Source: Candidatus Azotimanducaceae bacterium
GTDB taxonomy: Bacteria > Pseudomonadota > Gammaproteobacteria > Pseudomonadales > Azotimanducaceae
Length of the DNA stretch: 64,000 nucleotides
Assembly (NCBI GenBank): GCA_965220235.1
Contig: CBDCPL010000001.1
Coordinates: 70-64,069, forward strand
Reading direction: 5' to 3'
Below the pieces are notes generated by a model, which had not been told where the DNA came from, did no database searches, and saw nothing but the letters and a program-made list of their open reading frames with translations. Shown in pieces: positions 1 through 64,000 of this stretch. The position numbers and the translations under genes were made by a program. Positions within the stretch are counted from its first letter, which is position 1, and each line of letters starts with the position of its first letter.

Positions 1-1124
1 TGTTCAAGCGAGTCCTCCGTGCCGTAGAACCCGACATTGCATTGTTGGTCGGTCAAGCGTGCGAGGGAGGCTTTGCGGTTGGGTAGGTGTGCCTTGTACG
101 GTGCGCGTGTGAGTTGAGCGGCGATGGTCAGGGCGAGTGTTGATTTGAAGCATCCTGCCTTGCCCGCGAGTATGGAGATCATGCCGCGCGGAATCATGTC
201 CTGCCAAAGCCATTCGATCTCTTTGGTCTCGACTTGATCGAGGCTGATGGAGTCGTCGTTGGCGATGGGGATGACATTGGTCTGGACGACTTGCTCGGTG
301 CGAAAGGCGTGGTCGCCATCGTTGAGTGCGCCCTGAAAGGTGGCTTCGGTTTCGGCGACCGGGTTATCGGGTGCGACCTCGTGATAGGCGGCGAAGAACT
401 GGTCTCGGTGTTGTTCGACCTCTGCTTTGAGTCCGCGCTTGGCGAGGGAGAAGATGGTTCGGTTGAAGACATCTCGTCTGCGTCCAGTAGGTGCTGACCT
501 TATTTGGTCGAGTGCGCCGTCGATACGCGTTTCGAGAAACGAGTCGATTTCGTGTTTAGTGAGGGCGGGCGGTTTTTGCTTTCGCTCTGGTAGCCTGAGT
601 ACGTCTGTGAGGACACTGCTCAGGCGTTCGAGGGAGGGTGGATCGTGGCGGTCGAGGGCTTGGAAGTCGTTCCAATAGTCCTCGCGCCTCATGTTGATCA
701 CGCCGGTGTCGTATCGGAGTTCGCCGCTGATCTGTTTGTATTGCCATTGATAGATGTCGATGGCGCTGGATTCGCCTGCCTTCCAGTAGCGGATGGGGGC
801 GGGGATCCAGATATGATAGCCTTTGGTGTTGCCGCCTACGACTTGGACTTCGACTTGTATTTCGCGTTCGATCTCGGTGCCGAGTTCGGCAACCAGATTG
901 AGACCTGCTTCGTTCTCCCAGTCTAGCGGTTCGCCGTTGAATGTGTCAACATCGAGGACTAGGAATCCAGTGCTGGCGGGGACGACTGCAAGGGCGCCGT
1001 TGTTCGCCCGCACGGACTTGACGCGGTCGGAGTCGCACATGCGACTTGCCCACGATCCCTGATTGCCCTGCGATATGTCGATGATTTGCCATTGCTGGTC
1101 GTACCAGAAATAGTCGAGCGCCAT
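1..1124 (-). CDS. Primase-polymerase (PrimPol) fused to a P-loop RepA/DnaB-like (AAA_25-type) helicase. This is the N-terminal ~374 aa; the ORF runs off the left window edge.
   Basis: My own minus-strand translation from ATG 1124; the ORF is absent from the track because it has no stop in the window. It begins MALDYFWYDQQW. PrimPol-like motifs are FLVLDVDTFNG and KGYHIWIP. Walker A (ILAGKAGCFKSTLAL) is encoded near nt 110-170. The ATG overlaps the upstream RHH stop (TAATG). Confidence 0.8.
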   Translation of the reverse strand, partial: MALDYFWYDQQWQIIDISQGNQGSWASRMCDSDRVKSVRANNGALAVVPASTGFLVLDVDTFNGEPLDWENEAGLNLVAELGTEIEREIQVEVQVVGGNTKGYHIWIPAPIRYWKAGESSAIDIYQWQYKQISGELRYDTGVINMRREDYWNDFQALDRHDPPSLERLSSVLTDVLRLPERKQKPPALTKHEIDSFLETRIDGALDQIRSAPTGRRRDVFNRTIFSLAKRGLKAEVEQHRDQFFAAYHEVAPDNPVAETEATFQGALNDGDHAFRTEQVVQTNVIPIANDDSISLDQVETKEIEWLWQDMIPRGMISILAGKAGCFKSTLALTIAAQLTRAPYKAHLPNRKASLARLTDQQCNVGFYGTEDSLE

Positions 1125-1366
1125 TAACCAGTGACTTGCAGGCTGTCGGCAATCGGTTGCTTGGACTTTTCGACCTCGTCTTCGAGGCGGTCGATCTCTT
1201 TGATCAAGCCCTTGCGGACGATGTAACTCATTGGCACCTGATAGTGTGCGGACACGGCTTCTACGCGTTCGAGCAGGTCGTTCGGCAGTCGAATACCGAA
1301 GTTGCGCATGTGCTGTTTATTCACCTGTGTTGTCTCCGTGAGTTGAAAAATGGGTGATTTGCGCAT
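1124..1366 (-). CDS. Ribbon-helix-helix (CopG/Arc-type) DNA-binding protein. An alternative start lies at 1309.
   Basis: The segment MRNFGIRLPNDLLERVEAVSAHYQVPMSYIVRKGLIKEI fits a beta-strand/helix/helix RHH pattern. The upstream part of the listed 117-aa ORF is AT-rich promoter DNA. Confidence 0.6.
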   Translation of the reverse strand: MRKSPIFQLTETTQVNKQHMRNFGIRLPNDLLERVEAVSAHYQVPMSYIVRKGLIKEIDRLEDEVEKSKQPIADSLQVTG

Positions 1367-1397
1367 TATAAACTTGTATGGCGAATTTTTATATTGC

Positions 1398-1425
1398 TTG
1401 ACATTTTTAGCAAAATGCTTAAAAT
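1398..1425 (+). promoter_or_regulatory. Sigma70-type early promoter, TTGACA-16 nt-TAAAAT
   Basis: TTGACA lies at 1398-1403 and TAAAAT at 1420-1425, in the divergent gap between the minus-strand RHH gene and the plus-strand operon. It shares the GCTTGAC context with the promoters at 6280, 8317 and 50786. Confidence 0.6.
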
Positions 1426-1469
1426 GCGATGTAGGCTCAGATGTCTGAGTTGATCGAAAGGAGAAAGAA

Positions 1470-1658
1470 ATGAGCAAGCTAATTCAGTTTGTGCCGGCTG
1501 ATCCGGGCGAATACGATGTTGTCTATGGTGGCAACGTCGTCGCTGGGTGTCGCTGGAATCACGCCTCCGACCAAATGGAAATGTGGATGGCGGCTTACAG
1601 TTCGCCGTTCGTAGCACCAGTCGGATCGGGCGTGAATGTGGGAAGCCACTTTTGGTAG
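1470..1658 (+). CDS. hypothetical protein
   Basis: The ATG is preceded by GAAAGGAGAAAG. This is the first ORF after the promoter. Confidence 0.6.
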   Translation: MSKLIQFVPADPGEYDVVYGGNVVAGCRWNHASDQMEMWMAAYSSPFVAPVGSGVNVGSHFW

Positions 1659-1815
1659 GCGACCAACGCGGTATGTCATTATCGAGGAGGCGAAGGCGAA
1701 CGGCGATCCGTTGTTCATCGTTTGCTTCGGTGCGCGTGTTCTCGCTTACAGTGACTCGCTCGATGAGGCGAAACAATACATCACCGCCAAGATTGAGGAG
1801 GAGGGCGTGATATGA
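1636..1815 (+). CDS. hypothetical small protein (59 aa, below the ORF-track size cut-off)
   Basis: My own translation: MWEATFGRRPTRYVIIEEAKANGDPLFIVCFGARVLAYSDSLDEAKQYITAKIEEEGVI. It fills an otherwise empty gap, and its stop overlaps the next ATG (ATATGA). Confidence 0.4.
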   Translation: MWEATFGRRPTRYVIIEEAKANGDPLFIVCFGARVLAYSDSLDEAKQYITAKIEEEGVI

Positions 1816-2132
1816 AGTACATGTTGGCATGGAAAGTAGGGGGCATGAACGAATTGATGCTCACCTATGCAGACAATCACATTCCGCAGAGGGCGTTCGG
1901 TCGAATTAAAGCCGTGCCGGAACCGGGGGGTTCCGACCTCTGCTTCGATGCGACCTTGATCGTACCAGAAGCCGATGGAAAGAAGTACACGGACATCAGT
2001 TTAGGTAAATTCCAATACGCCTCTACGGCGATAAAGAGCGTGAACGATGAGATCCATAAGGTATACGGTAACCGCGAAATTGATCCTCATGTGTGGGGTG
2101 CGATGAGCTGGTATGGTGGCGGTGATGCATAG
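1812..2132 (+). CDS. hypothetical protein
   Basis: 106-aa ORF, translationally coupled to its neighbours. Confidence 0.6.
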   Translation: MKYMLAWKVGGMNELMLTYADNHIPQRAFGRIKAVPEPGGSDLCFDATLIVPEADGKKYTDISLGKFQYASTAIKSVNDEIHKVYGNREIDPHVWGAMSWYGGGDA

Positions 2133-2379
2133 AGACGAATGGCTACTGGAATGGGGGGCTTATGGCACCCGAGACGCAGACGATCAAATGGTAGTAGGAG
2201 ATACCATGCCAGATTTAGACACCGTGCGTGAATTATTGCTACCGAAGTTGCGGGAGTACAGAGATAAGAACGAGGTTCAGGGAGCGGACAGAGAATTTGA
2301 TCTGTGGTACAGATTAACGCAGCGCAAGATGCGAGGAGTCATGTGGTTTACAGGCGACGAATTGGTATGTCTGACATGA
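2113..2379 (+). CDS. hypothetical protein, paralogue of 2590..2847
   Basis: It shares LEWxxxGxxDDQ and WYRxTQxxxxGxMxxTxxEL with 2590..2847. Confidence 0.55.
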   Translation: MVAVMHRDEWLLEWGAYGTRDADDQMVVGDTMPDLDTVRELLLPKLREYRDKNEVQGADREFDLWYRLTQRKMRGVMWFTGDELVCLT

Positions 2380-2621
2380 GCGAGTTGCGGTGGTCGAAAG
2401 ACACGGAGATGAATTACGATTGGGTTTGCACGCCCGACGGCTATCCGACCTTGAGAGCGTTCAAGATTAGATATTTCTCAGGCCCAGCAGTAGGTCGATG
2501 GGCGGTCGATTGGCAACCGATAGGAAACGCCTTGATCACACCTCGAGTTTATGGTCGCACGAGGTCATCGGCGGCTCAATTAGCTATGCGTGTTATTGAC
2601 GGCGAGCGAGGTGTCGTATGA
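2376..2621 (+). CDS. hypothetical protein
   Basis: The ATG at 2376 overlaps the upstream stop (ATGA). The track ORF starting at 2304 is probably over-extended. Confidence 0.5.
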   Translation: MSELRWSKDTEMNYDWVCTPDGYPTLRAFKIRYFSGPAVGRWAVDWQPIGNALITPRVYGRTRSSAAQLAMRVIDGERGVV

Positions 2622-2847
2622 GCAAGCCGTGGAGTGGATGGTCGAGTTTGGTATTGACGACCAGGTATTCGAGCCATTTTTCATCAAGTATTCGGGTTCT
2701 GCTGAGCCGCCGAAGTCGAGGTTTCGCAAGCCAATTGTGCGCGAGTTGAAGTCATGCGGTTACGAGCATGACGTTGAAATTTGGTATCGAGTGACACAGC
2801 ATGGGTGTCACGGCGACATGCTCATTACGACAGAGGAATTGGCGTGA
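2590..2847 (+). CDS. hypothetical protein, paralogue of 2113..2379; start uncertain
   Basis: The C-terminal VEIWYRVTQHGCHGDMLITTEELA aligns with FDLWYRLTQRKMRGVMWFTGDELV. Confidence 0.5.
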   Translation: MLLTASEVSYEQAVEWMVEFGIDDQVFEPFFIKYSGSAEPPKSRFRKPIVRELKSCGYEHDVEIWYRVTQHGCHGDMLITTEELA

Positions 2848-3053
2848 GTCGCCGCCATCGTAAAGAGGTGGAAAAGAATGGATTGTGTCGAGATTGTCAA
2901 TCACCACGCGGGGACCGAAGGCCAACACATGGAAAGAGATGTGATAGATGTTGGTTTTACCACTTGCTGAGAAAACGAAAAGGGGAAGTGACTCCCGGCG
3001 GATATGTCAAACACGCCTCTGCCCAGTACAAAAAAGCATGGTATGAGGATTGA
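2844..3053 (+). CDS. small zinc-ribbon-like protein
   Basis: The GTG at 2844 overlaps the upstream TGA and follows GAGGA. The protein carries CRDC...CDRC cysteine pairs. Confidence 0.5.
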   Translation: MSRRHRKEVEKNGLCRDCQSPRGDRRPTHGKRCDRCWFYHLLRKRKGEVTPGGYVKHASAQYKKAWYED

Positions 3054-3057
3054 ATCA

Positions 3058-3603
3058 ATGGCTGGGAAAAGAAAGGATACAGATAAACCCTCTATAGCTA
3101 ACGACCCAAGATTAGAAAAGTGGCTATTTGATAATGTTTCAAAAAAAGATAGATTCCGGTATGGAATGGCGTACACACCCAAAGCAGTCACTCAATTCAT
3201 GGCGAGATCAACACTTAGTCAAGCGAGAAAGAACGGGTTGATTGAACGACTGAACGATGGTCGTGAGTACCTACCAGTCCTCGAACCGTTCGCCGGGATC
3301 GGAATCATGGTCGAAGACATGTCAGAGGTATTCGTGGAACAAGGTGTCCTACCATGTGTGGTTGCGTACGAGTTGAACGGGTTGGCAGCGAAAGAATGTC
3401 AAAGACGTAATCCTCACGCCTACGTGGTCAATACCGATACCTTCCAGACTCCAACGAACGTGATGGAGATGTGGGAGTCAGCATTTGTTGCTCACTTCAT
3501 CCTATCACACAATCATCCAGATTGGGACTTACCACGTCCACGATTCAAGGGACATTTTCACCCAGAAACTGAACATCAACAAGGAGACCCCATCATTGAG
3601 TAA
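3058..3603 (+). CDS. SAM-dependent (N6-adenine gamma-type-like) methyltransferase-like protein. No canonical NPPY motif, so it may be degenerate.
   Basis: YTPKAVTQFMA precedes motif I (VLEPFAGIGIM), a motif II-like VVAYELN and a motif III-like VVNTDTF. Only NHPDW sits where (N/D)PP(Y/F/W) is expected. The ATG at 3058 follows GAGGA. Confidence 0.45.
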   Translation: MAGKRKDTDKPSIANDPRLEKWLFDNVSKKDRFRYGMAYTPKAVTQFMARSTLSQARKNGLIERLNDGREYLPVLEPFAGIGIMVEDMSEVFVEQGVLPCVVAYELNGLAAKECQRRNPHAYVVNTDTFQTPTNVMEMWESAFVAHFILSHNHPDWDLPRPRFKGHFHPETEHQQGDPIIE

Positions 3604-3732
3604 ATCGAAAGAAAATCAACACGCAAAGAGGAAGCGTGAGAAGAAACGAGCAAACAAACAACAAAGATAAGGGAATTACATGGTAACGCCGGTTGGCTAT
3701 GTAGCGGGGATGACATCAGGAGGATTTAAGCA

Positions 3733-4884
3733 GTGTTGACAGCGCCGTTCCCGTACTACGGTGGCAAAAGACGCTACGTCGAGACGGTCTGGACTCGATT
3801 CGGACATCCTAAGAGATACATAGAGCCCTTTTGTGGGTCTATGGCGATACTACTAGGATCTCCACACATAACATCATTCGAGATCGTATCTGACATCAAT
3901 GGATACATCTGTAATTTCTGGCGATCCATCATCCACGATCCCGAAAAAACCGCGTACTACGCTCAATACCCAACCATCCATGACGATCTCACATCCAGAC
4001 AATCAGTCCTCTACGACTGGAGAACCAAACATCGTGAGCGACTAATCGAGGATAACGACTTTTACGATGCAAAGATAGCAGGATGGTGGGTGTGGGGTAC
4101 ATCCAATTGGATCGGACCACTCTACGCAGAACCAAGGAACACATCGAACAAGTTTGATGACTCAAGACCATACGTGTCAATACGAGGTAGTGGTCAAGGT
4201 AGTCATGTGGAGCGAGAATCATTTTACGCAAAAAAACCACATGTTCACGTGTCTGGACATGGACAAGGGACACAAATTCAACGCAAGGAGTTTAGTACTA
4301 AACGACCACTGACACACCACATTGGAGTAGGTGTCCAACTCCAACACTCCGATCCAAAATCGGGCAGACCACACGCAAAATCATCTGGAGGTGGTCAAGG
4401 TGTCCAATTACAATCCACTAAGCGAGACCCTATTGACATACCAAGTTGGCAGTCTCGAGACATTTACGACTGGTTCGATGTCCTATCAAGACGACTAGCT
4501 AAAGTGGTCGTATTCAATCGTGAGTGGACATCTTTCATATCACCTACCGTCCTAGGTAATACCACGAAAGTCGAAAGTGATACAGCCCTATTCCTCGATC
4601 CACCCTATCGACAAGACAACGATAGATCGAGACTCTACAAATCAGATGACGATGGTCAATCACATGATGTAGCTATCGAGTCGTACAACTGGTCAGTAGA
4701 AAATGGAGACGACTACAAGATAGCGTACTGTTGTCATCAAGACGACTTCGAGATACCACCGGGTTGGACTAGTGAGATCATGTCGTTCGGTGGAGTGAGG
4801 AAACAAGATCGTAGATCCAAACAAGATATGATCATGTTCAGTCCTCGATGCACCCAGCCTGAACAAGACTCGCTGTTCGATTGA
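3733..4884 (+). CDS. Dam-family (D12-class) N6-adenine DNA methyltransferase with an internal tandem-repeat insertion
   Basis: FPYYGGKRRY...YIEPFCGSMAILLG is the Dam N-terminal/motif I pattern, and FLDPPY is motif IV. The GTG start follows AGGAGG. About 83 aa of GxGQG-type repeats lie between the motifs. Confidence 0.75.
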   Translation: MLTAPFPYYGGKRRYVETVWTRFGHPKRYIEPFCGSMAILLGSPHITSFEIVSDINGYICNFWRSIIHDPEKTAYYAQYPTIHDDLTSRQSVLYDWRTKHRERLIEDNDFYDAKIAGWWVWGTSNWIGPLYAEPRNTSNKFDDSRPYVSIRGSGQGSHVERESFYAKKPHVHVSGHGQGTQIQRKEFSTKRPLTHHIGVGVQLQHSDPKSGRPHAKSSGGGQGVQLQSTKRDPIDIPSWQSRDIYDWFDVLSRRLAKVVVFNREWTSFISPTVLGNTTKVESDTALFLDPPYRQDNDRSRLYKSDDDGQSHDVAIESYNWSVENGDDYKIAYCCHQDDFEIPPGWTSEIMSFGGVRKQDRRSKQDMIMFSPRCTQPEQDSLFD

Positions 4885-5329
4885 GAACTCGCATTTTGGT
4901 CGGCGATGCGCTCAAAACGCTCGCGCAAATACCTGACAGTTCGGTGCAGTGCGTGATTACTTCGCCGCCGTATTGGGGGCAGCGGACATACCAACTGACT
5001 GAGTGGATTGGCGGGGATCCGCAATGCGAGCATCTCGGTAAGCCGATGCGCGGAGAGAACGCTCCGCAGGCGTGGAATCGCCCGTCTCGCCTAGCTAATC
5101 CGAGACAACCCGTATGTCAGTTCTGCGGCGCGGTGGAAGAGGTGGTCGAAGGCGGTATCGGTATGAGACCATCTTTCGCTCTCATCCGCCTAGCGATGTA
5201 CTGGTGTTCGTGAATCGGGTAGCAATGGTCGAAGGTCGTTATGTTGCTGATGCAACATCTGCAACTTGCTATGCGTGGTTCGTATGGCGCGAAGGAGCGG
5301 CTGGCGCGCAGTTGCACTGGTTGGCTTAG
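4881..5329 (+). pseudogene. Remnant of a beta-class N4/N6 DNA methyltransferase (N-terminal fragment plus a frame-shifted tail)
   Basis: MRTRILVGDALKTLAQIPDSSVQCVITSPPYWGQ is a typical N-terminus with motif IV. That frame stops at 5213 with no SAM-binding FxGxG motif. A second frame (5114..5329) ends in YAWFVWREG. Confidence 0.4.
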
Positions 5330-5374
5330 AGGACGGCAGCCAAATCAAAATCTACATCAGAGCCATCATCCAGC

Positions 5375-6259
5375 GTGTCCGATAACACCAATTTAATTCT
5401 CGCCCGTCAATCCAAGTACGACGAGTTCTACACGCGGATGGTGGACATCGACAAGGAGGTGCCAGCGTATCAACGGTCGCTGCGCGGCAAACGAATTTAT
5501 TGCCCGTGCGACAATCCCCGAACAAGTAATTTCTTCAAGCATTTCGTCATCAATTTTCGACGTTATCAACTGCATTCAGTCGTGGCGAGTTGTTATTCAG
5601 GTGGAGGCAATGGGCGGTATGCGCGCTACGACCGTAGAGGCTTGATAGAGCGGTCACTCGAAGGCGATGGTGACTATCGCTCGGATGAGTGTAACAGTAT
5701 CCTCGCCGAGTCGGATGTGGTCGTCAGTAATCCACCGTTCTCTTTGGCGCGAGATTTTTTCACGTGGGTAGCCACTCATGACAAGTCTTATCTATTGATC
5801 GCGAATGTCAATCTACTTCAGACATCCGCCGTTTTCCCATCGGTGAAGGCGGGGAGATGTTGGACGGGGACGGGGAGAAGTGCAATTACATTCGAGTTCG
5901 ATGTACCTTGCGAGTACAGAAACAGCAGACTAGATGGCGGTACGTCGAGAGCGAAGTTGGACCATTTCGTGTGGCTCACGAACATGGATCACGGTAATCG
6001 TTTCATCGATCTGGAGTTGACCCGACGCTACGAGGACGGGCGCTATGACGACTACACGAATTACGATGCGATTGATGTGCCGCGTATCGCCGACATTCCA
6101 GTCGCTTACTGGGGCAAGATGGGCGTGCCTATTCATTTCTTTATTCACCATAACCCCCGGCAGTTTACGATCCACGATGTCATTTCGCCTCGATTGATTA
6201 GAGATGGTCGTGAGGTCAATATCTATTCGCGGGTCATCATCCAGCGAGTTCGACCCTAA
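5375..6259 (+). CDS. EcoRI-methylase-like adenine-specific DNA methyltransferase
   Basis: YDEFYT...KRIYCPCDNPRTSNFFKHF...GDGDYRSDE...DVVVSNPPFSL is the pattern I recognise for the EcoRI_methylase family. Confidence 0.7.
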   Translation: MSDNTNLILARQSKYDEFYTRMVDIDKEVPAYQRSLRGKRIYCPCDNPRTSNFFKHFVINFRRYQLHSVVASCYSGGGNGRYARYDRRGLIERSLEGDGDYRSDECNSILAESDVVVSNPPFSLARDFFTWVATHDKSYLLIANVNLLQTSAVFPSVKAGRCWTGTGRSAITFEFDVPCEYRNSRLDGGTSRAKLDHFVWLTNMDHGNRFIDLELTRRYEDGRYDDYTNYDAIDVPRIADIPVAYWGKMGVPIHFFIHHNPRQFTIHDVISPRLIRDGREVNIYSRVIIQRVRP

Positions 6260-6279
6260 AAATAAAGTTTTAAATTTGC

Positions 6280-6308
6280 TTGACAATTCACATATTTATA
6301 TATAAGAT
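6280..6308 (+). promoter_or_regulatory. Sigma70-type promoter TTGACA-17 nt-TAAGAT (cassette copy A)
   Basis: TTGACA lies at 6280-6285 and TAAGAT at 6303-6308, preceded by an A/T-rich UP-like tract. It is nearly identical to the copy at 8317-8345. Confidence 0.6.
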
Positions 6309-6344
6309 TAGCACCGTGCAATGGCACGAACGAAAGGAAAAACA

Positions 6345-6659
6345 ATGAGTGATAGAACTGAATCAAACCTACCTTCGGGAGTCGAGTGGCAAGAAGTTGA
6401 ATTGCTAAGAGGTAGCCCACTAGCCTGCAAACTGATGAGCATGAAAGAGGACATGGCGATCGCTGAAATCAGTTTGACTCGCCAAGACCGCTACGCTATC
6501 AGATTTATTGACCCGCATGCTGTGGGAGACAATCTGAGGTTTCAACGAAGCTATCGCACTTACTCAGACGCGAAAAGGTATGTCAATCATAAGGCTGCAA
6601 TCTACTTGGCTGATAAAGCAAACAGAGATGCCATCAAAAGATACTCGCCAAACTTCTGA
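6345..6659 (+). CDS. hypothetical protein
   Basis: The ATG at 6345 follows GAAAGGAAAAACA, the conserved leader. Confidence 0.6.
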   Translation: MSDRTESNLPSGVEWQEVELLRGSPLACKLMSMKEDMAIAEISLTRQDRYAIRFIDPHAVGDNLRFQRSYRTYSDAKRYVNHKAAIYLADKANRDAIKRYSPNF

Positions 6660-6681
6660 GTCTCAACCCTGCCCAAGCCTT

Positions 6682-6699
6682 AGCCCGCAACAGCGGGCT
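6682..6699 (+). promoter_or_regulatory. Conserved inter-ORF stem-loop (AGCCCGC-AACA-GCGGGCT), a possible weak terminator or processing site
   Basis: A perfect 7-bp stem followed by TTTGG. The counterpart at 8695-8713 carries compensatory changes. Confidence 0.4.
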
Positions 6700-6735
6700 T
6701 TGGCAGTGAAGCAACTGAACGCAAAAGGACAAACA

Positions 6736-6981
6736 ATGAGCAAATATCAAGTCAGATGGATCGAGAAAAACAGCCCCGAATACGAAAAGCCAATTTATGA
6801 ATGTCGGGCGAACGGGCGATATGTTGGCTTCTCGTATTGGTGTCCGCAGAATCAAAATGAGCGATTCTGCTGCGAATTGGACGGCAAAACGTATCGGTCT
6901 ATTTGGGGGGACACCTGCAAGATGGCGCACAGGCGGTGGCGCAAAGAAATTGTCCGCCTGCTAGAAGATGCCCCAGACTAG
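6736..6981 (+). CDS. hypothetical Cys-rich protein
   Basis: The ATG at 6736 follows AAAGGACAAACA, the conserved second leader. Confidence 0.6.
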   Translation: MSKYQVRWIEKNSPEYEKPIYECRANGRYVGFSYWCPQNQNERFCCELDGKTYRSIWGDTCKMAHRRWRKEIVRLLEDAPD

Positions 6982-7012
6982 TCGATGGATATTACCGATG
7001 GGAGAAACAGAT

Positions 7013-7198
7013 ATGAGTAAGTGGAAGCGACCTGATGAGGACTATCAGTTCCACGACAACTGGAACGAGACCATAGAGGACATCCGCGAAGTCAGTAACG
7101 AAAAACTAATTAAATGGGATCATGCTGTGTCTAATGTCGGCGACCATGAGAGTCGTGAGGTGTTGGATGAGGTCATGGAAGCGAGAGGCATCATCTAG
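7013..7198 (+). CDS. hypothetical small acidic protein
   Basis: The ATG at 7013 follows GGGAGAAACAGAT. The sequence is MSKWKRPDEDYQFHDNWNETIEDIREV... Confidence 0.5.
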   Translation: MSKWKRPDEDYQFHDNWNETIEDIREVSNEKLIKWDHAVSNVGDHESREVLDEVMEARGII

Positions 7199-7308
7199 TG
7201 GATGAGATAAATGTCAGTCGAGCAATCGTCTACATGAAATGTTGATCAGGACGATATGCCGGGCGGCGTTTAACTACGGCGTTTCGCTATCGGCGCTCGA
7301 CTTGCAAC

Positions 7309-7442
7309 GAGGAGCGTTCACGCGGGGCGCTCCTCACTTTACATTTACGTCTGGATGCTCGGCTTCAAGGCGCTACGGCATCCAGCATTTGCGAACGAGG
7401 CGGTGGACTAGTTGCAGACGAGAAAATGCAAATTAGTCCACC
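7309..7442 (+). other. Structured non-coding segment with three consecutive stem-loops. An iteron copy lies just upstream at 7294-7304.
   Basis: Hairpins: 7309-7316/7328-7335 (8 bp), 7351-7358/7378-7385 (8 bp) and 7402-7410/7434-7442 (9 bp) plus an inner 7412-7416/7427-7431 (5 bp). There is no convincing ORF or RBS. Confidence 0.45.
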
Positions 7443-7504
7443 TGACCTACTAAGCCCTATGGATACGGGAAAGTTGAGTGGGCTAGTTTGAACGGAGAAA
7501 CAAC

Positions 7505-7726
7505 ATGAGAAACAATCAAGAGCCGAACGACTACGGCTACGGTCCAGAGGATCACTATCGCAGGCTCTTTCCTGAGTCCAGGCGAAGGCGACTGCCGATA
7601 ACGCTCGACCCGTTGCCCGTGCCTTCGGAGAAGATAGGAGAAGATTCCGAAGCGTTGAGGAAGGCTTGGGAGAACATGAAGCGTCAATTTCCTCATGTTA
7701 GGAAGGAGGACAACAATGACAGTTAA
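7505..7726 (+). CDS. hypothetical protein
   Basis: The ATG follows GGAGAAACAAC. Confidence 0.55.
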   Translation: MRNNQEPNDYGYGPEDHYRRLFPESRRRRLPITLDPLPVPSEKIGEDSEALRKAWENMKRQFPHVRKEDNNDS

Positions 7727-7916
7727 ACATCCGCACATCGAGGTATCGCTAGTTGGCGAGGACGGCAACGCCTACAACATCTTGGGGATCGTCCGCAAGG
7801 CAATGAGGCGCGCCAAACTGCCGCAAACGGTCATCGACGAATTCATGGCGGAGGCAACGTCAGGCGACTACGACCACCTGCTCCAGACCTGCATGACATG
7901 GGTGAAGGTATCTTAG
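7716..7916 (+). CDS. hypothetical protein
   Basis: The ATG at 7716 follows GGAAGGAGGACAACA. Confidence 0.6.
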   Translation: MTVKHPHIEVSLVGEDGNAYNILGIVRKAMRRAKLPQTVIDEFMAEATSGDYDHLLQTCMTWVKVS

Positions 7917-7917
7917 C

Positions 7918-8133
7918 ATGGCGGACACGATATTCCTGCGCGAGACTCCAGCAGGCAAGGTCTTCACGCGCGGTGGCTACACATGGTTGAGCCGCAACAT
8001 CGGCATAGAGACGTTGGTGTGGATCGAGGCGGACGACGGGTCGTGGAAGTACGTCACGGCGGTGCCGTCTTTCGTTTCATTCGATCAAGCCATGCACGAC
8101 CTCGTGCGTGAGCAGGAGTTGGTGCCAGCATGA
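7918..8133 (+). CDS. hypothetical protein
   Basis: 71-aa ORF, directly abutting its neighbours. Confidence 0.55.
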   Translation: MADTIFLRETPAGKVFTRGGYTWLSRNIGIETLVWIEADDGSWKYVTAVPSFVSFDQAMHDLVREQELVPA

Positions 8134-8342
8134 GTAGGTGGGAGTTGTATGAGCCGAATTACGTCGACATGGATCCCTGGTGGGAGTTGTCGGTCGGCGG
8201 TCGGTGTCTCGGTTTGGTCACTTGCATCGGCGGTGCTTGGTATGCGTTCGCTGCAGGCAGACCGCTAGGTCGTTTTGAGTCGGCAGAGGAAGGTAGAAAT
8301 AAAGTTTTAAATTTGCTTGACAAATCACATATTTTTACATAA
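8130..8342 (+). CDS. hypothetical protein. The C-terminal ~17 aa are read through the promoter cassette.
   Basis: ATGA overlap with the upstream stop. The 3' end overlaps the repeated promoter element. Confidence 0.5.
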   Translation: MSRWELYEPNYVDMDPWWELSVGGRCLGLVTCIGGAWYAFAAGRPLGRFESAEEGRNKVLNLLDKSHIFT

Positions 8343-8345
8343 GAT
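8317..8345 (+). promoter_or_regulatory. Sigma70-type promoter TTGACA-17 nt-TAAGAT (cassette copy B)
   Basis: TTGACA lies at 8317-8322 and TAAGAT at 8340-8345. The flanks match copy A. Confidence 0.6.
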
Positions 8346-8383
8346 TAGCGGTGTGCAATGAGGCACGAACGAAAGGAAAAACA

Positions 8384-8677
8384 ATGAGTCACCAAGCAAC
8401 TGAAGCGCAACGAGAATGGTTGCAATCTCTTTACCGCGCCGCTGGACATCCAGCGAGCGTGGTCGATCAAATCGCAACGATGGAAATGACGCGAGAACAG
8501 GCGAGTGCGGCAAAGCAATGGAACTACATCTGCTCGCTCGCGAAAGACCATCTACCGGGCGCAACATGGGACAACGTCGATGTGGAAATTGAAAAGCGCT
8601 ACAACGTCTTATACACCACGCTAACGAAGCAGAAGGCGAGCGGACTGATAGACATCCTCAAAACGCAGGCTTGGTAA
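8384..8677 (+). CDS. hypothetical protein
   Basis: The ATG at 8384 follows the conserved leader GAAAGGAAAAACA. Confidence 0.6.
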   Translation: MSHQATEAQREWLQSLYRAAGHPASVVDQIATMEMTREQASAAKQWNYICSLAKDHLPGATWDNVDVEIEKRYNVLYTTLTKQKASGLIDILKTQAW

Positions 8678-8694
8678 ATTCCAGCCAACGCCAT

Positions 8695-8713
8695 AGCCTC
8701 GCCTAGCGGGGCT
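8695..8713 (+). promoter_or_regulatory. Conserved inter-ORF stem-loop (copy B)
   Basis: AGCCTCGC-CTA-GCGGGGCT forms an 8-bp stem with one G-U pair, followed by TTTGGCAGT as in copy A. Confidence 0.4.
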
Positions 8714-8750
8714 TTGGCAGTAGAAGCAACAGAACATCAAAGGACAAACA

Positions 8751-9020
8751 ATGAGTCAAAAACTATCCTTCATATTCAGGCGGACTGGATTGGCGGTTAA
8801 CCCGTCCGCCAGAGAGACGGCAACGCTCGACGGCGTGGTCGTTGGCTTCCTGAGCAACTATGGCGCGCCCGAAGGTTCGCCCTGCGATCCCTACGAGGAC
8901 TGGTTCGCTTTCGACGCGGACTGCAACCCACTGAACGATGTCGGTTTTGATACGGTCAAGGACGCACGGCAGGCACTCTGCAAGCACGTCATTCGCGAAC
9001 GCAGGAGATTGGCGGCGTGA
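8751..9020 (+). CDS. hypothetical protein
   Basis: The ATG follows AAAGGACAAACA. Confidence 0.6.
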   Translation: MSQKLSFIFRRTGLAVNPSARETATLDGVVVGFLSNYGAPEGSPCDPYEDWFAFDADCNPLNDVGFDTVKDARQALCKHVIRERRRLAA

Positions 9021-9223
9021 AATTCGATTCCATAACGGTCTCGCTCAGGCGAGGATACCGAACCGCGCTGGTCGTACAACAGGGCAATAAATTCGTCGCA
9101 CACATAGATGCACTCGGTGCGATAGACATGCGTCGAGAGTATCCAACTCTCGCAGGCGCAATAAGGGGTGTCGAGCGATATTTCGACACCAAACAACTCA
9201 AACATAGGAGAGAGCAAACATGA
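9017..9223 (+). CDS. hypothetical protein
   Basis: GTGA start/stop overlap with the upstream ORF. Confidence 0.5.
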   Translation: MKFDSITVSLRRGYRTALVVQQGNKFVAHIDALGAIDMRREYPTLAGAIRGVERYFDTKQLKHRREQT

Positions 9224-9672
9224 GTACACGATGCCTGATAGCGATTGACTGCGGCGAAGGGGTCGCACGCTCAATCTACTGCCACTGGGATGGCTACCTG
9301 CAAGGAGTGGGCGACCGGTTGATACGAGACTACACGCGTAGCGACATTGCCGAATTGATGACGCGTGTGCCGAGCGTCTCGGCGCTCCAGCCGACCATTG
9401 AGACGACCATCGCTGACCGCGAGAGTTATAGCTCAAAAAGCACGAAGTCGACTGTCGTAGTGCATCACGGTGATCGCAAAGAGATACAACGACTATTGGT
9501 CTGCCGAGCGGAGTCCTGCTCTGCGGATTACATCTATCTGCATACGGGCGAGTGCTGGGAGGTCAGCACGAATTGGCATCGCATCCTCGTGGATCGAGAG
9601 CCGTGGACATTCGTTTCACTTGCCGAAGAGATAGCTGAGCGGGAGCCGGTCTGGGAGCGGATGTATGCATAA
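9220..9672 (+). CDS. hypothetical protein
   Basis: ATGA overlap with the upstream ORF. 150 aa, containing IYCHWDGY. Confidence 0.6.
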   Translation: MSTRCLIAIDCGEGVARSIYCHWDGYLQGVGDRLIRDYTRSDIAELMTRVPSVSALQPTIETTIADRESYSSKSTKSTVVVHHGDRKEIQRLLVCRAESCSADYIYLHTGECWEVSTNWHRILVDREPWTFVSLAEEIAEREPVWERMYA

Positions 9673-9880
9673 GAACCCGCACACCGAAATGATTGGCGTG
9701 AGTGTTCGCCCCGAAATTCGCCTCGCTCTCAAAGACGTGGCGCGCCGAGAAGGTACGAGCATGTCTCACGAGATACGCGAGGCGGTGCGAAGCCACATCA
9801 GACGAAAGGTCGGCGTGGTCTACGAAGGCGAACGCCGATACTACCAAGAGCTAATGAAAGGAGAAACCGATGAAAATTAG
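9665..9880 (+). CDS. Ribbon-helix-helix DNA-binding protein
   Basis: IGVSVRPEIRLALKDVARREGTSMSHEIREAVRSHI fits the RHH pattern. Confidence 0.6.
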   Translation: MHKNPHTEMIGVSVRPEIRLALKDVARREGTSMSHEIREAVRSHIRRKVGVVYEGERRYYQELMKGETDEN

Positions 9881-10301
9881 CAAACCAATTCAAGCCACGC
9901 CGCGTAGCGGTGGCGGCGACATGCCTCCGCCTCTGAGGGCAGGTATATACAGCGCAGAGGTCAAGGCGCTGGAACTCAAGGAGACGAAGAGCGGTGGGCA
10001 AGCACTTGTTGCTAGCCTGCACATCGCCGACCACAACCGCACGGTGATGGACTGGATCAACGTCCGCAACCAGAACCCTGAAGCGGTGCGAATCGGCATG
10101 GAGATACTGAACGACTTCATCCTGTCCTGCGGACTGACCGAGATAAAGGCGGACACGGACGAGTTGGTCGGGAAGACCTGCCAGATACGATTGGCGGTCG
10201 ATGGCACCTACAACGCCGTCAAGCGCTATCTCTATCAAGCGCAACCACAGTCTGCGGAGGCGTTCGGTGATGCGATGCCTAATGATGAGGTGCCGCTCTA
10301 A
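9870..10301 (+). CDS. Single-stranded-DNA-binding-like protein (DUF669-type)
   Basis: It has LRAGIYSAEVKALELKETKSGGQAL, an acidic C-terminal tail ...NDEVPL, and sits immediately upstream of Erf. The ATG follows GAAAGGAGAAACCG. Confidence 0.5.
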   Translation: MKISKPIQATPRSGGGDMPPPLRAGIYSAEVKALELKETKSGGQALVASLHIADHNRTVMDWINVRNQNPEAVRIGMEILNDFILSCGLTEIKADTDELVGKTCQIRLAVDGTYNAVKRYLYQAQPQSAEAFGDAMPNDEVPL

Positions 10302-10837
10302 TGGATTTGCCTGCAGAAAAGAAGGTCTACACCTCGACGGAGTACGCCGCTCTGATGGCGTTCCTCATGGGGTCGATAGAAAAGGTCGATAAAGACATGC
10401 GCAACAGTTACAAGGGCTACGACTACGCCAGTGCCGATGCGGTTTTCGCGGCGGTGCGAGTGGCGATGGCGGACTTGAAATTGCACCTCGTTACGCAGGA
10501 GCTGTCGTTCAAAATACACGACTTCGGTACAGATGACAAGCCTTCCCGCCACATCGAATTGAAGGTTTATATCGGGATCACCGATGGCTCGGTCGTTCCC
10601 CTAGAGCTCATCACTGTCATGGGGCCGTACACCGCTCCGCAGTCGATCCAAGCGCTCCGTACCTACGCGGTTAAGTATTGGCTTCGCACCAAATTGCTGT
10701 TGCCTACGGGCGAGTCGGATTTGGACGAGGCGAAGAACCTCGAGATAGCAGGGCCTGTCCTTGAGTTTGTCGATGGGGAAGTATCGCCGACAACGGCGGC
10801 TGAGACTATTGACTCTGCATTGGAGTCGATGGAATGA
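10301..10837 (+). CDS. erf: Erf-family single-strand annealing protein
   Basis: NSYKGYDYASADAVFAAVRVAMADLKL is the Erf core pattern. It is coupled to the exonuclease gene. Confidence 0.65.
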   Translation: MDLPAEKKVYTSTEYAALMAFLMGSIEKVDKDMRNSYKGYDYASADAVFAAVRVAMADLKLHLVTQELSFKIHDFGTDDKPSRHIELKVYIGITDGSVVPLELITVMGPYTAPQSIQALRTYAVKYWLRTKLLLPTGESDLDEAKNLEIAGPVLEFVDGEVSPTTAAETIDSALESME

Positions 10838-11727
10838 GCGAGCGTAATAAGACCCTCGGTGCGAGCGAGGCGGCGGCAGTCATGGGATTGTCGCCGTGGG
10901 CCACGCCAGTGGATGTGTGGGCGAGAAAAACAGGCAAAGCACCTGAGCAAGCAGAGACCGCGCCGATGCACTGGGGCTTGAAACTGGAGTCAGTGATTGC
11001 CCATGAGTTTGAAGAGCTGCATGGGATCGTCCTGAGCGAGCCACAGCGGAAATATACGCACGACGACGGCGTTTTGTCGGCAACCATCGACTATAGGATC
11101 GACTCGGATACATTGCTTGAAATCAAGACCACGTCCGCCTTCTCGGGCGATTGGACGGAGGTGCCTGTGTGGTATCAAATACAGGCTCGCCAACAGATGC
11201 TCTGCACCGGTGCAAAGTCAGTCGTGATAGCCCTGCTCAAAGGCGGGAATCAATACAGCGAATGGCGGGTAGACAGACCTGCGGATGACTGGTTTGGAGA
11301 GTACGCCAAGCGAATGAATGAGTGGTGGACTCGGCACGTGGTAGCGGATGTCGCACCACCGCCTAAGACCATCTCGGACATGACGCAGTTGTATCCGAAG
11401 GCGAAAAGCAAGATACGCGACATCGACGACAACCCCGAATTGATCGAGGCAATTCGGTACTACCGAACACTCAAGGAAGACCTGAGCGACACCAAGCATG
11501 AAATGGAAGAACAAGAACTGCTCATCAAAGTGGCGATGGGCGACTGTAACGAATTGCGCTACCGCGACAAGCGAGTGGTCACGTGGTCGGACAGGAAACG
11601 GCGGGGGTCGGTCGATATGAAGAAGTTGGCGTGCGCGCACGGTCTGACCAGTGAGGAGATAGACTCCTTCCGATCCCCTGAATCGTCTTACCGAGCATTT
11701 TCGGTCAAGGAGTTGTCCGATGGCTAA
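10834..11727 (+). CDS. YqaJ-like (lambda Exo-type, PD-(D/E)xK) recombination exonuclease
   Basis: LGASEAAAVMGLSPWATPVDVWARKTG...WGLKLE...ATIDYRI...LLEIKT. Confidence 0.75.
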   Translation: MSERNKTLGASEAAAVMGLSPWATPVDVWARKTGKAPEQAETAPMHWGLKLESVIAHEFEELHGIVLSEPQRKYTHDDGVLSATIDYRIDSDTLLEIKTTSAFSGDWTEVPVWYQIQARQQMLCTGAKSVVIALLKGGNQYSEWRVDRPADDWFGEYAKRMNEWWTRHVVADVAPPPKTISDMTQLYPKAKSKIRDIDDNPELIEAIRYYRTLKEDLSDTKHEMEEQELLIKVAMGDCNELRYRDKRVVTWSDRKRRGSVDMKKLACAHGLTSEEIDSFRSPESSYRAFSVKELSDG

Positions 11728-11923
11728 ACGCCGTGTCAGCTCTGCGAAAGAGAATTTTGAACATAATAAGCGTATGGACGCACACTGGGAAACCGTCGAT
11801 GCCAAGAGCCGAGAAACCTACATCAATCGAACTCGTGAGGTGTTGGTGGGCAATCCATCTGAGCGGTTCGTTCTACGCCTAGCTAAGGGTCTCGCTTACT
11901 CGGACAAGAAGAAGCAAGGCTAA
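11720..11923 (+). CDS. hypothetical protein
   Basis: 67-aa ORF that overlaps the upstream stop. Confidence 0.5.
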   Translation: MAKRRVSSAKENFEHNKRMDAHWETVDAKSRETYINRTREVLVGNPSERFVLRLAKGLAYSDKKKQG

Positions 11924-11927
11924 TGGT

Positions 11928-11993
11928 GGGATCGAGTCGGGTCTTTGCGGGTTTACTCATGACCCGTCCTTTCATCTCGGCTCGATCCCTTTT
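11928..11993 (+). terminator. Compound stem-loop followed by TTTT, a possible intrinsic terminator or attenuator
   Basis: GGGATCGAG (11928-11936) pairs with CTCGATCCC (11981-11989). An inner stem forms between CGGGTC (11938-11943) and GACCCG (11961-11966). T4 follows at 11990-11993. Confidence 0.4.
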
Positions 11994-11996
11994 ACC

Positions 11997-12344
11997 ATGA
12001 AAACAATTGCCGTCAATCGCTTCGTGGAGGACGTGGTCGATAAAGCCATGTACGAGGCGAGCGCGGATTTGCGGGTCTACACCTGGTCTCGATACGGCGC
12101 TCAAGGCGATGAAGCCGTCCGCCTGGAATATCTAGTACGCACCTCCGCCAAAGTCATGGAAATGAGCAATCCCGAATTGAGATGGGTTGCTCAGCAATGG
12201 CGGGATCGTGTCGAGTCTCTGAAATCGTTACTCAGTTACGACCTATGCACGATTACCTTCGCCTTGCACGAGATGCAGGCACACTACAAGGCGATCTATC
12301 ACTCTCTCGACGGTAATACGGTCGATGTTGACGAGGATTTCTAG
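11997..12344 (+). CDS. hypothetical protein
   Basis: 115-aa ORF. Its stop abuts the convergent tape-measure stop. Confidence 0.55.
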   Translation: MKTIAVNRFVEDVVDKAMYEASADLRVYTWSRYGAQGDEAVRLEYLVRTSAKVMEMSNPELRWVAQQWRDRVESLKSLLSYDLCTITFALHEMQAHYKAIYHSLDGNTVDVDEDF

Positions 12345-14960
12345 TTAGCGGGAATACCTAGAATCCGCGGAATCGACCAGATGTAGGAACTGGTCTCGCA
12401 ACTGCGCACCGACATTCTCTGCGATCTCTTTCGAGTCGCCTCCGCTTGCATTCACGTTGACCGTCAGGTCGCCCACTGTGACGTTCCTGTTCGCTTGAGT
12501 TTCGTTGGCAATCACTTGGTTGGTCACGGCTGATTGCACCGCCTGTGGCGAACGTCCGTTGATTGTGGCGGGAATGTTGCCTGCCGTTGCCGTTGCTAGC
12601 GATGGCGAGAAGGTCTCGAAAGCGGTCTGAAGCCAACTCGGTAGGATTGCCGAAAGATCGAACCCGCTGAACCAGTCGACGATGGTCGTATCAAACCACT
12701 CGGTCAGGCTGTTCCAGCCGTCCTTGAAGAAGTCGATAAATGATTGCCATTTGGCTGTCCATGCATCGACCGTCATATCCCACGCCATACCTGCCCGCGT
12801 GGAGAACTCCTCGAACTGAGCGATGATGACCTCCGCCCACGCGGAGGCATCGAACAGCGACTTGAATATCTCCCATCGTGCCGACCAGTCATTGAGCATC
12901 GTCTGCCACTCAAGACTGGCGACAGCAGACCAGACCTGCATTTCGCCTTGTAGCGCCACGCCGAGATCGGCAAACAACTGCTTGAGGCGGTTGTCTCGCT
13001 CGTCCCACCTAATCTGCTGGAGGCGCAGTTCAAACTGCTTCTCTTCCGGTACATTGGCAAACGGATCGGTACGGTTGCGCTCGGTGATTTGCTCCGAATA
13101 GCGCACGAAACGATCCCACCAGTTTTTCGGTTCGCTATTGTCGAGTATTGAGATGGGCTTGGCGGGCTTGGCGATGTCGTCGTTGGCGTTCCACCAGTCC
13201 TGCAACTTGATCCAGACCCGCTTCCAGTCGTCCGTTGCTTCTCGTTGTCGAGCGTCCTGTATCTTTTTCCATTGGAGGAATCGCTCTTCGGGATCCTGTG
13301 CCAGTTTCCAGTCGTCCACATGGACTACGACATCGACCGTCTGGTCAAGCGTATCTATTCCGCCCTCTGCTTCGAGTTCGTTGACGATCTTGCGCTTGAT
13401 GGTGACCGTGTCTTTCTCGCCCAGCTCGAAGAAGTCCGATATGGCGGTCGCTGCTTTCTTGACCCAATCGACGATGTCTTTCCAGTACACGATCACGGCG
13501 GCAATAGCACTGGCTACTGCGACCCAAGGCAACGCACGCATGGCAATACCTAACGCCCGTACAGCGACGGTTTTTGCACCGATGGCAGCCGTTCCAGCGG
13601 CAGTTGCTGCCGTGCTGGTAGCGGTCGCTGTGGTGAACAGACCCGTTACGAAACTAATGGCTCTCATAATGGGTACGAGTCCACCGAGAATGAACGTTAG
13701 GGCTTTAAGTGCGAAGCTAACGCCGATCAAAGCCGTACCCCATTTGAGCGATGCGGCGATTAGATCGAGGATGTTGCGGTGGACAAATTCGCCCTTGTTC
13801 TCGCCGTCCTCGTATTTCCGTACCAATTCAGCCATTGCATCTGCTACTACGGCAAATGCGCGCGTCATGAACCCGGTGGAATCAATGACCTCGAACATCG
13901 AGTTCCGCACGGTATCGAGCTGTGCCACTAGTGTGTCCCATGCGCCCGATACGCCTGACATCAATATACCTACGTCCTTCGCAACGGCTTCTGCGCCGAT
14001 GGGCATGAGCGAGTAAATATCCGCAAGCACATCGCCCGCACGACTCGCTACGCCAGCAAACGGTGCCGCGTACTCCTGACCTACGATCCGACCGATAGCT
14101 GAGGTTAGCGTTGACTCGTCAGGCGCTCGTTGGTAGATCGTATCGAGGAGACGGATAAATCCATTTTCCTGCGCTAGCATCTCGCGTAATTCTTCGATGG
14201 TGATATTGACCGCAGAGAGTGCCTCTGGTACGGTCGTTGCACCTTCGCCAATACCAGACATCGCGTCGCTTAGCTTTAGCATGAACGCATTGAGACCGCG
14301 TGATGCAGTTGGAATTTCAACCCCGGCAGTCTTAAGGTTAGCTAGCGTTGCGATGTACTCCTCGTTGGATAGACCTGCGCGCTTGACGTTACCGATGCTA
14401 GCCCCGAAGGCAGCTCCGACCTCACCGAATGAACCCGGTGCGATCTTGCCTATATGGATGAGCTGCCCCATGAACTTCTTGAGTTCTTCGTTCGACAGCT
14501 CTAAGTTAGCTTCTGCTTGCAGTGCCCACAGAGCAACGTCTGGGATTTGGTCTTTGAGTCCTGCGGCAACTGAGGTTTCAACCACAAACGGCGTGAAATC
14601 GAGCGTCTCCTCGACACTCTTGCCGAATTTAGCTATCACATCTTGCGCCTGAATAATGTCCTCAGTGTTGACCGGGAGATTAGCTCCTACTTCAAGTGCT
14701 TGATCGTAGAACCGTTGTGCTTCATCTGCTGTTAAACCGAGCGTGGTACGCAGCATGTTGATCGCACGATCGGTTGTGATGCCTGCTTGCGTAAAGGTTG
14801 CGAGACCACCAGCTGCTGCCGCACCAACCACCAGTGCTTGCGTGCTGAGCGTATTGAGTTTTGCACGCGTGGCGTGAAGGCGTGATTCGATTGCGCCTAA
14901 CGCTGCCGAGTCGGTAACAAAGGTGAAACGCGTGACCAGCGTGTCGATGATCTTAGCCAC
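12345..14960 (-). CDS. Tail tape measure protein
   Basis: 871 aa with a TP901-type tape-measure core pattern (AGLSNEEYIATLANLKTAGVEIPTASRGLNAFMLKL), a hydrophobic Ala/Gly-rich centre and a Trp-rich C-terminus. It follows the frameshifted chaperone pair. Confidence 0.85.
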   Translation of the reverse strand: MAKIIDTLVTRFTFVTDSAALGAIESRLHATRAKLNTLSTQALVVGAAAAGGLATFTQAGITTDRAINMLRTTLGLTADEAQRFYDQALEVGANLPVNTEDIIQAQDVIAKFGKSVEETLDFTPFVVETSVAAGLKDQIPDVALWALQAEANLELSNEELKKFMGQLIHIGKIAPGSFGEVGAAFGASIGNVKRAGLSNEEYIATLANLKTAGVEIPTASRGLNAFMLKLSDAMSGIGEGATTVPEALSAVNITIEELREMLAQENGFIRLLDTIYQRAPDESTLTSAIGRIVGQEYAAPFAGVASRAGDVLADIYSLMPIGAEAVAKDVGILMSGVSGAWDTLVAQLDTVRNSMFEVIDSTGFMTRAFAVVADAMAELVRKYEDGENKGEFVHRNILDLIAASLKWGTALIGVSFALKALTFILGGLVPIMRAISFVTGLFTTATATSTAATAAGTAAIGAKTVAVRALGIAMRALPWVAVASAIAAVIVYWKDIVDWVKKAATAISDFFELGEKDTVTIKRKIVNELEAEGGIDTLDQTVDVVVHVDDWKLAQDPEERFLQWKKIQDARQREATDDWKRVWIKLQDWWNANDDIAKPAKPISILDNSEPKNWWDRFVRYSEQITERNRTDPFANVPEEKQFELRLQQIRWDERDNRLKQLFADLGVALQGEMQVWSAVASLEWQTMLNDWSARWEIFKSLFDASAWAEVIIAQFEEFSTRAGMAWDMTVDAWTAKWQSFIDFFKDGWNSLTEWFDTTIVDWFSGFDLSAILPSWLQTAFETFSPSLATATAGNIPATINGRSPQAVQSAVTNQVIANETQANRNVTVGDLTVNVNASGGDSKEIAENVGAQLRDQFLHLVDSADSRYSR

Positions 14961-15603
14961 TACTTAGCCTTCGCTTCGTTTTGAGCGTGTTCAATCGCTC
15001 GGCTTTCGTTTTCGCTACTCACGGTCACTATTTCAAGCACGTCCATCAGGTCGTCAATGTCGATCTCAGGTTGTCCGTCAGGCAGTCGCTTTTTCAACTG
15101 CGCGAAATTGATTTTATCCGCAGCGACTACGGCGAGGATGGCGGGGTGGACGTTGGCGGGTTCAACTCTGCTCCATTGGACAGGCCGACCCCTAATTTCG
15201 AGGCGATTTCTCGAAAGGTATCGAAAAAATTTACGGCGAGACACCTAACCAGCATCTCGTAAACATCGATGGGCGTTAACCCATCGAAGGCAGCTTCCTC
15301 CATGCCCGCGAGGATCATCGGAGTACGGTAGCTTTCGTTGCGGAATAGCACATTGGCGAACAATTGATCTCTGATCGAAATTACCAGCTCGCGCGGTGCG
15401 CTGAGGATAGTTTTGACCATCGTTACTTGCAGTGGATCGTCGGAATCCACCTCGCCTAGTTGCTCGCCTAGACCTTCGCGCAACTCCTCTAGCACCGCAA
15501 AGGAGTCCATGACCAGTAGCTTGCGAATCTCGAAGTGAGTCTCGCCGATCTGGACATTAAGTTTGGTGTATTCGCTCGCCGCTTGGGTGAGCTGATCTTC
15601 CAT
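14960..15603 (-). CDS. Tail assembly chaperone fusion (GT-like) made by a -1 frameshift at 15223-15229
   Basis: The -1 frame ORF 14960..15244 overlaps the zero frame. My computed fusion is 127 aa + 87 aa. Confidence 0.6.
15127..15603 (-). CDS. Tail assembly chaperone (G-like, zero-frame product)
   Basis: It lies between the tube and tape-measure genes and contains the slippery site. Confidence 0.7.
   Translation of the reverse strand: MEDQLTQAASEYTKLNVQIGETHFEIRKLLVMDSFAVLEELREGLGEQLGEVDSDDPLQVTMVKTILSAPRELVISIRDQLFANVLFRNESYRTPMILAGMEEAAFDGLTPIDVYEMLVRCLAVNFFDTFREIASKLGVGLSNGAELNPPTSTPPSSP
15223..15229 (-). promoter_or_regulatory. -1 programmed ribosomal frameshift heptamer T_TTT_TTC
   Basis: The zero-frame codons are AAT TTT TTC (N125 F126 F127). 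I checked the codon phase against ATG 15603 and ATG 15244. Confidence 0.6.
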
Positions 15604-16046
15604 TAGCTAACGACTAGCGGGGGCGCTCCGAATTTAGCGCCGTCATAGGCAGGTAGGATTTGCTCGAACACGAATTTGATGTCGAAGTTGCCCTCTGGCT
15701 CTGCGCCAGGAGGTGCCTCTAGCAGATACCCGCCTTTCATGGTGATCGAAGTACCTAGTCGGGAGTCGGTGTACGATCCCTTCCAGTTGATTGTCGAGCC
15801 GTTGAACAGCAGGCGAATCTGCCGCAGGAAGAACTTGACGCTCACCGATGTCGGTAACAGGTGGATCAGAATTTCTCCTCCTTGCATGTTCGTTCTGGTC
15901 GCCAGCAACGCACCATCCTTGCCGTATTTATGCGTGATGTTTTGGACGATGGGGATTTCCACTGGACGTTCTACGTCCGCAAAGCCGCGCACGATGTGTC
16001 CGTTGAGGATGAGTTTCTGGTGTAGATGGCTGGTTTCTGTTGGCAC
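15603..16046 (-). CDS. Tail tube protein (DUF3277-like)
   Basis: 147 aa, immediately downstream of the sheath-sized gene and upstream of the chaperones. Confidence 0.55.
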   Translation of the reverse strand: MPTETSHLHQKLILNGHIVRGFADVERPVEIPIVQNITHKYGKDGALLATRTNMQGGEILIHLLPTSVSVKFFLRQIRLLFNGSTINWKGSYTDSRLGTSITMKGGYLLEAPPGAEPEGNFDIKFVFEQILPAYDGAKFGAPPLVVS

Positions 16047-16047
16047 T

Positions 16048-17541
16048 TTATTGCTCCACTCGCACGCCGATCACGGCTGAATGCATCGCTCCGGTCAATT
16101 TTATCCACGAATACGCGGGCGGAGCATCACGAGATTCTCGTTGCGCCTGACTCTGCTCGCTCAATGGCTGGATGTAGTTGAGGTAGCCTGCGGTCAGCTC
16201 GCCATCGAAGTCGTCATCACCTGTCGTGGCAATGACTTCGGCGCGTTGTCGTGCCGATAGATGACCTGATCCCACGCCGCCGTTATCTACCGCCGCTTCG
16301 CAGACTGCATCCATCTCGGCAAGCAAGCCGTTGATGCCTCCGTCCGTTTGCGGAATCTTGGTGGCAGGCGAAGTGAGATAAACGAGGATGTCGTTCTGCA
16401 TCCGCTCGGCAAACCACGTGGCGTAGACAGGAATGTCGATCCAACCGTATGCGCCCGTGACACGACCTTCGCCGTAGAAGGCGCGGTTGCCCTGATAGTT
16501 GCCGAACACGTTGATGTTCTTGCGATCCAGTTCGTTCTTTTGCGCCGAGTTAATGTTGTCTGCTGCTCGCCCTTGCAGCGTCTTAAATTTGAGCGTGTAG
16601 GCACTGCCCGGAGCGTCTAGGTTGCGCGAACATATCTGCCCCGCAACACTCATGGATTTATGGTCTAGTTGATTCGACCAGGTGATCGCCGAGTAGTTGC
16701 TTCTCAGATTGGCGATTTGAGCTGCGGGGGAACTGGTCTCATTGGCGACCAGAACTTCATCCCCTGATACATCGCACAAGGCAAAGCCTTGATTGGCAGC
16801 TGCCCATGTGATCACTTCCGACTGCGTGTCCACGTCGTTCGCCCATGCGATGTCCGTCACCACACAGTAGAAGTTGGGATTGGCGGTTTGGATCGCATTC
16901 AGGGCGGAGGTAATGGACTCTGCCTCTCCTCCTCTGCGGAGCGATGCGCCTGCGGCTTCGGTCAAACCGAGTAACGTTTCTAGATCGGTGCCTGTGCCGT
17001 CTGTATCGTTGCCGAAATAGGTCGGAGTAATTGCTGGCGGAATATCGACCACGAATACGCCAAGCGCCGCATCGTAACTCACTGAAATGCCATCAAAGCC
17101 AGTCGATGAACTCGCTCGTATCTTCGTCTGTATCGCAGTCGCTTGGGCTGTGTAGGTAGCCGAAGAAGACAGGTCAATCGCGGTGAAGTCTTCACCGAGA
17201 AAATTGAACTGTCCGTCTGAAATGTCGTCTAGGTTAGCTGCGGTATCAGGCGCTCCACCCGTTAACACATGATTGGCGTTGACGTTGAGCCAACGTCCGA
17301 TGAGCAACGAGTTAGGGTAGTTGTCCTGTGCGAAGTAAGCAGCGGCAGCATTTTTAACGGATTGTGCGTAGTCATCTTCGAGATCTGACGCAGCGTCATA
17401 GCTCCGTACCTTGTTGGATCCCGAAGCATCCAGCACCTCACCATCGTTAGTGATGAGTAACGTGCTAAATTCTCTGGTTCTCGAAGTGCCTGCGCTGACC
17501 GATACATTAACGTCAACGATGGAATCAATAGGGATGCTCAA
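16048..17541 (-). CDS. Tail sheath protein (DUF3383-like)
   Basis: 497 aa; the call rests on synteny (neck, sheath, tube, chaperones, tape measure). Confidence 0.6.
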   Translation of the reverse strand: MSIPIDSIVDVNVSVSAGTSRTREFSTLLITNDGEVLDASGSNKVRSYDAASDLEDDYAQSVKNAAAAYFAQDNYPNSLLIGRWLNVNANHVLTGGAPDTAANLDDISDGQFNFLGEDFTAIDLSSSATYTAQATAIQTKIRASSSTGFDGISVSYDAALGVFVVDIPPAITPTYFGNDTDGTGTDLETLLGLTEAAGASLRRGGEAESITSALNAIQTANPNFYCVVTDIAWANDVDTQSEVITWAAANQGFALCDVSGDEVLVANETSSPAAQIANLRSNYSAITWSNQLDHKSMSVAGQICSRNLDAPGSAYTLKFKTLQGRAADNINSAQKNELDRKNINVFGNYQGNRAFYGEGRVTGAYGWIDIPVYATWFAERMQNDILVYLTSPATKIPQTDGGINGLLAEMDAVCEAAVDNGGVGSGHLSARQRAEVIATTGDDDFDGELTAGYLNYIQPLSEQSQAQRESRDAPPAYSWIKLTGAMHSAVIGVRVEQ

Positions 17542-18065
17542 AGTTGTACGACCTCCGTACCTTTGTCATGGCTAACTATGATGCGTGATGCCTCATATTC
17601 GGCGGCAGTCTCTTGATAGACGCTCGTGTAGATTATATCGCAGGAAATCACAAGTCGCTCCTCCCACTGATCCTGCACGACCTCGTCCATTTGGATCATG
17701 TCGCCGTATTGCTTGACCCGAATTCGGTAGCGATCCGCTTCAATTACGCCAGGTGAACTGCCGATCCAATTGGCGAAGATTTCGCCGTAGATGGTATCGT
17801 AATAAAAATTGAAATCATATTTGGCTTCGCGAAGTTGGTACGACTTTACTCGGTCGATCTCACCAGAGAGTCGATAGGTGATCTTCTCCTCTGGGTAACC
17901 GATCCGATTGTCGCGCACGAAATTGACCGCGCAATAGGGTGTTTGCGGACGTGGAGCGTTGTCCTCGCTCGGTATCACCAGAGAGCGATCCAATCCGCTT
18001 CCCGTTGCAGCGAATCTGCGGATGGTGCGTTCGAGGTCTCGTCTGGTCGGGATGATCTCGCCCAT
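17538..18065 (-). CDS. Neck / tail terminator-like protein
   Basis: The ATG at 18065 overlaps the upstream stop (TAATG). Its position is directly upstream of the sheath gene. Confidence 0.4.
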   Translation of the reverse strand: MGEIIPTRRDLERTIRRFAATGSGLDRSLVIPSEDNAPRPQTPYCAVNFVRDNRIGYPEEKITYRLSGEIDRVKSYQLREAKYDFNFYYDTIYGEIFANWIGSSPGVIEADRYRIRVKQYGDMIQMDEVVQDQWEERLVISCDIIYTSVYQETAAEYEASRIIVSHDKGTEVVQL

Positions 18066-18496
18066 TATTTTGCTTTCCATGTGACTGAAAGACGCATCTT
18101 CCCGGTGTCGACGAGCGGATTGCTGCTGCCCTTGCGCTCAAGCGTATAAGGAGCATTTGGTGGCTCCTTCAGATCGACTATCTCCTGCTGAATTTCACCA
18201 GCTGCAATCGCTCCGACCTGATTGGCGACCTGCTCGGTTACTACGCCGTCCGTTGCCACTAGCACCTGATCAAGATATTTCGGAATGTCCCTTTTGAGTC
18301 GCTCGTTGGCGTTGCGCATGAACGGGCGTGATGGTATTCGGCGCGTACCGAACTCGTTGTAGGCGGCGACCGCCGCAACATAGGTGCCGTCTTGGTATCG
18401 GGCAGACGAGAAGAAGCCGACTTCGAGCGATTTCACACCGCCCTGCTTACGCTTTTCAATTGCCTGTTTGAGTCGATGTCCGCCTGTGACTGGCAC
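18065..18496 (-). CDS. HK97 gp10-like head-tail joining / tail completion protein
   Basis: It has EFGTRRIPSRPFMRNA. The GTG start follows GGAGG. Confidence 0.55.
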   Translation of the reverse strand: MPVTGGHRLKQAIEKRKQGGVKSLEVGFFSSARYQDGTYVAAVAAYNEFGTRRIPSRPFMRNANERLKRDIPKYLDQVLVATDGVVTEQVANQVGAIAAGEIQQEIVDLKEPPNAPYTLERKGSSNPLVDTGKMRLSVTWKAK

Positions 18497-18510
18497 TGAC
18501 CGCCTCCAGC

Positions 18511-18516
18511 TATAAT
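18511..18516 (+). promoter_or_regulatory. TATAAT box 6 nt upstream of ATG 18523 (possible leaderless start)
   Basis: The sequence reads CAGCTATAATGATTTAATG. There is no SD. Confidence 0.35.
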
Positions 18517-18522
18517 GATTTA

Positions 18523-18852
18523 ATGCGATCCATTGCCGCTCCCGATAATGATATTCAGTTCGCCACAGTCACGGGCATACAGGAAGTGCGGCAACGGATC
18601 CAAGAACGTTTGCGCTATTGGCGGGGTGAGTGGTTTTTGAACTCTGCCGAAGGTCTGCCCTATCTTACGGATTTATTGGGATCCCGATTGGATGAAGGCT
18701 TGGTACACACAGTTATTCGCGAACAAGTACTCGATGTGGCGGACGTGACAGGCGTGAGCAATATCGAGATCACCGAGTCCAATCGAGTCTTTACGATCTC
18801 GCTGGATGTTGCGACGATATTCGGCTCGGTGAATCTATCGCAAACGCTCTAA
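18523..18852 (+). CDS. Baseplate wedge-like protein (gp25/W- or DUF2634-like). This is the only plus-strand gene inside the tail module.
   Basis: VRQRIQERLRYWRGEWFLNSAEGLPY resembles the conserved N-terminal motif of small baseplate wedge proteins. No minus-strand ORF covers this interval. Confidence 0.4.
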   Translation: MRSIAAPDNDIQFATVTGIQEVRQRIQERLRYWRGEWFLNSAEGLPYLTDLLGSRLDEGLVHTVIREQVLDVADVTGVSNIEITESNRVFTISLDVATIFGSVNLSQTL

Positions 18853-19577
18853 GGTCTCGGCGGGCCAGAAACGGCAGCGCCAGAGGACACGCCGGTATGG
18901 ACGTGCGTTTTGAGGCGAACTGTACCTGCGCGGACATCGGTGTTAGCGTCGACTGTACCAGTCACATCCACATCACCCCGAACATCGACACCCGCCTGAG
19001 CATTGACCTGACCTTGCGAGGTCACCGTTCCAGTCACGGTCAGATTACCTTCCAGTGTGATCTCGGGGGCTTTCACTTTGGCGGTCGTTGCGCCTTCGAC
19101 CTCGACATGATTCGGGGTCTTGACAATGATCGTATCGCTGCTTATTCGCACGTGCGTGCGCCCGCCAATATCCTGCAAGACTAACTCGTCTGTGGCGGGC
19201 AGGGAGACATCGGCAGTCGACCCGAAGCCAGGTATGGCTACTGCGTCTTTTAGGCTCATCATCCCGAACGGATCGGGATCGGATTCGGCAAGCGATTCCT
19301 TGAACTCGGTCAGTCCGCGTTGCGAGAATACGAGCATCACCGTATCACCTGCTGTTATCGGTGTGTGCAGGATGTAGCCACCCGCCTGCGGATGAAGTAC
19401 CGGCACGTCGAGAATGATCGGTTTGCTTTCGCGCGTTTGATCTGTCAGGATCGTCCGCAAAGCAGGCAGGACTTGTGCTCTACGGGTCGCCGCGTCATAC
19501 GACTGCACAATCGCAGGTAGAGATATATTGATGTCCTTGAGCCGTTGATTGAAATAAAAGTCAATGGCTGAGACCAA
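18849..19577 (-). CDS. Baseplate central spike (Gp138-N / gpV-like) with a beta-helix and an HxH apex
   Basis: LPAIVQSYDAATRRAQVLP...VPVLHPQAGGY...AGDTVMLVFSQRGL is followed by repetitive VxGxV strands and KTHVHTG. Confidence 0.65.
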   Translation of the reverse strand: MVSAIDFYFNQRLKDINISLPAIVQSYDAATRRAQVLPALRTILTDQTRESKPIILDVPVLHPQAGGYILHTPITAGDTVMLVFSQRGLTEFKESLAESDPDPFGMMSLKDAVAIPGFGSTADVSLPATDELVLQDIGGRTHVRISSDTIIVKTPNHVEVEGATTAKVKAPEITLEGNLTVTGTVTSQGQVNAQAGVDVRGDVDVTGTVDANTDVRAGTVRLKTHVHTGVSSGAAVSGPPRP

Positions 19578-19605
19578 CTGGTCGTAGCCGACATCTTCGT
19601 TTTTG

Positions 19606-20400
19606 TTAGACAGGATTCGCCACCATCTCGGTTGAGAATGTGCCGTCCCAATTGGATCCAGTGTGCTGGAGAGAGACGACCTTGAATTGCCCGTTGGTGA
19701 ATTCGGATCGCAGGTCGATGACTGTACCGACCCTTAAGGTCGGATTGAGCAACGATTTGATCCGCACGCCCTCGTCCGTCACGGCAGGCGATTCCAGCAT
19801 GCCGTTATCTACTGACAATTTCACTGCGTTCGCTACGGCACTCTTTTTGCGTGGGAGGTTAAATTGCACTACGCCGTCTGCGTCTTGATGCCATCTGACC
19901 CTTGATGTACCGAGCAGGTTGAGCAACGCTACGTGCGATGTACCGTTCCAGCTCCAGTCCTTGACGGTCAGATCGGCAGGTATGTCATCTAACGGGCCGT
20001 GCGTCAACTGCATGTCCTGCGTGATGATCGTGCTAACGATGTCACGCACATCGTTGACTCCTTCGTAACTGCTATTCGTCGCTCCGCCTAATCGCTCGAT
20101 GGCAAGAGCGGAACTGGTTAAGTGCAATTTGACAACCCGGTGCAGTTGTTGTCTTAGTTTCTCTATTCGCTGGACGGTGCCGCTGAATATCTGGCTGATC
20201 GTGTCCTCGTAGCCAGCAGAGATCGTGATGTTGCCATCCGCCTCGTCGAGTTGGCGTTCGGTGTCTTTGCTGAGATTGAATATGGAGACCGTGCCGAGCG
20301 TGGCTGTGCCGACTTCGTACTTGAGTTCGAGGTCTATCTTAGGTTCGGTGATTCGGATCCCCGCATACTCGATCTCGACCTTGCGGCTCCAAAAGGTCAT
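19606..20400 (-). CDS. Baseplate hub-type protein (gpD/XkdQ-like)
   Basis: It has VEIEYAGIRIT...VSIFNLSKDT...ISAGYEDTISQIFSGTV and lies between the spike and baseplate J genes. Confidence 0.4.
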   Translation of the reverse strand: MTFWSRKVEIEYAGIRITEPKIDLELKYEVGTATLGTVSIFNLSKDTERQLDEADGNITISAGYEDTISQIFSGTVQRIEKLRQQLHRVVKLHLTSSALAIERLGGATNSSYEGVNDVRDIVSTIITQDMQLTHGPLDDIPADLTVKDWSWNGTSHVALLNLLGTSRVRWHQDADGVVQFNLPRKKSAVANAVKLSVDNGMLESPAVTDEGVRIKSLLNPTLRVGTVIDLRSEFTNGQFKVVSLQHTGSNWDGTFSTEMVANPV

Positions 20401-20702
20401 AGCATCTCATGGACGAGATGGTGCGTTGTTCCCCATGCCTCAAGTAACGGATCTTCGAGGATGTTATCGCTTGCGGCTCGGCAATAAAGCGCTCCGATCA
20501 GTCGGTTGTCGCGCGTGTGCTTTGTCAAATTAGCGTCGAGCGTAATCCGCCTGCCTCGTACCACTGGATCGCCGTTGTAATCAACATCAATGTGCCAATC
20601 GTTCGAGAGCGGATGCCAATAAACGACCACGCTTACGCGCAGACCGAATACCACGATGTTGGCTTCTTGCCGAGTCGCCGAAGTGAGCGGAATGATGGTC
20701 AA
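20397..20702 (-). CDS. hypothetical baseplate-module protein
   Basis: 101-aa ORF coupled on both sides. Confidence 0.5.
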   Translation of the reverse strand: MTIIPLTSATRQEANIVVFGLRVSVVVYWHPLSNDWHIDVDYNGDPVVRGRRITLDANLTKHTRDNRLIGALYCRAASDNILEDPLLEAWGTTHHLVHEML

Positions 20703-21838
20703 TTGGTCGATACCTCGATGTTAGCTGCGGTCAGCGTGTAGAGCCGCTGGACTGGTGTAGCGGTCGGCAAAGCGGTATCTGAGGTATCGGTAACCGTGAT
20801 CGCCGTGAGCGTCACGCCCTGAATCGAGTAAACAGGAACTCGCATCTGCTCCAGATCAACCGATGTACCGATGTCAAAATGGGAGTTGGCGTGGCGTACC
20901 AGTGCTGCCTTGATCAAATTCACGCCGTTATTGGGGAATGATCCGCTCGCGTCAATCGTAACAGCGACTTTGATGCCGACTTCGACCACGCGCTCGAAGT
21001 TGATTGTCCGTCCGTCTGCCGTACCACTGCTTGAGCCAAATGTGGGTGCGCCGAGCGTCTTGTTGTCGGCGATGGCTTTCGCCACTTGATCGTCCAGTCC
21101 GCCCTCGACAATCGCAACGATGGAGTAGGCAGGTATGTTCGCCAAGCCAGTCATGGAGACTGCTGATGCGGTGTCGTTTTCGATCACCTTTGATCTTGCC
21201 ACGCCGATCTTAGTAAGTGCCGACTGGATCGCAGGGATGGTGCCAGTACTGTTTTGCGAGACTTGATTTTGCCCGCGTGTACGCAGTTCACTGTCGGTCT
21301 CGGATTCAATACCTTCTACGCCTGCGAGCGCGTTGGTGACTGTCTCCCATCCGGGTATGACATTGACGATCTGCGTGAGTGAAGCACGCGGGATCGGTAC
21401 TGCGCCTCGCTTGACCGAAGCAAATACGCCATCCACCGAAAGCGTCTGCGGAATGAGGACATCACGGCGCAGGGCGAATATATCACCAGCCGTAGTCCTC
21501 GCTCTCGTTCCTGCTGGTATGCGAGTCCCCGCCACGCCAGTCATAGTCGCCGTAACTGTCGATACGGTGGATAGCTTCCGCTCTACATTCGCCAGCGAAA
21601 ACAGGTCGTCCAGTTGTGCGCCCGCTGCCGTATCTACACCGAAGGCATTGACTAGTTGCACCAAGCCCTCATCAATCTCCGCAAATGTCTCGGCAAATAT
21701 GCCAATGATCTGCCCCTGAGGAGTCTCGGAGTCGGTGGCTAAATCTTCGCCAAAGGATTCAACGAACCGCGCCTGTAAAGCGGCAAAGTGCTGGCTAAGG
21801 TCGAGTGTCGTAATGCCTGTGGAGTCGAGAGTTGCCAT
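20699..21838 (-). CDS. Baseplate J-like protein
   Basis: 379 aa. The pattern FVESFGEDLATDSETPQGQIIGIFAETFAEIDEGL...ESETDSELRTR is typical of the gpJ/gp47 family. Confidence 0.7.
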   Translation of the reverse strand: MATLDSTGITTLDLSQHFAALQARFVESFGEDLATDSETPQGQIIGIFAETFAEIDEGLVQLVNAFGVDTAAGAQLDDLFSLANVERKLSTVSTVTATMTGVAGTRIPAGTRARTTAGDIFALRRDVLIPQTLSVDGVFASVKRGAVPIPRASLTQIVNVIPGWETVTNALAGVEGIESETDSELRTRGQNQVSQNSTGTIPAIQSALTKIGVARSKVIENDTASAVSMTGLANIPAYSIVAIVEGGLDDQVAKAIADNKTLGAPTFGSSSGTADGRTINFERVVEVGIKVAVTIDASGSFPNNGVNLIKAALVRHANSHFDIGTSVDLEQMRVPVYSIQGVTLTAITVTDTSDTALPTATPVQRLYTLTAANIEVSTN

Positions 21839-24800
21839 TTATTCCACAATCGTCCATTTGATTTGCATAGACCTTAAGCCGTTTCGGTACGCTATTCCGC
21901 TTGTGCCTACGACCGGCGGACCCGAATTACCTTGTGCTTTTAATGCTGATATGGTTATTTCTGTGAAAACACCGTTACTACGTGAGGCGGCAAAAGGTCC
22001 AATCACAATTCCGGGTGGATTACCGGTATCGAAATCACTATCGTAGACGACATTGTTGTATCTACTTGGATTAGAGATATTAAAGTAGCTATAGTTATTT
22101 CCCCTCGCTGCGTCATTCCAATCTGCTAGCGAGAGAGACCATTCGCCATCTACGGGTGGAGTGACTGAATCGATATTCGACCACGTACCTGTCCCCTTGC
22201 TATTAACCGCAGCTACCCGAAAATCGTAACTCGTCTCGGCTAGAAGAAGATATATTGTGGTAGAAGTGGCACTTGCAGAATTGATTGTGTTTTGTCGCGC
22301 TGAGCTGAAAGCTTGCGCACCCGATTTCCACTGAACGATAAAGCCGGTGATAGGTAGACCACCAGAGTTAGGGATGCTCCAAGATAACTCGGCACTTCCT
22401 TGACCGTTAGGACTCATCGCAGAGAAATTATTGGGGCGTTCTGGTGCTGTCGTGGGGACGGTTACGCTGCTCGTATCTGAGTAATTCCCGTTGCCAATTC
22501 CATTCACCGCTCTGACCCGCACATAGTAGGTCTCGCCCTTGTCCAATCCTGTGAAGGTATGCGAAGTCGAGGAGGATGTTGCGGTTGTCACGCCACTACT
22601 GAAATCGGAACTGGTAGATAGGTCGATGGAATAGCCAGTGATAGCAGAGCCGTTAGCGTTCGGTGCAGTCCACGAAGAAGCAATCTGCGTGCCTGTGGCG
22701 GAGAGCGTTAATCCGCCTGTCTTGTCTGGACGAAGAGCCGCAATCGCTGCCGAGTCTCTATCAGACCAATTGCCGTTGCCGATGTCATTGACCGCTCTCA
22801 CTCGCCCGTAATAAGTCGTTCCGCGTGTTAGGTTAGTAAACCTTGCCGTTCGCCCGCTCGTGATGTTCCGCGTTTGCAGTCCTGCGGTGAATCCTGTATT
22901 GGTCGCCAACTGAACTTCGTAACGAATGATGGCGGAGCCGTTGTTCGCTGGCTCTGACCATGCGTAGTCGATCCGTGTACCTGTGGTGGTCATATCGAGA
23001 CCGACCACTTGGCTTGGTGCAAGGGCAGCGATTGAACCCGATTCTGCGTCCGACCAATCAGCCGTGCCTGCGCCGTTAGTCGCTCGCACCCGCACATAGT
23101 AAGTCACGCCCCGTGTCAAGCCAGACCACTGATAAGTGAGAGTTGAAGCGTTGGTCGAAGCCGTCTGTCTACCCCGTGTAAAGCCGCTATTCGTGGCGAG
23201 TTCCAAAGCGTAGCCAGTGATCGCAGAGCCGTTATCGCTCGGCGCTGTCCATGTTCCTGTGAGCGCTGTACCTGCCACCGCCACCCCGAGCGTGGTGATA
23301 ACACTCGGTCGAACTGCGCCTATCTCTGCGTTGCTCGTGTCGGAGTAATTGCCGTTGCCGATGTCATTGACCGCCCTGACCCGCACATAGTAGGTCGTGC
23401 CACGCGTAAGATTGGTGAACGTATGCGAGCGAGAACTAACACTCGCATTTTGCACGCCTGCGGTAAAGCCCGTGTTGGTCGCCAACTGAACTTCGTAGCG
23501 AATGATGGCGGAGCCGTTGGCATTCGGTTCATTCCATTCGGCTTCCAGTGAAGTGCCGTCCGCTGTAAGCGAAAGTCCGCCTACTTTGGCGGGAGCGAGT
23601 GCCGCAATCATGACCGTTCTGGTAGCCGACCACGCTCCTTCGCCTTCACCATTCGCTGCTCGGACTCGGAAATAAATCGTTCGCCCTCGCGGTTGATCGA
23701 CAAAGGTAGCGGTGGTCGTACCGGCTGAAATAGTCGAACTCACCAAGCCAGACGAAAAAGCCGCATTCAACGCTCGCTGGACATCGTAATGCGTGATAGC
23801 ACTGCCTCTGGCGGCGGGTGCAGTCCAAGACAGTTCTGCGGTTTGCGCGGGGGCACTGGCGGAGAAGGTCGTTATCTGTGCTGGAACGAGCGCCCCGACC
23901 TGAATACTGGAAGCGTCCGACCATGCACCTGTGCCTGCGGAGTTGATCGCAGCGACCCGAACATAGTAGGTCGTCCCGCGAGTTAGATTGGTAAAGGTGT
24001 GAGTGAGGTTGTTGCTTGAAGCAGTCGTCACGCCAGATGAGAAATCGGACTGTGCGCTGAGTTGAAGTGAATAACCGGTAATGGGGGCGCCGTTCTCCGC
24101 AGGCTCCGTCCATGTGCTTACGATCTGCGTACCGGTGGTCGTTAGATCGGGTGCATCGGGTGCCGAAGGTTCGACCGCTGGAATGGTCGTGCTGGCGGTG
24201 TCGCTGTATTGCCCGCTCCCGATACCGTTGTGCGCGCGTATGCGGAAGTAGTAAGTCTCGCCATACGCCAAGCCCTCAAAGGTATGCGAAGTGGCGTTGG
24301 CAGCGGCGGTAATGATCTCTTGCGGGTTGGCAAAATCAGGGTCGCCATCATCGTCTTCAATCGCTCGTTCCAAGCGAAACAAGGTGAGCGCAGAGCCATT
24401 GTCGTTCGGTGCAGTCCACATCACTTCGATGTCCCGTCCCGTCCTGCGTAGCGTTGGCTGATTCGTTTTCGATGGCACGTCCGCAGGGCTTAGCGATGCC
24501 TCATTGCTTCTCGGACTTTCTCCTACCGCATTGACCGCCGTGACTACGATGTCATACTCCACCCCTGTCGTGAGCGTGATTAAAGAGTCGGTGTTCTGCG
24601 TGAAGGTTCGGCGGCTGTTATCGTAGTCCTGATTGCCTGACTTGTAATAGATACGATAGCCAGTGATAGACGACCCGCCGTTATCGCTCGCCCGTACCGG
24701 ATTAAATCGGACTCGGATGGACGCTCCCGATCTCGTGAGCGTCAGACTCGTAGGAGCGACAATTGGAGCGACTGCCACAATCGCTTGGCTTAGCGTGTTC

Positions 24801-25825
24801 GACCACTCGCCTCGCCCCTCGCTGTTGACTGCATTGACTCGCCAGTAGTAAGTTCGACCGGGCGTTAAATTGCCCGTCTGAAATTGAAGAGTTGAAGCCG
24901 ACAAATCATGTGTATTTACGTCTCGCGTGAACGCAGCGTTGGTCGCTTGCTGTATGCGGTAGCCCGTGATGGTAGCCCCGCCATCGTTCGGAGCAGACCA
25001 AGACACTCGATACTGAATACCACGAACAATTTGACCGGTGATGGCAGGTGCGTCAGGCGGGTCGATAACTCCGCTAATCGCAGTCCATTCGGAAGCGTCA
25101 AAAGCACCACTTCCGGCAGAATTACGAAAATACAACTTGCGGTTGAATTGCACTATCGCATATTGCTGGTACGGTATCTCCGAGTCGAATTCCAGCACGC
25201 CCCGCGATAAGACTTCATGTTGCAGCGAAGTGATCTCGCAGAACAATTGATTGAGGATCGTGCGTCTAGGAGTCGGACCCGCGGCGTCAGAATAGGAACT
25301 CGGATAACCTACGTTACGCGTGAGGCGAGTCGATGCCACCAGTGCTTCGTCATTAGGTAGATTACGCTCGCCATCAATCGCCCAGGGTCTGATCCGATTG
25401 ATCGCCAGTTGCGCCAGCGAATCAGTCTCGACCGTACCTGTTACTGCGTCTTCAAAGATCTCCCAAGTGCCGCTATGACTTGTGGGTCTCACTGTGGAGC
25501 CAGGCCCGTTAGCGACTCTGGCTCGATAAATCGTCCCTGCGGAATTGACCAGTGCGCCGGGCAAATAATCCACCGAGTTTACGTACTCAGGAATGCCGAT
25601 GGTATTGACCTCGACTACACCGCTGGATAGCCAATAGAACAGACGATTCCAGACTGTGCGCATGAGATCGGTCGTACCGCCTGCGTGATCGCTCGTCCAT
25701 CCGTTCGCTTGCACGGGTTGAGCGAAGTTAGCGGCGGCTACATCGTCCGTATCGTTCGCTACGGTGCTTGCCCAGATGTCCGATGCAACGGTTTGGAGGC
25801 GTTTAGCCTCTGTTTGTCTCGGCAT
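21839..25825 (-). CDS. Tail fibre protein with about ten tandem fibronectin type III domains
   Basis: 1328 aa with ~95-aa repeats of the pattern W(T/S)xPxxNGSAITGY...TxLTRGTTYYVRVRAVN. The N-terminus carries two copies of a fibre-anchor-like segment. Confidence 0.8.
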   Translation of the reverse strand: MPRQTEAKRLQTVASDIWASTVANDTDDVAAANFAQPVQANGWTSDHAGGTTDLMRTVWNRLFYWLSSGVVEVNTIGIPEYVNSVDYLPGALVNSAGTIYRARVANGPGSTVRPTSHSGTWEIFEDAVTGTVETDSLAQLAINRIRPWAIDGERNLPNDEALVASTRLTRNVGYPSSYSDAAGPTPRRTILNQLFCEITSLQHEVLSRGVLEFDSEIPYQQYAIVQFNRKLYFRNSAGSGAFDASEWTAISGVIDPPDAPAITGQIVRGIQYRVSWSAPNDGGATITGYRIQQATNAAFTRDVNTHDLSASTLQFQTGNLTPGRTYYWRVNAVNSEGRGEWSNTLSQAIVAVAPIVAPTSLTLTRSGASIRVRFNPVRASDNGGSSITGYRIYYKSGNQDYDNSRRTFTQNTDSLITLTTGVEYDIVVTAVNAVGESPRSNEASLSPADVPSKTNQPTLRRTGRDIEVMWTAPNDNGSALTLFRLERAIEDDDGDPDFANPQEIITAAANATSHTFEGLAYGETYYFRIRAHNGIGSGQYSDTASTTIPAVEPSAPDAPDLTTTGTQIVSTWTEPAENGAPITGYSLQLSAQSDFSSGVTTASSNNLTHTFTNLTRGTTYYVRVAAINSAGTGAWSDASSIQVGALVPAQITTFSASAPAQTAELSWTAPAARGSAITHYDVQRALNAAFSSGLVSSTISAGTTTATFVDQPRGRTIYFRVRAANGEGEGAWSATRTVMIAALAPAKVGGLSLTADGTSLEAEWNEPNANGSAIIRYEVQLATNTGFTAGVQNASVSSRSHTFTNLTRGTTYYVRVRAVNDIGNGNYSDTSNAEIGAVRPSVITTLGVAVAGTALTGTWTAPSDNGSAITGYALELATNSGFTRGRQTASTNASTLTYQWSGLTRGVTYYVRVRATNGAGTADWSDAESGSIAALAPSQVVGLDMTTTGTRIDYAWSEPANNGSAIIRYEVQLATNTGFTAGLQTRNITSGRTARFTNLTRGTTYYGRVRAVNDIGNGNWSDRDSAAIAALRPDKTGGLTLSATGTQIASSWTAPNANGSAITGYSIDLSTSSDFSSGVTTATSSSTSHTFTGLDKGETYYVRVRAVNGIGNGNYSDTSSVTVPTTAPERPNNFSAMSPNGQGSAELSWSIPNSGGLPITGFIVQWKSGAQAFSSARQNTINSASATSTTIYLLLAETSYDFRVAAVNSKGTGTWSNIDSVTPPVDGEWSLSLADWNDAARGNNYSYFNISNPSRYNNVVYDSDFDTGNPPGIVIGPFAASRSNGVFTEITISALKAQGNSGPPVVGTSGIAYRNGLRSMQIKWTIVE

Positions 25826-26206
25826 CTAGTACAGCTTCCATTTCGCTTCGCGCGTATCGGCGGTGGGATTGATCGCATCGGCGGTGCTTGGCCCAGAATC
25901 TTCCACGCTGATGTACACCCTGCCGTCCGATCCTTTGACAAACGCGGGATCCACATAGTCGATCTCCGCCGACCAAAACATCGGCAAGCCGATACGGTTC
26001 ATGAGATTGAAAAACGCGGTCATTTCATAGACCAATTCGTTGAATATAGTGTAGTCAGGACGCTTTCCGCCCACCTGACTGAACGACTGATCGAGTCCCT
26101 CTTCGCGGGAGTTGACGGCGTTAGCGAAATTAGCTGCGTCTGGCAAGGTTCTCTCGCCATCTTTTGCCCATTCTGGTATGGTCAAAACCTGCGAAAAACG
26201 TGCCAT
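25826..26206 (-). CDS. Tail fibre-related protein, paralogous to N-terminal segments of the FN3 fibre
   Basis: PEWAKDGERTLPD...IFNELVYEMTAFFNLMNRIGLP aligns with RPWAIDGERNLPN...ILNQLFCEITSLQHEVLSRGVLE in 21839..25825. Confidence 0.55.
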   Translation of the reverse strand: MARFSQVLTIPEWAKDGERTLPDAANFANAVNSREEGLDQSFSQVGGKRPDYTIFNELVYEMTAFFNLMNRIGLPMFWSAEIDYVDPAFVKGSDGRVYISVEDSGPSTADAINPTADTREAKWKLY

Positions 26207-27690
26207 TAGCGGATTACTCCCTGATTGAATCCTGCTCCTGCCTCGTCGAAGCCGAATCGTTCGGAACTGTCGATCTGAAAATCAACGCCAGCAGGTTTCG
26301 GTAGCGCGAAAGCATCGTGAGCGATTTGTATCTGGACGTAGAGAGGACTGACGACCTGCACGGTCATATCGTAATTATCCCGTATCTGTGCATTGACATC
26401 GAAATAATCAACCGCCTGACGCAGCGCCCGAATACTCGGCTGGTTGTAGGAGGCAACGATCTTCGATTTGATCAATTTTCGGAACAGGATGTCGTCAATC
26501 GGCAGTAATGGCTCACGATCCGCTACATCTCGGATCCGCTGCTGGTTGAATTGCGCGCCAGCATCATCGAAGCCAAAGGTCGCGCTGTACGTGGACGCAC
26601 GCACGGTCGGACGCACTATATTGAGTCGACTCGCCAAGCGATCCAGCCAGACTCCCTCAGCATGATCCACGTCTAGCGAGCGATGCAGATAGTTGATCGA
26701 ATCCGTGACCTCTTGATCAAAATACGCCAAAAACATACCGATCAGGGCTTGCAGATTTGGCGCGTTCTCCCACTGCGAGATAAGCAGTTGCAACTTGTTC
26801 GACGCGAAAGCAGGTATGCTGACAGTCGGAAGTTGCGCGACTTCTTCAATCCCCGTAATGACCTCGACCGATTCGGCAACCGATACGCCTCTTGGCGATC
26901 CTGAATAAGCCGCAAACGAAACATCGATGTCCTCTGGCGGCGGTACTTCGACCGCAACGTTAATGGTCGGTACACCCGCAAGCCAATTCGCATTGACATC
27001 TCGCCTAGTAACGATGTCCTCTTCGACCGAGATAGGCGCACTAGGCGATCCCGCTTGCAACTCCAGACTAACACTTCGGTTAGTAACACGCCGTCCCCTG
27101 ATCCTGACACGCGCGAATGGCGTACCAGCGACTGCTTCGACAGGGACATCTCTGGAAACGGCGAGTAGCGTGAAGTCAGTACTAGGCGATCCCGCTTGCA
27201 CTTCGATTGGGACATCAACAAGCGTTATTCCGCCATCGTCCAATATGAGCGTGGCACTAGCACCCGCCCTAGCCGCAGCGACTGTGGCATTGCGGAATGT
27301 GGATATTAGTGTTGCTTCATCGAGCGTCCAAATGTAGTTATCCGCGTCATCTGCAACGAAGTCAGCAGCATTAAATTGCTGACCACCGAAGGTTATCTTC
27401 CAGTTGCCTTCAAACTGTGCGGATAAATCCATTCGCTGCGAGTAGCCAGCGGTAGGGGACGGGCCAAAATCGAGCTGAAATCTGCTATTACCAGCTGAGC
27501 TACTTCCCGATGAGTCGATCCGCATATAGCGGAGGTACGTGTTGCCCTGACCCGCAGGCAATAGCTCGCTATTGATCTGGGTGTTGGTGATGTCCCAAGC
27601 AACGAAAAGGTATCTATTTGGACCCGGTGAGCCTTGACTGGGGACAACGGCAGTGCTAGGACTGCCTATGGTGATTGTTTGAGTTGCCAC
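26206..27690 (-). CDS. Baseplate/tail-fibre protein with a DUF2612-like C-terminal domain
   Basis: LISQWENAPNLQALIGMFLAYFDQEV...VDHAEGVWLDRLASRLNIVRP. Confidence 0.5.
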   Translation of the reverse strand: MATQTITIGSPSTAVVPSQGSPGPNRYLFVAWDITNTQINSELLPAGQGNTYLRYMRIDSSGSSSAGNSRFQLDFGPSPTAGYSQRMDLSAQFEGNWKITFGGQQFNAADFVADDADNYIWTLDEATLISTFRNATVAAARAGASATLILDDGGITLVDVPIEVQAGSPSTDFTLLAVSRDVPVEAVAGTPFARVRIRGRRVTNRSVSLELQAGSPSAPISVEEDIVTRRDVNANWLAGVPTINVAVEVPPPEDIDVSFAAYSGSPRGVSVAESVEVITGIEEVAQLPTVSIPAFASNKLQLLISQWENAPNLQALIGMFLAYFDQEVTDSINYLHRSLDVDHAEGVWLDRLASRLNIVRPTVRASTYSATFGFDDAGAQFNQQRIRDVADREPLLPIDDILFRKLIKSKIVASYNQPSIRALRQAVDYFDVNAQIRDNYDMTVQVVSPLYVQIQIAHDAFALPKPAGVDFQIDSSERFGFDEAGAGFNQGVIR

Positions 27691-27700
27691 TCAGCAACTC

Positions 27701-28057
27701 CTAGCTAGGATCGGCTTCGGTGGTGAAAGTCCAGCTAGAATTGGAAATTTGAGAGTAGCCAGTGTCAGAGACTACGGTAGTGGCATTGGTCAGAGCATCA
27801 ATGGCAAAAGCATTGCCGTCCCAATACGCTTTAACGAGAGCGTCCATATGAGCGTCTGTGAGCGCCCCGCTCGGATAAACAATGTCAAATCCATCGTCCG
27901 GAATGCGTAGCCGTTCGCCCGCCCCGACCGCCACAGCAGGATCGAGAGCAATCGTTACGTTGACCGTCCCCCGTGAGAAACGCACATGGGTAATACTGTG
28001 AGCGTTTTCCATGACTCCGAATGACAATACGCCATCGTTTTCGACTCTAATTGCCAT
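27701..28057 (-). CDS. hypothetical protein
   Basis: 118-aa ORF in the late operon. Confidence 0.5.
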   Translation of the reverse strand: MAIRVENDGVLSFGVMENAHSITHVRFSRGTVNVTIALDPAVAVGAGERLRIPDDGFDIVYPSGALTDAHMDALVKAYWDGNAFAIDALTNATTVVSDTGYSQISNSSWTFTTEADPS

Positions 28058-28355
28058 TCGTCTTTGTCTTCCGAGTCCTGCGTTTGATTGGCTGAGGTGG
28101 ATCCTCTGCTTCAGATTCCGCCTCGTCGACTACCTCGACCGATTCTGCCTCTTGGTACTCTTTTATCGGATCACCGTCATCCACGATAGCCTCGACCAGC
28201 AGAGAGTCAATCGACAGCTGGAAGTGATCAGTATCGGATTGTCGCCACGCCAGATACTCCGCTTGATCTATTTCGACACTATGACCTGGCGCGATGTTGG
28301 TCGATATGACTCTTACCAACGAATCGCCCGTATTCGTTATTTTGACTTTGCTCAT
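28047..28355 (-). CDS. hypothetical protein with an acidic C-terminal half
   Basis: 102-aa ORF with no SD. TAAAAT lies 8 nt upstream of the ATG. Confidence 0.5.
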   Translation of the reverse strand: MSKVKITNTGDSLVRVISTNIAPGHSVEIDQAEYLAWRQSDTDHFQLSIDSLLVEAIVDDGDPIKEYQEAESVEVVDEAESEAEDPPQPIKRRTRKTKTNGN

Positions 28356-28363
28356 GTCAGATT

Positions 28364-28369
28364 ATTTTA
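28364..28369 (-). promoter_or_regulatory. TAAAAT box 8 nt upstream of ATG 28355 (candidate leaderless late promoter)
   Basis: The minus strand reads GGTTAAAATAATCTGACATG. Confidence 0.35.
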
Positions 28370-28391
28370 ACCGATTGTTTCATGTGGAACG

Positions 28392-28742
28392 TCACTTCAC
28401 CCAGAACGTGCCTTTGAGTTCTTTACGCTTTTTGGCGATCCGCTTTAACTCCCGCCGCGCCCAGTGCTTGATGCAAAGTCCATCTTGGTACACCGACCAA
28501 CGACACCGCCTTGTCGGATCACCGAACATCGAATCTTTGCACTGCTCGACTGGATCCTCTTGGTAATCCATCACAGGCAGGCGGTTTTCTAGCTCTATCT
28601 GTTCCTCAAATGTCTTCTGCTTTGATCGCAGCTGAACTTTGCGAAGCGGGTTCTGTTGATGCAGTTTGGCGTGGCAAGATAGACACTTGCCACTAATATA
28701 TGACTCGTTCCAGCAACCTCTGGTGATGCACTTCCGCTCCAA
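28392..28742 (-). CDS. Cys-rich (zinc-binding-like) protein; start uncertain
   Basis: It has CxxxxC...CxxC...C...C..C..H cysteines and a TTG start directly after the upstream stop. Confidence 0.45.
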   Translation of the reverse strand: MERKCITRGCWNESYISGKCLSCHAKLHQQNPLRKVQLRSKQKTFEEQIELENRLPVMDYQEDPVEQCKDSMFGDPTRRCRWSVYQDGLCIKHWARRELKRIAKKRKELKGTFWVK

Positions 28743-28744
28743 AA

Positions 28745-30706
28745 TTAAGCAACACTTATACCGTTGGGCAACTTAGCTCGTTCGGCGGCAAGCTGAGCAA
28801 CCTTGTCCCAATCCTGATCATCTAGCGCGTCCGCTAGATCAACTGGAAACACTGCCTTCTTTAATCCACGATGCGCGTCCATCGGGCCAGGATCAACGAT
28901 GTGATCAACGAACTCGCTCTTAGCACCACGATAGGCGTTGTACAAGTTGTAGAAACGCAGATGGTATTGACCGTCGGGGCCTGCTTGCACGGGCACAATA
29001 GAACAATGCAGGTAGCGGTTGTATCGACCATACGGCAACACGCTCTTCCACTTGCGATCATTTTTATCAATATAGGTCGCCCGACCGCGTTGCCACTTCG
29101 CAAATCTCGGCTCGACAGGAACACCACGTCCGCCCTGTGAGGCTTGAGCCCAGATGTCTTGATCTCGCTTTCGACCGCCCTTTTGCGGGTGCAGGTACTG
29201 CACGCATGTCCGCCACGCATCCGCTCCGTTCTTCATGACACTCGGATGTTCCGCAACAAAGACTAGCCATGTAGTGTCGGCAACTGCTCGGCGCGGAAAT
29301 AAAACGACTTCGAGCAATACTGGTGGCGGTGGCACCTTCCCCTCGAGGACAGGTTGGATCGATTTAAGATAGGCAAACAGTTCCTTTTGCTCCTCGACCA
29401 ACTCCAGATACAGCTCCTTTGAGACTAACTCTGGCGGTGTCGCCATCGGATCATCGCCTGTAAGCATGTTGTCAAAATCGTTTTTTTTAGAAATCTCTTC
29501 GAGTGTGACTTCTTGGATCACCGGCACATCTGGCGGTGTTTCGGCAGGCGTGCTTTCCGCCCTTTCCGCCGCTTCGGTAAAAGGCTGTTCTAATTTATCG
29601 AGTGCCTCCGCAATCGGTCGCCAGCCGTGCCATACCTTGACGGATTTCCATGCTTCGCTGGCAGTGAATGCCTCTAATGAGCTGCTCACTTCTTCGCCAA
29701 AAGCAATTAAAACGCGAAGCCAGTTCTCGCCGTAGTTGCGGTCTTTGCGGTGCTTGTTCGCATCGTAGTATCCGTACACGGTATCTATGAGCGATTGAGG
29801 AACTTGGTGGGTGTTATCTTCGTTTTTTTCGAAGTTGGTCACCATTCGCTCGGTCGCAGGTCGACTCGGTGGATCGACCTCATTGGCTAAAGCATCGTAA
29901 ACTGGTTTCCACCCTTGATTTGGCATGATTAGCTCGACTACATCTAACGTCACACCGAACTTTGCGCAGACATCTCGGATTGCTTGCTGGTCTTGGGGAT
30001 CCACTGCGTCTACGGCAGTGGCAAACTCATTACTCAATACTGCGTCATTCGAGGCTACGACTCCGCCCGCGCGTGCCTGCGTCCAATGTCCGTACAACCA
30101 GCCACGATATTGATCGTAGTTGTAGCCTAACTGCGACGCAGCTCTCGACGATTCGCCCTCTTTGACCATCTGGATGAGGTGTTCGTAGACCTTGTTTTTG
30201 ATCGCCACATCCGACATACCATTGACTTCGATCACATACTTGCGCTCTTCTTCAAGCCATTCGATAAAGCCATCTCGGTGTTCGGGGGGAACGACAGGTT
30301 GCTTGAGCGTGTTGCCTTTCTCGTCGACCACGCGTCCGTCCACGTGCGTGCGGGTCGAGGTGTATGACCCACGCCCCATCTTGTCTTTCTCTGCTGGACT
30401 TAGTTGCTCGAACTTGACCCGCCCTTCTGCCTGCGTCTTGGTCATGCGGTATTGCTTGTAGTTCTTCCAGTCCCCCGTGTTCTCCGAAGCCTCAATGCAC
30501 GGTGCAATAGTCAGCCAAGGCTCGCCTCGATTGGCAGCTAACTCCCAAGCCTTATCCGTAGGCAGCGCTTCCACGCCACCGATATTACCGCCAAGAGCTT
30601 TCATGCACCGCTCGAACATGACATACTCAAACGATCCATACGGGTACTTGTTTCGCTGACCCAACAGCGAGTCCAGCAGACTGGATAAATCAGTCGTGTC
30701 AATCAT
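28745..30706 (-). CDS. Large protein of unknown function sharing a motif with 32068..33357
   Basis: 653 aa. YDANKHRKDRNYGENWLRVLIAFG...SEAWKSVKVWHGWRPIAEALDKLE parallels the 442-aa protein. Confidence 0.65.
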   Translation of the reverse strand: MIDTTDLSSLLDSLLGQRNKYPYGSFEYVMFERCMKALGGNIGGVEALPTDKAWELAANRGEPWLTIAPCIEASENTGDWKNYKQYRMTKTQAEGRVKFEQLSPAEKDKMGRGSYTSTRTHVDGRVVDEKGNTLKQPVVPPEHRDGFIEWLEEERKYVIEVNGMSDVAIKNKVYEHLIQMVKEGESSRAASQLGYNYDQYRGWLYGHWTQARAGGVVASNDAVLSNEFATAVDAVDPQDQQAIRDVCAKFGVTLDVVELIMPNQGWKPVYDALANEVDPPSRPATERMVTNFEKNEDNTHQVPQSLIDTVYGYYDANKHRKDRNYGENWLRVLIAFGEEVSSSLEAFTASEAWKSVKVWHGWRPIAEALDKLEQPFTEAAERAESTPAETPPDVPVIQEVTLEEISKKNDFDNMLTGDDPMATPPELVSKELYLELVEEQKELFAYLKSIQPVLEGKVPPPPVLLEVVLFPRRAVADTTWLVFVAEHPSVMKNGADAWRTCVQYLHPQKGGRKRDQDIWAQASQGGRGVPVEPRFAKWQRGRATYIDKNDRKWKSVLPYGRYNRYLHCSIVPVQAGPDGQYHLRFYNLYNAYRGAKSEFVDHIVDPGPMDAHRGLKKAVFPVDLADALDDQDWDKVAQLAAERAKLPNGISVA

Positions 30707-30931
30707 TTACAACGCTCTCTTTACGCTATATTTGTGCATTGCATCGTTAGCTATTCTGTTGTGCTCGACCAAACGGTTCAGGCATTCTGTCAGCGTTAGG
30801 TTTTCTTCTGCGTACAAGATATTGCATAGCCTGTTTAGCTTCTGACAATTCTCCGCGGTCAACCGATAATCAGTACCCTTCGGGTGATTCCTCTCAGTTC
30901 CAGTTGACATTTGAACTGCTTTCACAATCAT
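30707..30931 (-). CDS. hypothetical protein
   Basis: ATGA overlap with the upstream lipoprotein ORF. Confidence 0.5.
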   Translation of the reverse strand: MIVKAVQMSTGTERNHPKGTDYRLTAENCQKLNRLCNILYAEENLTLTECLNRLVEHNRIANDAMHKYSVKRAL

Positions 30932-31095
30932 TCGTCTTCCACCTGTGCCTTAATGCATCGTACCTTACGCTCGTGGTCGCTGATTTTCAGGCAATGCTCA
31001 ATCGCCGAGACGAACTCCGCTTCCTCTTGCCAGCGCTTGACCGTCGCGCAGCTACTTAGGAGGGCAACGACTACTATTCCAATGACTACTCTCAT
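30928..31095 (-). CDS. Small lipoprotein (55 aa)
   Basis: MRVVIGIVVVALLSSC carries the lipobox LSSC. The ATG at 31095 overlaps the nuclease stop (ATGA). Confidence 0.55.
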   Translation of the reverse strand: MRVVIGIVVVALLSSCATVKRWQEEAEFVSAIEHCLKISDHERKVRCIKAQVEDE

Positions 31096-31682
31096 TCCAT
31101 CTCCATCTCGGTAGATTCGCAACTTTCCAGTACTGCTTCCAAAGCGTCACGCTCTGCCGAGTCGATGGTCAGGGCGTACTTGCGCTTGACTTCGACGATA
31201 CGATTGACGTACCAGCACTCGTTTTCAAATGGCAACCATTCGGCAGCGTCTTTGTCGCACTTGCCCACGCCACGAGTTGCCTCGCGCGGATTACATCGAT
31301 TGACGTTCGGTGCGGCAAGCGTCAGATTGTCCAAATCCGTAGCGAAGTCTCGCTTAACCCAATCATCGTAAGCACACATTCCACTATCGTGTGCCTCGCT
31401 CCGAGCAACAATGTGTTCGATGTCAGTCTTGCGGATCGAGTCAAAATCTCGCTTGGTATAGGGGCCGTAAATTCGCCCGTCCTGCGCCGCAACGATCTTC
31501 TTTTCGACTGCTGGTGTGTAGTGGTAGTCCTTCGCGTTGTATGGCGAGCAGCGGTTCTCAGGTGCCACAACCAGTCCGTTCCAGGTCTCTTCGGCAAATG
31601 TCTTGATCGCCAGTGTGATGGCAACAGCGATGGCAAAAAAAGCAAATGGAACGGCAGCTTTCGTGAGGAGTTCTCGGATCAT
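31092..31682 (-). CDS. Exported His-Me finger nuclease (HNH/DUF1524-type)
   Basis: An N-terminal signal sequence (AVPFAFFAIAVAITLAIKTFA) is followed by RCSPY...TDIEHIVARSEAHDSGMC...DLDNLTLAAPNVNRCNP...AAEWLPFENECWY. Confidence 0.6.
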   Translation of the reverse strand: MIRELLTKAAVPFAFFAIAVAITLAIKTFAEETWNGLVVAPENRCSPYNAKDYHYTPAVEKKIVAAQDGRIYGPYTKRDFDSIRKTDIEHIVARSEAHDSGMCAYDDWVKRDFATDLDNLTLAAPNVNRCNPREATRGVGKCDKDAAEWLPFENECWYVNRIVEVKRKYALTIDSAERDALEAVLESCESTEMEME

Positions 31683-32062
31683 TTTTTACCCTTTGGTGTC
31701 GGTAATGGCTTCTGCCCGGTCTGGAAATACGCGGCAATGAAATACGAATAAGGCATGGCAATCGCCGCAATCATAGCGGCAACATCAAAGCCTTCCGGCG
31801 CGGCTGGAGTCATGCTGTACTCTACCACCTGCCACAACAAAACGAAAAATCCAAGCAGTATCAGGCGGGGGATGATCCGTAGGCGGTCAAGAGCATCGCC
31901 AAGACGATGGTAGAAACGCTTGCCCTGTTCGTCGAGTGCCTCTTCCAGCTCATCAATCTTGGATTCGAGTTCATCTTTCTCAGTCTCGTACTCACGAGCA
32001 ATCGCAAAGATCGCCTCGATGTCGCCCTTCTCTTTCGCGATATTGAGGTCAATAGTAGTCAC
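31679..32062 (-). CDS. Membrane protein (N-terminal coiled coil plus two predicted TM helices)
   Basis: Hydrophobic stretches IIPRLILLGFFVLLWQVV and VAAMIAAIAMPYSYFIAAYF. Confidence 0.55.
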   Translation of the reverse strand: MTTIDLNIAKEKGDIEAIFAIAREYETEKDELESKIDELEEALDEQGKRFYHRLGDALDRLRIIPRLILLGFFVLLWQVVEYSMTPAAPEGFDVAAMIAAIAMPYSYFIAAYFQTGQKPLPTPKGKK

Positions 32063-32067
32063 GCTAA

Positions 32068-33357
32068 CTACTTCCTAAAGCCGACGGTGCCGCACACGTC
32101 CATGCCACCTTCGGGGAATTGGACGATGATTTGCTTTGGCGTAACTTGGAACCCTTCTTTGATCTGTAGCCCGTGCGCTCTTACTCCTGCCAAACTCAAT
32201 ACACGATAATCGTCGCCGGCTTCACAAGCTGGTGTACTTCCTACTGTTTTATGGTACTTACCAAATTCCGGGACAGTGAGAGGTTGAAAGGTTGCATGAT
32301 GAACACGGTGAAAGTCGGCAACTCGCATTTTGTATGAGTAGGCTTTTGAGGAGAAACGAAACCAATCCGGCCCGCCACCACCTTTTGTCAAAAGGCGCAT
32401 ATACCAGTAGTCCTCGCTTTGCCACGCTTCGTCTCCGTCGCGCGTCTGCACGGGGCGGTGGAATGTTGCCCACCAGGTGTTGTTCTCTTTGGTGTACCTG
32501 ACCCAAGTGAGGTCGTCGTCTACTATTTTGAAGGTCGCTAGATCGCCCGCCAGTCGAATGTTTGGATGCGGTATCCCCGCAGAATGAGATATGACTGTCC
32601 CGCCAATCTCGAATTGGCTTGGCGAGATTTCGTCGCCCTCAACGATGTTGTTGTCGACGAGATTAACCCACGAATCAATCGAGTGGTAGATCGTTTTGCC
32701 CTTGCATATCTGCGTATTGCTGTTGTCTTTAATCGCAGGCACAGACCAACAACGATTATCGTCAGTGCCACCAAAACGCATTCGTTTGCTCACCGAATCG
32801 TCTAAGCAGATTTTTCCGCTAAGTGCAACAGGACGGAAGCAGGCTTGGTGTTCGTATGTCAGGTCGAGTCGTAACTGTGCTTGCAAATGATTTTTATTCC
32901 CGCCTTCGTCATACTCTGATAGGTGCGGAGACCTACTCCAAGACTGCTTGATCACGAAATGGTTGCGGACTGATTGGTCTTGTTGTGCGGCGGCTCGTTG
33001 CGGTTCGCCTGTTTGCACTGTTTGAGCGTTCGCTTTTTCAAGTTTCTCTAAGGCGATGCGTATCGGCTTCCAACCGCGCCACACCTTCTCAGACTGCTTC
33101 GCTTCCTCTGCGGTGTAAGCGGTCATTTCACAGGAGGTCTTGCCGACCAAGTTCCAGTCGTCTGCCGTCTTGTCCTCGAACGCTAACAGCACCCTAAACC
33201 AGTTGCAACCGCCATGTGAGCGGTGCTTGTTGATGTTCCAGTAGTGATTGACCTTGTTCACCAGCGGCGCGTCAGGAGTGTAAGCAAAGGTCGTTACGGC
33301 AGATAGGATCAAGAATCCGATAGCCACACTCGCTAGTATCCATTGCAGTTTATTCAT
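32068..33357 (-). CDS. Exported protein with a Calx-beta-like segment and the shared NW(F/L)RVL(L/I)AF motif
   Basis: The ATG at 33357 follows AAGGGGAAG. It has a signal peptide (MNKLQWILASVAIGFLILSAVTTFA), NIVEGDEISPSQFEIGG...FKIVDDD, and NWFRVLLAFEDK...KVWRGWKPIRIALEKLE. Confidence 0.6.
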   Translation of the reverse strand: MNKLQWILASVAIGFLILSAVTTFAYTPDAPLVNKVNHYWNINKHRSHGGCNWFRVLLAFEDKTADDWNLVGKTSCEMTAYTAEEAKQSEKVWRGWKPIRIALEKLEKANAQTVQTGEPQRAAAQQDQSVRNHFVIKQSWSRSPHLSEYDEGGNKNHLQAQLRLDLTYEHQACFRPVALSGKICLDDSVSKRMRFGGTDDNRCWSVPAIKDNSNTQICKGKTIYHSIDSWVNLVDNNIVEGDEISPSQFEIGGTVISHSAGIPHPNIRLAGDLATFKIVDDDLTWVRYTKENNTWWATFHRPVQTRDGDEAWQSEDYWYMRLLTKGGGGPDWFRFSSKAYSYKMRVADFHRVHHATFQPLTVPEFGKYHKTVGSTPACEAGDDYRVLSLAGVRAHGLQIKEGFQVTPKQIIVQFPEGGMDVCGTVGFRK

Positions 33358-33748
33358 TGTCTTGCTTCCCCTTTTGAGCGTCGATCGACTTCTCATAATA
33401 TTCGATTATGGCAGTATTGTCCACCGAATATCTGATCAGCTCTTCAATGGTCTCGGACAGTTGCTCGTAGCCGTCGGCATCGAGGCAGACCAGCGCCACT
33501 CCGTTAAGACGTGGATCGTCCTGCGTGACGACCAAGAAATCAGGTGCAGGTACGGTAACGGGAGTCGGGCGTTCGGGCTGGCGGATCGCAGGGCAATACT
33601 GCTCTGGCACCAAGACCTCTTTGACCTCCGTTTCTGGTTCGGGGAACAGGCTTACGCCGCAACCAGATATAAAAATGAGAGCAGCCGTGCATGTGGAAGA
33701 CACAGCTGCTCTCTCGAGCCAATGTGCGAAGTGGCTTAATAGTCGCAC
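33350..33748 (-). CDS. Outer-membrane spanin-like lipoprotein (o-spanin); start uncertain
   Basis: Lipobox LIFISGC followed by a Pro-rich region. It is the last gene of the lysis cassette. Confidence 0.5.
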   Translation of the reverse strand: MRLLSHFAHWLERAAVSSTCTAALIFISGCGVSLFPEPETEVKEVLVPEQYCPAIRQPERPTPVTVPAPDFLVVTQDDPRLNGVALVCLDADGYEQLSETIEELIRYSVDNTAIIEYYEKSIDAQKGKQDNE

Positions 33749-33770
33749 TAGGATATTGTCAGTAATTGTA

Positions 33771-34151
33771 TCAATCGCATTCGAGGGGATTTTCGATCTC
33801 CTGCCCGCCCGTAGCGTGCGCGATGCGGTTGGCTACTTTATCGGATGCTCGGTTGATGCGGCATTCGCTGTCCACTGGATCGGCTAGCAATCGCTCGTTA
33901 AAGCCTTGAAACGCCCTGCGGTAATGATCTCGCTCGGCGATTGCCTTATCGCGCTCTTCCCGCAGTGTATTCAAATCGGTCAACTGCCGTTCGTAGTGGA
34001 GAGTTGTTTGCTCGATCTTCGCGCTGAGTCCATCGGACAGCAGCTCCTGAGCTGCGATCTCGGCTTGTAGCGATTGAATGTGTCTCTGGGTGAAGTATCC
34101 CGCCCCTGCAATCACAATGAGGAACAGGGCAAGGACTAGAAAAGCCTTCAA
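33771..34151 (-). CDS. Inner-membrane spanin-like protein (i-spanin)
   Basis: N-terminal TM (MKAFLVLALFLIVIAGAGYF) followed by a coiled coil. Confidence 0.5.
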   Translation of the reverse strand: MKAFLVLALFLIVIAGAGYFTQRHIQSLQAEIAAQELLSDGLSAKIEQTTLHYERQLTDLNTLREERDKAIAERDHYRRAFQGFNERLLADPVDSECRINRASDKVANRIAHATGGQEIENPLECD

Positions 34152-34514
34152 TCATTTAAACCAGTCGAAAATATGACTACTGGCGAACATGGCGGTGAGG
34201 AATGCAGTGATCACAACCATGATCACGCGGTCTCGGATCACCTTCTTCACTTCGGTTCGGTCATCCTGCGCCCGTTCGAGATTGTCGAGTCGGTTGTTCA
34301 GTCTTTCTAACTGCACATCAAGACCTGAGTGATCCTGCGTACCTGCCACTGATAGCTCCTTGATGTCCCTTGACATCTCGTTGATGGAGTTGTCGATAGT
34401 GTCTAGCTTACCGTTCATGGATTTCAATTCTGATAACACCTGCAAATTGATCTCCGCACATCTGTCTACGTGTTTTTCTAAGTCCCGCTCAATGCGTTCT
34501 AGTGTCTCTGCCAT
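34152..34514 (-). CDS. Tail-anchored coiled-coil membrane protein (lysis cassette)
   Basis: C-terminal TM VIMVVITAFLTAMFASSHIF. Confidence 0.45.
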   Translation of the reverse strand: MAETLERIERDLEKHVDRCAEINLQVLSELKSMNGKLDTIDNSINEMSRDIKELSVAGTQDHSGLDVQLERLNNRLDNLERAQDDRTEVKKVIRDRVIMVVITAFLTAMFASSHIFDWFK

Positions 34515-35173
34515 TAGGCTGGAACTCCCGCCTTCTTCATAAGGTGATCTGCTAGCTCGATAAAGAACCTAGTCGGTAACGACCAAATACTAGGCGTGAC
34601 ACCGAGCTGAATACCAAGTGCGATCTGCACGCCAATACCAATATCCACATGATCCGGGCCAAAGTCTTTCACCGCCCTGAGAATGCTACTGCGTTTTGCT
34701 TGGATCCCCTTGCTCGCGTATTGACGGCACGTCGCCTCGATGGCTTCCAATCTCGACCCGTCCAATGTGCCGTACCAATAGAAACCGATAGACACGACTC
34801 CAAGTGTGAACGGCAAAACAAAGGGAGCCTTGTGCAGATCTTTCTTGTCCTGCTCACTTGCTTTGCTCAGCAACGGGTGCATGACATCCCGCGTCACCTT
34901 GCACATCTGCGCCGCCAAAGTGAAGCCAGGTTTCACCGCCTCACCAGCTAACTTGGTCAACGCATCGACAATCAGCGATTCGAGTTCTCCACCTATGTCC
35001 TTGATCGCCTTTTTGACCTCGTCAGGCACGGCTTTCTTGACTTCTTTCTCGACCAGTTTGGCTACATCGCCAGCGGTGTCTTTGACCTCTTTGATCGGAT
35101 TAGGGATGCCACCTCCCTTGCCACCTATGCCCGGTATGTGTTTAACGCCCGGAATCTTTTTGAGAAAACTCAT
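34514..35173 (-). CDS. Membrane protein, holin candidate
   Basis: It is coupled (ATGA) to the endolysin stop, has a Lys-rich N-terminus, and has hydrophobic segments FVLPFTLGVVSIGFYWYG and IGIGVQIALGIQLGV. Confidence 0.4.
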   Translation of the reverse strand: MSFLKKIPGVKHIPGIGGKGGGIPNPIKEVKDTAGDVAKLVEKEVKKAVPDEVKKAIKDIGGELESLIVDALTKLAGEAVKPGFTLAAQMCKVTRDVMHPLLSKASEQDKKDLHKAPFVLPFTLGVVSIGFYWYGTLDGSRLEAIEATCRQYASKGIQAKRSSILRAVKDFGPDHVDIGIGVQIALGIQLGVTPSIWSLPTRFFIELADHLMKKAGVPA

Positions 35174-35616
35174 GACTCACATCGCCTCATTCTTCGCGCC
35201 AATCGGACGGCTCTTGCACCGACCTGCTCTGCCCATTTCGAGTCCAGCATTTCCAACGCCATCTCGTCGTAGTCGAGTATCTCCATCGCAGCGAAAAAGT
35301 TGGCGAAGTGACGTAAGCGATAGCCGATATTGAACGCCATATTAACTAGCACACTCTGTGCTTCCTCTGGCAGCATGTCCCAAGAGCCACTTCCTACTTT
35401 TTCGTTAACAATCTCTTCCGCACGCCGTAAAGCAGTCCGATAGTCTTGCTCGAATAGCATGTTCAAAAACGCCTGCTGTCGCCATCGTGGATCGTCTCTT
35501 TTCGGATCGTTAGGTTGCACTGCATGACCCCAGCCAATCGTTACTACACCGACCGAATCCGTATAAAACGACTTGACAAAGCCCTCGTCTTGCTTTATTT
35601 GCTGTCTTTCGTCCAC
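35170..35616 (-). CDS. Endolysin, T4-type lysozyme (GH24)
   Basis: QDEGFVKSFYTDSVGVVTIGWGH...VLVNMAFNIG...SKWAEQVGARAVRLARRM. Confidence 0.8.
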   Translation of the reverse strand: MDERQQIKQDEGFVKSFYTDSVGVVTIGWGHAVQPNDPKRDDPRWRQQAFLNMLFEQDYRTALRRAEEIVNEKVGSGSWDMLPEEAQSVLVNMAFNIGYRLRHFANFFAAMEILDYDEMALEMLDSKWAEQVGARAVRLARRMRRCES

Positions 35617-35897
35617 GGGTTTACTAGTCTTGGTGGTTTTTCGATGGTAATTTGGCGGAATGGCTCTTGATCATCGATAAAAAGTTCAGTATCGTCGACC
35701 AATGTTGCCCATATTCGCTTTCGGAGAGGCCCAACTCGGTACTTTTTGACCAAATATTCGGATTCCGCCTCCGCGAAACGCCAACCTGACCGCACAATTT
35801 TGACTCTGATCGGTCGTTCGGCACGAGATTTCCAAAACCACTGGCGTGGTACGCACTTTTTGAGCCATCTTTTGAGCCGTCTTAGCGATTTCCTCAC
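35595..35897 (-). CDS. hypothetical basic protein
   Basis: 100-aa ORF. Confidence 0.45.
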   Translation of the reverse strand: MRKSLRRLKRWLKKCVPRQWFWKSRAERPIRVKIVRSGWRFAEAESEYLVKKYRVGPLRKRIWATLVDDTELFIDDQEPFRQITIEKPPRLVNPWTKDSK

Positions 35898-36319
35898 TAA
35901 GACATGCGGTAAAACGTCAATTTGGCGTTGCCGAGCGTGGCGTTACTGCTCGAAGCCATCACATTTCCGCTTGGGCCGAAGCCAATACCTATCGTAACTG
36001 CATCGTAGCGGAACGTAACCGCGTTATCGTCGTCCCTTGCATCGCCTTCGGTAGCGTTATCTACGCCCAAAATGTCATCTGCGAGAAATGTAGCCAGCTC
36101 ACGCGGCCCGCCGTTGCCGACGGCGATAGAAACGAAGATCAAACCACGCCCCTGCAGTTCACGTCGGTGGACTGCGCCGTCCGAATTGGCATGCGCTTCG
36201 AGTTGATTAGCGGTGTAGCTATTGCCTGCGGTGAAAGCAAAGGTACTAGAGTCGATCCGAACCATTGTCGGATTGCCCTTGCCATGAAAAATAGCGTTAG
36301 GATTGCTGTCGTAAGCCAT
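35897..36319 (-). CDS. hypothetical protein
   Basis: The ATG follows AGGAGATCAATC. Confidence 0.55.
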   Translation of the reverse strand: MAYDSNPNAIFHGKGNPTMVRIDSSTFAFTAGNSYTANQLEAHANSDGAVHRRELQGRGLIFVSIAVGNGGPRELATFLADDILGVDNATEGDARDDDNAVTFRYDAVTIGIGFGPSGNVMASSSNATLGNAKLTFYRMS

Positions 36320-36355
36320 GATTGATCTCCTGCGGTCTCCTAAATTTTATCCAGT

Positions 36356-36658
36356 TTAGTGTTCTTGCTCTGAGCGGAACAGATATTCACGGATTTCACG
36401 GATGTCCGATTTGATCGCATCAAGATCATCCTGCATCGATTCGTGAGCAATGATCGCGTCGTGATTCCATTGCTGGTCGTCTCGCTCCCACCGCTCATCT
36501 AGTTGCTGTTGCGCGTGCAGTATCTCGGTCTGTTTCGCCATTTCGATCTTCCCCGTTTCAAGATAGTCGAAGACTTCAAAGAGAGCAAATAACATAGCTA
36601 TACCAGTGACCGCCGCACCGAAGCCCGTGATGATCGGATGATCTTGGATCGACTGCAC
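36356..36658 (-). CDS. Single-TM membrane protein
   Basis: TM segment IITGFGAAVTGIAMLFALFEVF followed by a charged helix. Confidence 0.5.
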   Translation of the reverse strand: MQSIQDHPIITGFGAAVTGIAMLFALFEVFDYLETGKIEMAKQTEILHAQQQLDERWERDDQQWNHDAIIAHESMQDDLDAIKSDIREIREYLFRSEQEH

Positions 36659-36661
36659 GGT

Positions 36662-37372
36662 TTAGGACGCTATCGCTGCGACCCAATCATCGCCTAGCAA
36701 ATTGACATCGGTAGCTATCGCCCCGCTTACGCTCACCGAAGCTGTGAGATTGAGTTTGGTCGATGGGTCTGATATATCAACCCACGAATACCAGTCTCTT
36801 GCTGTATTACCTCTCGCTCCCGGTTCGGCAAATGCGCCCGTGTCTTCGGTGTAAAAATCATCGACCTTGCGGATGTCATTCGCACCCGTAGTCATGTTCG
36901 CAACGAGTATCTTGCGATCTGCCAGCGAGTGAGAACTGTTGCGGCAAACCACGTAGATGTAGCCAAGTGAGGAGTAAAGTCGATTATGTCCTTGCTGAAC
37001 TTTCGCTATCGGTTGTCCGACACCACGCGCTACTAATTCCCCGTTCCAGGCTACCACTTGACGCTGATAGGTGCGGATAGCCTGCTTTAAGTCATCTAGA
37101 TCGGATGGCGGTATGCTCGCCTTCGTCTCGCCATTGATCCAATACCAGCCGTTGCGGATCGTTGCACCATCGACCACCAGCCGCGGTTCGCAGTTAGAGT
37201 TGAAGCCATTGTCGTCATCTTCAATCTCCGCTAAGCGATTGTTGGTCGCATTGTAGGTCGAAGCGTCGAAGCCATTGGCTCGTAAATTCGCTTCGCTGAA
37301 ACTCATACCAACAATCTCGCCGTTCGGCAAGGTCAAGCCGTCTGCGTTATCAATGGCAAAATAGACAGTCAT
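36662..37372 (-). CDS. hypothetical (fibre-module) protein
   Basis: 236-aa ORF, coupled to its neighbours. Confidence 0.55.
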   Translation of the reverse strand: MTVYFAIDNADGLTLPNGEIVGMSFSEANLRANGFDASTYNATNNRLAEIEDDDNGFNSNCEPRLVVDGATIRNGWYWINGETKASIPPSDLDDLKQAIRTYQRQVVAWNGELVARGVGQPIAKVQQGHNRLYSSLGYIYVVCRNSSHSLADRKILVANMTTGANDIRKVDDFYTEDTGAFAEPGARGNTARDWYSWVDISDPSTKLNLTASVSVSGAIATDVNLLGDDWVAAIAS

Positions 37373-38736
37373 CGTAGATAGATATGCAGCGTACCCATTC
37401 GAGTTCGATAACCGCGAAACACTCGGATCGATGTCGCCGCTTCTTCATTGTCGCCAGCGCCGATAAAGTCGATTCGCAATCTCTGATCTTCCTGCGTAGC
37501 CGCTCCGAGCCAAGCCGAGTAACTAGGATCGACCAAGCCTTTGCCTCGACTCCAATGCGTCGCCACGCCCTGCGCGAAGCGAAACAGCAACTGATTGACA
37601 TGCTCCCCGCTCGTATCCGCACTGCCTCGTGTCCGCACCTCGAACTTCGGCACACTCACACCTGACACGTTGCTTGTAGCTATTGATCCGTCATGGTTTT
37701 GAACTTCGTTCTCCCAAGTAAAGTACAGCTCGGAAGCGTCTTGCCAATTGAGCGGCGGATCGAACGTAATTACTTCGCCATTGGCTTGATCAGCTGCATA
37801 TGACACGACCAGCACAGTTCGCCATCCGTTGCTGCCTGGCTCAATACCGACACCAAACGGGCCGTGCCAATGCGAAGTGTCGTCCCGAAAGCGATAGAGA
37901 TAAAACTCCTCATCGACCGGCAAGGTCGTACTCCACGTCTCGCCGTCATCGGTGGAATACTCGATACTGAACGTCCCTCCGCTCGCGTAGACCGTCCATT
38001 CATCTGGATACCAAATACCACTATCTTCGAGCGAGAAATTTGCCGAAGCCAACCAAAGCGGATCGGTGCCTCCCAGCTCTCGTTCGAGCGGACTCCACTC
38101 GGTGTTCTCAGCGAAGATAATCGAAGTGCCGTCAAACCGAATCTCGTCATCGCCAACATCGGACGAAGTGCCTTCGCTTGGCGCTGATGGTTTAGTGGCT
38201 GATCTGCGATGGACGGTTACAGTACGGCTGATCGCATTGCTGTATGGTGCAAGCCGCCGATCAAGCGCCCCGCCGTCATGTCCTAAGACATAGCCTCGCG
38301 TGAGATTGGCGGTGTTGTCGAACCACGCCCCTTGTTGCACGAGGATTCGATTGCTGGTGGAGCGTCCAACGAGCAACGTATTACGCGTATTCACGCCCGC
38401 AATGATCACGCCCGTACCTGCTGCGGTGGATAGGTTATTGCCTTCCCTTGCCTGATTGATGTCATAAAACTGCTCGATTGAGACGAGAAACGAATCGACC
38501 AGCGTATATACGCCGGCGCTAAAACTCTCGACGTCAATGCGTATGCGGTCGTGATTGGCGCGACTAACTTGCCCGCCCGCAAGCCTGCGCGCGTTATTGA
38601 CTCGCGGATTGACACCCGAAGCCACCCACTCCCAATTGATCTCGCCCATCAATTCGGGCATGTCAGTTAGGAGTACGCCATCCGTATCGCTAGTGGTAGC
38701 GAATTTCTTGACGGGAACTCTGGCACCAATTGCCAT
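37369..38736 (-). CDS. hypothetical (fibre-module) protein
   Basis: 455-aa ORF. Confidence 0.6.
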   Translation of the reverse strand: MAIGARVPVKKFATTSDTDGVLLTDMPELMGEINWEWVASGVNPRVNNARRLAGGQVSRANHDRIRIDVESFSAGVYTLVDSFLVSIEQFYDINQAREGNNLSTAAGTGVIIAGVNTRNTLLVGRSTSNRILVQQGAWFDNTANLTRGYVLGHDGGALDRRLAPYSNAISRTVTVHRRSATKPSAPSEGTSSDVGDDEIRFDGTSIIFAENTEWSPLERELGGTDPLWLASANFSLEDSGIWYPDEWTVYASGGTFSIEYSTDDGETWSTTLPVDEEFYLYRFRDDTSHWHGPFGVGIEPGSNGWRTVLVVSYAADQANGEVITFDPPLNWQDASELYFTWENEVQNHDGSIATSNVSGVSVPKFEVRTRGSADTSGEHVNQLLFRFAQGVATHWSRGKGLVDPSYSAWLGAATQEDQRLRIDFIGAGDNEEAATSIRVFRGYRTRMGTLHIYLR

Positions 38737-38739
38737 TCG

Positions 38740-41700
38740 CTACTCCACGAAAACACGCACTCTTGGAGCGGCGCCGTTGCCCGCTATCGCCATCGCTACT
38801 TCGCCATTTTCTACGGGTGCAATGCGGATGTAGTGATTGCGATACTGCGACCAGAAGTCGAGCGATTGATCGCTGTCTGCGTGCGCCTGCCCTATTCTCG
38901 TATCTTCGAGCGGCGATAAAAGCGACAAGGCTTCTGAGGAAAAATGGTAGATGTCCCAAGCATTCTGATCACTCGCACCTACTACGATCTTTTCGACGCA
39001 GAGCGTCACGTTGTATTGATCAGCAAAGTGCCATTGTGCGTGATTGATCAACTCAAATTTATGCCAATTGGCGTCGCTCTCCCAGTCCATCTCCACGATC
39101 CTGCGATTGCGCAGGATGCCTTCGGTGTGGACTTGGCGAACCTTCGCTTCGGTCGGTGCTTGCGCCTGAAGCGAAAGACCGAATGTCGCAGAGGATAAGT
39201 CGTGATCGGAGGTAATAACGATGGACTCGCCTGCCACCCAAGCGGCTTCTACTCCCGTCAACTTGCCTGCCGTATCCCCCGAATGCAATTCAAGCGAACC
39301 TATTTCTTCGCGCGTGTCAAGTCCTTGTATCTGTCGCCAGACTTTCACTATCGGACTCACCGCGCTTGCCCATGCTGGATAGTCAAGCGTCCACGCCACC
39401 TGCCGTATGTCCCGCTTGGCGATCAACTCTCGCGTAACGACGTCCCACCAAGCCGACTCAGCGGACAATGCGTTGAAGTCGTAGATGTATTCGTCCTCGT
39501 CCGTGATCTCGTCTCCGAACGATCCAGTCAAGCTAATGTCTCGCCCCATCAAGTCGCTTACATTGGCGACCTGCAATTTTTGATTCTTGATGTAGACCTG
39601 TCGAGCATGATGGGTCTCGGTGGTGTTTCTCACTAGCACATACACCCGCTCGGTATCGTCCAGTGAAATGCTGGGGACGGCAAGAGAAACATCCAAGTGA
39701 CGCTTACCTCGATTGACCTCGTATTCGACACTCAGTTCCATGCCTGAATAATCGACTGATCCGCCTGCACCATCGCGCTTGACGATGCGGAAGAAATGCT
39801 GCCGCAAATCACCGCCTACGCCTTGTTGTTGGCTGCTAGAATCGTAGGCGATTAAATCCGTACCTATATTGGCTGGACTGCCTTCTGTTGGGTTGCCGTG
39901 CGAGAGGTGATTGTCAATGTCTCTACGCCAAATCGGTTGATCAACACCCACTTTGAATAGCTGCAATTGAGCGGGGCCAGGGCGTGAAGTTATCCGCATA
40001 GACGGCTTAATTCGCAACCTAAACCTATCGCTGATTTTCGTATTCCCAGAATACCAAACAGTAGGCGCTCTTAGGCTTTGCTCGATACCGTTGATGCCTG
40101 TCTGACCATGTTCGATCCGCAAACTGTCGCCAATGCTGTCAGGCAAGGTATAGCTAATGCCGTAAGGCGACGCACTTGCAATTGAGGTCGTCACCGTCCC
40201 GCTTATCTGCGCGATGTCAAACGCCTTAAAGCCGCCCGGCACGAGCGGTTCGTCCTGCGTTAAATCAATAGCATCTGCGGTTCGACTTGTTTTCATCAAA
40301 TCGAACCGAACCTGATCGGGGTTGGCGGAATCAGTATCGTGATCTTCCAAATTGCAGGTCGCCGTGTAGACGATGGACAAGTCCGCTCCGCTGCTTTCGT
40401 TGCAGTAGATTTCGCTTATCTGCCTGTTGCGATAGCCGCGTCGCTTGTCGTTTCTCAACTCCCAGCCGTTGCCCCGTACCGTGCCATCCGCTTGGTACAT
40501 CGGCACGAAGTTGCGGTTATCGACATTCTGAAATTGGTCGTCCGCAGAGGTATAGGTAACGCCAGTGGCGAGTGATGGGTCGTAGGAATATCGACTTCGC
40601 AGAGGTCGCGCTTGCACTGGATCGGTATTGAGTTTGTCGGGTTGGACAGGCTCGCCGTCAATATAGAAATAGAGGAACGGGTTTTGGATCCAGCCTTCCG
40701 CTGCCTGCGTGCTATGGCGACTGTGCGACTCGAAACTACTGATCTCACGCGAGTTCGCCTGAAACCAGTACGAGATGGCTAGTTGATCGCCGGGTTGAAA
40801 TATCAGGTTGCTCACGTCTATCGTTTCGCGAGCGTGGTAAAGATTGGTCTCAGACGTGCCGCCGGGAGCGATGGGAGTTAGAACCGCCAGCTCCTCATCC
40901 GAAGCGCCCGCCCGAATCAAGTACACCTTAAAAATAGGTTGGTATCGGTTAATCGTTGTGGTGTTAATATCGACCGAAAACGCCATGCTGATGATGTTCG
41001 GCACGGGATCGCGGAACTTCATGGTCGGACGATTGACGTCACTATGCGCCGTGAAGAACTGTTTTAACGCGTCATCAATGGTCGGATTTTTGAGGAAGCG
41101 GTCGTGATTGTCTCCTGTCCACCCCGTGTCGCTTCGCTGCCATGTGCTTGACCACCGCTCGCCGAGCAAAGAGCCTTCGGCACTTGTCTCCCGTAGTCCA
41201 GGCCCCGACCAAATACCGTTACGTCCCGGTGAGCGCAGGAACGAGCGCCTGTTTTCATGCCCGATGGTTGGACTCGAATACTCCTCGATTAGCGCGGTGC
41301 CAGTCGTCTCGCTGCCGATCCACTTTGTATTGTCGTCATCCGTTGGTAGCGGATCAGACGGGTCTATGTCTTCCTGAGCAATATAAAAATGATTGTCGAG
41401 CGTGACAATATGACCTTGCTGGTACCAGGTGTTCTGGATGTACTCGCCGACATAATTCGTCAGAACATCGAAGCGTTGCGGATCGGTGTCAGGCCCGAAG
41501 GAAGTGCGGAAATGCGTCTGCTTGCAAATGTAAAACGCGCGGTCAAGTATTTCCCGCCAATCGTCCGCTAGCGTGTTAGGCGTGTCGCCATTGCTGTCGG
41601 TGCCGTCTGTTAGGCGTAGGTAATAGTGGCGGACAGAACTGCCATCGTCCCAATAGACTTCATCGCCGATACGGTAGGCGGTCGAATCATCGTATTCGGT

Positions 41701-42852
41701 CGCCGAACTATGACCGCGCTCGGTCAAGTCATGGTAGAGAATGTCCCCTTCGAAGATAGTTTGCTGAAAGGCAATATCTCTTGCCCACTCACCCCGATAG
41801 TTGCCCCGTGTTGAAAGTAAATCCCACTTAGTGTCGTCGGGCGACCCCGGTTGCTCGTTGCCCGTGCGTATGTTCGCGTGAGCAATGTAGGTGTTGTTGC
41901 TATGGCGAACAATCGACCCCGCTTGGTAATCTCGGTCAGACCAATTACCCATGAACGAAGTGAGTAGAGACCAGTTGTTGCTGTCATGAGATGGCCCGTT
42001 GCTCTGCTTCCTGTGCGGTGTTTCGCAAATGTAGTATGCTGGATTTTCAAATACGACATCGCCCGCACGAAATTGAGTGATCGCTGGTGCAGTTGTCCAA
42101 CTGCCCCGATACTCCTCCATCTCTGGCAAGTCATGTATCTTTTTGAGCCGTTGCGCCGCTTGCAGTTCAAGCCCAGCCAACGTTGCCCAGTCAGTCGCAT
42201 TGCGGTCAGGATGTTCGCTCGATCCGTCCTGTCCTGCCGTCCGTCTGCGGTAGAGGACTGTGCTGTACTCGACAATATCGCCAACCGCATAAGTGATGGC
42301 GTGTTCCCAGTCGCCTCGATAAGACGAGTCATCGACAATTCGCTCCACCCATGCTTCGATAGCGGTAGTCACTTGCTCTTCGGATTGTGCAGATTGCAGC
42401 GCAGTGTAAAGCGGTACGCTCGCCCTAACTGCCTTGTGCGTCTGCCCCATTTCCAGCAATGCTGGACTGGCTGATATATCGCCATCGACCGGTATGGACG
42501 CTAGGTTATTTACCACCTCTCGCCACACCAGCGGCAGATTGTTAGGTGTGCTATTCGCGGGATCTTGACCTGCTACTAAGCGGAGGTAGAAGTGAGTGGC
42601 GTTCTGCGTATCGACCCAATACACTTCGGCACCGACTGCGTAGTTAGTGCCAGTGGCGTACTCAGTTGCTTGCCCGTGTCCACTGCGGGCGATTAGGTCT
42701 TTGAGATGATCCTCGACCGAGTTCCCTGTGGTCGCATTTTGGTCAATATTCGTGACAATCGTGTCGGCGAATGAAGTCGGCTGGGTATGCGAAGACGGGC
42801 CTATCGGCGACGAGAAGCGTTGCCGAGTGGTAGGTCTGTCGAGAGTAGGCAT
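38740..42852 (-). CDS. Giant virion-associated (fibre-like) protein with N-terminal aromatic-Gly hairpin repeats
   Basis: 1370 aa with ~8 repeats such as YAVGAEVYW, YAVGDIVEY, FRAGDVVFENPAYYIC and YQAGSIVRHSNNTYIA. These resemble CBM5/12-type motifs. Confidence 0.65.
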   Translation of the reverse strand: MPTLDRPTTRQRFSSPIGPSSHTQPTSFADTIVTNIDQNATTGNSVEDHLKDLIARSGHGQATEYATGTNYAVGAEVYWVDTQNATHFYLRLVAGQDPANSTPNNLPLVWREVVNNLASIPVDGDISASPALLEMGQTHKAVRASVPLYTALQSAQSEEQVTTAIEAWVERIVDDSSYRGDWEHAITYAVGDIVEYSTVLYRRRTAGQDGSSEHPDRNATDWATLAGLELQAAQRLKKIHDLPEMEEYRGSWTTAPAITQFRAGDVVFENPAYYICETPHRKQSNGPSHDSNNWSLLTSFMGNWSDRDYQAGSIVRHSNNTYIAHANIRTGNEQPGSPDDTKWDLLSTRGNYRGEWARDIAFQQTIFEGDILYHDLTERGHSSATEYDDSTAYRIGDEVYWDDGSSVRHYYLRLTDGTDSNGDTPNTLADDWREILDRAFYICKQTHFRTSFGPDTDPQRFDVLTNYVGEYIQNTWYQQGHIVTLDNHFYIAQEDIDPSDPLPTDDDNTKWIGSETTGTALIEEYSSPTIGHENRRSFLRSPGRNGIWSGPGLRETSAEGSLLGERWSSTWQRSDTGWTGDNHDRFLKNPTIDDALKQFFTAHSDVNRPTMKFRDPVPNIISMAFSVDINTTTINRYQPIFKVYLIRAGASDEELAVLTPIAPGGTSETNLYHARETIDVSNLIFQPGDQLAISYWFQANSREISSFESHSRHSTQAAEGWIQNPFLYFYIDGEPVQPDKLNTDPVQARPLRSRYSYDPSLATGVTYTSADDQFQNVDNRNFVPMYQADGTVRGNGWELRNDKRRGYRNRQISEIYCNESSGADLSIVYTATCNLEDHDTDSANPDQVRFDLMKTSRTADAIDLTQDEPLVPGGFKAFDIAQISGTVTTSIASASPYGISYTLPDSIGDSLRIEHGQTGINGIEQSLRAPTVWYSGNTKISDRFRLRIKPSMRITSRPGPAQLQLFKVGVDQPIWRRDIDNHLSHGNPTEGSPANIGTDLIAYDSSSQQQGVGGDLRQHFFRIVKRDGAGGSVDYSGMELSVEYEVNRGKRHLDVSLAVPSISLDDTERVYVLVRNTTETHHARQVYIKNQKLQVANVSDLMGRDISLTGSFGDEITDEDEYIYDFNALSAESAWWDVVTRELIAKRDIRQVAWTLDYPAWASAVSPIVKVWRQIQGLDTREEIGSLELHSGDTAGKLTGVEAAWVAGESIVITSDHDLSSATFGLSLQAQAPTEAKVRQVHTEGILRNRRIVEMDWESDANWHKFELINHAQWHFADQYNVTLCVEKIVVGASDQNAWDIYHFSSEALSLLSPLEDTRIGQAHADSDQSLDFWSQYRNHYIRIAPVENGEVAMAIAGNGAAPRVRVFVE

Positions 42853-42864
42853 GGAGAGGTCTCC

Positions 42865-45800
42865 TTATGAGAGTATGTAGGTTTGACCGCTTCCTAGATC
42901 ATCAAAGTTGCTAGTCGTCCTGTATAGTTTATAGTCGATACTGTTGATCGTGAGATCGCTCGCAGGCAACACGCCAATCGCAGTCGTGACATCCACGCCA
43001 CCATGCGTCCACGTGGTCGGTTGAGATTGCGAAGTTGGCACCAGCCAATAGAGGTTATAGGTCGTACCAGGTGTTATCGTCCCCGTGTTATACGACCCCG
43101 CCGCCATACTCGCTGTCGTTATATCGCCCGAGAAATCAATCGTGCCGTCTGCGGCAGAACGCTCTACGAGACCAAAGTGAACTTGCGCAGCTGCCGCCGC
43201 TCTGGCGGTGATCACATAGTCGTGATAAATGGACGGGTCGTTGTTAGCGGTTTCGCCTTCGGCAAAGACCTGCAACTCAATCGAGTAGTTAGCGCCCGCC
43301 GCTAGCGAAGTGTTGGCAGGCAGATTGACCGTGCCGGTTTCGCTTTGCAGATCGCCAACTTGATGGAGTATGTCCACATTCGCTGGTCGATTGTCGGATG
43401 TCCCTTCGTAGCCCACAATACGCGCACTAGACGCATGACCCGCTTGTGAGATGGCTAGGTCATAGGTGTAAGCAGCGTTGCTTATATCACCCGCCACTGG
43501 ATTCTGCTCGCCCGACACATCGAACCGAGCAATACTCGGTCGCACCGTTGGCGTACCTCCGCCTTCGGCAATCGTCTCTAGCAGGATCGTGTTGCCACTG
43601 CTGGCAGCGTTCGGTGTTTGCGCTCCCGCCTCAAAATAGATTTGGTGGGTGTTAGCGTCAGTGTAAAGCCCTGCGGTTAAATCGCTACTCGACCGAGCAA
43701 GCCTCAATCTGTCTGCTCGTACCAGTTGAGAGTCGCCTCGCAGTCCGAGACCAGGTACGTCGAATGTTGCGATCAAATACCCACTCGCTGGTGCGATGAT
43801 CGGATTGCTCTCGGAATCGACAAGCCCCACGTTCGCCGCCGCTCCCGTCAGATCGAATGTTGCGGTGGCGTATTCGGTCGGCGCCCATGTTGCGCCTTCG
43901 CCTTCGGTAATGCCCGTGCCTATTCGCATGAAATTGGCGTACCAATTCGCTGCCCAAGCCACGTCGTTGTCGATGATTCGAACCCATATATTTATTTCGG
44001 TTGGCGCGCTCAAATGCAGTTGAGCGTAAGCACTTATCGTTAATTGAACGTTATTGTTTGGAAACTTCGGCGTGGTCGAACCTTCCAAAACCGCATTGTT
44101 GGAAGATTGTCTAATCTCGTAAGAAATCGCAGCGTTTCTATTGCTCGCAGTGAGCATTCCATGTATGTCAATCATGTAATCGCCAGGAGCGAGCGTGAAA
44201 TCCGTACTTGAAATGCCCGTGATTAACTGAGGGTCGCCGTTTCCAGTGATGACCCTAACTGGATTGGTATCAATAGGGTTGGCTTCAAAATTGGTATTGC
44301 CCGACGCTCTCTCCTGAAATGTAATTCGCTCGACCCGCGTTGGAATGGTGGTAGCGAGCGAAGCCAAATCAACTGTGGTCGGATTCGACCCGCCAATACG
44401 CTCGAAAGTTAATACATCGCCAGATAACGAAACATCATCGTAGCTGTTAGGATCGCCTTCTTCCCAGCCCAAGCGAAGCCAATGATCTTCCCAGTTCGTC
44501 CCTACGTTCGGCTCTGCATTAGCGTCATTTGCCGAGACTGCGGCGATACAGAGATAGGTAGCAGTTCCGCCTGCCGTATGAGCCACGACATCGCCAATCA
44601 CATAGGCGGCTGAAGCAGAATAATCGCCTTCCCATTCCAGTTCATTCGCCAGTGCAGTTTGTATGAGCGCATTGATCTGTGCGACCGTCTGGAACGGAGC
44701 AATCGAACTAGCCAGTCCTGCGGAGTAGACAACGTCGCTTGGCAGTTTGCTTTTCGCCCATCGTCCGCTGTTCCCCGTGCGTGCCTGCGCGATTACGCCC
44801 GCCACCACGCGCGCGTCTACCTGCGTCTGCGTGAGGAAGTTAGCTATCGCTGCGGTAAGTTCCGTGTCTCGTGTGATACTCGCTGGTATCTTGTCGTCCG
44901 CAAATGGATCGGTGTTGCTTATTAACGCTTGCGCCAACACCAAAGCGTTCACTCTCGCATCGGCTTCGGTCTGACCGAAGGGCGTGACTAACTCGTAGGC
45001 AGTCGCATCGCTGTTAAGCGCATTGACCTTGCCCGCATCGTCCGTATCGCTACTCGGAATGACATTCAAGCGATTTGGATTGCGGAGTTCAAGTGGATTC
45101 GATGGCGTACCATCGCCCGACAGATTGGATCCAGTCGTTAAACCGCCAAAGTAATCGACCTCGTTCCAATCGTCTGTGGCAGTTGCAGGATCATCGTTGC
45201 TCGCTGCTCCCGTGATCGCTTTGTTAGCAATGTAGATTTTCTCGCCAAAACCTACCTGGTCGTTGATGGCGTAGTCGTCGGTGGCGTTCCATTCCTGCGG
45301 CAAATACCGAACATCCGCAGAGCCGCCACTTCCACCACCACCGAGAGGGTACTCATTGACCTCTACGCAGGCGTTGGCAAAGCCTTCGAAAAATAGACGC
45401 ATCTGCGTGTTGCTTCCGCGCCCGATAAACACCTCACTCGGAGATGCATCCGCCAGTTCGTTATCGACTGGATCGACAATCGTAAAGCCGAGAACATTCT
45501 CGCCCGCCTGTAAGACCGAAGCCGCCGTCCCTGACCCCGTGTTGTCGACTGTGGGCAGGTCAAGCCATTGTTTCGCGGGGAATTGAGCGAGACCAAAACC
45601 GCCTTGCACCACTGCGTCCGAAGCATTGCGACGGAAGAATCGCACCACGATAAACGAGGACTCACTCGGTGCTTGTGATAGCGTAATCGCGCGCCATGAG
45701 TCAGCCGCTAATGTTTGCGCAGTCGTGTCAATGTGCAGTTGGATCGCATCGCCGCCGCTCGGTATCTCGTAGACTGTGCCGTCAATCTCAATGCTCGTCA

Positions 45801-46758
45801 GCGTGTGCGTACCCGTGTTGGACGGATTCGCCTCAATCGATACGCTAGTCCCGGAATGCCACTTGGTGTTCGTGGCGTGATCAGGTGCAGGATCGGTATT
45901 GGCTACATCCTCTGCGGCTAGCCAGATGGATCCAGCATGAAGCACAATGCTCCCCGCATCGTAATATCCAGCTGCCCAAGTTCCAGTCCAGTTGGATAGG
46001 AGAGTGTAATTCGTGTTCGACTCTGGGCCGTTATTGACGTCGACTGTATGAGCCGTGTTGACGTAGTACATCCGCCCATCGTGGCTCGTTAGATCGCCAA
46101 CAGAGAAGGCGTGATTACTGCCTACGGGCCACTCGCCCGCATACCCCTTAAGGTAAGTTCGCGCATTGTCGCCAGTGATATATGCATTCGGATCGCCCGA
46201 CTCAGACTCTTGTGCTATGAGTAGCCGATCAGTGCCGAGCAACGCGGTCGCTTCGGTACCGACGTCATCGTGCAAGTTGAAGACCGTTCGGTCGATTCGC
46301 AAGAACGCCGAACTGGCATTTGGATTTGCGGTATTGGTGGACGCTACATTTGACCGCACAAAGTACGGATGATTCTGATAGAGGACAATCGTGCCAGCAG
46401 CGTAAGCCTTGCCTGTAAGAAACGCCCCTTCGTAGCCATCGACCGCTTCAAAATGTCCTACATCGGCAGATGGATGATTAGTCGAATTGGTGATGTCAGC
46501 GAGAACGAGATAAACTCTATTAGAATCTCGGATTAGCGTATGAGCGTCATAATCACTACCACTAGACCACGCTCTTATTAAGGTTGTCCCGCTACCGCCT
46601 ACATCTAACTCTCGGTTTGAATCGTCTGCCGATACACCTGCATTGCTCGCAGGATGGAAGATCGCCTTGACTGCGTTGTAGAGATTCTGCTGCGTCGGCG
46701 TGAATGTTCCGCCAGAACCGCCACCGCTACCACCGCCTCTACCGAATTGAAAAGGCAT
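42865..46758 (-). CDS. Giant virion-associated (fibre-like) protein with a Gly-rich N-terminus and similar repeats
   Basis: 1297 aa. It starts MPFQFGRGGGSGGGSGG and has repeats YAAGTIVLYQNHPYF, FSVGDLTSHDGRMYY and YDAGSIVLHAGSIWLA. Confidence 0.65.
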   Translation of the reverse strand: MPFQFGRGGGSGGGSGGTFTPTQQNLYNAVKAIFHPASNAGVSADDSNRELDVGGSGTTLIRAWSSGSDYDAHTLIRDSNRVYLVLADITNSTNHPSADVGHFEAVDGYEGAFLTGKAYAAGTIVLYQNHPYFVRSNVASTNTANPNASSAFLRIDRTVFNLHDDVGTEATALLGTDRLLIAQESESGDPNAYITGDNARTYLKGYAGEWPVGSNHAFSVGDLTSHDGRMYYVNTAHTVDVNNGPESNTNYTLLSNWTGTWAAGYYDAGSIVLHAGSIWLAAEDVANTDPAPDHATNTKWHSGTSVSIEANPSNTGTHTLTSIEIDGTVYEIPSGGDAIQLHIDTTAQTLAADSWRAITLSQAPSESSFIVVRFFRRNASDAVVQGGFGLAQFPAKQWLDLPTVDNTGSGTAASVLQAGENVLGFTIVDPVDNELADASPSEVFIGRGSNTQMRLFFEGFANACVEVNEYPLGGGGSGGSADVRYLPQEWNATDDYAINDQVGFGEKIYIANKAITGAASNDDPATATDDWNEVDYFGGLTTGSNLSGDGTPSNPLELRNPNRLNVIPSSDTDDAGKVNALNSDATAYELVTPFGQTEADARVNALVLAQALISNTDPFADDKIPASITRDTELTAAIANFLTQTQVDARVVAGVIAQARTGNSGRWAKSKLPSDVVYSAGLASSIAPFQTVAQINALIQTALANELEWEGDYSASAAYVIGDVVAHTAGGTATYLCIAAVSANDANAEPNVGTNWEDHWLRLGWEEGDPNSYDDVSLSGDVLTFERIGGSNPTTVDLASLATTIPTRVERITFQERASGNTNFEANPIDTNPVRVITGNGDPQLITGISSTDFTLAPGDYMIDIHGMLTASNRNAAISYEIRQSSNNAVLEGSTTPKFPNNNVQLTISAYAQLHLSAPTEINIWVRIIDNDVAWAANWYANFMRIGTGITEGEGATWAPTEYATATFDLTGAAANVGLVDSESNPIIAPASGYLIATFDVPGLGLRGDSQLVRADRLRLARSSSDLTAGLYTDANTHQIYFEAGAQTPNAASSGNTILLETIAEGGGTPTVRPSIARFDVSGEQNPVAGDISNAAYTYDLAISQAGHASSARIVGYEGTSDNRPANVDILHQVGDLQSETGTVNLPANTSLAAGANYSIELQVFAEGETANNDPSIYHDYVITARAAAAAQVHFGLVERSAADGTIDFSGDITTASMAAGSYNTGTITPGTTYNLYWLVPTSQSQPTTWTHGGVDVTTAIGVLPASDLTINSIDYKLYRTTSNFDDLGSGQTYILS

Positions 46759-47015
46759 TATTCAGCTTCGTCGTAAACAATAGAGCCGCCGCCCATAGGC
46801 GACCAGACGAAAATCGAATCACCCGACGCATGCTTGGCGCGCCCGTAGGATGTTTCGCCATTCGCCTCTAAGCGAAACGCGTTCTCCGTATTTGTTGGTG
46901 CGCTAGACGCTATCTCCAGATACATGACCCGATTCGTCTGATTCTGCACCGTGTACCAGACCTCATCGGTCGTACCCGCAAGAGCGGTCGGTGTGGTGGT
47001 GATCTCTTGATTCAT
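46758..47015 (-). CDS. hypothetical protein
   Basis: 85-aa ORF, coupled to its neighbours. Confidence 0.5.
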   Translation of the reverse strand: MNQEITTTPTALAGTTDEVWYTVQNQTNRVMYLEIASSAPTNTENAFRLEANGETSYGRAKHASGDSIFVWSPMGGGSIVYDEAE

Positions 47016-47389
47016 TCTCTGTCTTGCCTCGATGCAATAATCGTGGTGTACGCGCCCCAGCGTTCGACTTGGATCGCTCGGTACGCCGATCCATCTATTT
47101 CGATAATGTCGCCGTTGGTCTCGCCTGCGCGTAGCGACTCCAGTTGTCCGTGATAGTAGAGCGTCGCCATCTCTGTGTCCTGCAAACCTTCAGGTAGCGA
47201 CTGCCTGTCTTTGATTCCCGGCGTGTAGACGATCTGAATATCGCTTACTTCTTCAGTGCCGTCTTCCCATTCGCCAAATTCATTCCGCATCCCCGCTGTT
47301 TGCTTGCGCAGGCGCGCGGAGATGTTGAACTCACCGATGGGCAATACCGAGTTAGCAACTTGTGAAGCGAGGGAAGTAGCCAAAGTCAT
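47012..47389 (-). CDS. hypothetical head-completion-module protein
   Basis: 125-aa ORF; called on position. Confidence 0.45.
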   Translation of the reverse strand: MTLATSLASQVANSVLPIGEFNISARLRKQTAGMRNEFGEWEDGTEEVSDIQIVYTPGIKDRQSLPEGLQDTEMATLYYHGQLESLRAGETNGDIIEIDGSAYRAIQVERWGAYTTIIASRQDRE

Positions 47390-47724
47390 ACAACCAGCAC
47401 TCCTATCCCGCTTCGTGCGTTGCGCTTTTCAAGCGTCAGGAAGCGTTTGCCGTAAGATGTGGAGGTGAAAAACGCCTCTCTGCCCGTCTCTGCCTGCGTT
47501 TTATACGAGACACTGAGGGCACCGGCACTCGCAGACTCTTTTTCGGGTGAACTTTCTACGCCATCACTCGTCTGTTGGTCGAGTTTGAGCAAATGCGCCG
47601 CTAAAAATAGCGTAGCGCGCTTGCTCTGATTGTGGATTTCAGTCGCTTCGGCTAGGACACGCTCGACTTGTGCGTCCGATGAGGCGCTAAATTCGGGGAA
47701 TTGCTCTCTAAATTCGGTGAGCAT
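47386..47724 (-). CDS. Head-tail connector-like protein (DUF4054-like)
   Basis: FREQFPEFSASSDAQVERVLAEA...LFLAAHLL. Confidence 0.5.
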   Translation of the reverse strand: MLTEFREQFPEFSASSDAQVERVLAEATEIHNQSKRATLFLAAHLLKLDQQTSDGVESSPEKESASAGALSVSYKTQAETGREAFFTSTSYGKRFLTLEKRNARSGIGVLVV

Positions 47725-47735
47725 AGCTCCCCCAC

Positions 47736-48011
47736 TCAGCTATCGACTAGTGCTAGATCATCTTTCGCTTTCGATCTGGCGGTAGACCGTTGAAATCGCC
47801 ACTCACGGTTGCCCGTTCCCTGCTTGACCTCTGTGAACGGTTGCGATCCACGACTGTTCCAGCGACATGCACTCGAATAAGCCGAAAACGCCACGCCACC
47901 AATCACATCGCCATCGACATGCGTCACGATCATCGGTAGCCATTCGTCGCGTCCGCCAAATATCTGGCGAATCTCGACGATCTGACCAATGCGAGCCTGT
48001 CTAGACGCCAT
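47736..48011 (-). CDS. hypothetical protein
   Basis: 91-aa ORF immediately after the capsid gene. Confidence 0.5.
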   Translation of the reverse strand: MASRQARIGQIVEIRQIFGGRDEWLPMIVTHVDGDVIGGVAFSAYSSACRWNSRGSQPFTEVKQGTGNREWRFQRSTARSKAKDDLALVDS

Positions 48012-49122
48012 CCGTATAGCGTATGGTGTTCGCGCGTTTCACAAACAGCGGCGAGAACTTCGCTTCGACTGGAGCGCAGATAACTCGACCTTGATCCAAG
48101 ACCTTGATCACGCGTGGCATGATAGACACGCCAATCTCAGCCACTCGCTCGTGCTTGAGCGCTACGACCATTCGGTCAGCACCACCAGCACCAATCCCTT
48201 CCAGTTCGAGTACTCGCTCGATCATGATTGGATTGCGAGTCATGTGCGTCCAGGGGTTATCCGCCATCAACGCAGACATGATCGTGCGATCGGCATTGTC
48301 GCCCACATAGCGAGAGGTCAATAGGTCATATTGCTCACCAGGTAGATAGACAGTCATGCCCGTATTCACATTACGACCAAAGGTTTCTTTGGTGTCCACG
48401 ATCATTGACGATAACTCGTCAGCAATCAACGTTCGCACCTGCTCAGAGGTCAGATCGCTGAAGGTCTGATTAGCCCCCTGCGTCTTGAGTCTTGCCTGTT
48501 CTCCAGTCGGATTCGCTGCCGCGTCAAGATTGAGCAAACCTCGCTCCGCATACTCACCGCCGGTCAAGGCAACTGCTTCCATCGTTTCCATCGTGCCGGT
48601 AACAGCAGCTTCGATGGTCTCGGTATCCAGTGCCACGCCTGTGTACATCGCTCCGCGTAGTTCGTCGAGCGACCACTCAGCATCGAGACCGTAGATGTGC
48701 ATGTCTTTGGTCACGCGCGTGCGGCTAACGTTCGCTGACGGAGCCTCATAACCGGGAGCAGTCAGACGCGCTGCCCGACCTCTCCTATCGCTGATCGGTA
48801 CGCCATAAGACGCTGCCCCTTCGGCGATGTTGGTGTTGATGTGAACGAAACTCGGCAGGCGGTAATCGGTGTAGAGTATCTCATCGACCATCGTTTGCAG
48901 GGCTAGCAAGTTGTCCGTTACATAACCGAGTGCTTGCGCGTCCTGTGATGCTCGCTTGTAGACTTCCGGTACACCGCCATTCAGTGCTTCGAAATTGTGA
49001 TTCGGGTTAGCATGGGGGCGTAACGCACGATTCTGCAGCTGGTAGTCGTCCCACTGATTCTTCTCAGCGAGGTCTCTCGCCAAGCTGTAGTCATTCTGAC
49101 TACGTCCAAAAATATCAGGCAC
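48001..49122 (-). CDS. Major capsid protein (DUF2184-like, HK97-fold type)
   Basis: The GTG at 49122 follows GGGAGG, and the longer track ORF is an over-extension. 374 aa, placed after the protease-scaffold and cement genes. Contains IYGLDAEWSLDELRGAM. Confidence 0.7.
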   Translation of the reverse strand: MPDIFGRSQNDYSLARDLAEKNQWDDYQLQNRALRPHANPNHNFEALNGGVPEVYKRASQDAQALGYVTDNLLALQTMVDEILYTDYRLPSFVHINTNIAEGAASYGVPISDRRGRAARLTAPGYEAPSANVSRTRVTKDMHIYGLDAEWSLDELRGAMYTGVALDTETIEAAVTGTMETMEAVALTGGEYAERGLLNLDAAANPTGEQARLKTQGANQTFSDLTSEQVRTLIADELSSMIVDTKETFGRNVNTGMTVYLPGEQYDLLTSRYVGDNADRTIMSALMADNPWTHMTRNPIMIERVLELEGIGAGGADRMVVALKHERVAEIGVSIMPRVIKVLDQGRVICAPVEAKFSPLFVKRANTIRYTDGV

Positions 49123-49676
49123 TAGAAAACCCTCCCGTATCCGATTCGTGCAATGGCGATCCCGTTCGCCGATACATCCAGTCGAGACGCACAGGTAACT
49201 GGCACTCGACCATAACTCTTCTGGTAGGCAGCGAGTTCTGCATCCGTTGGACTGCCTGCAGTCGTTGGATCCCACACGTCAGGTGAGTCAATCACCGACC
49301 AGTTGTGGTTGCTTGAAGAGAACTCAAGGCGGTCACTGTATTTCGCAGCTGCACCGACACGCACCCAGACCGAGCCAAATACGCAGACCTCAATCTCATC
49401 GCCGTCCGCAAAGGTCAACGTTGAGTCTTCCTTCTGCACCCGATCCTGTCGATACACCAAGATGCCAGAGAGCAACTTGGGATCGGTGCAATATTGCCAG
49501 CCGTCTTCAGCGCGGTTGTACTGCAAGCCATCGCCAGGTCTTAGCTCTCGCCCGCTCGCGATGCCGCTTGCTACGTGAGCCACACCCGAATCGAACGCAT
49601 GCGGGAAGTTCGGCTGCGCGACTTCACCCGGATAGCCAATATCAGGGTTGACTTGATAGGTGGTTTGTACTGCCAT
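49122..49676 (-). CDS. Head decoration / cement-like protein
   Basis: 184 aa, located between the protease and capsid genes. It resembles the cement proteins that accompany DUF2184 capsids. Confidence 0.4.
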   Translation of the reverse strand: MAVQTTYQVNPDIGYPGEVAQPNFPHAFDSGVAHVASGIASGRELRPGDGLQYNRAEDGWQYCTDPKLLSGILVYRQDRVQKEDSTLTFADGDEIEVCVFGSVWVRVGAAAKYSDRLEFSSSNHNWSVIDSPDVWDPTTAGSPTDAELAAYQKSYGRVPVTCASRLDVSANGIAIARIGYGRVF

Positions 49677-49687
49677 AGTCTATGCTC

Positions 49688-50752
49688 CTAAGATGAGATG
49701 TGCCGAGCCGACAGATCGAGTCGACGTTGCGAGACTAGCTGATTCATGTCCACGCCGACAGGTGTCCTGTTAGGATTGCTACCCGTAGGCTGTGGATCGA
49801 TAGGTGGAACCTCTCGGCGTTCGAGGATCCCTTCGACTTTCGCCTGCAGATAGTCCTCAGACCGACCTTCGGCATCCTCCACTTCTTCGCCAACCGCCGC
49901 GACCAGTATCTCTTTCATGGACTTGTCAGCGGTGTCGAAATCTTGTGGTAACAGTGATCGCACATTGACGATCAGTTCTGCTCGTTGCTCTGCCTCTTTA
50001 ATGATGTTGGCGCGTTCTTCGGCAGCTAACTTTTCCGATTCCTCACGCTCACGCTCGGCTTTTTCGGCGGCTTCTTTCGCTTCGTCGCGTGCAGCTAAGG
50101 CACTATCAACCTGATCTTTCACGTGCGACTCGACTTCATCCGAGACCGCTTCGACCACGCTGGTTCGAATCATCTCGACGTCGATTTTCGCACCGTCCCC
50201 TGCCTCGATCTTCGCGAGTACGCTTTCGAGTTTCGCATCGATCATCTCAGATAGTTTCTCGTTATCCATCGCTTGTTGTCCTCTGGATGTAACCTTTGAT
50301 GCCTTATACACAGGCTTGTCAACTAAGCCGATCCCTACGAGATCAGCTTTCTCGATTATGGTGATTGTACCTGAACTGTCCTTTTCTTCCCGATATTCCT
50401 TCGGCATGAACTCAATTGAAAAACCGCGCAAGACCTTCGTGCGCACCAGTTCCATAGCATCCCTGCCCGCCTGCGTATCAGGTAATTCGGCGTTCAGGCG
50501 CATGGCATCAGGATCGTCAATCAGCGTTAAACCGCCACCGCGTGTCCTGCACAATGGCGTGCGGTGGTCGTGTTGCATGTTCAGCACCACGTCCAGTTTA
50601 GATACATCGCCAAATGCTCCAGACTCAAACCGCTCGCGGTAGCCATCGTACAGTTTGCCGATGTCACCATAGGTGATCACAGTGCCGGTGAGCTTACGCT
50701 CCTCGACGTAGTCGAACCGAACGAACCGCTTTTGTACTTGGTCTAGATCCAT
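49688..50752 (-). CDS. Prohead protease (HK97/S78 family) fused to a coiled-coil scaffold-like C-terminal domain
   Basis: RERFESGAFGD...LNMQHD...LRGFSIEF is followed by EAKEAAEKAEREREESEKLAAEE. Confidence 0.75.
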   Translation of the reverse strand: MDLDQVQKRFVRFDYVEERKLTGTVITYGDIGKLYDGYRERFESGAFGDVSKLDVVLNMQHDHRTPLCRTRGGGLTLIDDPDAMRLNAELPDTQAGRDAMELVRTKVLRGFSIEFMPKEYREEKDSSGTITIIEKADLVGIGLVDKPVYKASKVTSRGQQAMDNEKLSEMIDAKLESVLAKIEAGDGAKIDVEMIRTSVVEAVSDEVESHVKDQVDSALAARDEAKEAAEKAEREREESEKLAAEERANIIKEAEQRAELIVNVRSLLPQDFDTADKSMKEILVAAVGEEVEDAEGRSEDYLQAKVEGILERREVPPIDPQPTGSNPNRTPVGVDMNQLVSQRRLDLSARHISS

Positions 50753-50759
50753 GCTAGGA

Positions 50760-50765
50760 ATTTTA
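50760..50765 (-). promoter_or_regulatory. TAAAAT box 7 nt upstream of ATG 50752 (candidate leaderless late promoter)
   Basis: The minus strand reads GCAATAAAATTCCTAGCATG. There is no SD. Confidence 0.4.
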
Positions 50766-50785
50766 TTGCATTCGCGTTTTTTGGC

Positions 50786-50814
50786 TTGACTATGTTTTTA
50801 AGTTTTATTAAAAT
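50786..50814 (+). promoter_or_regulatory. Sigma70-type promoter TTGACT-17 nt-TAAAAT
   Basis: TTGACT lies at 50786-50791 and TAAAAT at 50809-50814, upstream of 50849..51112. Confidence 0.55.
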
Positions 50815-50848
50815 CAAGGCGTGAATCTCTAACTAGCGATAGGTAATA

Positions 50849-51112
50849 ATGGCAAGCGAATTAACGCCAGACCCGTGGGAGTACCCGCCCGAATTGCGGA
50901 ATAAGCGCAAGGACTACACTTACGAGGAGTTTATCGATCTCGTTGACAACTACAAAGTGAAATTTGGCGAGAGCATCCCTCTTGGCTACGGCATCAACGA
51001 GGTCGCTGCACCCGTGGTCGCCTACGCGATGGAAACGGACGACCCGAAGTTCTTTAACGACTGGGCGGATCAGGTCATGTCCCGCTCCGCAGAACACGGG
51101 CTGGTATTCTGA
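50849..51112 (+). CDS. hypothetical protein
   Basis: 87-aa ORF downstream of the promoter. Confidence 0.55.
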   Translation: MASELTPDPWEYPPELRNKRKDYTYEEFIDLVDNYKVKFGESIPLGYGINEVAAPVVAYAMETDDPKFFNDWADQVMSRSAEHGLVF

Positions 51113-51311
51113 TGGCAGACAACGACCGCTTCTCCTCACCTATCGGTATTGGACTGATACGCGATAAAGACGGCAACTTCAAGGGAAATCCATCTGCGTA
51201 TGAAATCGAGGTTGGATCGATTGCTAGGACTCAAGGCAGCGGCAAAAACGCACGAGGAGTTTGTTAAAGCTAATAAAGCGTATTACGACTTTATAGAAAT
51301 TAACCAGCCCG

Positions 51312-51578
51312 ATGAGTGATCGCTACGTAGTCGAAGTTGTTAACGGCGAGGATCGGTATGTCGCCTACGGACTAGACCCCGAACACCTACGCATGTACCG
51401 CCGTGAGACCAACGACTACCATCGCCGTACTAACATCTGGTTTCCATCCTGCACGAAGTTCATGCCTTACGCGTGGGTGGGTGAGCGCGTCAAAATGACC
51501 GTTGAGGCAATTGAGAAGAAGTACGGCGAACGACTTGGGATGTACGAAGAGCAATCGTTCGAATCCGAATCCAGTTAG
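51312..51578 (+). CDS. hypothetical protein
   Basis: 88-aa ORF. Confidence 0.55.
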   Translation: MSDRYVVEVVNGEDRYVAYGLDPEHLRMYRRETNDYHRRTNIWFPSCTKFMPYAWVGERVKMTVEAIEKKYGERLGMYEEQSFESESS

Positions 51579-51606
51579 GCTTTTACTCCGCCATTTCGCG
51601 TATCGG

Positions 51607-54600
51607 CTAGGTAGGCACATCTGGTTCGACCTCGACCTTCGGCTTCGGTGCAGGTTTGCCCGTGATCTCCTCGTGCGTCAGGTCTCTCGTCTTGAGACCG
51701 CCCTTCGGGTACGCCTCGAGCAGCTGGTCATCCAGTACATCGTCCGTGAAGCCCGCTTGATTAACCTTGTAGCGCTTGTAAAAATCCTTCGGCAGTCCGC
51801 CCTCTTCCTTGAGTGCCGCAAGCCGTGCATACTCCTTGAGAAACTCACGCTTATCAGGCATAGGAACATCATATATTTGCCGTGACGGCCCACCTGCATC
51901 GATAATCTTGATACGAATGTCCCGTATGGACGGCGGAACATCGAAGTCATAAAGATCGTCTGTGATGTAATGCGCATGGTGAACAAATATGGTGTCGACA
52001 TATTTATCACCGAGAGCATCAATATCCTTTGGACTGAAAGAGTGTGAATCGGTTGGATCGGTATCTTCCCAAATGTGCTTCAGGCGTTCGTTTTGACCTG
52101 ATGTTCCGATCTTAACGTCCTCGAATCCTGCTTTGTCCAAAGCCTTCCGCAACTTGACCGCTTGGCTTTTGGACTCGACCAATATCGTATCGACATCCGC
52201 TAGCGTGAGTTTGCCATATATCTGGGTCTCCGTATATGACGAATAAAACACATCTTCGAGATCGCCTCTGTATTTAGTTTCGCCCCACTTGGCTAGTTTC
52301 TTGGTCATGTAGTCATCTATACTGCCCTCAGATCTTCGCATCGCCCAGCTAGCTAATAGCTCCGAGTCGATCTCGTTCATTGGAACAGCAGGATTGATCT
52401 TGTAGCCCGCCTTGTTGCCGTCCAGAGAATCATCCATCGTCATGGTGGACTTCGCTCGCACCGATGGCTTGAACTTGACGTAGTTCTCGCCGTAGCCAAT
52501 CCCCACAATCTTGTCGGTGGCGATCTGATCTGCATCGCTAACGAACCCATATTTCGGCAGGTTGTCCATGTTCTCTGGCTTGATGTCATCCGCGTCAAGA
52601 TGGAACATGTCACGCTCTCGCGCAAAACGCTCATCCACCGTTATCTTCGATCCGCCCTTTTTAGTTTGAGCATACGTCTTGAACTCGTTGTCCTTGATAG
52701 CCCTAGTAATGTCCTTCGCCCTGATCGCCATATATTGGGCGGTATTCGTTTCGCTGAATGTCTCGGCAAGCGCTTCCGCTACGTCATCGATCTTGGCGAA
52801 CTTCTGAACATCTGCATCTAGATCAGAGAACGCCGCTTGTATTTTGGCTTTGTGATTTTTGGCTTCGGCAACCTCGTCCGCGCTGTAGACACCTCGATCA
52901 TCGTCTATCGCCTTCTGCCACCACGAGTCTGGATCGTCAATCTCTCGCACAATGCGTTGCTTGTTGTAGTCCTTTAAGTCAAGCCGTTCGACCTCTGGCT
53001 CTAGGCGCACGCGCGGGGACTCCAATCTAGGTGCAGCTGATTCTGGCACGGGGGCTTCATCTAGATCGTCCAACAACTTAGGCGGACTGATCTCGTCTAG
53101 ATGGGCAACAACCTGACTGACTTCATCAGCAGCGAACACGCCATCGTCCCCCGCCTTGACGATCTCGTCTCGGTACTTGTCCACGAAATCATCGACATCA
53201 ATGCTCGACTGCTTCTGCGAAATGGAAGCAACCATATCGTCGATGTACTTCGTCTCGCTCGCAATATCCAGCACGTCGTCCGCCTTGACCGCAATGTCGT
53301 CCAGCGAGTCCCGTAACTCCTTGAGCATGTTGTCAAATGTCTCTAACGAGTTCTTGCCGATGTACTCATCGCCTAACGACTTGATCTCTTCCATTGCTTC
53401 GACCAGCACCTTGCGCGCTGGATAGCCTAGTTCAACGACTCCATCTTTTGCCAGGGGGATGAGGTTATGGATCCGAACCCAAGCCTCGTCGTTTGCTATG
53501 ATTTGGATCGTGTTTGTCACGCGCTGCAATCTCTCGGCATCGACCTTGAGAGCGCCAAGCACCATCTCGCCCGCGTCCGTATCCACGATACCCAGCTCCC
53601 GCTTGAGTACCTTGATCAACTCCTTGTGGTATTCGGGGAACATCAACTGGTAGATCTTGTCTGCTGTCCGCCCCGCTCCGTTGGCTTGCACGCCATTAGC
53701 AAAGGCTTCGCTTAATCGGTAGGACGCTCCTCGTTGGCTGTAATACGATGTCGAGTGGCGGAACACGCTGGTGACTCTGCCGTTGGATAGGGCATCTGCG
53801 GTATCGCTCAGAGCGTTCAAATTGCCCTCCCAAACCTTCATCAAAGCAGAATACATACGCTCATACTTATCTCGGTCTTTTGCGAGTTCTAGTGTGTACC
53901 AGTTCTGCCGAAAGAATGCGTCCAAGACCCCCTGCACATCACCTTCCTCTAATCCGATCAGGAGACGGTGCATCAGCACGTCCTTATCCAACTGCGTCAA
54001 GCCTTCGGCTTTGAAATACGAGAAGTACTCCATATATTGATTGAGATCATCGACCGGGAGATCAAGACGTGTGGCTAGATCGTCCAGCTCTTTACGCCTG
54101 ACCGCCGCCGAAGCAATCTCGCTGAACTCCTTGTTGCGAGCGTCCAATGCATCGGAATTTTTACTGCCGTTGATCATCCGCTTCGAGTCCGCCTTGCGCG
54201 CCTTTTGGAATGGCTCAGTGAGAGACATGGGTCTGTCACCGAACTTGTTTCTCAGACCCTTTTTAGGGGGGCGGATTTGATATTTAGCGCCTAAGTCGTA
54301 GTCAATGTGGTGACCGAACTCGTGCCGCCATACACCTTGACCTCTAACTTCGTTGACCGGGTACTCGCCCATCTCAATGTGTCGCTGGTAATGGTATGCG
54401 CCTTTTCGAGGGTTCTGCCGAACCTCGCTAAGCGGTTTCGACTTGCCCGCCACGCGCGCAGCGAGTGAGTTAATATCCCACCAAGACTCCTCGTGGTACG
54501 ACACTTCCAGTGAGGTTCGTTGCCCTGCCAAGCTATCAACGTCTGCCCATGTCCGAGCATTCGGCAAATCAGTCGATGGTGGTAGAGGCTTGATCGCCTG

Positions 54601-55374
54601 CGGCACCGGCTCAGGAATCACTTCGTCGCTGTCGATCTTCTTGATGCTCTTCTTATCAACTGCAGGCTGGGCGACGCAGCGACATTGGATCGCCTGACCA
54701 GGCAACTCATCCGCCTGCGCGTACGAGTACATCACGCCCTCTCGTACTTGATGCTCTGGTCGAACACGCTCATCACCTGATGTCCGCCAGATAAAGTGAG
54801 TGATCCCGCACTGTTTGTGCCGCATCTCGGTCAGGTTGCCGTTGATCTTGCTCGTCTGATCCCGCGTGACTCGCCTGAGCGCATAGCCATCGTACGTGAA
54901 TTCCTGGCGCATCACCTTCTTGAGTTCGTACTCGTCGAACGGCGCATCTTCAAAAGTGTCGGCTATTTTTTTAGCCAAGCGAGCCTTCCCGCGCTCAGGC
55001 ACGAGGCGAACAAGGTCAGCGTTCTCTATGACCTTGCCTTTGATGTACTCCCGAACTTCAGGCTCCAGCAACATCGCTCGAATGTCCACGCCAAGAGCCG
55101 ACTGGAACGTCTGGATCATCTTCTGACGGTTGTAGCTGCTTATCCGATCCAAGTGCGTTTGAATGAGTCCAGTCCGCACCCCCGGTACATCTTGAGCGAC
55201 GAACTCGGTGTAGCCTTCGTCAAGGTAGATCAGGGCTTGCTTTACCGCCGATGCCTTCGCCAATTTGCGCTGGATCGTCGTGTGGTAGTTGCCGAGAAAG
55301 CTGTTTCTCAGCGACTTGTTGTAGTCGTTTGCCTGTTTGACGAGCGGCTTAACCGCCGTTGGGTTGCGAGCCAC
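51607..55374 (-). CDS. Polyvalent head-associated protein: MuF/SPP1 gp7 domain plus a zincin (HExxH) metallopeptidase-like domain plus a ~800-aa uncharacterised C-terminus
   Basis: The MuF motif IWRTSGDERVRPEH is at aa 195-208, and HEFGH is at aa 351-355 (nt 54310-54324). The gene is immediately downstream of the portal. Confidence 0.75.
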   Translation of the reverse strand: MARNPTAVKPLVKQANDYNKSLRNSFLGNYHTTIQRKLAKASAVKQALIYLDEGYTEFVAQDVPGVRTGLIQTHLDRISSYNRQKMIQTFQSALGVDIRAMLLEPEVREYIKGKVIENADLVRLVPERGKARLAKKIADTFEDAPFDEYELKKVMRQEFTYDGYALRRVTRDQTSKINGNLTEMRHKQCGITHFIWRTSGDERVRPEHQVREGVMYSYAQADELPGQAIQCRCVAQPAVDKKSIKKIDSDEVIPEPVPQAIKPLPPSTDLPNARTWADVDSLAGQRTSLEVSYHEESWWDINSLAARVAGKSKPLSEVRQNPRKGAYHYQRHIEMGEYPVNEVRGQGVWRHEFGHHIDYDLGAKYQIRPPKKGLRNKFGDRPMSLTEPFQKARKADSKRMINGSKNSDALDARNKEFSEIASAAVRRKELDDLATRLDLPVDDLNQYMEYFSYFKAEGLTQLDKDVLMHRLLIGLEEGDVQGVLDAFFRQNWYTLELAKDRDKYERMYSALMKVWEGNLNALSDTADALSNGRVTSVFRHSTSYYSQRGASYRLSEAFANGVQANGAGRTADKIYQLMFPEYHKELIKVLKRELGIVDTDAGEMVLGALKVDAERLQRVTNTIQIIANDEAWVRIHNLIPLAKDGVVELGYPARKVLVEAMEEIKSLGDEYIGKNSLETFDNMLKELRDSLDDIAVKADDVLDIASETKYIDDMVASISQKQSSIDVDDFVDKYRDEIVKAGDDGVFAADEVSQVVAHLDEISPPKLLDDLDEAPVPESAAPRLESPRVRLEPEVERLDLKDYNKQRIVREIDDPDSWWQKAIDDDRGVYSADEVAEAKNHKAKIQAAFSDLDADVQKFAKIDDVAEALAETFSETNTAQYMAIRAKDITRAIKDNEFKTYAQTKKGGSKITVDERFARERDMFHLDADDIKPENMDNLPKYGFVSDADQIATDKIVGIGYGENYVKFKPSVRAKSTMTMDDSLDGNKAGYKINPAVPMNEIDSELLASWAMRRSEGSIDDYMTKKLAKWGETKYRGDLEDVFYSSYTETQIYGKLTLADVDTILVESKSQAVKLRKALDKAGFEDVKIGTSGQNERLKHIWEDTDPTDSHSFSPKDIDALGDKYVDTIFVHHAHYITDDLYDFDVPPSIRDIRIKIIDAGGPSRQIYDVPMPDKREFLKEYARLAALKEEGGLPKDFYKRYKVNQAGFTDDVLDDQLLEAYPKGGLKTRDLTHEEITGKPAPKPKVEVEPDVPT

Positions 55375-56812
55375 CTGATCCGTTACCGTTCATGCCCACG
55401 CCGAATCCACCATCCATGTCCATGTCAAGCGGTTCCGGAGCATCGCCTTCAAGTTCGCCAAAGAGCCAATCGCCCCGCAACGAGTCCCTTGCCTCGTCCT
55501 CGTCTACCATGCTCGATCCGACCGCCGCCACCAATGCATCTACCTTGATCTTCGATGTCTCCGCCCGCTCTTTATCGCCCAGCTCGATCAGCGATTGCCA
55601 CTCGTATTCCAGTGGCTCAGCAAGCCCGCAGTGCTTGGCGATGATCTGATCGTAGAGGTAAAGCGGATCCCGCAGCATTTTCTCGCGGTTCGCCTCTAGC
55701 ATGGCGACATAGTTTCGCATATCGCTCTCGCCCGTCGCGCTCATGCCCGTAGGAGGATTGCCGAGAAAGCGCGTCTGCGGTATGTCTGCCGCTGCTGCCA
55801 ACGTAGAGTACGACCGATCCACCAAGTCCGCCAAGCCAGCGAAATTGACCGCTACGCGATTGAACTCCTCTCGGCTCTTATGATCGAGCATCATGATGCG
55901 GTACATGGACTTCGCCGCATTGATCTGCATACCGATCTCGGATGGCGTTACATCCGTTGGGTTAAGTCCAGCAATCGTCTCCCGTAGACCTTCGATGTGG
56001 AGGATCGGTATTGAGGCTTCCTGCGTCATGTGCGAGATTCCGCTCGATAACTGGGTCGCCCGCATGATGTCGCCGATGATTGGGATCAACTCCGACTCGC
56101 CAAAATCTTGGTTGTAGTAAGTGAAACCGCTCTTCGTAGGCGGTCTCTGCCCATCAAAACGGATCACGCGCGAAGCGTGGATGCGGAAAGGAGCGTTATA
56201 CGGAGGCGTGGCGCTATACATTAGCGGCTCGCCATATGTGGGTGAATACGGATCGTGATTACGCTCGACAACATCGATGTCGTAGCGATCCAAATAGAGA
56301 AACGACTTGAGGTCGCCCTCCTTAATACGATCCAGCATGAGCGGTTCGTCTGGTGCTGCGTCCATGAGCATCGGTACGACCACGCCCGTGCCGTATTGCC
56401 GAGCTGCGATCATGGCGTTACGGAGAGCGTCCAGTCCCTTGAGTTCTCGCTCCGCCATCTCCACCGCTTCTTTGGCTGACTCATCATCGTCCATACAGGC
56501 GCGCCAGCGAATGAACATGTCATCCACCGGAATGCGAACAAACTTCTTCGCCGCCCACGACTGCACGCACAGGATTTCAAGCGGTTCGCGCGAGTAAATA
56601 CGGGTCGGCAGGAATACCGAATCTTCGGATTTATCGAGACTCGTCCCCATGCCCGTTTTCTGGTTGACCAGACCGCCAGACATGAGCGAACTGACACCGT
56701 AGTAATCTCTGCGACCACGCCCCCCGAACGCTCGCTCTACGATTTGCAGATCACGGCGTCTGCGCGCCCAGTTGAGTCCAGACTGCACAGCGCGTGTTAA
56801 AGGGTTCGGCAT
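55349..56812 (-). CDS. Portal protein (DUF1073-type)
   Basis: I take the start as ATG 56812 (MPNPLTRAV); the track ORF to 56998 is over-extended. Size, the position upstream of MuF and the pattern LEILCVQSWAAKKFVRIPVDDM support the call. Confidence 0.7.
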   Translation of the reverse strand: MPNPLTRAVQSGLNWARRRRDLQIVERAFGGRGRRDYYGVSSLMSGGLVNQKTGMGTSLDKSEDSVFLPTRIYSREPLEILCVQSWAAKKFVRIPVDDMFIRWRACMDDDESAKEAVEMAERELKGLDALRNAMIAARQYGTGVVVPMLMDAAPDEPLMLDRIKEGDLKSFLYLDRYDIDVVERNHDPYSPTYGEPLMYSATPPYNAPFRIHASRVIRFDGQRPPTKSGFTYYNQDFGESELIPIIGDIMRATQLSSGISHMTQEASIPILHIEGLRETIAGLNPTDVTPSEIGMQINAAKSMYRIMMLDHKSREEFNRVAVNFAGLADLVDRSYSTLAAAADIPQTRFLGNPPTGMSATGESDMRNYVAMLEANREKMLRDPLYLYDQIIAKHCGLAEPLEYEWQSLIELGDKERAETSKIKVDALVAAVGSSMVDEDEARDSLRGDWLFGELEGDAPEPLDMDMDGGFGVGMNGNGSGGSQPNGG

Positions 56813-56819
56813 AATTCGT

Positions 56820-56825
56820 ATTTTA
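56820..56825 (-). promoter_or_regulatory. TAAAAT box 7 nt upstream of portal ATG 56812 (candidate leaderless late promoter)
   Basis: The minus strand reads CTCAATAAAATACGAATTATG. There is no SD. Confidence 0.4.
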
Positions 56826-56839
56826 TTGAGTTTGCGATC

Positions 56840-57742
56840 ATGCCTAACGCCGCGCTCATCGCTGGAAAGCAAACGGTCATACAAGGACTCGAAGGCGGGT
56901 ACGATGCGTTCTCCGATACCAGCCACCGGTTGCAGACCCGTACCGGCACCGCTCCGCTCGAATCTGGAGCGCAAATCACCGACCATGCCGTTGCACAACC
57001 AATCGAACTCACGCTCTCTGGTGTTGTCTCCGATCTAACAGTCAACGGGCAGGGGCGCGCCCGCGAAGCGTGGGGTACGATCCTCAAAAACTGGAAAGAG
57101 GTCGAGACCTTCTCCGTCGTCACGCCTTGGGTCGTCTATCCACAGATGATCATCCAAGAGCTGACCGCACCCGAATCAGGATTCGGATTCAATTTCACCC
57201 TCAAACTGGTCGAGATACAACTGGTCGGACAGGACGATGTAGTGCCGTCATTCCAGGCACTCGCACCTGCGATCAACCGACAGCCATTGCAACAGTTCGG
57301 TACGGTCGCCAATATCTCCCCCCTTAACTTCGATCTAGCACAGCAGGAGTTCAACGATTCGCCTCCGCTCAAAGCATCCAACAACCCGCTGGACTGGCTC
57401 AAGCGCACCAACGAAAAAGTGAATAACTTCATTGGCGCGCTCGCCGACAACGACTTGATCAACCGCGCCAGAGAGATCAACGATGTATTCGGGACGGGAA
57501 TACTCAGCAAAGTAACCGATATGAGCGGACTCAATTCGTTTTTAGAAGATCTCGACTCCGAAGTGGCTAGCGGAAACTACACGCGCATGCAGGCGGACGA
57601 GGCAATCGACCAGATCGGGCGGGCGAAAGACCTGATCACCGAGACCGTCAACGATCTCAATTCGCGGCGCAAACATGACTTGAATAACTTTGTGGACATC
57701 AACTACGATCCGAACGCCACTCCGTTCGCCGGCGTAGCCTAA
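56840..57742 (+). CDS. Structural-type protein with a Dit/tail-hub-like N-terminal domain (weak call)
   Basis: ITDHAVAQPIELTLSGVVSD...FSVVTPWVVYPQMIIQELT...FNFTLKLVEIQLV resembles N-terminal domains of tail hub/adaptor proteins. Confidence 0.3.
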   Translation: MPNAALIAGKQTVIQGLEGGYDAFSDTSHRLQTRTGTAPLESGAQITDHAVAQPIELTLSGVVSDLTVNGQGRAREAWGTILKNWKEVETFSVVTPWVVYPQMIIQELTAPESGFGFNFTLKLVEIQLVGQDDVVPSFQALAPAINRQPLQQFGTVANISPLNFDLAQQEFNDSPPLKASNNPLDWLKRTNEKVNNFIGALADNDLINRAREINDVFGTGILSKVTDMSGLNSFLEDLDSEVASGNYTRMQADEAIDQIGRAKDLITETVNDLNSRRKHDLNNFVDINYDPNATPFAGVA

Positions 57743-60216
57743 CGCTGAGACAGTCCCCTGCGAGCATCGTAGGAGAACGCCATGATCACCGCATCATAAA
57801 TATCAGGAGACGGCGGCTCCACCGAAGAGCCAGGTGCTTTCGGTTGTTTTTCAATCTTCACCTTGCCCGTGCGATCCGTCCATTCGGGTTGCGCCATCTC
57901 CGCCAACACCGACGATAAATTCGGCAATGCTGGGTTGATGAACAGGCAGTTATCGGGATCCACCGAAGTGTCGCCATTGTGAAGGCGTACCGTATTGTCC
58001 GCGCGCATGCGTACCGCCCATCCTGCTTGACTCGCCCAGTTCGCAAAATATTGCTTATTGGTCGCTGGCTTCGTGCCGCGCAGGAATGGTATGTCTGGCG
58101 ATTGAACCTCGCCACCGAAACGACAGCCATCGTAGTGAAACTTGTTGTTGCCTTCCACGATCCAGTCCCGTAACGGCCCGCGAATACCTGCTCCAGGCCC
58201 GCCCGCATCGTAATACAAACGAGTCACACCTTCTGCTGAGCAATAGGCAGCTGCCTTTCTCGCCGTCTCGGAGGTCGTGAACTTGATCGATCCTTTCCAG
58301 GTATCGACATAAAACAACTCCGGCCCGCTCCGCACAGCGAACGCATTGTTGTCGCTGCCCGTGTCTGCCACATCCAGACCCGCCATCGTGAACGCACCGC
58401 GCGTCGGTCGCTTGTCCCACGCCTCGACACAGATGCGGAGCATCTCGTAGGTCATTACCTTTTGGCGATCCGATGTATCGTCTGGTTCGCCTTCCCAAAT
58501 GTGCAGATAGCGATGCGGTTCGGTTTGCTCGCACAATCGACGTTCCAGATCGAGTTCTCTCGGAAACCATGGGTTAGCGTCCCAATTGACCTTCCGCACC
58601 TCCGCGTTCTCAATCTTCTGCATCACGAACGTCTGCCACGCCGTATCGGTACGATTCTTCGGGTTAAAGGTGATCCATATCTCACTGCCTGCGGCTCGGA
58701 TCGTCGGCGCTAGCAGCTCCCATGTCTGCCGTGAGAGCGTGTGTCCCTCCTCGACCCAGCAGATGTCGACGTCCTCCCAGCCCTTGATCGAGTCCCGCAT
58801 GCGCTCAAGACCTCGAAAGAAGAAGTGCGATCCGTTTTTGCCCTCTATCGTCGACGATCGGATCACGAAAAACGACTCCAAACCCATGCGATAGATCAAC
58901 TGCTTGATGGTTTGGAACGCAGACTCCTCCAGTGAGTTTTGAAACTCCCGCGTACAGGCGACACGGATCGGTCGTTCGGTCGCCATCAGGATCAGACTGG
59001 CACAGACCGAATAGGTGTTATGCGTAGCTATCATCGAACGTCCAGCAAGAAAGAGTCCATCTGGCGAATCAACGGTAATGCAAGTCATTTCCGCCTTTGA
59101 TCCCGTTCTCCTTACACCGTTGATCATTCGGGCCTTGATCCTGTTCTTTTGCTTCAGTTTAGGTCGTATGCGAACTCGCTTGCGGGGGATGCGGCAGCAC
59201 CGAATGTCAGGAAAGAACTCTACATGATAGGCAGTACCCACAACGCGACCGTAATATTTAGCTGGTGTATCACGAAACGAACATTTGATTCCCAACGAAA
59301 CAACCAGCTCATATATATCCTGCGCCAAACATTCTCTCGTACTCGTTATACCGGCGCTGCTTCCATCTTTATCAACTGTGCCATCCGTGTCCATTAGCCC
59401 CGCCAACAATGACCACCTCTGATTCTCGGACGCTCGAAGATACGACACCGGAATGTGTTTATTTTTTAGCAAATCCAACTGCTTCAGTCGGTAATGAAAA
59501 CTCTTGTCGTCTCCCTTTTTGCCGCGGGTGATAGGATACGATGGTGCTGAATCATTTGCGGAACAAGGTCTTGCCGGGTGCAACGTCTCTCCACCCGCCT
59601 CGAACATTGCCTTGAAGTGTGGATAGTCGATTTTGCTAACAGTCAACGCAGATTGACTGGAAACACCATCGCCAAGCCACGCCCCTAATACATACGGATC
59701 AATCAGAAGCGTAGCGTCTGGTGATTGAAGCGCTGGAGCGATAGGTATGGCGTACTCGTTGTCGCCTCGATAAACGTGCTTATATGTCTTACTTATCTCA
59801 TCCGTCGTTTTGATTTCCAAGTCCTCAAAACGATACCCGAACCCGCGCCGATTCATTCGTTTTCGGTAGAGTCGATTACACACCGCCCATAAATGATCTC
59901 CATCACAATAGATCGTTTCACCAAAAGAGAAATCCATCGCCCATTCGTCTTTGACTCCCTGCGGATGAACCGCTAGCACCTTGACAGGCTTGCCGTCTGA
60001 GCCATAGACCATATCGCCTGATCGCAGATCACCCATTGCAGTCCAACCGTTAGGCGTCGCAATACGGGTGTCGTTTCGTAACGCCTTCCCGCTACCACGT
60101 CCGCCATACAAGACCTTGAATCGCTTAGGTTGTCTGAGGAATTTCGCCCATGTGGGCAACTGGAAGTTGCTCTCTACTTCAGGCGCTCGGTCGAGAACCG
60201 CTAACTGACCTGACAC
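57739..60216 (-). CDS. terL: Terminase large subunit, interrupted by an intein in the Walker A loop
   Basis: GGRGSGK | intein | TYSVCASLIL. Downstream are REFQNSLEES, DICWVEEG (Walker B) and ITFNP. GTG start at 60216. Confidence 0.85.
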   Translation of the reverse strand: MSGQLAVLDRAPEVESNFQLPTWAKFLRQPKRFKVLYGGRGSGKALRNDTRIATPNGWTAMGDLRSGDMVYGSDGKPVKVLAVHPQGVKDEWAMDFSFGETIYCDGDHLWAVCNRLYRKRMNRRGFGYRFEDLEIKTTDEISKTYKHVYRGDNEYAIPIAPALQSPDATLLIDPYVLGAWLGDGVSSQSALTVSKIDYPHFKAMFEAGGETLHPARPCSANDSAPSYPITRGKKGDDKSFHYRLKQLDLLKNKHIPVSYLRASENQRWSLLAGLMDTDGTVDKDGSSAGITSTRECLAQDIYELVVSLGIKCSFRDTPAKYYGRVVGTAYHVEFFPDIRCCRIPRKRVRIRPKLKQKNRIKARMINGVRRTGSKAEMTCITVDSPDGLFLAGRSMIATHNTYSVCASLILMATERPIRVACTREFQNSLEESAFQTIKQLIYRMGLESFFVIRSSTIEGKNGSHFFFRGLERMRDSIKGWEDVDICWVEEGHTLSRQTWELLAPTIRAAGSEIWITFNPKNRTDTAWQTFVMQKIENAEVRKVNWDANPWFPRELDLERRLCEQTEPHRYLHIWEGEPDDTSDRQKVMTYEMLRICVEAWDKRPTRGAFTMAGLDVADTGSDNNAFAVRSGPELFYVDTWKGSIKFTTSETARKAAAYCSAEGVTRLYYDAGGPGAGIRGPLRDWIVEGNNKFHYDGCRFGGEVQSPDIPFLRGTKPATNKQYFANWASQAGWAVRMRADNTVRLHNGDTSVDPDNCLFINPALPNLSSVLAEMAQPEWTDRTGKVKIEKQPKAPGSSVEPPSPDIYDAVIMAFSYDARRGLSQR
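59017..60084 (-). mobile_element. Intein (356 aa, class-3-like, Ala1 ... THN/T+1) with a LAGLIDADG homing endonuclease domain
   Basis: Block A is ALRNDTRIATPNG. Block B (DGDHLW) has Trp at B:12. Block F (MTCITVD) has Cys at F:4. Block G is IATHN followed by Thr+1. The LAGLIDADG motifs are LGAWLGDG and LLAGLMDTDG. Confidence 0.75.
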
Positions 60217-60368
60217 TAGAAAGTGACTACACCGAGAAAATAACCAGCAGGTACGCCTATCATCAAGCCGATCCAGAAGCCACCGAGAACGCAGGCTTGG
60301 ATCGTTTTTCTAAGCCGCGTCCTTTCGACTGTAATCGGGTCTTGCCATACAGTTGCCTCGCTCGTCAT
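60216..60368 (-). CDS. Small membrane protein (50 aa, below the ORF-track cut-off)
   Basis: My own translation: MTSEATVWQDPITVERTRLRKTIQACVLGGFWIGLMIGVPAGYFLGVVTF. It has an ATGA overlap with the ParB stop, and its stop overlaps the TerL GTG. Confidence 0.5.
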   Translation of the reverse strand: MTSEATVWQDPITVERTRLRKTIQACVLGGFWIGLMIGVPAGYFLGVVTF

Positions 60369-60985
60369 GCGATCAACTCGTCCAGCCGTTGCCACACCTC
60401 GCTTTGATCGTCCTTCGTCTTTTGCTCAAAACGATTCCATTTCTCCACGAAACTGTACGGAGCGGTGAAGCCAAGCCGCACCAAATAATCGTCGGGATTG
60501 ACTTTTGGATCCAACGGCTCGACCGCCTCATCGGTGGCAGGATCATCCACTTCGCCATTCGTGTTCAGGTCGACGTTCGTCGTGTAACTCGACTCCATCA
60601 CCACCTCGTTGCTGATATTGAGCGTGTCCCGCACCAGCGCCAACATGGTCGGGTCGGTCAATTCTCCCAGCTCAATATCGAGTTTGGTCCAGTCCCACAC
60701 CGCCTGATCCGAGATCGAGTTGTCCAAGATACGCAGGGCGTTCGCCTCTTTCTCATCGAGATCGAGTTTCGCACACGGCACGCGCTCGTATCCTAACCGC
60801 TTCGCCGCTTCCAGTCGAGCGTGTCCAGCGATCACCACATTCGCACGATCAATCGCAATAGGCACCGCCCATCCGAATTGCTGGATCGACTGCATCAACT
60901 GCTTGATCTGCTCCTCGCTATGCTGGCGAGCATTGTTCTCGTATTCCCGCACCTCGCTTACGAGCGTGCTACGAACTTTCATCAA
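60365..60985 (-). CDS. ParB-like nuclease domain protein
   Basis: YENNARQHSEEQIKQLMQSIQQFGWAVPIAIDRANVVIAGHARLEAAKRLG. Confidence 0.75.
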   Translation of the reverse strand: MMKVRSTLVSEVREYENNARQHSEEQIKQLMQSIQQFGWAVPIAIDRANVVIAGHARLEAAKRLGYERVPCAKLDLDEKEANALRILDNSISDQAVWDWTKLDIELGELTDPTMLALVRDTLNISNEVVMESSYTTNVDLNTNGEVDDPATDEAVEPLDPKVNPDDYLVRLGFTAPYSFVEKWNRFEQKTKDDQSEVWQRLDELIA

Positions 60986-61490
60986 CTTCGATTAACTCCT
61001 GTGATTCTTCTTTCGCTTGTTCGGGCGCGCCCGCGTCTATGTACTCCACGATCACCTTCGGCGTGTCCGCAGGCACATCTTCGGGTGCGATGATTCTGCG
61101 GGCAAATTCGCCCGGTGAGACTCGTTCCAGTAGCCATGCACTCGCCTTCCAGTCTGGCGGACTCATACGCTTCATGATCCGCCGCTTCTGCGTCCCGTCA
61201 GGCAACATCTCGTTGATCACTTCGAGCGTCTCGTGCGGCTCAGTCGCGGCTCGCGCTATGTTTTGCAGGTGCGCAATCTTGAACGCCTGCTGGCTCTTTT
61301 TTATTCCGATGTGAAATTCAAAATGGTCGGGGTATTTATCCGGGTAATCACGCCCCCGATTCGACCACTCGATGAGAGTCGAATCCGCAATACCGACCGA
61401 TGCCGCCGCTTGTTTCATGGTCGCTCCACGCTCCATCGCAGAGAGTATGTCCCCCGCAATCTGTGTGTTAAAACGTGACTTTCGTGACAT
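60969..61490 (-). CDS. terS: Terminase small subunit
   Basis: It has an N-terminal HTH (MKQAAASVGIADSTLIEWSN) and WKASAWLLERVSPGEF, and lies upstream of TerL. Confidence 0.65.
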   Translation of the reverse strand: MSRKSRFNTQIAGDILSAMERGATMKQAAASVGIADSTLIEWSNRGRDYPDKYPDHFEFHIGIKKSQQAFKIAHLQNIARAATEPHETLEVINEMLPDGTQKRRIMKRMSPPDWKASAWLLERVSPGEFARRIIAPEDVPADTPKVIVEYIDAGAPEQAKEESQELIEVDESS

Positions 61491-61512
61491 GGTTTTTACA
61501 TTTTATTAAAAT
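61484..61512 (+). promoter_or_regulatory. Promoter GTGACA-17 nt-TAAAAT for the RHH gene
   Basis: GTGACA lies at 61484-61489 and TAAAAT at 61507-61512, back to back with the minus-strand TAAAAT box. Confidence 0.45.
61500..61505 (-). promoter_or_regulatory. TAAAAT box 9 nt upstream of TerS ATG 61490 (candidate leaderless late promoter)
   Basis: The minus strand reads TTAATAAAATGTAAAAACCATG. There is no SD. Confidence 0.35.
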
Positions 61513-61538
61513 CATTGCTTAAAACGATAGAGGCAGAC

Positions 61539-61736
61539 ATGCCAAAACGCCAGGTAACGTTGACCAAAGTCGCCGGAAAGAAAGACCAAAAGTTCATCGG
61601 CTTTCATGTCGATCCGCAGACCCATAAGTTACTACTCGAGCGTTGCCGTGATCTAGGTTGCTCTCGCAGCTGGTTTATCCGCGAATTGGTGCGCCAAGAA
61701 CTCGTCGAAGGCGAGAGCTCTTACATTACGATCTAA
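61539..61736 (+). CDS. Ribbon-helix-helix DNA-binding protein
   Basis: The ATG at 61539 follows AGAGG. KFIGFHVDPQTHKLLLERCRDLGCSRSWFIRELV fits the RHH pattern. Confidence 0.55.
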   Translation: MPKRQVTLTKVAGKKDQKFIGFHVDPQTHKLLLERCRDLGCSRSWFIRELVRQELVEGESSYITI

Positions 61737-62112
61737 CTCGGTCGTTCGCCATCAGATAGTTGATCTTCGGCAGATCGCTCGGTCGCCATAGATACGTCTC
61801 CACCCCAGGCACCGTCCTGAGAGCATCCAGCCACCTTTCTTGTTCAGGTCGAAGTCGCCCCTTAGTCGTCTTTAGCTCTGCGAAGACACATCTGCCCGGT
61901 TGGACGACTTGCCCGTTATGTATTACGCCCTCTTTGACTAGACAGGTATCGGGGAAGCCAGCAGGATTTCGCCTGCTATCATGGTCGTGAAAGTACTTCC
62001 AATTCAACGCGTTAGCCATCTGCTTGATGAGTTCCTGGAACTGACGCTCGGTCATATCTCCATACGCCAACTGCTTGAAATCATCGGTTGAGATAGTAGT
62101 TTGTTTTCTCAT
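61726..62112 (-). CDS. VRR-NUC domain nuclease (copy 1)
   Basis: ERQFQELIKQMANALNWKYFH...GFPDTCLV...VFAELKTTKGRLRPEQERWLDAL. Confidence 0.7.
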   Translation of the reverse strand: MRKQTTISTDDFKQLAYGDMTERQFQELIKQMANALNWKYFHDHDSRRNPAGFPDTCLVKEGVIHNGQVVQPGRCVFAELKTTKGRLRPEQERWLDALRTVPGVETYLWRPSDLPKINYLMANDRVRS

Positions 62113-62318
62113 AGAGAACCTTGCCTCACCCCGCCCAACAATATCGCTGCCCATTCCTCATGTCTGGCAGGCTCTGGATCAGGCTCTTCGACGCCCGCAC
62201 ACGCATAGCACGCCGGCACTGCTTCGTTCCTTTCGTTCTGCATTATTGCATAGGCGGGGGCGTAGCAATCTGGCGTAGTGCAGAGGTCTGGCGGGTCTGA
62301 TAAGGTGTTATCGAACAT
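62109..62318 (-). CDS. Small Cys-rich protein
   Basis: It starts MFDNTLSDPPDLCTTPDCYAP...ACYAC, and its stop overlaps the next ATG (ATGA). Confidence 0.45.
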   Translation of the reverse strand: MFDNTLSDPPDLCTTPDCYAPAYAIMQNERNEAVPACYACAGVEEPDPEPARHEEWAAILLGGVRQGSL

Positions 62319-62694
62319 TTGCTGATAGCCTCTTGTTGTAGAGAAAGAGAGCAACAATCGCGTCAACATCGGTAGGTCGCCAACGGCAAACTTCCACCCG
62401 ACCACCGACCGCCTCTAACTTCTCAAGCCACATCTTCTGCTCTTTGCTGAACTTGCCTTTCATAGTCTTCAACTCCGCAAAGACCAAAGCACTCGATCCG
62501 TCCTGAAATTGCTTCACTAGGCAGAGGTCTGGGAAGCCACGATTCGATGGAAACCGAGCGTGGAAATGTAGCCAGCCGCAAACCTCAGCGATTCGCTCGA
62601 CCGCCATTTGAAAGCGCTTCTCTTTCATATCTGGATGGATGTATCGCGCGCAATTCAAAACTAATTCACGCCTCTCATTCCAGTTTTCAATCAT
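62308..62694 (-). CDS. VRR-NUC domain nuclease (copy 2)
   Basis: EKRFQMAVERIAEVCGWLHFH...GFPDLCLV...VFAELKTMKGKFSKEQKMWLEKL. Confidence 0.7.
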   Translation of the reverse strand: MIENWNERRELVLNCARYIHPDMKEKRFQMAVERIAEVCGWLHFHARFPSNRGFPDLCLVKQFQDGSSALVFAELKTMKGKFSKEQKMWLEKLEAVGGRVEVCRWRPTDVDAIVALFLYNKRLSANVR

Positions 62695-62942
62695 GATGTC
62701 TCCTCATTGATCTTCCTGCGGTAATGCTCCCGACTGACCGCTCGCCTTCGATCTCGCTGGCAAGTGATGCATCGCACAGATCGCCCGTGCAAATGATCAA
62801 TTGGCTTCGCACAGTCAAGGCATTGTCGTCCGATTTTGGGGAGTGTCTTGAGTAGTTTTTGCTCCCGCGCCTCCAGCACGGCAATCAATTGACGGATCTC
62901 CTTGAGTTCCTCTTTTATGCGGAAATTGCCGCGTATTTGCAT
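62691..62942 (-). CDS. Zinc-ribbon protein
   Basis: CLDC...CITC after a coiled-coil N-terminus. The ATG follows AGAGAGG. Confidence 0.55.
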   Translation of the reverse strand: MQIRGNFRIKEELKEIRQLIAVLEAREQKLLKTLPKIGRQCLDCAKPIDHLHGRSVRCITCQRDRRRAVSREHYRRKINEETS

Positions 62943-62978
62943 GATATAACCTCTCTGGATACTTACGCCTAATTTTAC

Positions 62979-62987
62979 ATTATATCA
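62979..62987 (-). promoter_or_regulatory. Extended -10 promoter TGATATAAT
   Basis: The minus strand reads AAGATGATATAATG, ~36 nt upstream of ATG 62942. Confidence 0.5.
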
Positions 62988-63029
62988 TCTTAAAATTGAA
63001 TTTAATGCTAAAATCTAGGGGTCATACCC

Positions 63030-63051
63030 CAAGTCGAGCGCAAGTCGAGCG
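63030..63051. repeat. Iteron cluster L: 2 tandem copies of CAAGTCGAGCG
   Basis: Exact tandem 11-mers, in inverted orientation relative to cluster R. Confidence 0.8.
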
Positions 63052-63243
63052 CCTAGCCCAATCCCCGCAGTTGGCGTAATACACCACAATTGAGTATTTT
63101 CAACCACCTCTAAAATAGTTAAATAAATCAAACAATTAGTCGAAATATATATATTAAATAGGACAGCTAAAAAAAACTTGACCAGCTAATATTTATCAAG
63201 ATTTTAACGCAACTGAAGCGCGCTTTAGATGGGGACTGACCAC

Positions 63244-63287
63244 TGCTCGACTTGCGCTCGACTTGCGCTCGACTTGCGCTCGACTTG
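63244..63287. repeat. Iteron cluster R: 4 tandem copies of CGCTCGACTTG (the first copy begins with T)
   Basis: 11-bp period with no spacers. It is separated from cluster L by ~190 bp that includes a strongly A/T-rich tract (~63095-63176). Confidence 0.8.
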
Positions 63288-63325
63288 ATATAAAATCTAC
63301 TGTTTGAATGCGCGGTGGAATACCG

Positions 63326-64000
63326 CTAGGATTTGATCGATCTGACCCAGTTTTCGCCGATCCGTTTGGATTCGGATTTACGGCGAATGGCGGTAATAGC
63401 ACTTCTGGCGCTGACTGATGCGACCTCTTGTACCAGAGGGATCAGTTCGTCCATCCGCATGTTGCCCTGCTCGGTGAGTATCTGTTCGACGGCGTTCATG
63501 CCGTGTAGGACTTCTTCGGTTTCCTCTTGCATGTCTGCCTGTGCTTTTTGGTCGATGGCACGCACGCGTTCTTCGACTTTAGGTGAGTAGGCGGCGAGGA
63601 GACTTTCGGGGGAGTTGTGCTGGACTGCACCGAACTCGATGACGGGGTGTCCGTCTACTATTTCGGCTTCGTAATGGTAGCCGACATTGCCTTCGGCGAT
63701 GTTGGTCTTGGTGACCGCCAGCATGCCGAATTTAGAACGACCTTGCCCCATGTCGTTGGCTATGGCTTCTTCGGTGGCTTGCTTGCGGTTGATGACAGCA
63801 ACTTGCATGACGCTTCTAGCGACGGCTGTCCACGCCTGCGATCCCATGACTCTATCGACAGCTGCTTCGCCCTGTATCTTGTCCTTGCGCTCGTGGTGTA
63901 TGCCGAGAACTGCACAACCGCTATCGAGGAGCGGAGTGAGTCGTGATATTTGCGCGCGTATCTGCGAGGGATCGTTGTTGTTTTTGCCTTCGAGCAAAGC
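63326..64000 (-). CDS. C-terminal part of a RepA/DnaB-like (AAA_25-type) helicase; the ORF enters from beyond the right window edge
   Basis: SGCAVLGIHHERKD...MGSQAWTAVARSV is the sensor/arginine-finger region pattern of RepA-like helicases. There is no start codon context at the edge. Confidence 0.65.
   Translation of the reverse strand, partial: ALLEGKNNNDPSQIRAQISRLTPLLDSGCAVLGIHHERKDKIQGEAAVDRVMGSQAWTAVARSVMQVAVINRKQATEEAIANDMGQGRSKFGMLAVTKTNIAEGNVGYHYEAEIVDGHPVIEFGAVQHNSPESLLAAYSPKVEERVRAIDQKAQADMQEETEEVLHGMNAVEQILTEQGNMRMDELIPLVQEVASVSARSAITAIRRKSESKRIGENWVRSIKS

Follow-up and report, generated by a model that had tools for sequence, protein, structure and literature searches.

Positions 3058–6259 of the phage contig studied here probably form an anti-restriction island, in which two intact orphan DNA methyltransferase genes are accompanied by the debris of gene remnants; next to it is an unrelated module consisting of ORF1 and a zinc-ribbon gene. 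There is nothing unusual about the island as anti-restriction biology; what is new is the pairing of a half-methyltransferase with a zinc-ribbon gene. To judge from its sequence conservation, ORF1 is intact and belongs to a rare phage family, not described before, that is under purifying selection. The segment 4881–5385 contains three gene remnants, making it more eroded than a preliminary description had supposed. Coordinates refer to the window, that is the whole stretch of 64,000 nucleotides that was analysed. The four plus-strand open reading frames of the preliminary description, together with the motifs quoted for them, were all recovered where it had placed them. The features now recognised are:

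2781..3053, plus strand: basic four-cysteine zinc-ribbon gene (C-x2-C ... C-x2-C), directly upstream of ORF1
3058..3603, plus strand: ORF1, intact 'half-methyltransferase' of 181 aa with gamma-class N6 motifs X–III and no conserved motif IV
3733..4884, plus strand: predicted D12/Dam-like (alpha-class) N6-adenine DNA methyltransferase, intact, 383 aa (PF02086, TIGR00571 N-terminus, phrog_56)
4881..5177, plus strand: remnant 1, ~99 codons from the 5' end of a gene for a beta-class N6/N4 DNA methyltransferase (BLASTP to P0009, phrog_67)
5153..5329, plus strand: remnant 2, the 3' ~58 codons and native stop of a PhiLM21_p027-type m6A methyltransferase gene (BLASTP to P0012, phrog_799)
5326..5385, plus strand: remnant 3, the last 19 codons (LEDGSQIKIYIRAIIQRVR) and stop of a second EcoRI-methylase-like gene (BLASTP, direct repeat)
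5375..6259, plus strand: predicted EcoRI-methylase-like (gamma-class) N6-adenine DNA methyltransferase, intact orphan, 294 aa (PF13651; YDEFYT, SNPPF)
6280..6308, plus strand: promoter-like site TTGACA-17-TAAGAT, from a consensus scan only, the total count of such sites being not above that in shuffled sequences

Genomic setting and the two intact genes

The contig (64,160 bp) is separate from a 3.68-Mb chromosome and was binned with an uncultured gammaproteobacterium, the binning being the sole source of the host link. It is an uncultured tailed phage, since it carries genes for a portal, capsid, protease, intein-bearing terminase, tape measure and baseplate. Genes for ERF and YqaJ recombinases, belonging to an early replication and recombination arm, lie downstream of the methyltransferases, and the region is best understood as the distal portion of the phage's first early unit on the plus strand. 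An 11/12 promoter match at 1398–1425 may open the transcription unit that includes the island, and the putative site at 6280..6308 would close it. The latter lies within a cassette of ~94 nt, a second copy of which occurs at ~8294–8389 with 91% identity. At the DNA level, megablast found nothing matching positions 2800–6700 among 50,697 phage records, and a search of 40 related genomes recovered only the window's own repeat.

The impression that 3000–4880 is A/T-rich is borne out by measurement: its GC content is 46.2%, the contig average being 53.0% (SD 1.9), and of 622 contig windows of 1.9 kb it is the poorest in GC. Across the pieces of the island GC changes stepwise, from 46.6% to 59.0%, 54.4% and 51.1%.

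The Dam-like gene has a GTG start 9 nt past an AGGAGG sequence. Its assignment to the D12 class is upheld by a PF02086 score of 41.9 bits (cut-off 22; 34 bits in a whole-genome scan, also above the cut-off) and by the alpha-class order of its motifs, with EPFCGS at about residue 31 and DPPY spanning residues 289–292, on either side of a Gly/Gln-rich middle region. Two annotated phage DNA adenine methylases cover 100% of the protein at 27–30% identity, and collinearity with both extends through the middle region and the C-terminus. The EcoRI-methylase-like gene likewise belongs to the class originally proposed for it (PF13651, 256 bits, E 7.9e-76; cut-off 26.4) and is the sole PF13651 match in the whole assembly, while 11 phage records align with 80% or more of its length at 32–37% identity. 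It is flanked upstream by the remnants, and downstream by the promoter-like site followed by a 112-aa ORF without a family match. It is considered an orphan because no endonuclease-like ORF was found beside it, on either side or either strand. Both genes are intact orphans, with m6A methyltransferase activity predicted on the strength of family membership.

Three gene remnants between positions 4881 and 5385

Remnant 1 begins with a TTG codon overlapping the stop codon of the Dam-like gene, and its frame stays open to a stop at 5213. It encodes SPPY, within a TSPPYWGQR segment that is invariant among aligned relatives, followed by a CxH...CxxC zinc-ribbon insert, and runs up to 'GIGMRPSF'. BLASTP aligned its residues 1–99 with residues 3–104 of P0009, a PF01555 protein (E 3e-24), and it also has N-terminal matches to phrog_67 (6.9e-9), CcrM and PRK11524. 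Complete beta-class relatives are 290–479 aa long and carry a C-terminal FxGxG motif; neither FxGxG nor NPPF was found in any frame up to 5388, and Pfam returned no match for 4881–5213. Because a Pfam match and FxGxG are absent and homology ends at residue 99, 4881–5213 is taken to be a gene fragment and not a member enzyme. The earlier characterisation of this reading frame as a beta-class N-terminus with SPPY but no SAM motif was thus accurate.

That the gene continues in another frame (5114–5329) was half right: the second frame exists, but it represents the 3' end of a gene from another, small methyltransferase family. This second remnant, which shares its reading frame with the EcoRI-like gene, meets remnant 1 at a junction placed within 5153–5177. 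Its BLASTP alignment, to residues 138–195 of the 195-residue P0012 (E 4e-22), ends at the final residue of that protein. Identity is 69% to P0011, 55% to P0012 and about 46% to p027, the latter being found by tblastn in Sinorhizobium phage phiLM21 alongside Rhizobium phage methyltransferases; phrog_799 matched with an E-value of 5.3e-12. PhiLM21_p027 has been shown by experiment to be a GANTC m6A enzyme and is the first characterised of its small family, whose members (179–218 aa) are GANTC-specific where tested (PMC5537653). Remnant 2 lacks the N-terminal D-x-F-P-T-P, the SAM motif and the NPPF/W/Y of these enzymes; with ~70% of the gene missing, NPPF and SAM motifs included, activity is not expected.

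Remnant 3 lies in the third frame and overlaps the GTG start of the intact EcoRI-like gene. It matches residues 275–293 of that gene's own 294-residue product (E 7e-7, 11/19 identical) with the stops in register, and a 38-nt direct repeat, 74% identical, links 5345–5382 with 6216–6253. Each of the three remnants therefore aligns with one end only of its family. These pieces are read as non-functional debris that at least two deletion or illegitimate-recombination events would have left behind. A beta-class gene breaks off after about 99 codons and passes into the final 58 codons of a p027-type gene, behind which stand the closing 19 codons of another EcoRI-like gene.

ORF1 and its zinc-ribbon partner

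ORF1, preceded by GAGGA 8 nt ahead of its ATG, carries motifs X (GMAYTPK), I (LEPFAGIG), II (AYELN) and III (NTDTF) and ends ~55 residues past motif III. The preliminary description, which noted motifs I–III and an NHPDW in place of NPPY, was correct on both counts, but its statement that the gene ends early does not hold. Five homologues on phage contigs, at 56–63% identity, are 163–188 aa long and share the stop position. The family has 47 invariant columns, concentrated in motifs I–III, and a dN/dS of 0.094 (L008 compared with L011); with length conserved and dN/dS so low, ORF1 is judged not to be decayed. NHPDW is peculiar to this copy, the homologues having HTY-GV, HEYPNA or similar. An invariant C-terminal P-x-F-x-G-x-F motif could correspond to a cryptic strand 4.

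The relationship to gamma-class enzymes is seen with hhalign, which aligned the family with a PF02384-type fragment over motifs X–III (96.7% probability, E 3.9e-10); after the aligned part the fragment runs on into NPPY, which ORF1 does not. An AF2 model of moderate confidence, built from six sequences (pLDDT 66), shows a beta-alpha-beta-alpha-beta-alpha half Rossmann fold, for which the best Foldseek match in the PDB was to generic Rossmann dehydrogenases and not significant (E 0.096). Pfam gave no match for ORF1, a PF02384 scan of the genome missed it, and a family profile search of the PDB gave chance matches only; the family is also absent from the phage reference collection. When 1.84 billion representatives were searched exhaustively with an HMM, no further member came to light; there were only two borderline matches, of which one, to a Listeria-Bacteroides repeat protein, is spurious. 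Scans of viral and genome contigs found no relatives, and a metagenome scan returned already-known contigs only. PADLOC gave weak matches only, to N-terminal parts of type II methyltransferases and DrmMI.

Two possibilities downstream of ORF1 were considered and set aside. The ORFs following the homologues are mutually unrelated and without NPPY, so that none qualifies as a split partner supplying motif IV. A basic mini-ORF of 24 codons (3596–3670), which overlaps the ORF1 stop, received no tblastn support as a counterpart of the basic ORFs found downstream in L008 and L010.

The zinc-ribbon gene, which has no Pfam or PHROG match, has homologues at 46–52% identity with 19 invariant columns, the four cysteines among them, and no ORF1 homologue is more than about 1.1 kb away from one of these homologues. 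The two genes co-occur in all four arrangements seen (4/4), the zinc-ribbon gene lying directly upstream, downstream, or upstream but separated by a GIY-YIG gene, and a profile search found no zinc-ribbon copies away from ORF1 homologues. In L003 the pair lies among baseplate genes and not early genes. Linkage could partly reflect common descent, because L003 shares distant structural genes with this phage at 37–46% identity; both families are moreover known from only a handful of contigs. On the binned host chromosome, tblastn with ORF1, the remnants and the zinc-ribbon protein gave no similarity, and there is therefore no sequence-level evidence of host-derived or host-mimicking proteins.

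Function, alternatives and relation to known systems

The two intact enzymes most likely protect phage DNA by self-methylation, as their family membership suggests: the Dam-like and EcoRI-like proteins would methylate the phage genome at two different motifs, such that host restriction enzymes do not cut it. Phage orphan DNA methyltransferases, sometimes several per phage, are known to act in this way. The idea of stacked orphan methyltransferases undergoing turnover is sustained by two intact classes with no adjacent endonuclease, three remnants within ~500 bp and mosaic GC. The number of apparently decayed genes, given as two, requires revision: decay is borne out at 4881–5329, now resolved into remnants extending to 5385, but not at 3058–3603.

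In phages, Dam-type methylation can have uses other than anti-restriction, namely regulation or, as in phage P1, packaging. That the intact methyltransferases here act mainly in regulation, replication or packaging of the phage is nevertheless unlikely. Their position in the early replication and recombination arm, with ERF and YqaJ downstream, would fit such a role, as would the reported occurrence of PhiLM21_p027-type enzymes upstream of replication genes (PMC5537653). However, two classes together with remnants of another three indicate that broad motif coverage is selected and turnover fast, which is typical of an arms race, and the binned host is rich in methyltransferase and restriction–modification-type loci, with at least five PF01555, one PF02086 and three PF02384 loci on its chromosome. 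If 4881–5329 were one intact gene interrupted by an assembly or sequencing frameshift, or translated by programmed frameshifting, a functional enzyme would result; two overlapping frames are indeed open over 5114–5213, and the nearest beta-class relative, P0009, is likewise called as two overlapping ORFs. Yet the two frames represent opposite ends of unrelated families, and joined they would yield about 150 aa (complete relatives of the pieces have 195–479 aa) without a SAM-binding motif or the NPPF of the second family. Proteins recovered with the read-through composite match either piece and none matches both, nor was an intact small family of such architecture found of which 4881–5329 could be a complete member. 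This possibility is accordingly regarded as extremely improbable, and the suggestion of a split or non-canonical enzyme is unlikely because both pieces lack a SAM-binding motif. Hardly any more credence is given to the view that ORF1 is a recently truncated, decaying gamma-class pseudogene, to which its motifs X and I–III without a canonical motif IV, its end about 25 residues past NHPDW and its failure to match Pfam had lent some plausibility. The homologues end at the same place while residing in different genomic contexts, the dN/dS argues against decay, and, since NHPDW is unconserved, the family did not inherit it as a degenerate NPPY. ORF1 is indeed a complete member of a small family, albeit one that is undescribed rather than known.

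What ORF1 does is a matter for more cautious proposals. Of a gamma-class enzyme the family would have retained only the SAM-binding half (motifs X, I–III), without the catalytic NPPY, which was lost, and from its conserved motifs we infer that ORF1 binds SAM without methylating adenine. Our best guess, a weakly supported one, is that ORF1 and the zinc-ribbon protein constitute a non-catalytic early accessory or counter-defence factor, with ORF1 serving as a SAM binder or as a decoy for SAM-dependent host restriction. The more specific proposal, of an undescribed two-gene phage module in which a SAM-binding half has been repurposed for counter-defence, is put forward tentatively and is rather doubtful. 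ORF1 might then tie up SAM, or serve as a decoy that docks onto host defences dependent on SAM, for example the methyltransferase-containing complexes of type I/III restriction–modification, BREX and DISARM systems, with targeting supplied by the zinc-ribbon protein. Literature searches turned up nothing specific on anti-defence proteins that are inactive or half methyltransferases. An active two-subunit methyltransferase, acting on DNA or another substrate, with catalytic or target-binding residues contributed by the zinc-ribbon partner or the P-x-F-x-G-x-F segment, would account for the invariance of all SAM-contact motifs, the tight and repeated gene linkage and an aromatic-rich C-terminal motif that otherwise lacks explanation. 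It is improbable, given that (D/N/S)PP(Y/F/W) occurs in none of the ORF1 homologues, the zinc-ribbon protein or any downstream frame, that the residues following motif III are too few for strands 4–7 of the fold, and that the AF2 model places a helix at the expected position of strand 4.

If ORF1 should turn out to be a SAM-binding pseudoenzyme directed against host defences, it would represent a new class of counter-defence protein, derived from enzymes used by defences and phages alike; otherwise it is a clean candidate for a minimal SAM-binding domain. The more useful outcome is in either case that a supposedly rotting gene belongs to a selected, length-conserved family with a fixed zinc-ribbon partner. 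The island meanwhile offers a compact example of methyltransferase gain and loss in a phage, with five families in 3.2 kb, two alive and three reduced to stubs, and junctions located to ~25 bases.

A number of parallels can be drawn with known systems. The ORF1 family aligns with gamma-class N6_Mtase/Eco57I-type enzymes (PF02384, PF07669) at motifs X, I, II and III, but is free-standing at about 180 aa and lacks motif IV, motifs V–VIII and the target-recognition domain; no described family or solved structure matches it. Remnant 1 has SPPYWGQR and the CxH...CxxCGA insert in common with those beta-class PF01555 enzymes that carry a zinc ribbon, yet is missing all beyond the 'IGlE' block, and remnant 2 retains the last 58 residues and native stop of PhiLM21_p027-type enzymes at 55–69% identity to metagenomic members. 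The Dam-like protein shares its N-terminal SAM motif, Gly/Gln-rich middle region, DPPY and C-terminal block with prophiGD11-3 gp26 of a Mycobacterium prophage and with the MW202476 (Caudoviricetes) 'DNA adenine methylase', although it is only 27–30% identical and Pfam matches only its first ~100 residues when set against the PF02086/TIGR00571 Dam subfamily. The EcoRI-like protein has the YDEFYT and SNPPF of the M.EcoRI family, but is shorter than the 345-position PF13651 profile, leaving positions about 72–117 unmatched, and has no EcoRI-type endonuclease partner such as that present in Helicobacter phage Pt11509_1. Like other phage orphan methyltransferases, these two intact classes lie in the early region of a tailed phage without a cognate endonuclease; unlike them, they are flanked by and interleaved with three truncated remnants.

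The phage contig and its putative host

Minus-strand genes of the contig (64,160 bp, 53% GC; the window is its bases 70-64069) specify a portal, a prohead protease, a major capsid protein, a large terminase with an intein, a tape measure protein and baseplate proteins. On the plus strand, an arm of small early genes leads into ERF and YqaJ recombinases. By this gene content the contig is a tailed-phage genome. No close DNA match to it was found in 50,697 phage records or in 40 related genomes. The large terminase ORF (57739-60216, minus strand, 825 aa) has two homing-endonuclease domains, LAGLIDADG_3 and Hom_end, at residues ~265-324, before the Terminase_3 domain, which fits an intein-type insertion.

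The same assembly also contains a single 3.68-Mb chromosome of 51% GC. The first 500 residues of its RpoB are 95-99% identical to those of metagenome-assembled genomes labelled Pseudomonadales or Gammaproteobacteria, and the putative host is therefore an uncultured gammaproteobacterium, linked to the phage by binning alone. The methyltransferase loci of its chromosome number at least five for PF01555, one for PF02086 and three for PF02384. One PF01555 locus (G000:C1:2188670-2189464, minus strand, 172.8 bits) has an in-frame TAG inside a 486-aa frame and may be a pseudogene or phase-variable.

Intact methyltransferases and gene remnants

The preliminary description recorded four consecutive methyltransferase-type genes, two of them apparently decayed. 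All four ORFs were found where it had placed them, with the motifs it quoted. The features of the island and its upstream neighbour are:

2781-3053, plus strand: zinc-ribbon gene, basic four-cysteine protein (G-x-C-x-D-C-x-S-P-R...R-C-x2-C-W), directly upstream of ORF1
3058-3603, plus strand: ORF1, 181-aa half-methyltransferase
3733-4884, plus strand: Dam-like methyltransferase, GTG start 9 nt after AGGAGG, Pfam D12
4881-5213, plus strand, frame A: remnant 1, beta-class, matching the first 104 residues of its relative P0009 (PF01555; E 3e-24)
5153 to TAG at 5327-5329, plus strand, frame C: remnant 2, small methyltransferase, matching residues 138-195 of its relative P0012 (195 aa; E 4e-22)
5326-5385, plus strand, frame B: remnant 3, EcoRI-like tail, reading LEDGSQIKIYIRAIIQRVR and a stop
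5375-6259, plus strand: EcoRI-like methyltransferase, EcoRI_methylase (256 bits, E 7.9e-76)

The reported A/T-richness of 3000-4880 was borne out: its GC of 46.2% is the lowest of 622 windows of 1.9 kb, for which the contig averages 53.0% (SD 1.9). Composition is mosaic, with 46.2% GC in ORF1, 46.6% in the Dam-like gene, 59.0% in the beta-class fragment, 54.4% in the small-enzyme fragment and 51.1% in the EcoRI-like gene. The contigs related via ORF1 have ~44.5% GC and their ORF1 homologues 45-47%; the GC of ORF1 matches that of its relatives, and the low-GC block fits a lateral origin.

Both intact genes are orphan methyltransferases. The Dam-like gene scores 41.9 bits against Pfam D12 (cut-off 22), a match limited to its first ~100 residues. 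Phage 'DNA adenine methylases' of Caudoviricetes MW202476 and Mycobacterium prophage prophiGD11-3 (gp26) cover it in full (100%) at 27-30% identity, and the three-way alignment is collinear across EPFCGS, the YDAKIAGWW block, the Gly/Gln-rich middle, DPPY and the C-terminal SP-C block. The unusual repeat-like middle is therefore a subfamily trait, not damage. The EcoRI-like gene is the only EcoRI_methylase match in the whole assembly; 11 phage records match it over 80% or more of its length, and no endonuclease gene lies adjacent. A promoter-like site, TTGACA-17-TAAGAT, separates it from the next gene downstream.

Directly after its stop begins the first copy of a ~94-nt cassette (6262-6351) which includes TTGACA-17-TAAGAT and the first codons of an ORF that opens with (M)ARTKGKTMS; a second copy lies 2 kb downstream (~8294-8389, 91% identity). 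Upstream, the open frame of the EcoRI-like gene reaches 15 codons to the TAG of remnant 2, without an earlier start codon. The two share a frame, and this native TAG is the sole stop between them (5327-5377).

The stretch 4881-5329 had been read as one beta-class gene continuing in another frame. Broken pieces in different frames are indeed present, but the middle stretch, up to 5385, is made of three stubs from separate genes and families. The alignment of remnant 1 with P0009 takes in SPPYWGQR and a CxH...CxxCGA insert and ends at 'GIGMRPSF', at about base 5177. Full-length relatives (290-479 aa) have an FxGxG SAM motif at their extreme C-terminal end; no such motif occurs around remnant 1 in any frame. 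In three metagenome contigs (for example L015 1392-2607 and L016 3026-4241) P0009 itself is annotated as a pair of overlapping PF01555 ORFs (198 and 217 aa): either a frameshift recurs there or the enzyme really is split.

Remnant 2 belongs to a different family from remnant 1. Its alignment ends exactly on the last residue of P0012; it is 69% identical to P0011, another relative, across the matched part, and it matches methyltransferase p027 of Sinorhizobium phage phiLM21 and Rhizobium phage homologues. PhiLM21_p027 is a 218-aa m6A enzyme, GANTC-specific by experiment (PMC5537653). Compared with enzymes of this type, remnant 2 keeps the last 30% of the gene and the native stop, whereas NPPF and the SAM motif are gone. 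The homologies of remnants 1 and 2 overlap by ~25 nt at 5153-5177, where the junction lies. Remnant 3 matches the final residues of the intact EcoRI-like protein (IRDGREVNIYSRVIIQRVRP and stop; E 7e-7) with stops in register, and a 38-nt direct repeat links 5345-5382 to 6216-6253 at 74% DNA identity. It is the end of a second EcoRI-like gene that had diverged from the surviving copy and whose stop overlapped the start of the latter.

No intact protein with this architecture was found, a read-through composite search matching single parts only. The 100-300 codons missing per junction are more than the correction of an assembly frameshift could bring back.

ORF1 and its zinc-ribbon partner

The earlier reading of ORF1 as a decayed gene is wrong; it belongs to a conserved family. 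Among 5.8 billion proteins searched, there were five homologues of like length (163-188 aa, 56-63% identity). The stop position is about the same in all members, and dN/dS is 0.094 in the sole pair unsaturated at synonymous sites. The alignment has 47 invariant columns, mostly LEPFAGIGIMVED (motif I), AYEL (motif II), AAKECQRR and YVVNTDTF (motif III). At the position of NHPDW homologues have HTY-GV, HEYPNA and similar, and the family therefore lacks motif IV.

ORF1 has no sequence match in Pfam, NCBIfam or PDB. An exhaustive HMM search (1.84 billion representatives) gave one meaningful borderline addition, P0015, a PF02384/Eco57I-type fragment; profile comparison matched it to the family over motifs X-III (96.7% probability, E 3.9e-10). 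After motif III P0015 runs on into 'WDLVITNPPY', whereas the ORF1 family does not. The AlphaFold2 model (six sequences only; pLDDT 66) has a beta-alpha-beta-alpha-beta-alpha half Rossmann core with a confident helix in place of strand 4, and gave no significant Foldseek match. Thus family conservation, dN/dS, the P0015 match and the model identify ORF1 as a free-standing half of a gamma-class methyltransferase, presumably SAM-binding, kept by selection. A C-terminal P-x-F-x-G-x-F (residues 161-167) is invariant in the family and lies in a region modelled as disordered (pLDDT about 30-57).

A zinc-ribbon homologue accompanies ORF1 in every locus with an ORF1 homologue, in four arrangements. It is adjacent upstream in the window and in L011-13, about 220 nt downstream in L003-5, and about 820 nt upstream in L008-10, where a GIY-YIG endonuclease gene and a small ORF intervene. 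Profile search found no copies of the zinc-ribbon family elsewhere, and no other early genes of the window are common to the ORF1-bearing loci. ORF1 and the zinc-ribbon gene thus behave as a module, although part of the linkage may stem from common descent, because both families are known from just a handful of contigs. L003 and the window phage have distant baseplate and tail genes in common (37-46% identity).

In L003, a 51-kb related phage contig, the location of the pair (6001-7018) is not an early replication arm but a group of small ORFs, of which one has a weak CsrA-like match, with tail-fibre/baseplate-J genes on one side and a wedge gene on the other. The GIY-YIG gene of L008-10 (L008 7453-8004) overlaps the start of the ORF1 homologue by 4 nt and resembles a homing endonuclease inserted into the module.

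Proposed roles

The two intact enzymes would methylate phage DNA at two motifs and so protect it from restriction, and the remnants would be inert debris of gene turnover, the process which the preliminary description had suggested on largely correct observation and which is supported here. ORF1 would bind SAM without methylating adenine. Tentatively, ORF1 and the zinc-ribbon protein might act without catalysis, as an early accessory or counter-defence factor that binds SAM or serves as a decoy. The main alternative, which would join the half-enzyme and its constant neighbour in an unorthodox two-subunit methyltransferase, seems improbable. ORF1 and its neighbour form a small, hitherto undescribed pair of families that merits testing at the bench, whereas the island itself is ordinary, consisting of orphan phage methyltransferases and pseudogene debris.

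Follow-up and report, generated by a model that had tools for sequence, protein, structure and literature searches.

Putative -10-only promoters next to the start codons of phage virion genes, with predicted leaderless messages, in a gammaproteobacterial host

We analyzed a 64,000-nucleotide stretch of DNA (the window) in which five virion genes have a TAAAAT or TATAAT box just 6–9 nt before the ATG. These boxes are probably sigma70-type promoters that would make leaderless or near-leaderless first cistrons. The sites and their genes are listed here, with N7 standing for 7 nt between the box and the ATG:

50760-50765 (box) and 50750-50752 (ATG), minus strand: prohead protease site, GCAATAAAAT-TCCTAGC-ATG, N7, with the TAAAAT inside AATAAAAT
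49688..50752, minus strand: prohead protease (S78 type) gene, which opens the head unit (PHROG head maturation protease/major head families)
56820-56825 (box) and 56810-56812 (ATG), minus strand: portal site, TCAATAAAAT-ACGAATT-ATG, N7, with the TAAAAT inside AATAAAAT
55349..56812, minus strand: portal gene (DUF1073/Phage_portal_3; phrog_146, E = 1e-83)
61500-61505 (box) and 61488-61490 (ATG), minus strand: TerS site, TTAATAAAAT-GTAAAAACC-ATG, N9, with the TAAAAT inside AATAAAAT
60969..61490, minus strand: small terminase subunit (TerS) gene (phrog_4102, E = 3.5e-15)
28364-28369 (box) and 28355 (ATG), minus strand: baseplate-block site, GGTTAAAAT-AATCTGAC-ATG, N8, TAAAAT
28047-28355, minus strand: first gene of the baseplate-proximal block, with a DUF2612/wedge domain two genes downstream
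18511-18516 (box) and 18523 (ATG), plus strand: wedge site, TATAAT-GATTTA-ATG, N6, with the consensus TATAAT
18523-18852, plus strand: inverted baseplate-wedge gene (phrog_120, baseplate wedge subunit)

The five sequences and their coordinates read as they were given in the first-pass annotation, which had also placed four of the boxes at the heads of late units. The protease, portal and TerS genes do head units, but the gene at 28355 begins 36 nt after the end of an ORF on the same strand, which leaves its status as a unit head unproven. The protease gene has tblastn matches to phage prohead proteases, and its counterparts in relatives contain Peptidase_S78.

Within 20 nt of the five starts there is no 4-mer of AGGAGG, as expected from the earlier claim that these genes lack a Shine-Dalgarno sequence (SD). 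(Many internal genes also lack a clear SD, with crude start calls, so the absence of an SD is weak evidence by itself.) The boxes had also been said to lack a good -35, and indeed, with a spacing of 16–18 nt, none of them matches TTGACA at more than 3/6 positions (3/6 at the protease). The TGn of an extended -10 is absent from the window's five boxes as well. Because they have no -35, the boxes are expected to be weak or conditional promoters. The last 30 nt before the box-bearing starts are 53–80% A/T.

Five plus-strand promoters form a contrast:

1398..1425, plus strand: early-type promoter, TTGACA-N16-TAAAAT, whose ~38-nt leader contains an AAGGAG SD
6280..6308, plus strand: early-type promoter, TTGACA-N17-TAAGAT, with a hairpin leader, an AAAGGA SD and its ATG at 6345
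8317..8345, plus strand: early-type promoter, TTGACA-N17-TAAGAT, in a duplicate cassette with its ATG at 8384
50786..50814, plus strand: full promoter, TTGACT-N17-TAAAAT, which lies back-to-back with the protease box and serves three small inverted genes (50849-51578)
61484..61512, plus strand: full sigma70-type promoter, GTGACA-N17-TAAAAT, which would drive the divergent ribbon-helix-helix (RHH) gene with a leader of ~20 nt

Their -35 boxes match at 5–6 of 6 positions, their leaders are 20–40 nt long, and four of the five have a recognizable SD (the promoter at 8317, like those at 1398 and 6280, has AAGGAG or AAAGGA in its leader). The fifth early-type promoter, at 61484-61512, was absent from the first-pass annotation. 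For the other four, the -35 boxes, the spacers of 16–17 nt and the leaders of ~30–40 nt are as described earlier, but the SD is not there at 50786, whose leader has AGG only. These differences had been read as an early/late dichotomy. The contrast between the boxes and the SD-leadered, -35-bearing promoters on the plus strand is clear, but it does not establish that "-10-only" equals "late." Nor is the -10-only class always leaderless, because a sixth such box precedes a leader with an AGGAG:

36344..36349, minus strand: -10-only TAAAAT box, 24 nt before the ATG of the gene at 35897-36319, with AGGAG in the ~17-nt leader

As a word, TAAAAT is not over-represented in the window (17 matches versus 18 expected), so the signal is its placement. 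TAAAAT-N6-9-ATG has five matches versus 1.2 expected, and none of 100 shuffles reached five. The window has 29 TA[N]AAT boxes. Five of them sit 6–9 nt before the ATG of an ORF of 102–487 codons, and all five of these ATGs are gene starts. For each of the 72 gene starts, we also permuted the preceding 30 nt, which keeps the local composition; the permuted sequences had TA[N]AAT-N6-9-ATG at 0.36 starts on average (maximum 4 in 5,000 trials), versus 5 of the 72 actual starts. When spacings of 0–40 nt were scanned, the only match in the window besides the five at N6-9 was at N24. The first-pass annotation had raised the concern that the pattern might be as frequent as expected by chance; what we see instead is an excess of placement. 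The longer word AATAAAAT has exactly three copies in 128 kb (both strands), all of them on the minus strand and 7–9 nt before the ATGs of the protease, portal and TerS genes, but 13 of 100 shuffles reached this copy number.

Another concern in that annotation was that the true starts might lie elsewhere, next to SD sites, but homologues or a family profile uphold the starts of the portal, protease and TerS genes. An RAVQS segment near the N-terminus of the portal is common to its homologues, and the gene caller used for the protein collection picked the same ATG. (We considered a downstream start at Met44 and rejected it, as homologues also have the first 40 residues, with partial conservation.) Relatives of the protease carry a QKRF motif 4–8 residues from the N-terminus, and the profile alignment for the TerS family opens at residue 2. 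For the starts at 28355 and 18523, the support comes from ORF logic. The start codon is AUG at 5/5 sites.

The protease, portal, TerS and wedge genes each lie at a divergent junction with a spacer of 26–96 nt. Since the upstream gene is on the opposite strand, each of these four genes needs its own promoter. The neighboring genes include:

56840..57742, plus strand: inverted Dit-like gene, between TerL and portal (phrog_817, E = 4e-20)
61539..61736, plus strand: RHH (CopG/Arc type) DNA-binding gene, divergent from TerS (Pfam RHH_1, E = 7.6e-7, above the cut-off; GAGG SD)
50849..51112, plus strand: gene for an 87-amino-acid protein, conserved in two relatives, L003 and L004, where it also adjoins the protease gene (30–42% identity)

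Only 27 nt separate the portal ATG (56812) from the Dit-like ATG (56840) on the other strand. Both are genuine genes: the Dit-like gene has the same position and orientation in relatives L002–L004 (where it is called Dit_like), and its MPN start is conserved. The wedge gene is 26 nt from its divergent neighbor. A leadered promoter cannot fit in spacers of 26–27 nt. At the portal/Dit-like junction, as read from the sequence, TATTTT on the plus strand (56819-56824) overlaps TAAAAT on the minus strand (56820-56825), and this near-symmetrical core is possibly a bidirectional promoter. Among the junctions, this one alone has overlapping -10 boxes with reciprocal -7T/-11A, the pattern of a bidirectional promoter. 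The TerS-RHH spacer is 48 nt; there, the TerS box and the plus-strand -10 at 61507-61512 form the palindrome ATTTTA-T-TAAAAT, and the -35 of the RHH promoter falls within the first codons of TerS. The 87-amino-acid protein has no match in Pfam or PHROG, and its AlphaFold model (three helices, pLDDT 80) has no fold match in the PDB with E < 1. Between units, no terminators were predicted beyond shuffle expectation.

We obtained seven relatives (L002–L008) from a large protein collection and by exact look-ups. All are metagenomic; they amount to 146 kb, and their portals are 48–68% identical to the window's. (Portal-protein scans of viral contigs and genome contigs found no relative. A 9-kb megablast against phage records had no match among isolates, whose best portals and proteases are ~30% identical.) The flanks of the relatives' genes do not align with the window, yet TAnAAT stays 6–9 nt before the ATG. 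Specifically, TA[N]AAT-N(k)-ATG occurs 5, 2, 2 and 2 times at k = 6–9 (11 occurrences), versus 10 in total for k = 10–40. The portal has a box in L002 (with its start re-read, in frame), L004, L005 and L007; the protease has one in L003 and L004, with weaker boxes in L005 and L007; and the Dit-like gene has one in L002. All four bases occur at the third position of the box, but T1, A2 and T6 are invariant, which points to recognition as a -10 hexamer and not as an A/U-rich ribosome site. Furthermore, among 27 sites in the relatives, five have a -35 box that matches at 5–6 of 6 positions, versus ~0.5 by chance:

L007 portal: TTGACA-N15-TGcTATAAT-N7-ATG
L008 site: TTGACA-N16-TAGAAT-N6-ATG
L007 protease: TTGTCA-N18-TAAAGT-N6-ATG
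L007 small gene: TTGCCA-N18-TAAACT-N6-ATG
L005 protease: TAGACA-N17-TAGTAT-N6-ATG

Some starts in the relatives do not fit: the portals of L003 (which has a 50-codon ORF in front) and L006 have no box, and the protease of L002 has TAGAAT-N15-GTG. At the portal/Dit-like junction of L004, the spacer is 20 nt long and contains the palindrome TAGAATTCTA, which reads as a -10 in both directions. In L002, the promoters at this junction are back-to-back and do not overlap.

Across the window and the relatives, boxes at N6-9 precede 15 ATG starts but only 1 GTG or TTG start. As background for this comparison, GTG and TTG open ~40% of long ORFs (a crude count). Leaderless translation requires AUG, and the restriction of the peak to ATG matches this requirement.

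The N6-9 peak is absent from 1.05 Mb of phages whose portals are of the same family but ~30% identical (a control set from an alignment-based scan of IMG/VR, which gave mostly distant phages). Also, a study of transcription start sites in six Pseudomonas phages, including Pbunavirus 14-1, does not mention leaderless messages. The host chromosome (3.68 Mb) has ~12 genes with the box-N6-9-ATG geometry, a 20-fold lower density, with a peak at N6-8 that is small yet significant. Among these host genes, TAAAAT is the commonest box and the -35 is mostly missing. Because the peak is significant and TAAAAT is the commonest box, the host seems to use the design occasionally. We rejected the idea of a host rich in leaderless genes: its RecA is gammaproteobacterial, and the chromosomal peak at N6-8 is small. 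Given these host genes and the full promoters in the relatives, a missing -35 may mark a type of promoter in this host and not a late class.

A -10 box 6–9 nt before the ATG, together with no SD, implies that the messages most likely begin at the start codon. The first-pass annotation had proposed a start at or within 1–3 nt of the A of the ATG, and as judged from the sequence, a start within ~3 nt best explains the geometry, the conservation and the restriction to ATG. In our proposal, RNA polymerase, directed by the TAnAAT -10, would initiate either at the A of the AUG or 1–3 nt ahead of it, and the TerS, portal, protease, baseplate-block and wedge genes would be translated without an SD from leaderless or near-leaderless mRNA. 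The genes behind the first cistron of each unit would use ordinary SD sites or coupling. Transcription starts most often at the 7th–8th base after the hexamer, with a pyrimidine at -1 and a purine at +1. The predicted start is C|A at the protease and T|A at the portal, so the spacing from box to ATG at these genes fits start-site choice. The TerS (N9) and 28355 (N8) messages may have leaders of 2–3 nt. We infer the firing of the boxes, the positions of the 5' ends and a 70S-type leaderless initiation. Restarts would be needed where inverted genes (RHH, Dit-like, the three small ORFs and wedge) break up the virion module, and the core promoters would lie back-to-back or overlapping in the junction spacers of 26–96 nt. 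At the portal/Dit-like junction, one near-symmetrical TATTTTA could serve both strands.

We also considered that the boxes might be a dedicated late class that requires a phage factor, with the missing -35 as the mark of lateness. The factor would be a T4 gp55-like sigma that recognizes an extended AATAAAAT, or else an activator like P1 Lpa, Mu C or P2 Ogr. The late promoters that depend on T4 gp55 (TATAAATA), P1 Lpa, Mu C and P2 Ogr drive virion genes and combine a good -10 with the lack of a -35. Such promoters also carry either a further conserved box or an extended -10, and their leaders normally contain an SD. In the window, the -10-only boxes all head virion genes while the -35-bearing promoters head small plus-strand genes, and the octamer AATAAAAT is common to three of the five sites and CGCRAAYNCAATAAAAT to two; but the octamer is not the T4 TATAAATA, and the relatives' boxes are TAGAAT, TACAAT or TATAAT, several of them with an ordinary -35. 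When we sought an upstream element like the "-22 box" of P1, we found a weak A-A-Y 5–7 nt upstream of five TAAAAT boxes and nothing beyond it, and the A-A-Y is not kept in the relatives. The RHH gene and the conserved 87-amino-acid gene adjoin two of the sites and might encode such a factor, but the latter's protein has no informative fold match, and Pfam and PHROGs gave no sigma-like match and no known late-activator family among ~30 small proteins from the early region or the inverted units (most of which are unannotated). Host genes with the same geometry mostly lack a -35, too. We consider a dedicated late class unlikely.

Similarly, we doubt that the boxes are not promoters at all, with transcription reading through from far upstream and the A/T-rich stretch acting as an SD-independent start region (for ribosomal protein S1, for instance) or having no role. 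The high A/T content of the sites, the lack of a -35 or TGn in the window, the lack of predicted terminators between units and the lack of an obvious SD at many other genes are all compatible with this. However, it does not explain why T1, A2 and T6 are invariant and the third base is free at 6–9 nt in relatives with unrelated flanks, why five sites in the relatives have a consensus -35 at the correct spacing, or why the peak is absent from other phages and nearly so from the host. Furthermore, read-through into the portal or wedge gene would have to cross an entire inverted gene in antisense. Finally, pure chance, with an A/T-rich hexamer falling close to start codons in intergenic DNA that is itself A/T-rich, would account for the unenriched word and for three copies of AATAAAAT, but it is highly improbable given the placement at gene starts, the recurrence across seven relatives and the limitation of the peak to ATG.

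The preferred reading, sigma70-type promoters adjacent to SD-less starts, describes a design that is known elsewhere and is rare in Gammaproteobacteria. TANNNT ~10 bp before the start codon is an accepted in-silico mark of leaderless genes (PMC3160421; PMC12340547). The "TA-led" genes of Actinobacteria and Deinococcus-Thermus have TANNNT or TAtaaT with the first T ~12–15 nt before the start, and like the genes in the window, they have an AUG start, no SD and often no recognizable -35 (PMC3160421, PMC12340547, PMC4007540). But "TA-led" genes are found genome-wide, at 20–60% of genes, in phyla that favor the design; here, the host is gammaproteobacterial with ~12 such genes, and the design is concentrated at the heads of one phage lineage's virion units.

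The middle and late genes of Thermus phage phiYS40 have leaderless transcripts (Sevostyanova et al. 2007, as described in PMC4842269). In both phages, later genes would be expressed from -10-dominated promoters as leaderless mRNAs, which in our case are predicted. The phiYS40 promoters reportedly have an extended TGnTA -10, and the host's phylum is said to be rich in leaderless genes. In contrast, the window's boxes lack TGn, the host is gammaproteobacterial, and the leaderless messages are predicted from the sequence. The PRM-cI message of phage lambda is reportedly leaderless too, in work attributed to Shean and Gottesman (1992). Like the messages predicted here, it comes from a proteobacterial phage and begins at the A of the AUG, with a weak promoter in a compact divergent control region. 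In lambda, however, the phage is temperate, the message serves a single regulatory gene and not the heads of virion units, and PRM has a defined operator and depends on an activator.

The portal/Dit-like junction resembles the symmetrical bidirectional promoters of enterobacteria, 18-bp type (Warman et al. 2021, as summarized in PMC10268837). As far as that summary describes them, the resemblance lies in -7/-11 positions that pair reciprocally and in predicted starts ~18 bp apart. Unlike those promoters, both products here would be mRNAs for structural proteins, with leaders of 0–9 nt, and the TerS/RHH and protease/small-gene junctions are back-to-back and do not overlap.

In Gammaproteobacteria, SD-led initiation is the rule, and leaderless messages are deemed curiosities (lambda cI and a few regulators). 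If the 5' ends are as predicted, then these phages would offer a clean example of virion genes expressed without leaders in this group, and the design would explain how a virion module that is split by inverted single genes is expressed from spacers of 20–50 nt. More tentatively, the truly leaderless expression of unit-head virion genes, from partly bidirectional -10 cores in spacers of 20–50 nt, might be a deliberate device of an E217/XM1-like lineage of gammaproteobacterial myoviruses, whose hosts rarely use leaderless translation. Leaderless translation in Gammaproteobacteria is usually inefficient. Across the lineage, leaderless heads could set a low, SD-independent dosage of the portal, protease, TerS and baseplate proteins; their synthesis could be coupled, late in infection, to the condition of the translation machinery; and at TerS, competition from the strong overlapping RHH promoter could be a switch from early to late. 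The sites would be very small promoter/start modules, some of them bidirectional, and are possible parts for use in laboratory strains. Gene callers that seek an SD will mis-start such genes: the portal of L002 was called 25 codons short, and the -10-N6-9-ATG rule corrects starts of this kind.

Five genes in the window have a -10-like box just before the ATG: the prohead protease (ATG at 50752), the portal (56812), TerS (61490), the gene at 28355, and a baseplate-wedge gene (18523). On re-reading, the sequences at all five sites agree with the first-pass annotation, which had also noted that the four minus-strand genes lack Shine-Dalgarno (SD) sequences and that the boxes lack a good -35. This holds up: no SD-like 4-mer precedes any of the five genes, and all score at most 3/6 for a -35 box at 16–18 nt. 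No TGn extension was found at these sites. The two strands of the window hold just three copies of AATAAAAT, one at the start of each of the protease, portal, and TerS genes.

TAAAAT-N6-9-ATG (6–9 nt between box and start codon) was seen five times, versus 1.2 expected by chance, and none of 100 shuffles reached five. Similarly, shuffling the 30 nt upstream of 72 gene starts gave a mean of 0.36 boxes, and five were never reached in 5000 trials. Because the TAAAAT hexamer is not enriched in the window, the signal lies in its placement. An ATG lies 6–9 nt past 5 of the window's 29 TA[N]AAT boxes, and each opens a real gene (102–487 codons). Scanning spacings of 0–40 nt across the window gave the five sites and one further case, at N24. 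(A sixth -10-only TAAAAT, at 36344, has its ATG 24 nt away and AGGAG in between, implying a leader of about 17 nt.)

The start codons of the portal, the protease, and TerS are right as read. ATG 56812 was also chosen for the portal by the protein collection's gene caller. The 40 residues ahead of the portal's first invariant block are present in all homologues, with an RAVQS-like segment near the N-terminus in common, and a longer reading would run into the Dit-like gene. The protease shares a (V/I)QKRF motif with its relatives, 4–8 residues past the same ATG, and TerS matches its family from residue 2 on.

We compared the window to 146 kb from seven metagenomic relatives (L002–L008, named by locus), out of about 20 listed contigs of 58–80 kb in the clade; the portals of the seven are 48–68% identical. 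The junction sequences of the relatives cannot be aligned with the window, yet the geometry recurs.

Boxes and start codons in the relatives
L002 portal, 9926-10000: CAATAAAAT-N6-ATG, in frame, 75 nt upstream of the called start
L002 Dit-like gene, opposite strand, 31 nt from the portal ATG: TACAAT-N6-ATG
L002 small gene divergent from the protease: TATAAT-N7-ATG
L003 protease: TAGAAT-N6-ATG
L004 portal/Dit-like, 9978-10003: palindrome TAGAATTCTA; spacer essentially GGTAGAATTCTACC; start codons 20 nt apart
L004 portal/Dit-like palindrome, a TAGAAT -10 on each strand: TAGAAT-N8-ATG in one direction, TAGAAT-N10-ATG in the other
L004 protease: TAGAAT-N9-ATG
L005 portal: TACAAT-N6-ATG
L005 protease: TAGACA-N17-TAGTAT-N6-ATG
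L007 portal: TTGACA-N15-TGcTATAAT-N7-ATG
L007 protease: TTGTCA-N18-TAAAGT-N6-ATG
L007 small divergent gene: TTGCCA-N18-TAAACT-N6-ATG
L008 small gene: TTGACA-N16-TAGAAT-N6-ATG

The spacing profile of the relatives has 5, 2, 2, and 2 matches at N6, N7, N8, and N9, versus 10 in total for N10-40, and 9–10 of the 11 matches at N6-9 are real gene starts. Furthermore, 5 of 27 sites have a 5–6/6 -35 box at the right spacing, which is about 10 times the chance expectation. Given the recurring geometry, the spacing profile, and the excess of -35 boxes, we predict that the relatives' sites are promoters. What stays constant across the relatives is the distance from -10 to ATG. The exceptions are the L003 portal, which lacks a box and has an ORF of 50 codons, not called as a gene, ahead of it; the L006 portal, which also lacks a box; and the L002 protease, with TAGAAT-N15-GTG. 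(In L002, the closest relative, the portal was called 25 codons short; read from the ATG 6 nt past CAATAAAAT, its N-terminus is as long as usual.)

The profile is flat across 1.05 Mb from 80 IMG/VR loci, whose portals are only about 30% identical: there are 3, 2, 0, and 0 matches at N6-9, and each spacing has about 1.4 as background. In the host chromosome, TA[N]AAT-ATG pairs are mostly at N24 or more, so these are ordinary leaders. There is also a small but real peak at N6-8, of about 12 genes (such as 735646+, 1668625-, 763834-, and 2183609- on C1; TA[N]AAT 5–8 nt before the ATG). Most of them have TAAAAT, a discriminator rich in G and C (for example TCCGC(A/G)C), and no -35. The host, a gammaproteobacterium, seems to have these few leaderless-type genes of its own and to use the design occasionally. 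Such sites are about 20 times denser in the phage. Across the window and the relatives, the peak is limited to ATG (15 ATG starts versus 1 GTG or TTG). Leaderless initiation requires AUG, and the ATG-only peak fits this. The restriction to ATG is directly observed, as are the geometry, its statistics and conservation, and the promoter quality in the relatives.

Transcription most often starts at the 7th or 8th base past the -10 hexamer, on a purine (+1) that follows a pyrimidine (-1). We propose that the boxes are read by the host's RNA polymerase carrying sigma70. At N6 (the wedge gene) and N7 (the protease, with C before the A, and the portal, with T before the A), transcription would start at the A of the ATG; at N8 (28355) and N9 (TerS), the leader would be 0–3 nt. 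Translation of the first cistron would then begin on a leaderless mRNA; the genes downstream of it rely on SD sites or coupling. We infer from sequence that the window's -35-less boxes fire, where the exact 5' ends lie, and how the messages are translated.

The minus-strand virion module is broken by inverted plus-strand genes, so its parts need promoters of their own.

Plus-strand genes in the virion module of the window
61539-61736, +, ribbon-helix-helix (RHH) gene, interrupting the module before TerS
56840-57742, +, Dit-like gene (phrog_817, E=4e-20), between TerL and portal
50849-51578, +, three small ORFs before the protease
18523-18852, +, baseplate-wedge gene, inverted within the module

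Divergent start codons are 48 nt apart at TerS/RHH, 27 nt at portal/Dit-like, 96 nt at protease/small ORFs, and 26 nt at the wedge gene. With just 26–27 nt, a promoter plus a leader does not fit into the portal and wedge spacers. At the portal junction, TATTTT (+, 56819-56824) overlaps TAAAAT (-, 56820-56825), and the -7 and -11 positions pair reciprocally. Symmetrical bidirectional promoters have the same reciprocal arrangement, with starts 18 bp apart (PMC10268837), and the portal/Dit-like junction resembles them in its overlapping -10s and -7/-11 pairing. Portal transcripts are predicted to start at about 56813/56812, with 0–1 nt of leader, and Dit-like transcripts at about 56831, with 9 nt. 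At TerS/RHH, the two divergent -10 hexamers form a 13-bp palindrome, ATTTTA-T-TAAAAT (61500-61512), and the -35 of the strong RHH promoter sits within the opening codons of TerS. A polymerase on one promoter should therefore keep a second one off the other, and, given where this -35 lies, autoregulation by RHH could free the TerS promoter.

The RHH promoter (GTGACA-N17-TAAAAT, 61484-61512, +; leader of about 20 nt with a GAGG SD) is the fifth of its type. The other four, at 1398, 6280, 8317, and 50786, had been described as having -35 boxes and long leaders with SDs. They do have 5–6/6 -35 boxes, spacers of 16–17 nt, and leaders of 30–40 nt; AAGGAG or AAAGGA is present in the first three leaders, but that of 50786 has just AGG. 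The window splits cleanly between these -35-bearing, leadered promoters on the plus strand and -10-only, leaderless-type promoters on the minus strand, as the proposed early/late dichotomy has it. The missing -35 may not be the mark of a late class, however: more distant relatives have a -35 at the same sites, and host genes of the same type also mostly lack one.

We found no activator box common to the sites, and no recognisable sigma factor or activator among about 30 small phage proteins. Candidate regulators are the RHH protein next to TerS and an 87-aa protein next to the protease. A small protein of 84–87 aa with the motif M-x-x-P-DPWE-x-P is kept divergent beside the prohead protease gene in the window and two relatives.

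Genes for the 84–87-aa protein
Window 50849-51112, +
L003 20741-21001, -
L004 19964-20218, -

The 87-aa protein is modelled as a bundle of three helices, which matched no fold, and it has no family.

The lambda cI message is leaderless. More broadly, leaderless genes adjacent to a -10, leaderless phage messages, and phage promoters without a -35 are already known. In computational work, TANNNT about 10 bp ahead of the start codon is the accepted signature of a leaderless gene (PMC3160421), leaderless expression is common in Deinococcus-Thermus (PMC12340547), and Thermus phage phiYS40 has leaderless late genes, according to a citation in PMC4842269. Particular to this phage are a host class in which leaderless-type genes are rare, the concentration of boxes where the virion module restarts after inverted genes, the very compact and partly symmetrical divergent cores, and the conservation of the geometry throughout a diverged, uncultured lineage.

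The genome consists of two contigs, and the window (C2:70-64069) covers nearly all of the second, which is 64,160 bp long. The chromosome has 3.68 Mb and 51% GC. Its RecA shares 64–77% identity with RecA from Pseudomonadales, Alcanivorax, and unclassified Gammaproteobacteria, so the host is a deep-branching gammaproteobacterium. The 64-kb contig is the genome of a myovirus-like phage. It encodes TerS, a ParB-like nuclease, TerL with an intein, a portal (DUF1073), an S78 prohead protease, a major capsid protein, baseplate proteins, and a 1255-aa MuF protein. No integrase or repressor was recognised in it, and no close relative was found among sequenced isolates. Among the Pfam families of uncultured relatives (58–80 kb) are some whose names refer to Pseudomonas phage E217 and Vibrio phage XM1. 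Both contig ends lie inside a single helicase/primase-type gene (window 3-1124, -, and 63326-64000, -; AAA_25 domain at the window start), so the molecule is probably circular or circularly permuted and was cut there.

TerL (57739-60216, -) has 825 aa because of an insertion of about 356 aa that interrupts Walker A (GGRGSGK, then ALRNDT...THN, then TYSV). The insertion is an intein, with Ala as its first residue and a homing-endonuclease-like middle part. The GTG start of TerL overlaps the stop codon of a short ORF upstream (TAGTG). Upstream of the RHH/TerS junction are two separate genes with VRR-NUC nuclease domains (61726-62154, -, and 62308-62694, -). The first is convergent with the RHH gene, and their ends share 11 nt. 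Among the relatives, L006 has a tRNA-like sequence (GGTTCAATTCC...CGCTCCA; 9950-10060) immediately upstream of the protease promoter. Accessory genes also occur within the packaging/head module of relatives: in L007, a peptide deformylase gene (1256-1726) directly after TerS; in L004, a CsrA homologue (7858-8019) and an IS1595-family transposase (16699-17661), the latter between the MuF gene and the protease.

Follow-up and report, generated by a model that had tools for sequence, protein, structure and literature searches.

Gene organisation at the lysis-baseplate junction

The 64,000-nt window analysed here covers almost all of the genome of an uncultured, myovirus-like phage. Its host is Gram-negative, and the phage probably stems from a community associated with sponges. 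Seven minus-strand ORFs (A–G) occupy positions 28392-33357, between the o-spanin gene and baseplate-side genes. Upstream of them lie lysis genes encoding an endolysin, membrane proteins, an i-spanin and an o-spanin (33350..33748, minus strand; PHROG 812 Rz-like spanin, E 8.4e-9; lipobox ISGC); endolysin, spanin and baseplate genes were identified as neighbours of A–G. The ATG of A at 33357 overlaps the o-spanin stop, tying the A-side module to the lysis cassette; ATGA start/stop overlaps follow at 31682 (B/C), 31095 (C/D) and 30931 (D/E), and the E/F junction reads TAAATG. These seven coupled ORFs and the overlaps at 33357, 31682, 31095 and 30931 had been reported in a first-pass annotation of this DNA, with which our reading agrees. 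Expression timing of the A–G genes was deduced from gene packing. Promoter and terminator scans of the region gave no informative signal.

The same annotation had viewed all seven genes as one envelope-targeted cassette. The ORFs are real, but four of the seven products are envelope-targeted, and of these genes only B-C-D, along with one for an F-like protein, are found again in L004 and L005, two contigs of related phages. The spanin-to-B interval is highly variable, with L004 and L005 carrying different genes there, including HNH and zinc-finger proteins; A has a weak positional counterpart in L005 only, while E and G are absent from both. Hence, the conserved core is B-C-D rather than all seven genes, and A, E and G are lineage-specific.

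C is a predicted exported nuclease of probable bacterial origin

Protein C (31092..31682, minus strand; 196 aa) matches the Pfam family GmrSD_C/DUF1524 (PF07510) with 26.8 bits against a gathering score of 23 (E 5.4e-6), and its putative catalytic residues are conserved, in line with its earlier description as a signal-bearing DUF1524 His-Me finger nuclease. Residue conservation delimits a catalytic core at residues 87-129 (DIEHIVARSEAHDSG...NLTLAAPNVNR; 31296..31424, minus strand), in which D87, H90, E96, H98, D99, N119 and N128 are unchanged across 62 aligned sequences; putative catalytic roles can be assigned to them from the HNH/DUF1524 motif, and C would accordingly act as a DNase. Structure prediction points the same way, giving a confident AlphaFold2 (AF2) model (pLDDT 87.6) for which the top Foldseek matches are all His-Me nucleases, including periplasmic Vvn; these matches are weak, none against the PDB being significant (best E 0.24).

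Export of C is predicted from hydropathy, cleavage-site-like residues and cysteine co-variation. Residues 1-30 form a Sec-type signal sequence (..KTFA|EETW), and homologues show A-x-A-like residues immediately ahead of the conserved mature start ETW. The nucleases of L004 and L005 have no clear A-x-A site, and their N-termini may serve as a membrane anchor instead of a cleaved signal. Three cysteine pairs co-vary in the family, and cysteines are lost pairwise, C130 jointly with C142 in homologues and C156 jointly with C188 in a jumbo-phage relative (L002), which indicates disulfides and hence an oxidising compartment.

Bacterial homologues of C at 55-66% identity number more than 4,170, most of them combining DUF1524 with an Excalibur domain at the C-terminus, which is missing from C. 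They are multi-copy and scattered across phyla in a phage-rich habitat; the closest come from metagenome-assembled genomes of many phyla, some of which are sponge symbionts (APA_bin). The gene for C appears to have been taken from this very large group of bacterial nucleases, predicted to be extracellular, with marine-sponge bacteria as the likely source, and has since lost the Excalibur domain.

B, C and D are conserved as a unit in related phages

Directly upstream of C, protein B (31679..32062, minus strand; 127 aa; GTG start with AGGAAG ahead) has the sequence features of an inner-membrane protein, with an acidic N-terminal coiled coil, two transmembrane (TM) segments and a basic C-terminus, bearing out its description as a two-TM coiled-coil protein. 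B matches PHROG 10198, a family of unknown function (E 2.4e-6), and its homologues in L004 and L005, 54% identical to it, also lie directly upstream of the nuclease. Between L004 and L005, B is 100% identical at the protein level (dN 0, dS 0.37), and this extreme conservation suggests a role more demanding than tethering.

Downstream, the ATG of D (30928..31095, minus strand; 55 aa) overlaps the stop of C. D is a lipoprotein with lipobox LSSC, Ala at residue +2, a mature part of ~39 aa and two additional conserved cysteines. This pairing, already noted at first pass, is kept in L004 and L005, where D homologues (50-54% identical) occupy the same place with the same 4-nt overlap. B-C-D order and the 4-nt overlaps are therefore retained in both related contigs, and the three genes are under purifying selection between phages, with dN/dS values of 0, 0.17 and 0.15, respectively.

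Nuclease loci from outside these phages show neither partner. None of 80 bacterial genome loci carries a B-like or D-like ORF within 4 kb of nucleases 50-63% identical to C, or a recurrent lipoprotein downstream of the nuclease, and none of 83 further IMG/VR or metagenome nuclease loci has either ORF. Scans of INPHARED, IMG/VR and JGI gave no match to B or D. At the L002 locus, the genes next to the nuclease are of lysis type and unrelated to B and D; they encode a 2-TM protein, a lipoprotein-like product and XhlA-like proteins, and no D homologue is present. B and D are thus additions specific to the phage relatives.

A and F share a previously undescribed helical domain

Protein A (32068..33357, minus strand) is secreted, with a signal peptide at residues 1-25 (..TTFA|YT). 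The signal had been recognised in a 442-aa version of the protein; the start at 33357, used by public gene calls (P0208), gives 429 aa. A helical domain at residues 29-111 (33025..33273, minus strand; HMM match E 1.8e-35) is followed by an orphan C-terminal region of ~300 aa, and the protein contains 8 cysteines. A has no match in Pfam, PHROG, NCBIfam or the PDB, and its C-terminal region has no homologue among 149 proteins bearing the shared domain. A segment of A that had been called Calx-beta-like does not hold up, having no Pfam match at E<0.1 and an hhalign probability of 0.2% against Calx-beta domains of shared-domain proteins.

Protein F (28745..30706, minus strand; 653 aa; no export signal) carries the second copy of the domain at residues 301-377 (29576..29806, minus strand; HMM match E 3.4e-41). 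The motif common to A and F, which the first-pass annotation could assign to no family, is real (BLASTP E 4e-15, 35% over 109 aa), and no described family fits it. The domain comprises ~75 aa in five helices (AF2 pLDDT 87.5, pTM 0.80), has no match in Pfam, PHROG, NCBIfam or the PDB, and its fold has no PDB or BFVD match; it is previously undescribed. We found it in at least 501 protein clusters, chiefly giant secreted multi-domain bacterial proteins of LRR/Calx-beta/Ig type, in which it is repeated and disulfide-stapled and co-occurs with Calx-beta, LRR, Ig and A2M domains. The copy in A belongs to a subtype with an internal cysteine pair (GC...SC), and that in F to a cysteine-free phage subtype. 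Its most probable role is that of a binding module outside the cell.

F is a member of a modular phage protein family whose homologues P0002 (49% identity), P0004, P0262 and P0219 lie within the virion structural modules of other phages, contrary to the earlier statement that the seven ORFs bear no virion-structural signature. A and F do not belong to the machinery of the nuclease as such; F-like proteins also occur without any nuclease (L003, L086 and L087), and the two may therefore have nothing to do with it.

E, F and G lack an export signal or TM segment, in line with the first-pass description of F as cytoplasmic; E and G, both cytoplasmic ORFs, proved to be lineage-specific. E (30707..30931, minus strand; 74 aa) is possibly ribbon-helix-helix-like, matches Pfam DUF5948 at a sub-threshold level (E 0.057) and has no homologue in L004, L005 or L002. 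The Cys-rich G (28392..28742, minus strand; 116 aa; TTG start) contains two C-x(4/11)-C-x9-C-x2-[C/H] modules, zinc-ribbon-like in look, without a match in family databases or the PDB.

A proposed lysis-coupled role for the module

What the module does as an enzyme, where and when its products act and what purpose they serve are matters of inference, and we give the following reading an even chance of being correct: B-C-D is a lysis-coupled module around an exported DNase, with C digesting unpackaged DNA at lysis. C would be exported late in infection, fold in the periplasm with three disulfides and be kept there with or beside B and D until lysis, B sitting in the inner membrane through its two TM segments with the coiled coil on the cytoplasmic side. 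Once holin, endolysin and spanin had opened the envelope, C would digest the DNA spilled by the lysing cell, both the host chromosome and whatever phage DNA had remained unpackaged. Virions would thereby be released from the viscous DNA within a dense, host-associated matrix. DNA entering the periplasm ahead of lysis would likewise be degraded. This model does not account for what B and D do.

We consider it unlikely that B, C and D instead serve superinfection exclusion with breakdown, jointly stopping incoming DNA. B would block DNA transfer across the inner membrane like T4 Imm, D would shield an outer-membrane receptor or entry site like T5 Llp or Cor, and C would degrade periplasmic DNA from secondary phages, plasmids or transformation. 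Such a system would be the phage's own counterpart of the classical T-even 'superinfection breakdown', in which host endonuclease I is used. Sequence features do place the three co-conserved, translationally coupled products at the inner membrane, in the periplasm and at a lipid-anchored position, the multi-copy spread of bacterial C homologues across phyla in a phage-rich habitat fits this reading, and the mobile-element periplasmic DNases IdeA and Dns degrade incoming DNA (PMC12378983). However, B-C-D belongs to the late operon, with lysis genes on one side, baseplate genes on the other and no detectable promoter of its own, whereas genes for exclusion are as a rule early or lysogenic. The scanned ORFs included no integrase, and B and D, besides going unmatched in the phage and metagenome scans, resemble no exclusion family in PADLOC or PHROG.

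That C and D form a nuclease/immunity pair had been proposed from the gene layout, and we judge it improbable. In such a pair the lipoprotein would bind C and hold it inactive in the periplasm until lysis, or protect the producer. The coupled lipoprotein is kept, its start overlapping the nuclease stop in all three phages and its sequence being conserved along with C and under purifying selection; D is also tiny and probably disulfide-containing, as many protein inhibitors are. Yet the absence of D-like ORFs from all 163 non-phage nuclease loci means that D is not a family-wide immunity protein, the L002 nuclease does without it, and D resembles no known immunity family. In addition, an exported nuclease never meets its own cell's DNA, and the need for immunity is not obvious.

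A similarly low probability attaches to B and D being accessory lysis proteins, with B as a holin or antiholin-like timer whose topology is that of class II and D as an additional lysis factor of the outer membrane. C and A would then be cargo genes ('morons') taken up from the host community, lying by chance in the variable stretch behind the spanins, and there would be no three-protein machine: the signal-less endolysin, the fact that no canonical holin was identified, the TM segments, basic C-terminus and extreme conservation of B, the variable spanin-to-B region and the lysis-type genes after the L002 nuclease would suit it, but B lies five genes from the endolysin and has no detectable similarity to XhlA-like proteins or any holin family, and retention of the B>C>D overlaps while everything upstream varies argues for a functional unit.

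Comparison with known systems

The closest relatives of the lysis-coupled DNase proposed here are DUF1524+Excalibur proteins, putative extracellular nucleases in group 3 of the His-Me finger superfamily (Jablonska et al. 2017, PMC5714182). C is 55-66% identical to them across the whole nuclease core and has the same hydrophobic N-terminal signal, invariant motif and cysteine pattern, but it lacks the Ca-binding Excalibur domain, its gene lies beside lysis genes in the late operon of a phage, and it has coupled partners. We found no experimental characterisation of this family in the literature. Type IV restriction enzymes of the GmrSD and BrxU type, with which DUF1524 was founded, share the PF07510 domain with C; C has only 196 aa, an export signal, disulfide-type cysteine pairs and no DUF262/GmrS NTPase domain, and is not a cytoplasmic restriction enzyme.

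Vvn/EndA periplasmic endonuclease I (PDB 1oup) is, as C is predicted to be, a small, periplasmic, disulfide-rich His-Me finger nuclease; there is no detectable sequence relationship, and the Foldseek alignment (TM 0.41-0.42 over 180 columns; E 0.5, 14% identity) is not significant. T4 Imm/Sp and T5 Llp/Cor are small phage inner-membrane proteins or outer-membrane lipoproteins that target incoming DNA or receptors. B and D are likewise a small phage membrane protein and lipoprotein, but without similarity to those exclusion families, whose genes are expressed early or from prophages, with no nuclease gene coupled to them.

Exported DNases are also carried by mobile elements, as in IdeA/SxnA of V. 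cholerae ICEs and Dns of the C. jejuni Mu-like prophage CJIE1 (PMC12378983), and in the Spd1/Sda-type DNases of S. pyogenes prophages (PMC8115907, PMC7538557). Like these, C would be a presumably non-specific DNase acting outside the cytoplasm. They are conversion genes expressed from lysogens or ICEs and presumably belong to other nuclease families, whereas C, in a phage where no integrase was found, is encoded within the late lysis/structural operon and, unlike them, together with a coupled membrane protein and lipoprotein.

A seven-gene cluster behind the phage lysis genes

The seven ORFs designated A to G lie back-to-back on the minus strand: A (32068–33357, 429 aa from an ATG at 33357), B (31679–32062, 127 aa, GTG start), C (31092–31682, 196 aa), D (30928–31095, 55 aa), E (30707–30931, 74 aa), F (28745–30706, 653 aa) and G (28392–28742, 116 aa, TTG start). 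A 442-aa form of A is possible from an upstream ATG at 33396, and the public gene call (database protein P0208) is the 429-aa form. Reading the DNA bore out every start/stop junction claimed in the first-pass annotation. The ATG of A overlaps the o-spanin stop, ATGA overlaps join B to C, C to D and D to E, the E/F junction reads TAAATG, and purine runs resembling Shine-Dalgarno sites precede A, B and D.

Export and transmembrane (TM) calls for A to G were made from simple hydropathy and cysteine counts. Single N-terminal hydrophobic stretches are seen in A (..TTFA/YT; 8 Cys) and in C (..KTFA/EETW; 6 Cys), and no signal was found in E, F or G. The two TM segments and basic tail of B are holin features, but B is located five genes from the endolysin, and comparison with holin families gave no match. 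The idea that B is an XhlA-like paralog was dropped, as the two show no similarity.

The window belongs to a myovirus-like phage for which a DNA search of INPHARED found no relative. From high to low coordinates, its minus strand encodes terminase, portal and head genes; two fibre-like proteins of ~1,300 aa; 455-aa and 236-aa proteins; the endolysin (35170–35616); a 219-aa protein; an XhlA-like membrane protein; the i-spanin and o-spanin; A to G; 102-aa and 118-aa proteins; a DUF2612 wedge protein, a 1,328-aa fibre and the baseplate J/W/hub genes; and finally sheath, tube and tape measure. The presence of spanins indicates a Gram-negative host, and no integrase was seen among the window ORFs scanned. 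A scan for sigma-70 promoters and terminators returned such sites at chance level, so co-transcription of the module with the lysis genes is deduced from gene packing only.

The lysis cassette sits in the middle of the structural operon (12345–35616, minus strand), between fibre and baseplate genes, and transcription proceeds from the baseplate genes to sheath, tube and tape measure, a module order unusual for a myovirus. In the 1,328-aa fibre (21839–25825) a minor-tail-protein unit (PHROG 6977, 10 stretches) is repeated about ten times; its homolog in contig L004, from a related phage, bears fn3 domains.

C is a predicted exported nuclease of the DUF1524 type

C had been proposed to be a DUF1524-type nuclease, and profile searches agree: it matches PF07510 (GmrSD_C) at 26.8 bits against a gathering cut-off of 23 (E = 5.4e-6), with residues 73–181 aligned to profile positions 35–135 of 138. 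At least 4,170 homologs were retrieved from a large protein database at E ≤ 1e-3, the best being 55–66% identical; PF07510 is precomputed in most of them, and the majority combine DUF1524 with a C-terminal Excalibur domain. Excalibur (PF05901) has no match in C, which ends ..STEMEME as soon as the nuclease core is complete; the domain is likewise absent from a minority of the bacterial homologs, those of ~196 aa. At the sequence level, membership of C in the DUF1524 domain family is well supported.

Seven residues of C (D87, H90, E96, H98, D99, N119 and N128) are invariant across 62 aligned sequences and fit the H...N...N His-Me motif, in which they would have catalytic or metal-binding roles. 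Residues 8–26 have a mean hydropathy of 2.13 and are followed by KTFA/EE, the same layout being present in 20 of the 20 aligned homologs shown. A hydrophobic segment opens every homolog aligned, and in most it is closed by small residues immediately before a conserved mature start, ETW-G-L. Cysteines are lost in pairs within the family: C130 and C142 are missing together in five homologs of the alignment, and the nuclease of L002 (a 224-kb jumbo-phage relative) lacks both C130/C142 and C156/C188 and keeps C45/C103. From this pairwise loss we infer three disulfides, and thus folding outside the cytoplasm. C is therefore described here as a predicted exported-type DUF1524 nuclease with conserved putative active-site residues.

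The AF2 model of C (pLDDT 87.6, pTM 0.79) had no Foldseek match in the PDB at E ≤ 1e-3. Eight of the nine weak matches were His-Me nucleases (Cas9 HNH, Vvn, PtuB; top E 0.24–3.9), including the periplasmic endonuclease Vvn in a non-significant match with a TM score of 0.41 to the model. Sequence searches detected no solved structure related to C.

Two homologs of C, the database proteins P0006 (342 aa) and P0007 (343 aa), have an extra N-terminal stretch before the core in which nuclease motifs (ETW-G-L, PE-RCS) recur, pointing to a duplication, tandem or partial, whose first copy appears degenerate.

B, C and D are conserved together in related phages

Two ENA contigs, L004 (69.9 kb; probably circular, since its name ends in '_c') and L005 (9.9 kb), are syntenic relatives of the window. 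Each contains an endolysin, spanins and a variable stretch, then a conserved block consisting of a B homolog (54% identity), the nuclease (54–56%) and a 56-aa lipoprotein (50–54%), followed by a 590- or 598-aa protein with the domain shared by A and F, and ending in homologs of the 102-aa, 118-aa and wedge proteins. The 4-nt overlaps at B/C and C/D are the same in both contigs. When L004 is compared with L005, dN/dS comes to 0 (B, with dS 0.37), 0.17 (C), 0.15 (D) and 0.10 (the F-like protein), which marks them as real genes under purifying selection. The lipobox of D, compared with the pattern [LVI][ASTVI][GAS]C, is MRVVIGIVVVALLSSC in the window, LLTGC in L004 and the less canonical LTPGC in L005; in the window the signal has a hydropathy of 2.24 and reads ALLSSC with Ala at residue +2, so that D has the signal of a predicted lipoprotein.

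The B homologs of L004 (8179–8538) and L005 (5798–6157) are 100% identical in protein despite a synonymous divergence of 0.37, a constraint far stronger than that on the nuclease or the lipoprotein. A has no more than a positional analogue, in L005, a 620-aa secreted protein directly after the o-spanin, which resembles the C-terminal part of A over 71 aa (pairwise E 1e-5). A divergent copy of the shared domain at the N-terminus of this protein was considered and found to be unsupported by HMM and hhalign.

In L002, the nuclease is 42% identical to C, has a clear signal (..HVSA/ETYRG) and is followed by lysis-type genes encoding a 2-TM protein, a lipoprotein-like ORF and two XhlA-like proteins; no homolog of B or D is detectable behind it. 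Across this related-phage set, the exported nuclease stays beside lysis genes. Two genes upstream of the L002 nuclease is a 240-aa protein (13469–14191) with an HEVGHVLGLGH metzincin motif, and the nuclease start is overlapped by a 211-aa rubredoxin-domain protein; metzincin, rubredoxin and nuclease could form a cluster of degradative enzymes.

Away from phages, 80 bacterial loci searched with HMMs of B and D up to 4 kb from the nuclease gave no hit at E ≤ 10, and no lipoprotein recurs downstream of the nuclease in these loci; a further 83 loci from IMG/VR and metagenomes gave none at E ≤ 1. B and D are thus phage-lineage-specific partners and not components of a family-wide operon. A JGI metagenome scan with D found no relatives, and PADLOC and NCBIfam searches were also negative.

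The nuclease belongs to a widespread bacterial pool

Scanning one genome per species returned 585 nuclease loci. The best 80 of these are from MAGs, with 49–63% identity to C, belonging to Alphaproteobacteria (including Rhodospirillales and Rhodobacterales), Candidatus Binatia, Dehalococcoidia/Chloroflexota, Bryobacterales/Acidobacteriota, Thermodesulfobacteriota and Gammaproteobacteria. MAG names of the APA_bin type denote symbionts of the sponge Aplysina aerophoba (PMC11706023). Some of the best-80 genomes hold several nuclease copies. One 442-kb Dehalococcoidia MAG contig (CBDHFB010000011.1) has three (L013, L062 and L063), and the genes downstream of two of them are identical, a sign of recent duplication or of a mobile setting in the bacterial hosts. 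The remaining nuclease MAGs and the MKWU/LXNI/LXNJ metagenome contigs are presumably sponge-derived as well. The region, A, F and B had no match when INPHARED was searched at the DNA level and by tblastn, C matched four distant actinophage genes only, and IMG/VR scans with F, C and B found no relatives. Most likely, the phage acquired C from this bacterial nuclease pool.

A and F share an undescribed helical domain

The first-pass annotation had recognised a motif common to A and F that it could assign to no family. The two proteins indeed have about 80 aa in common (E 4e-15), and the lack of an assignable family is upheld: no Pfam, PHROG or NCBIfam model matched the domain, sequence searches of the PDB gave no match (best E 0.2), and a fold search gave none in the PDB (best E 4.3) or BFVD (best E 3.2). 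No paper with the motif string turned up in a literature search. For the domain, roughly 75 aa long, AF2 with a 45-sequence alignment predicts a five-helix bundle (pLDDT 87.5, pTM 0.80).

Five copies were combined into a profile, which among 1.84 billion representative proteins matched 501 at E ≤ 1e-3; of these, 276 reached ≤ 1e-10 and 52 reached ≤ 1e-30. A word-indexed search with the domain alignment returned three fragments only. The top 149 proteins have a median length of 972 aa and a maximum of 4,651 aa, and 78 of them contain two to five copies at a median spacing of 211 aa. A hydrophobic N-terminus is present in 81 of 147 top proteins, and 131 of 178 strong copies are bounded at both ends by a cysteine, as if stapled by a disulfide. 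The Pfam domains found alongside are Calx-beta, LRR, Ig, A2M_BRD and fn3, a composition typical of large secreted proteins of an adhesin-like or eukaryote-like kind. We regard the shared domain as an undescribed extracellular domain family. The copy in A is of a rarer subtype with an internal cysteine pair and directly follows the signal peptide, as it does in the bacterial proteins P0163, P0215, P0233, P0239 and P0247; phage copies of the F type have no cysteine. A Calx-beta-like segment previously read in A did not hold up, with no Pfam match (PF03160) at E < 0.1 and, against the Calx-beta of related proteins, an hhalign probability of 0.2% and an hmmsearch E of 0.07 with a negative score.

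F-like proteins make up a phage family of modular build and lie inside structural modules in every case examined save L087, a 10-kb locus that shows no structural genes around the F-like protein. In L002 the gene comes directly after homologs of the window's 1,297-, 455- and 236-aa proteins; at locus L086 a homolog of the 236-aa protein precedes it by four genes, and Mu gp36-like, tail-terminator and spike genes follow immediately; and at locus L003 it comes after giant fibre-like proteins. Judging from this gene context, F may be part of the virion or serve in morphogenesis. In three of these lineages no nuclease lies near the F-like gene, so the link between shared-motif protein and nuclease is not obligatory. 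A jackhmmer search started from the C-terminal region of F strayed into the shared domain and was disregarded; A, E, F and G had no useful match among PDB sequences.

The F-like proteins of L004 (9267–11039) and L005 (6889–8685) end in an 'RDCDNFA ... GGHAYN' segment that looks like a transglutaminase/papain-like Cys-His core; the C-terminus of F in the window is unlike theirs and is common to the database protein P0002. G (28392–28742) contains two C-x(4/11)-C-x9-C-x2-[C/H] modules with the look of zinc ribbons, and E (30707–30931) has a ribbon-helix-helix look. Being cytoplasmic and having no counterpart in L004 or L005, E and G may be small lineage-specific regulators.

Discussion

Our analysis places C in a module that immediately follows the lysis genes and in which it is coupled to B, a conserved inner-membrane protein, and D, a conserved lipoprotein. 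The best reading, which we hold with moderate confidence, is that the exported DNase clears unpackaged DNA when the envelope opens. C would be exported late, fold oxidatively and wait in the periplasm with B and D; once the envelope opened, it would act on unpackaged DNA and remove the chromosomal DNA spilled where the cell bursts. Any DNA that came into the periplasm before then would be destroyed too. IdeA and Dns (PMC12378983) provide the analogy for a different view, in which B, C and D are a dedicated system for superinfection exclusion or breakdown; we consider it unlikely given the late-operon position of the module. The nuclease/immunity pair suggested in the first-pass annotation, with D as inhibitor of C, retains the co-conservation of a small downstream gene in three phages of the lineage, but that gene is absent from 163 non-phage loci and from L002, leaving this explanation a slim chance. 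B and D as lysis accessories with C as cargo is an equally slim prospect, set against the conserved coupling of B to C to D.

The clearance reading and these three rivals are not mutually exclusive. A bolder reading, which we think quite improbable, would make B, C and D an envelope-spanning, phage-made DNase machine (inner-membrane anchor B, periplasmic nuclease C, outer-membrane lipoprotein D) that destroys DNA entering the infected cell's periplasm, a self-contained 'exclusion plus breakdown'. Separately, it would make the helical domain a host-derived matrix- or DNA-binding module, present in A, F and giant secreted proteins of symbionts and borrowed by phages from their hosts' adhesins, which might allow sticking within sponge tissue in the way of Ig-like domains in mucus.

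B-C-D is a real, tidy module. If C is active, it would make testable why phages want DNA destroyed outside the cytoplasm, candidate reasons being virion release from a viscous lysate, competitor exclusion and nucleotide salvage. In terms of gene flow, a C-type nuclease (55–63% identity) is common to at least six named bacterial lineages and their phages. A separate by-product of moderate novelty is the undescribed helical domain. Confidently folded in prediction, apparently disulfide-stapled and described by no database, it occurs in 501 protein clusters or more, which makes it a concrete object for structural and binding work on the surface proteins of symbionts.

Among known systems, the closest to C are the uncharacterised Excalibur-type proteins, a group with DUF1524, Excalibur and TM segments described as putative extracellular nucleases (Jablonska et al. 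2017, PMC5714182), whose Excalibur domain C lacks. GmrSD type IV restriction enzymes have an N-terminal DUF262/GmrS (ParB-like NTPase) domain, fused or adjacent to DUF1524. None is found in the single-domain 196-aa C or in B and D, and for lack of a GmrS domain C does not count as a GmrSD restriction enzyme. The functional likeness is to the exported DNases of ICEs and prophages, which are not known to share its nuclease family. Such exported DNases on mobile elements have so far been known from a few pathogens; C differs in its location within a lysis/structural operon and its two dedicated partners, and would place another nuclease family in the lysis operon of an environmental phage, together with two conserved membrane proteins.
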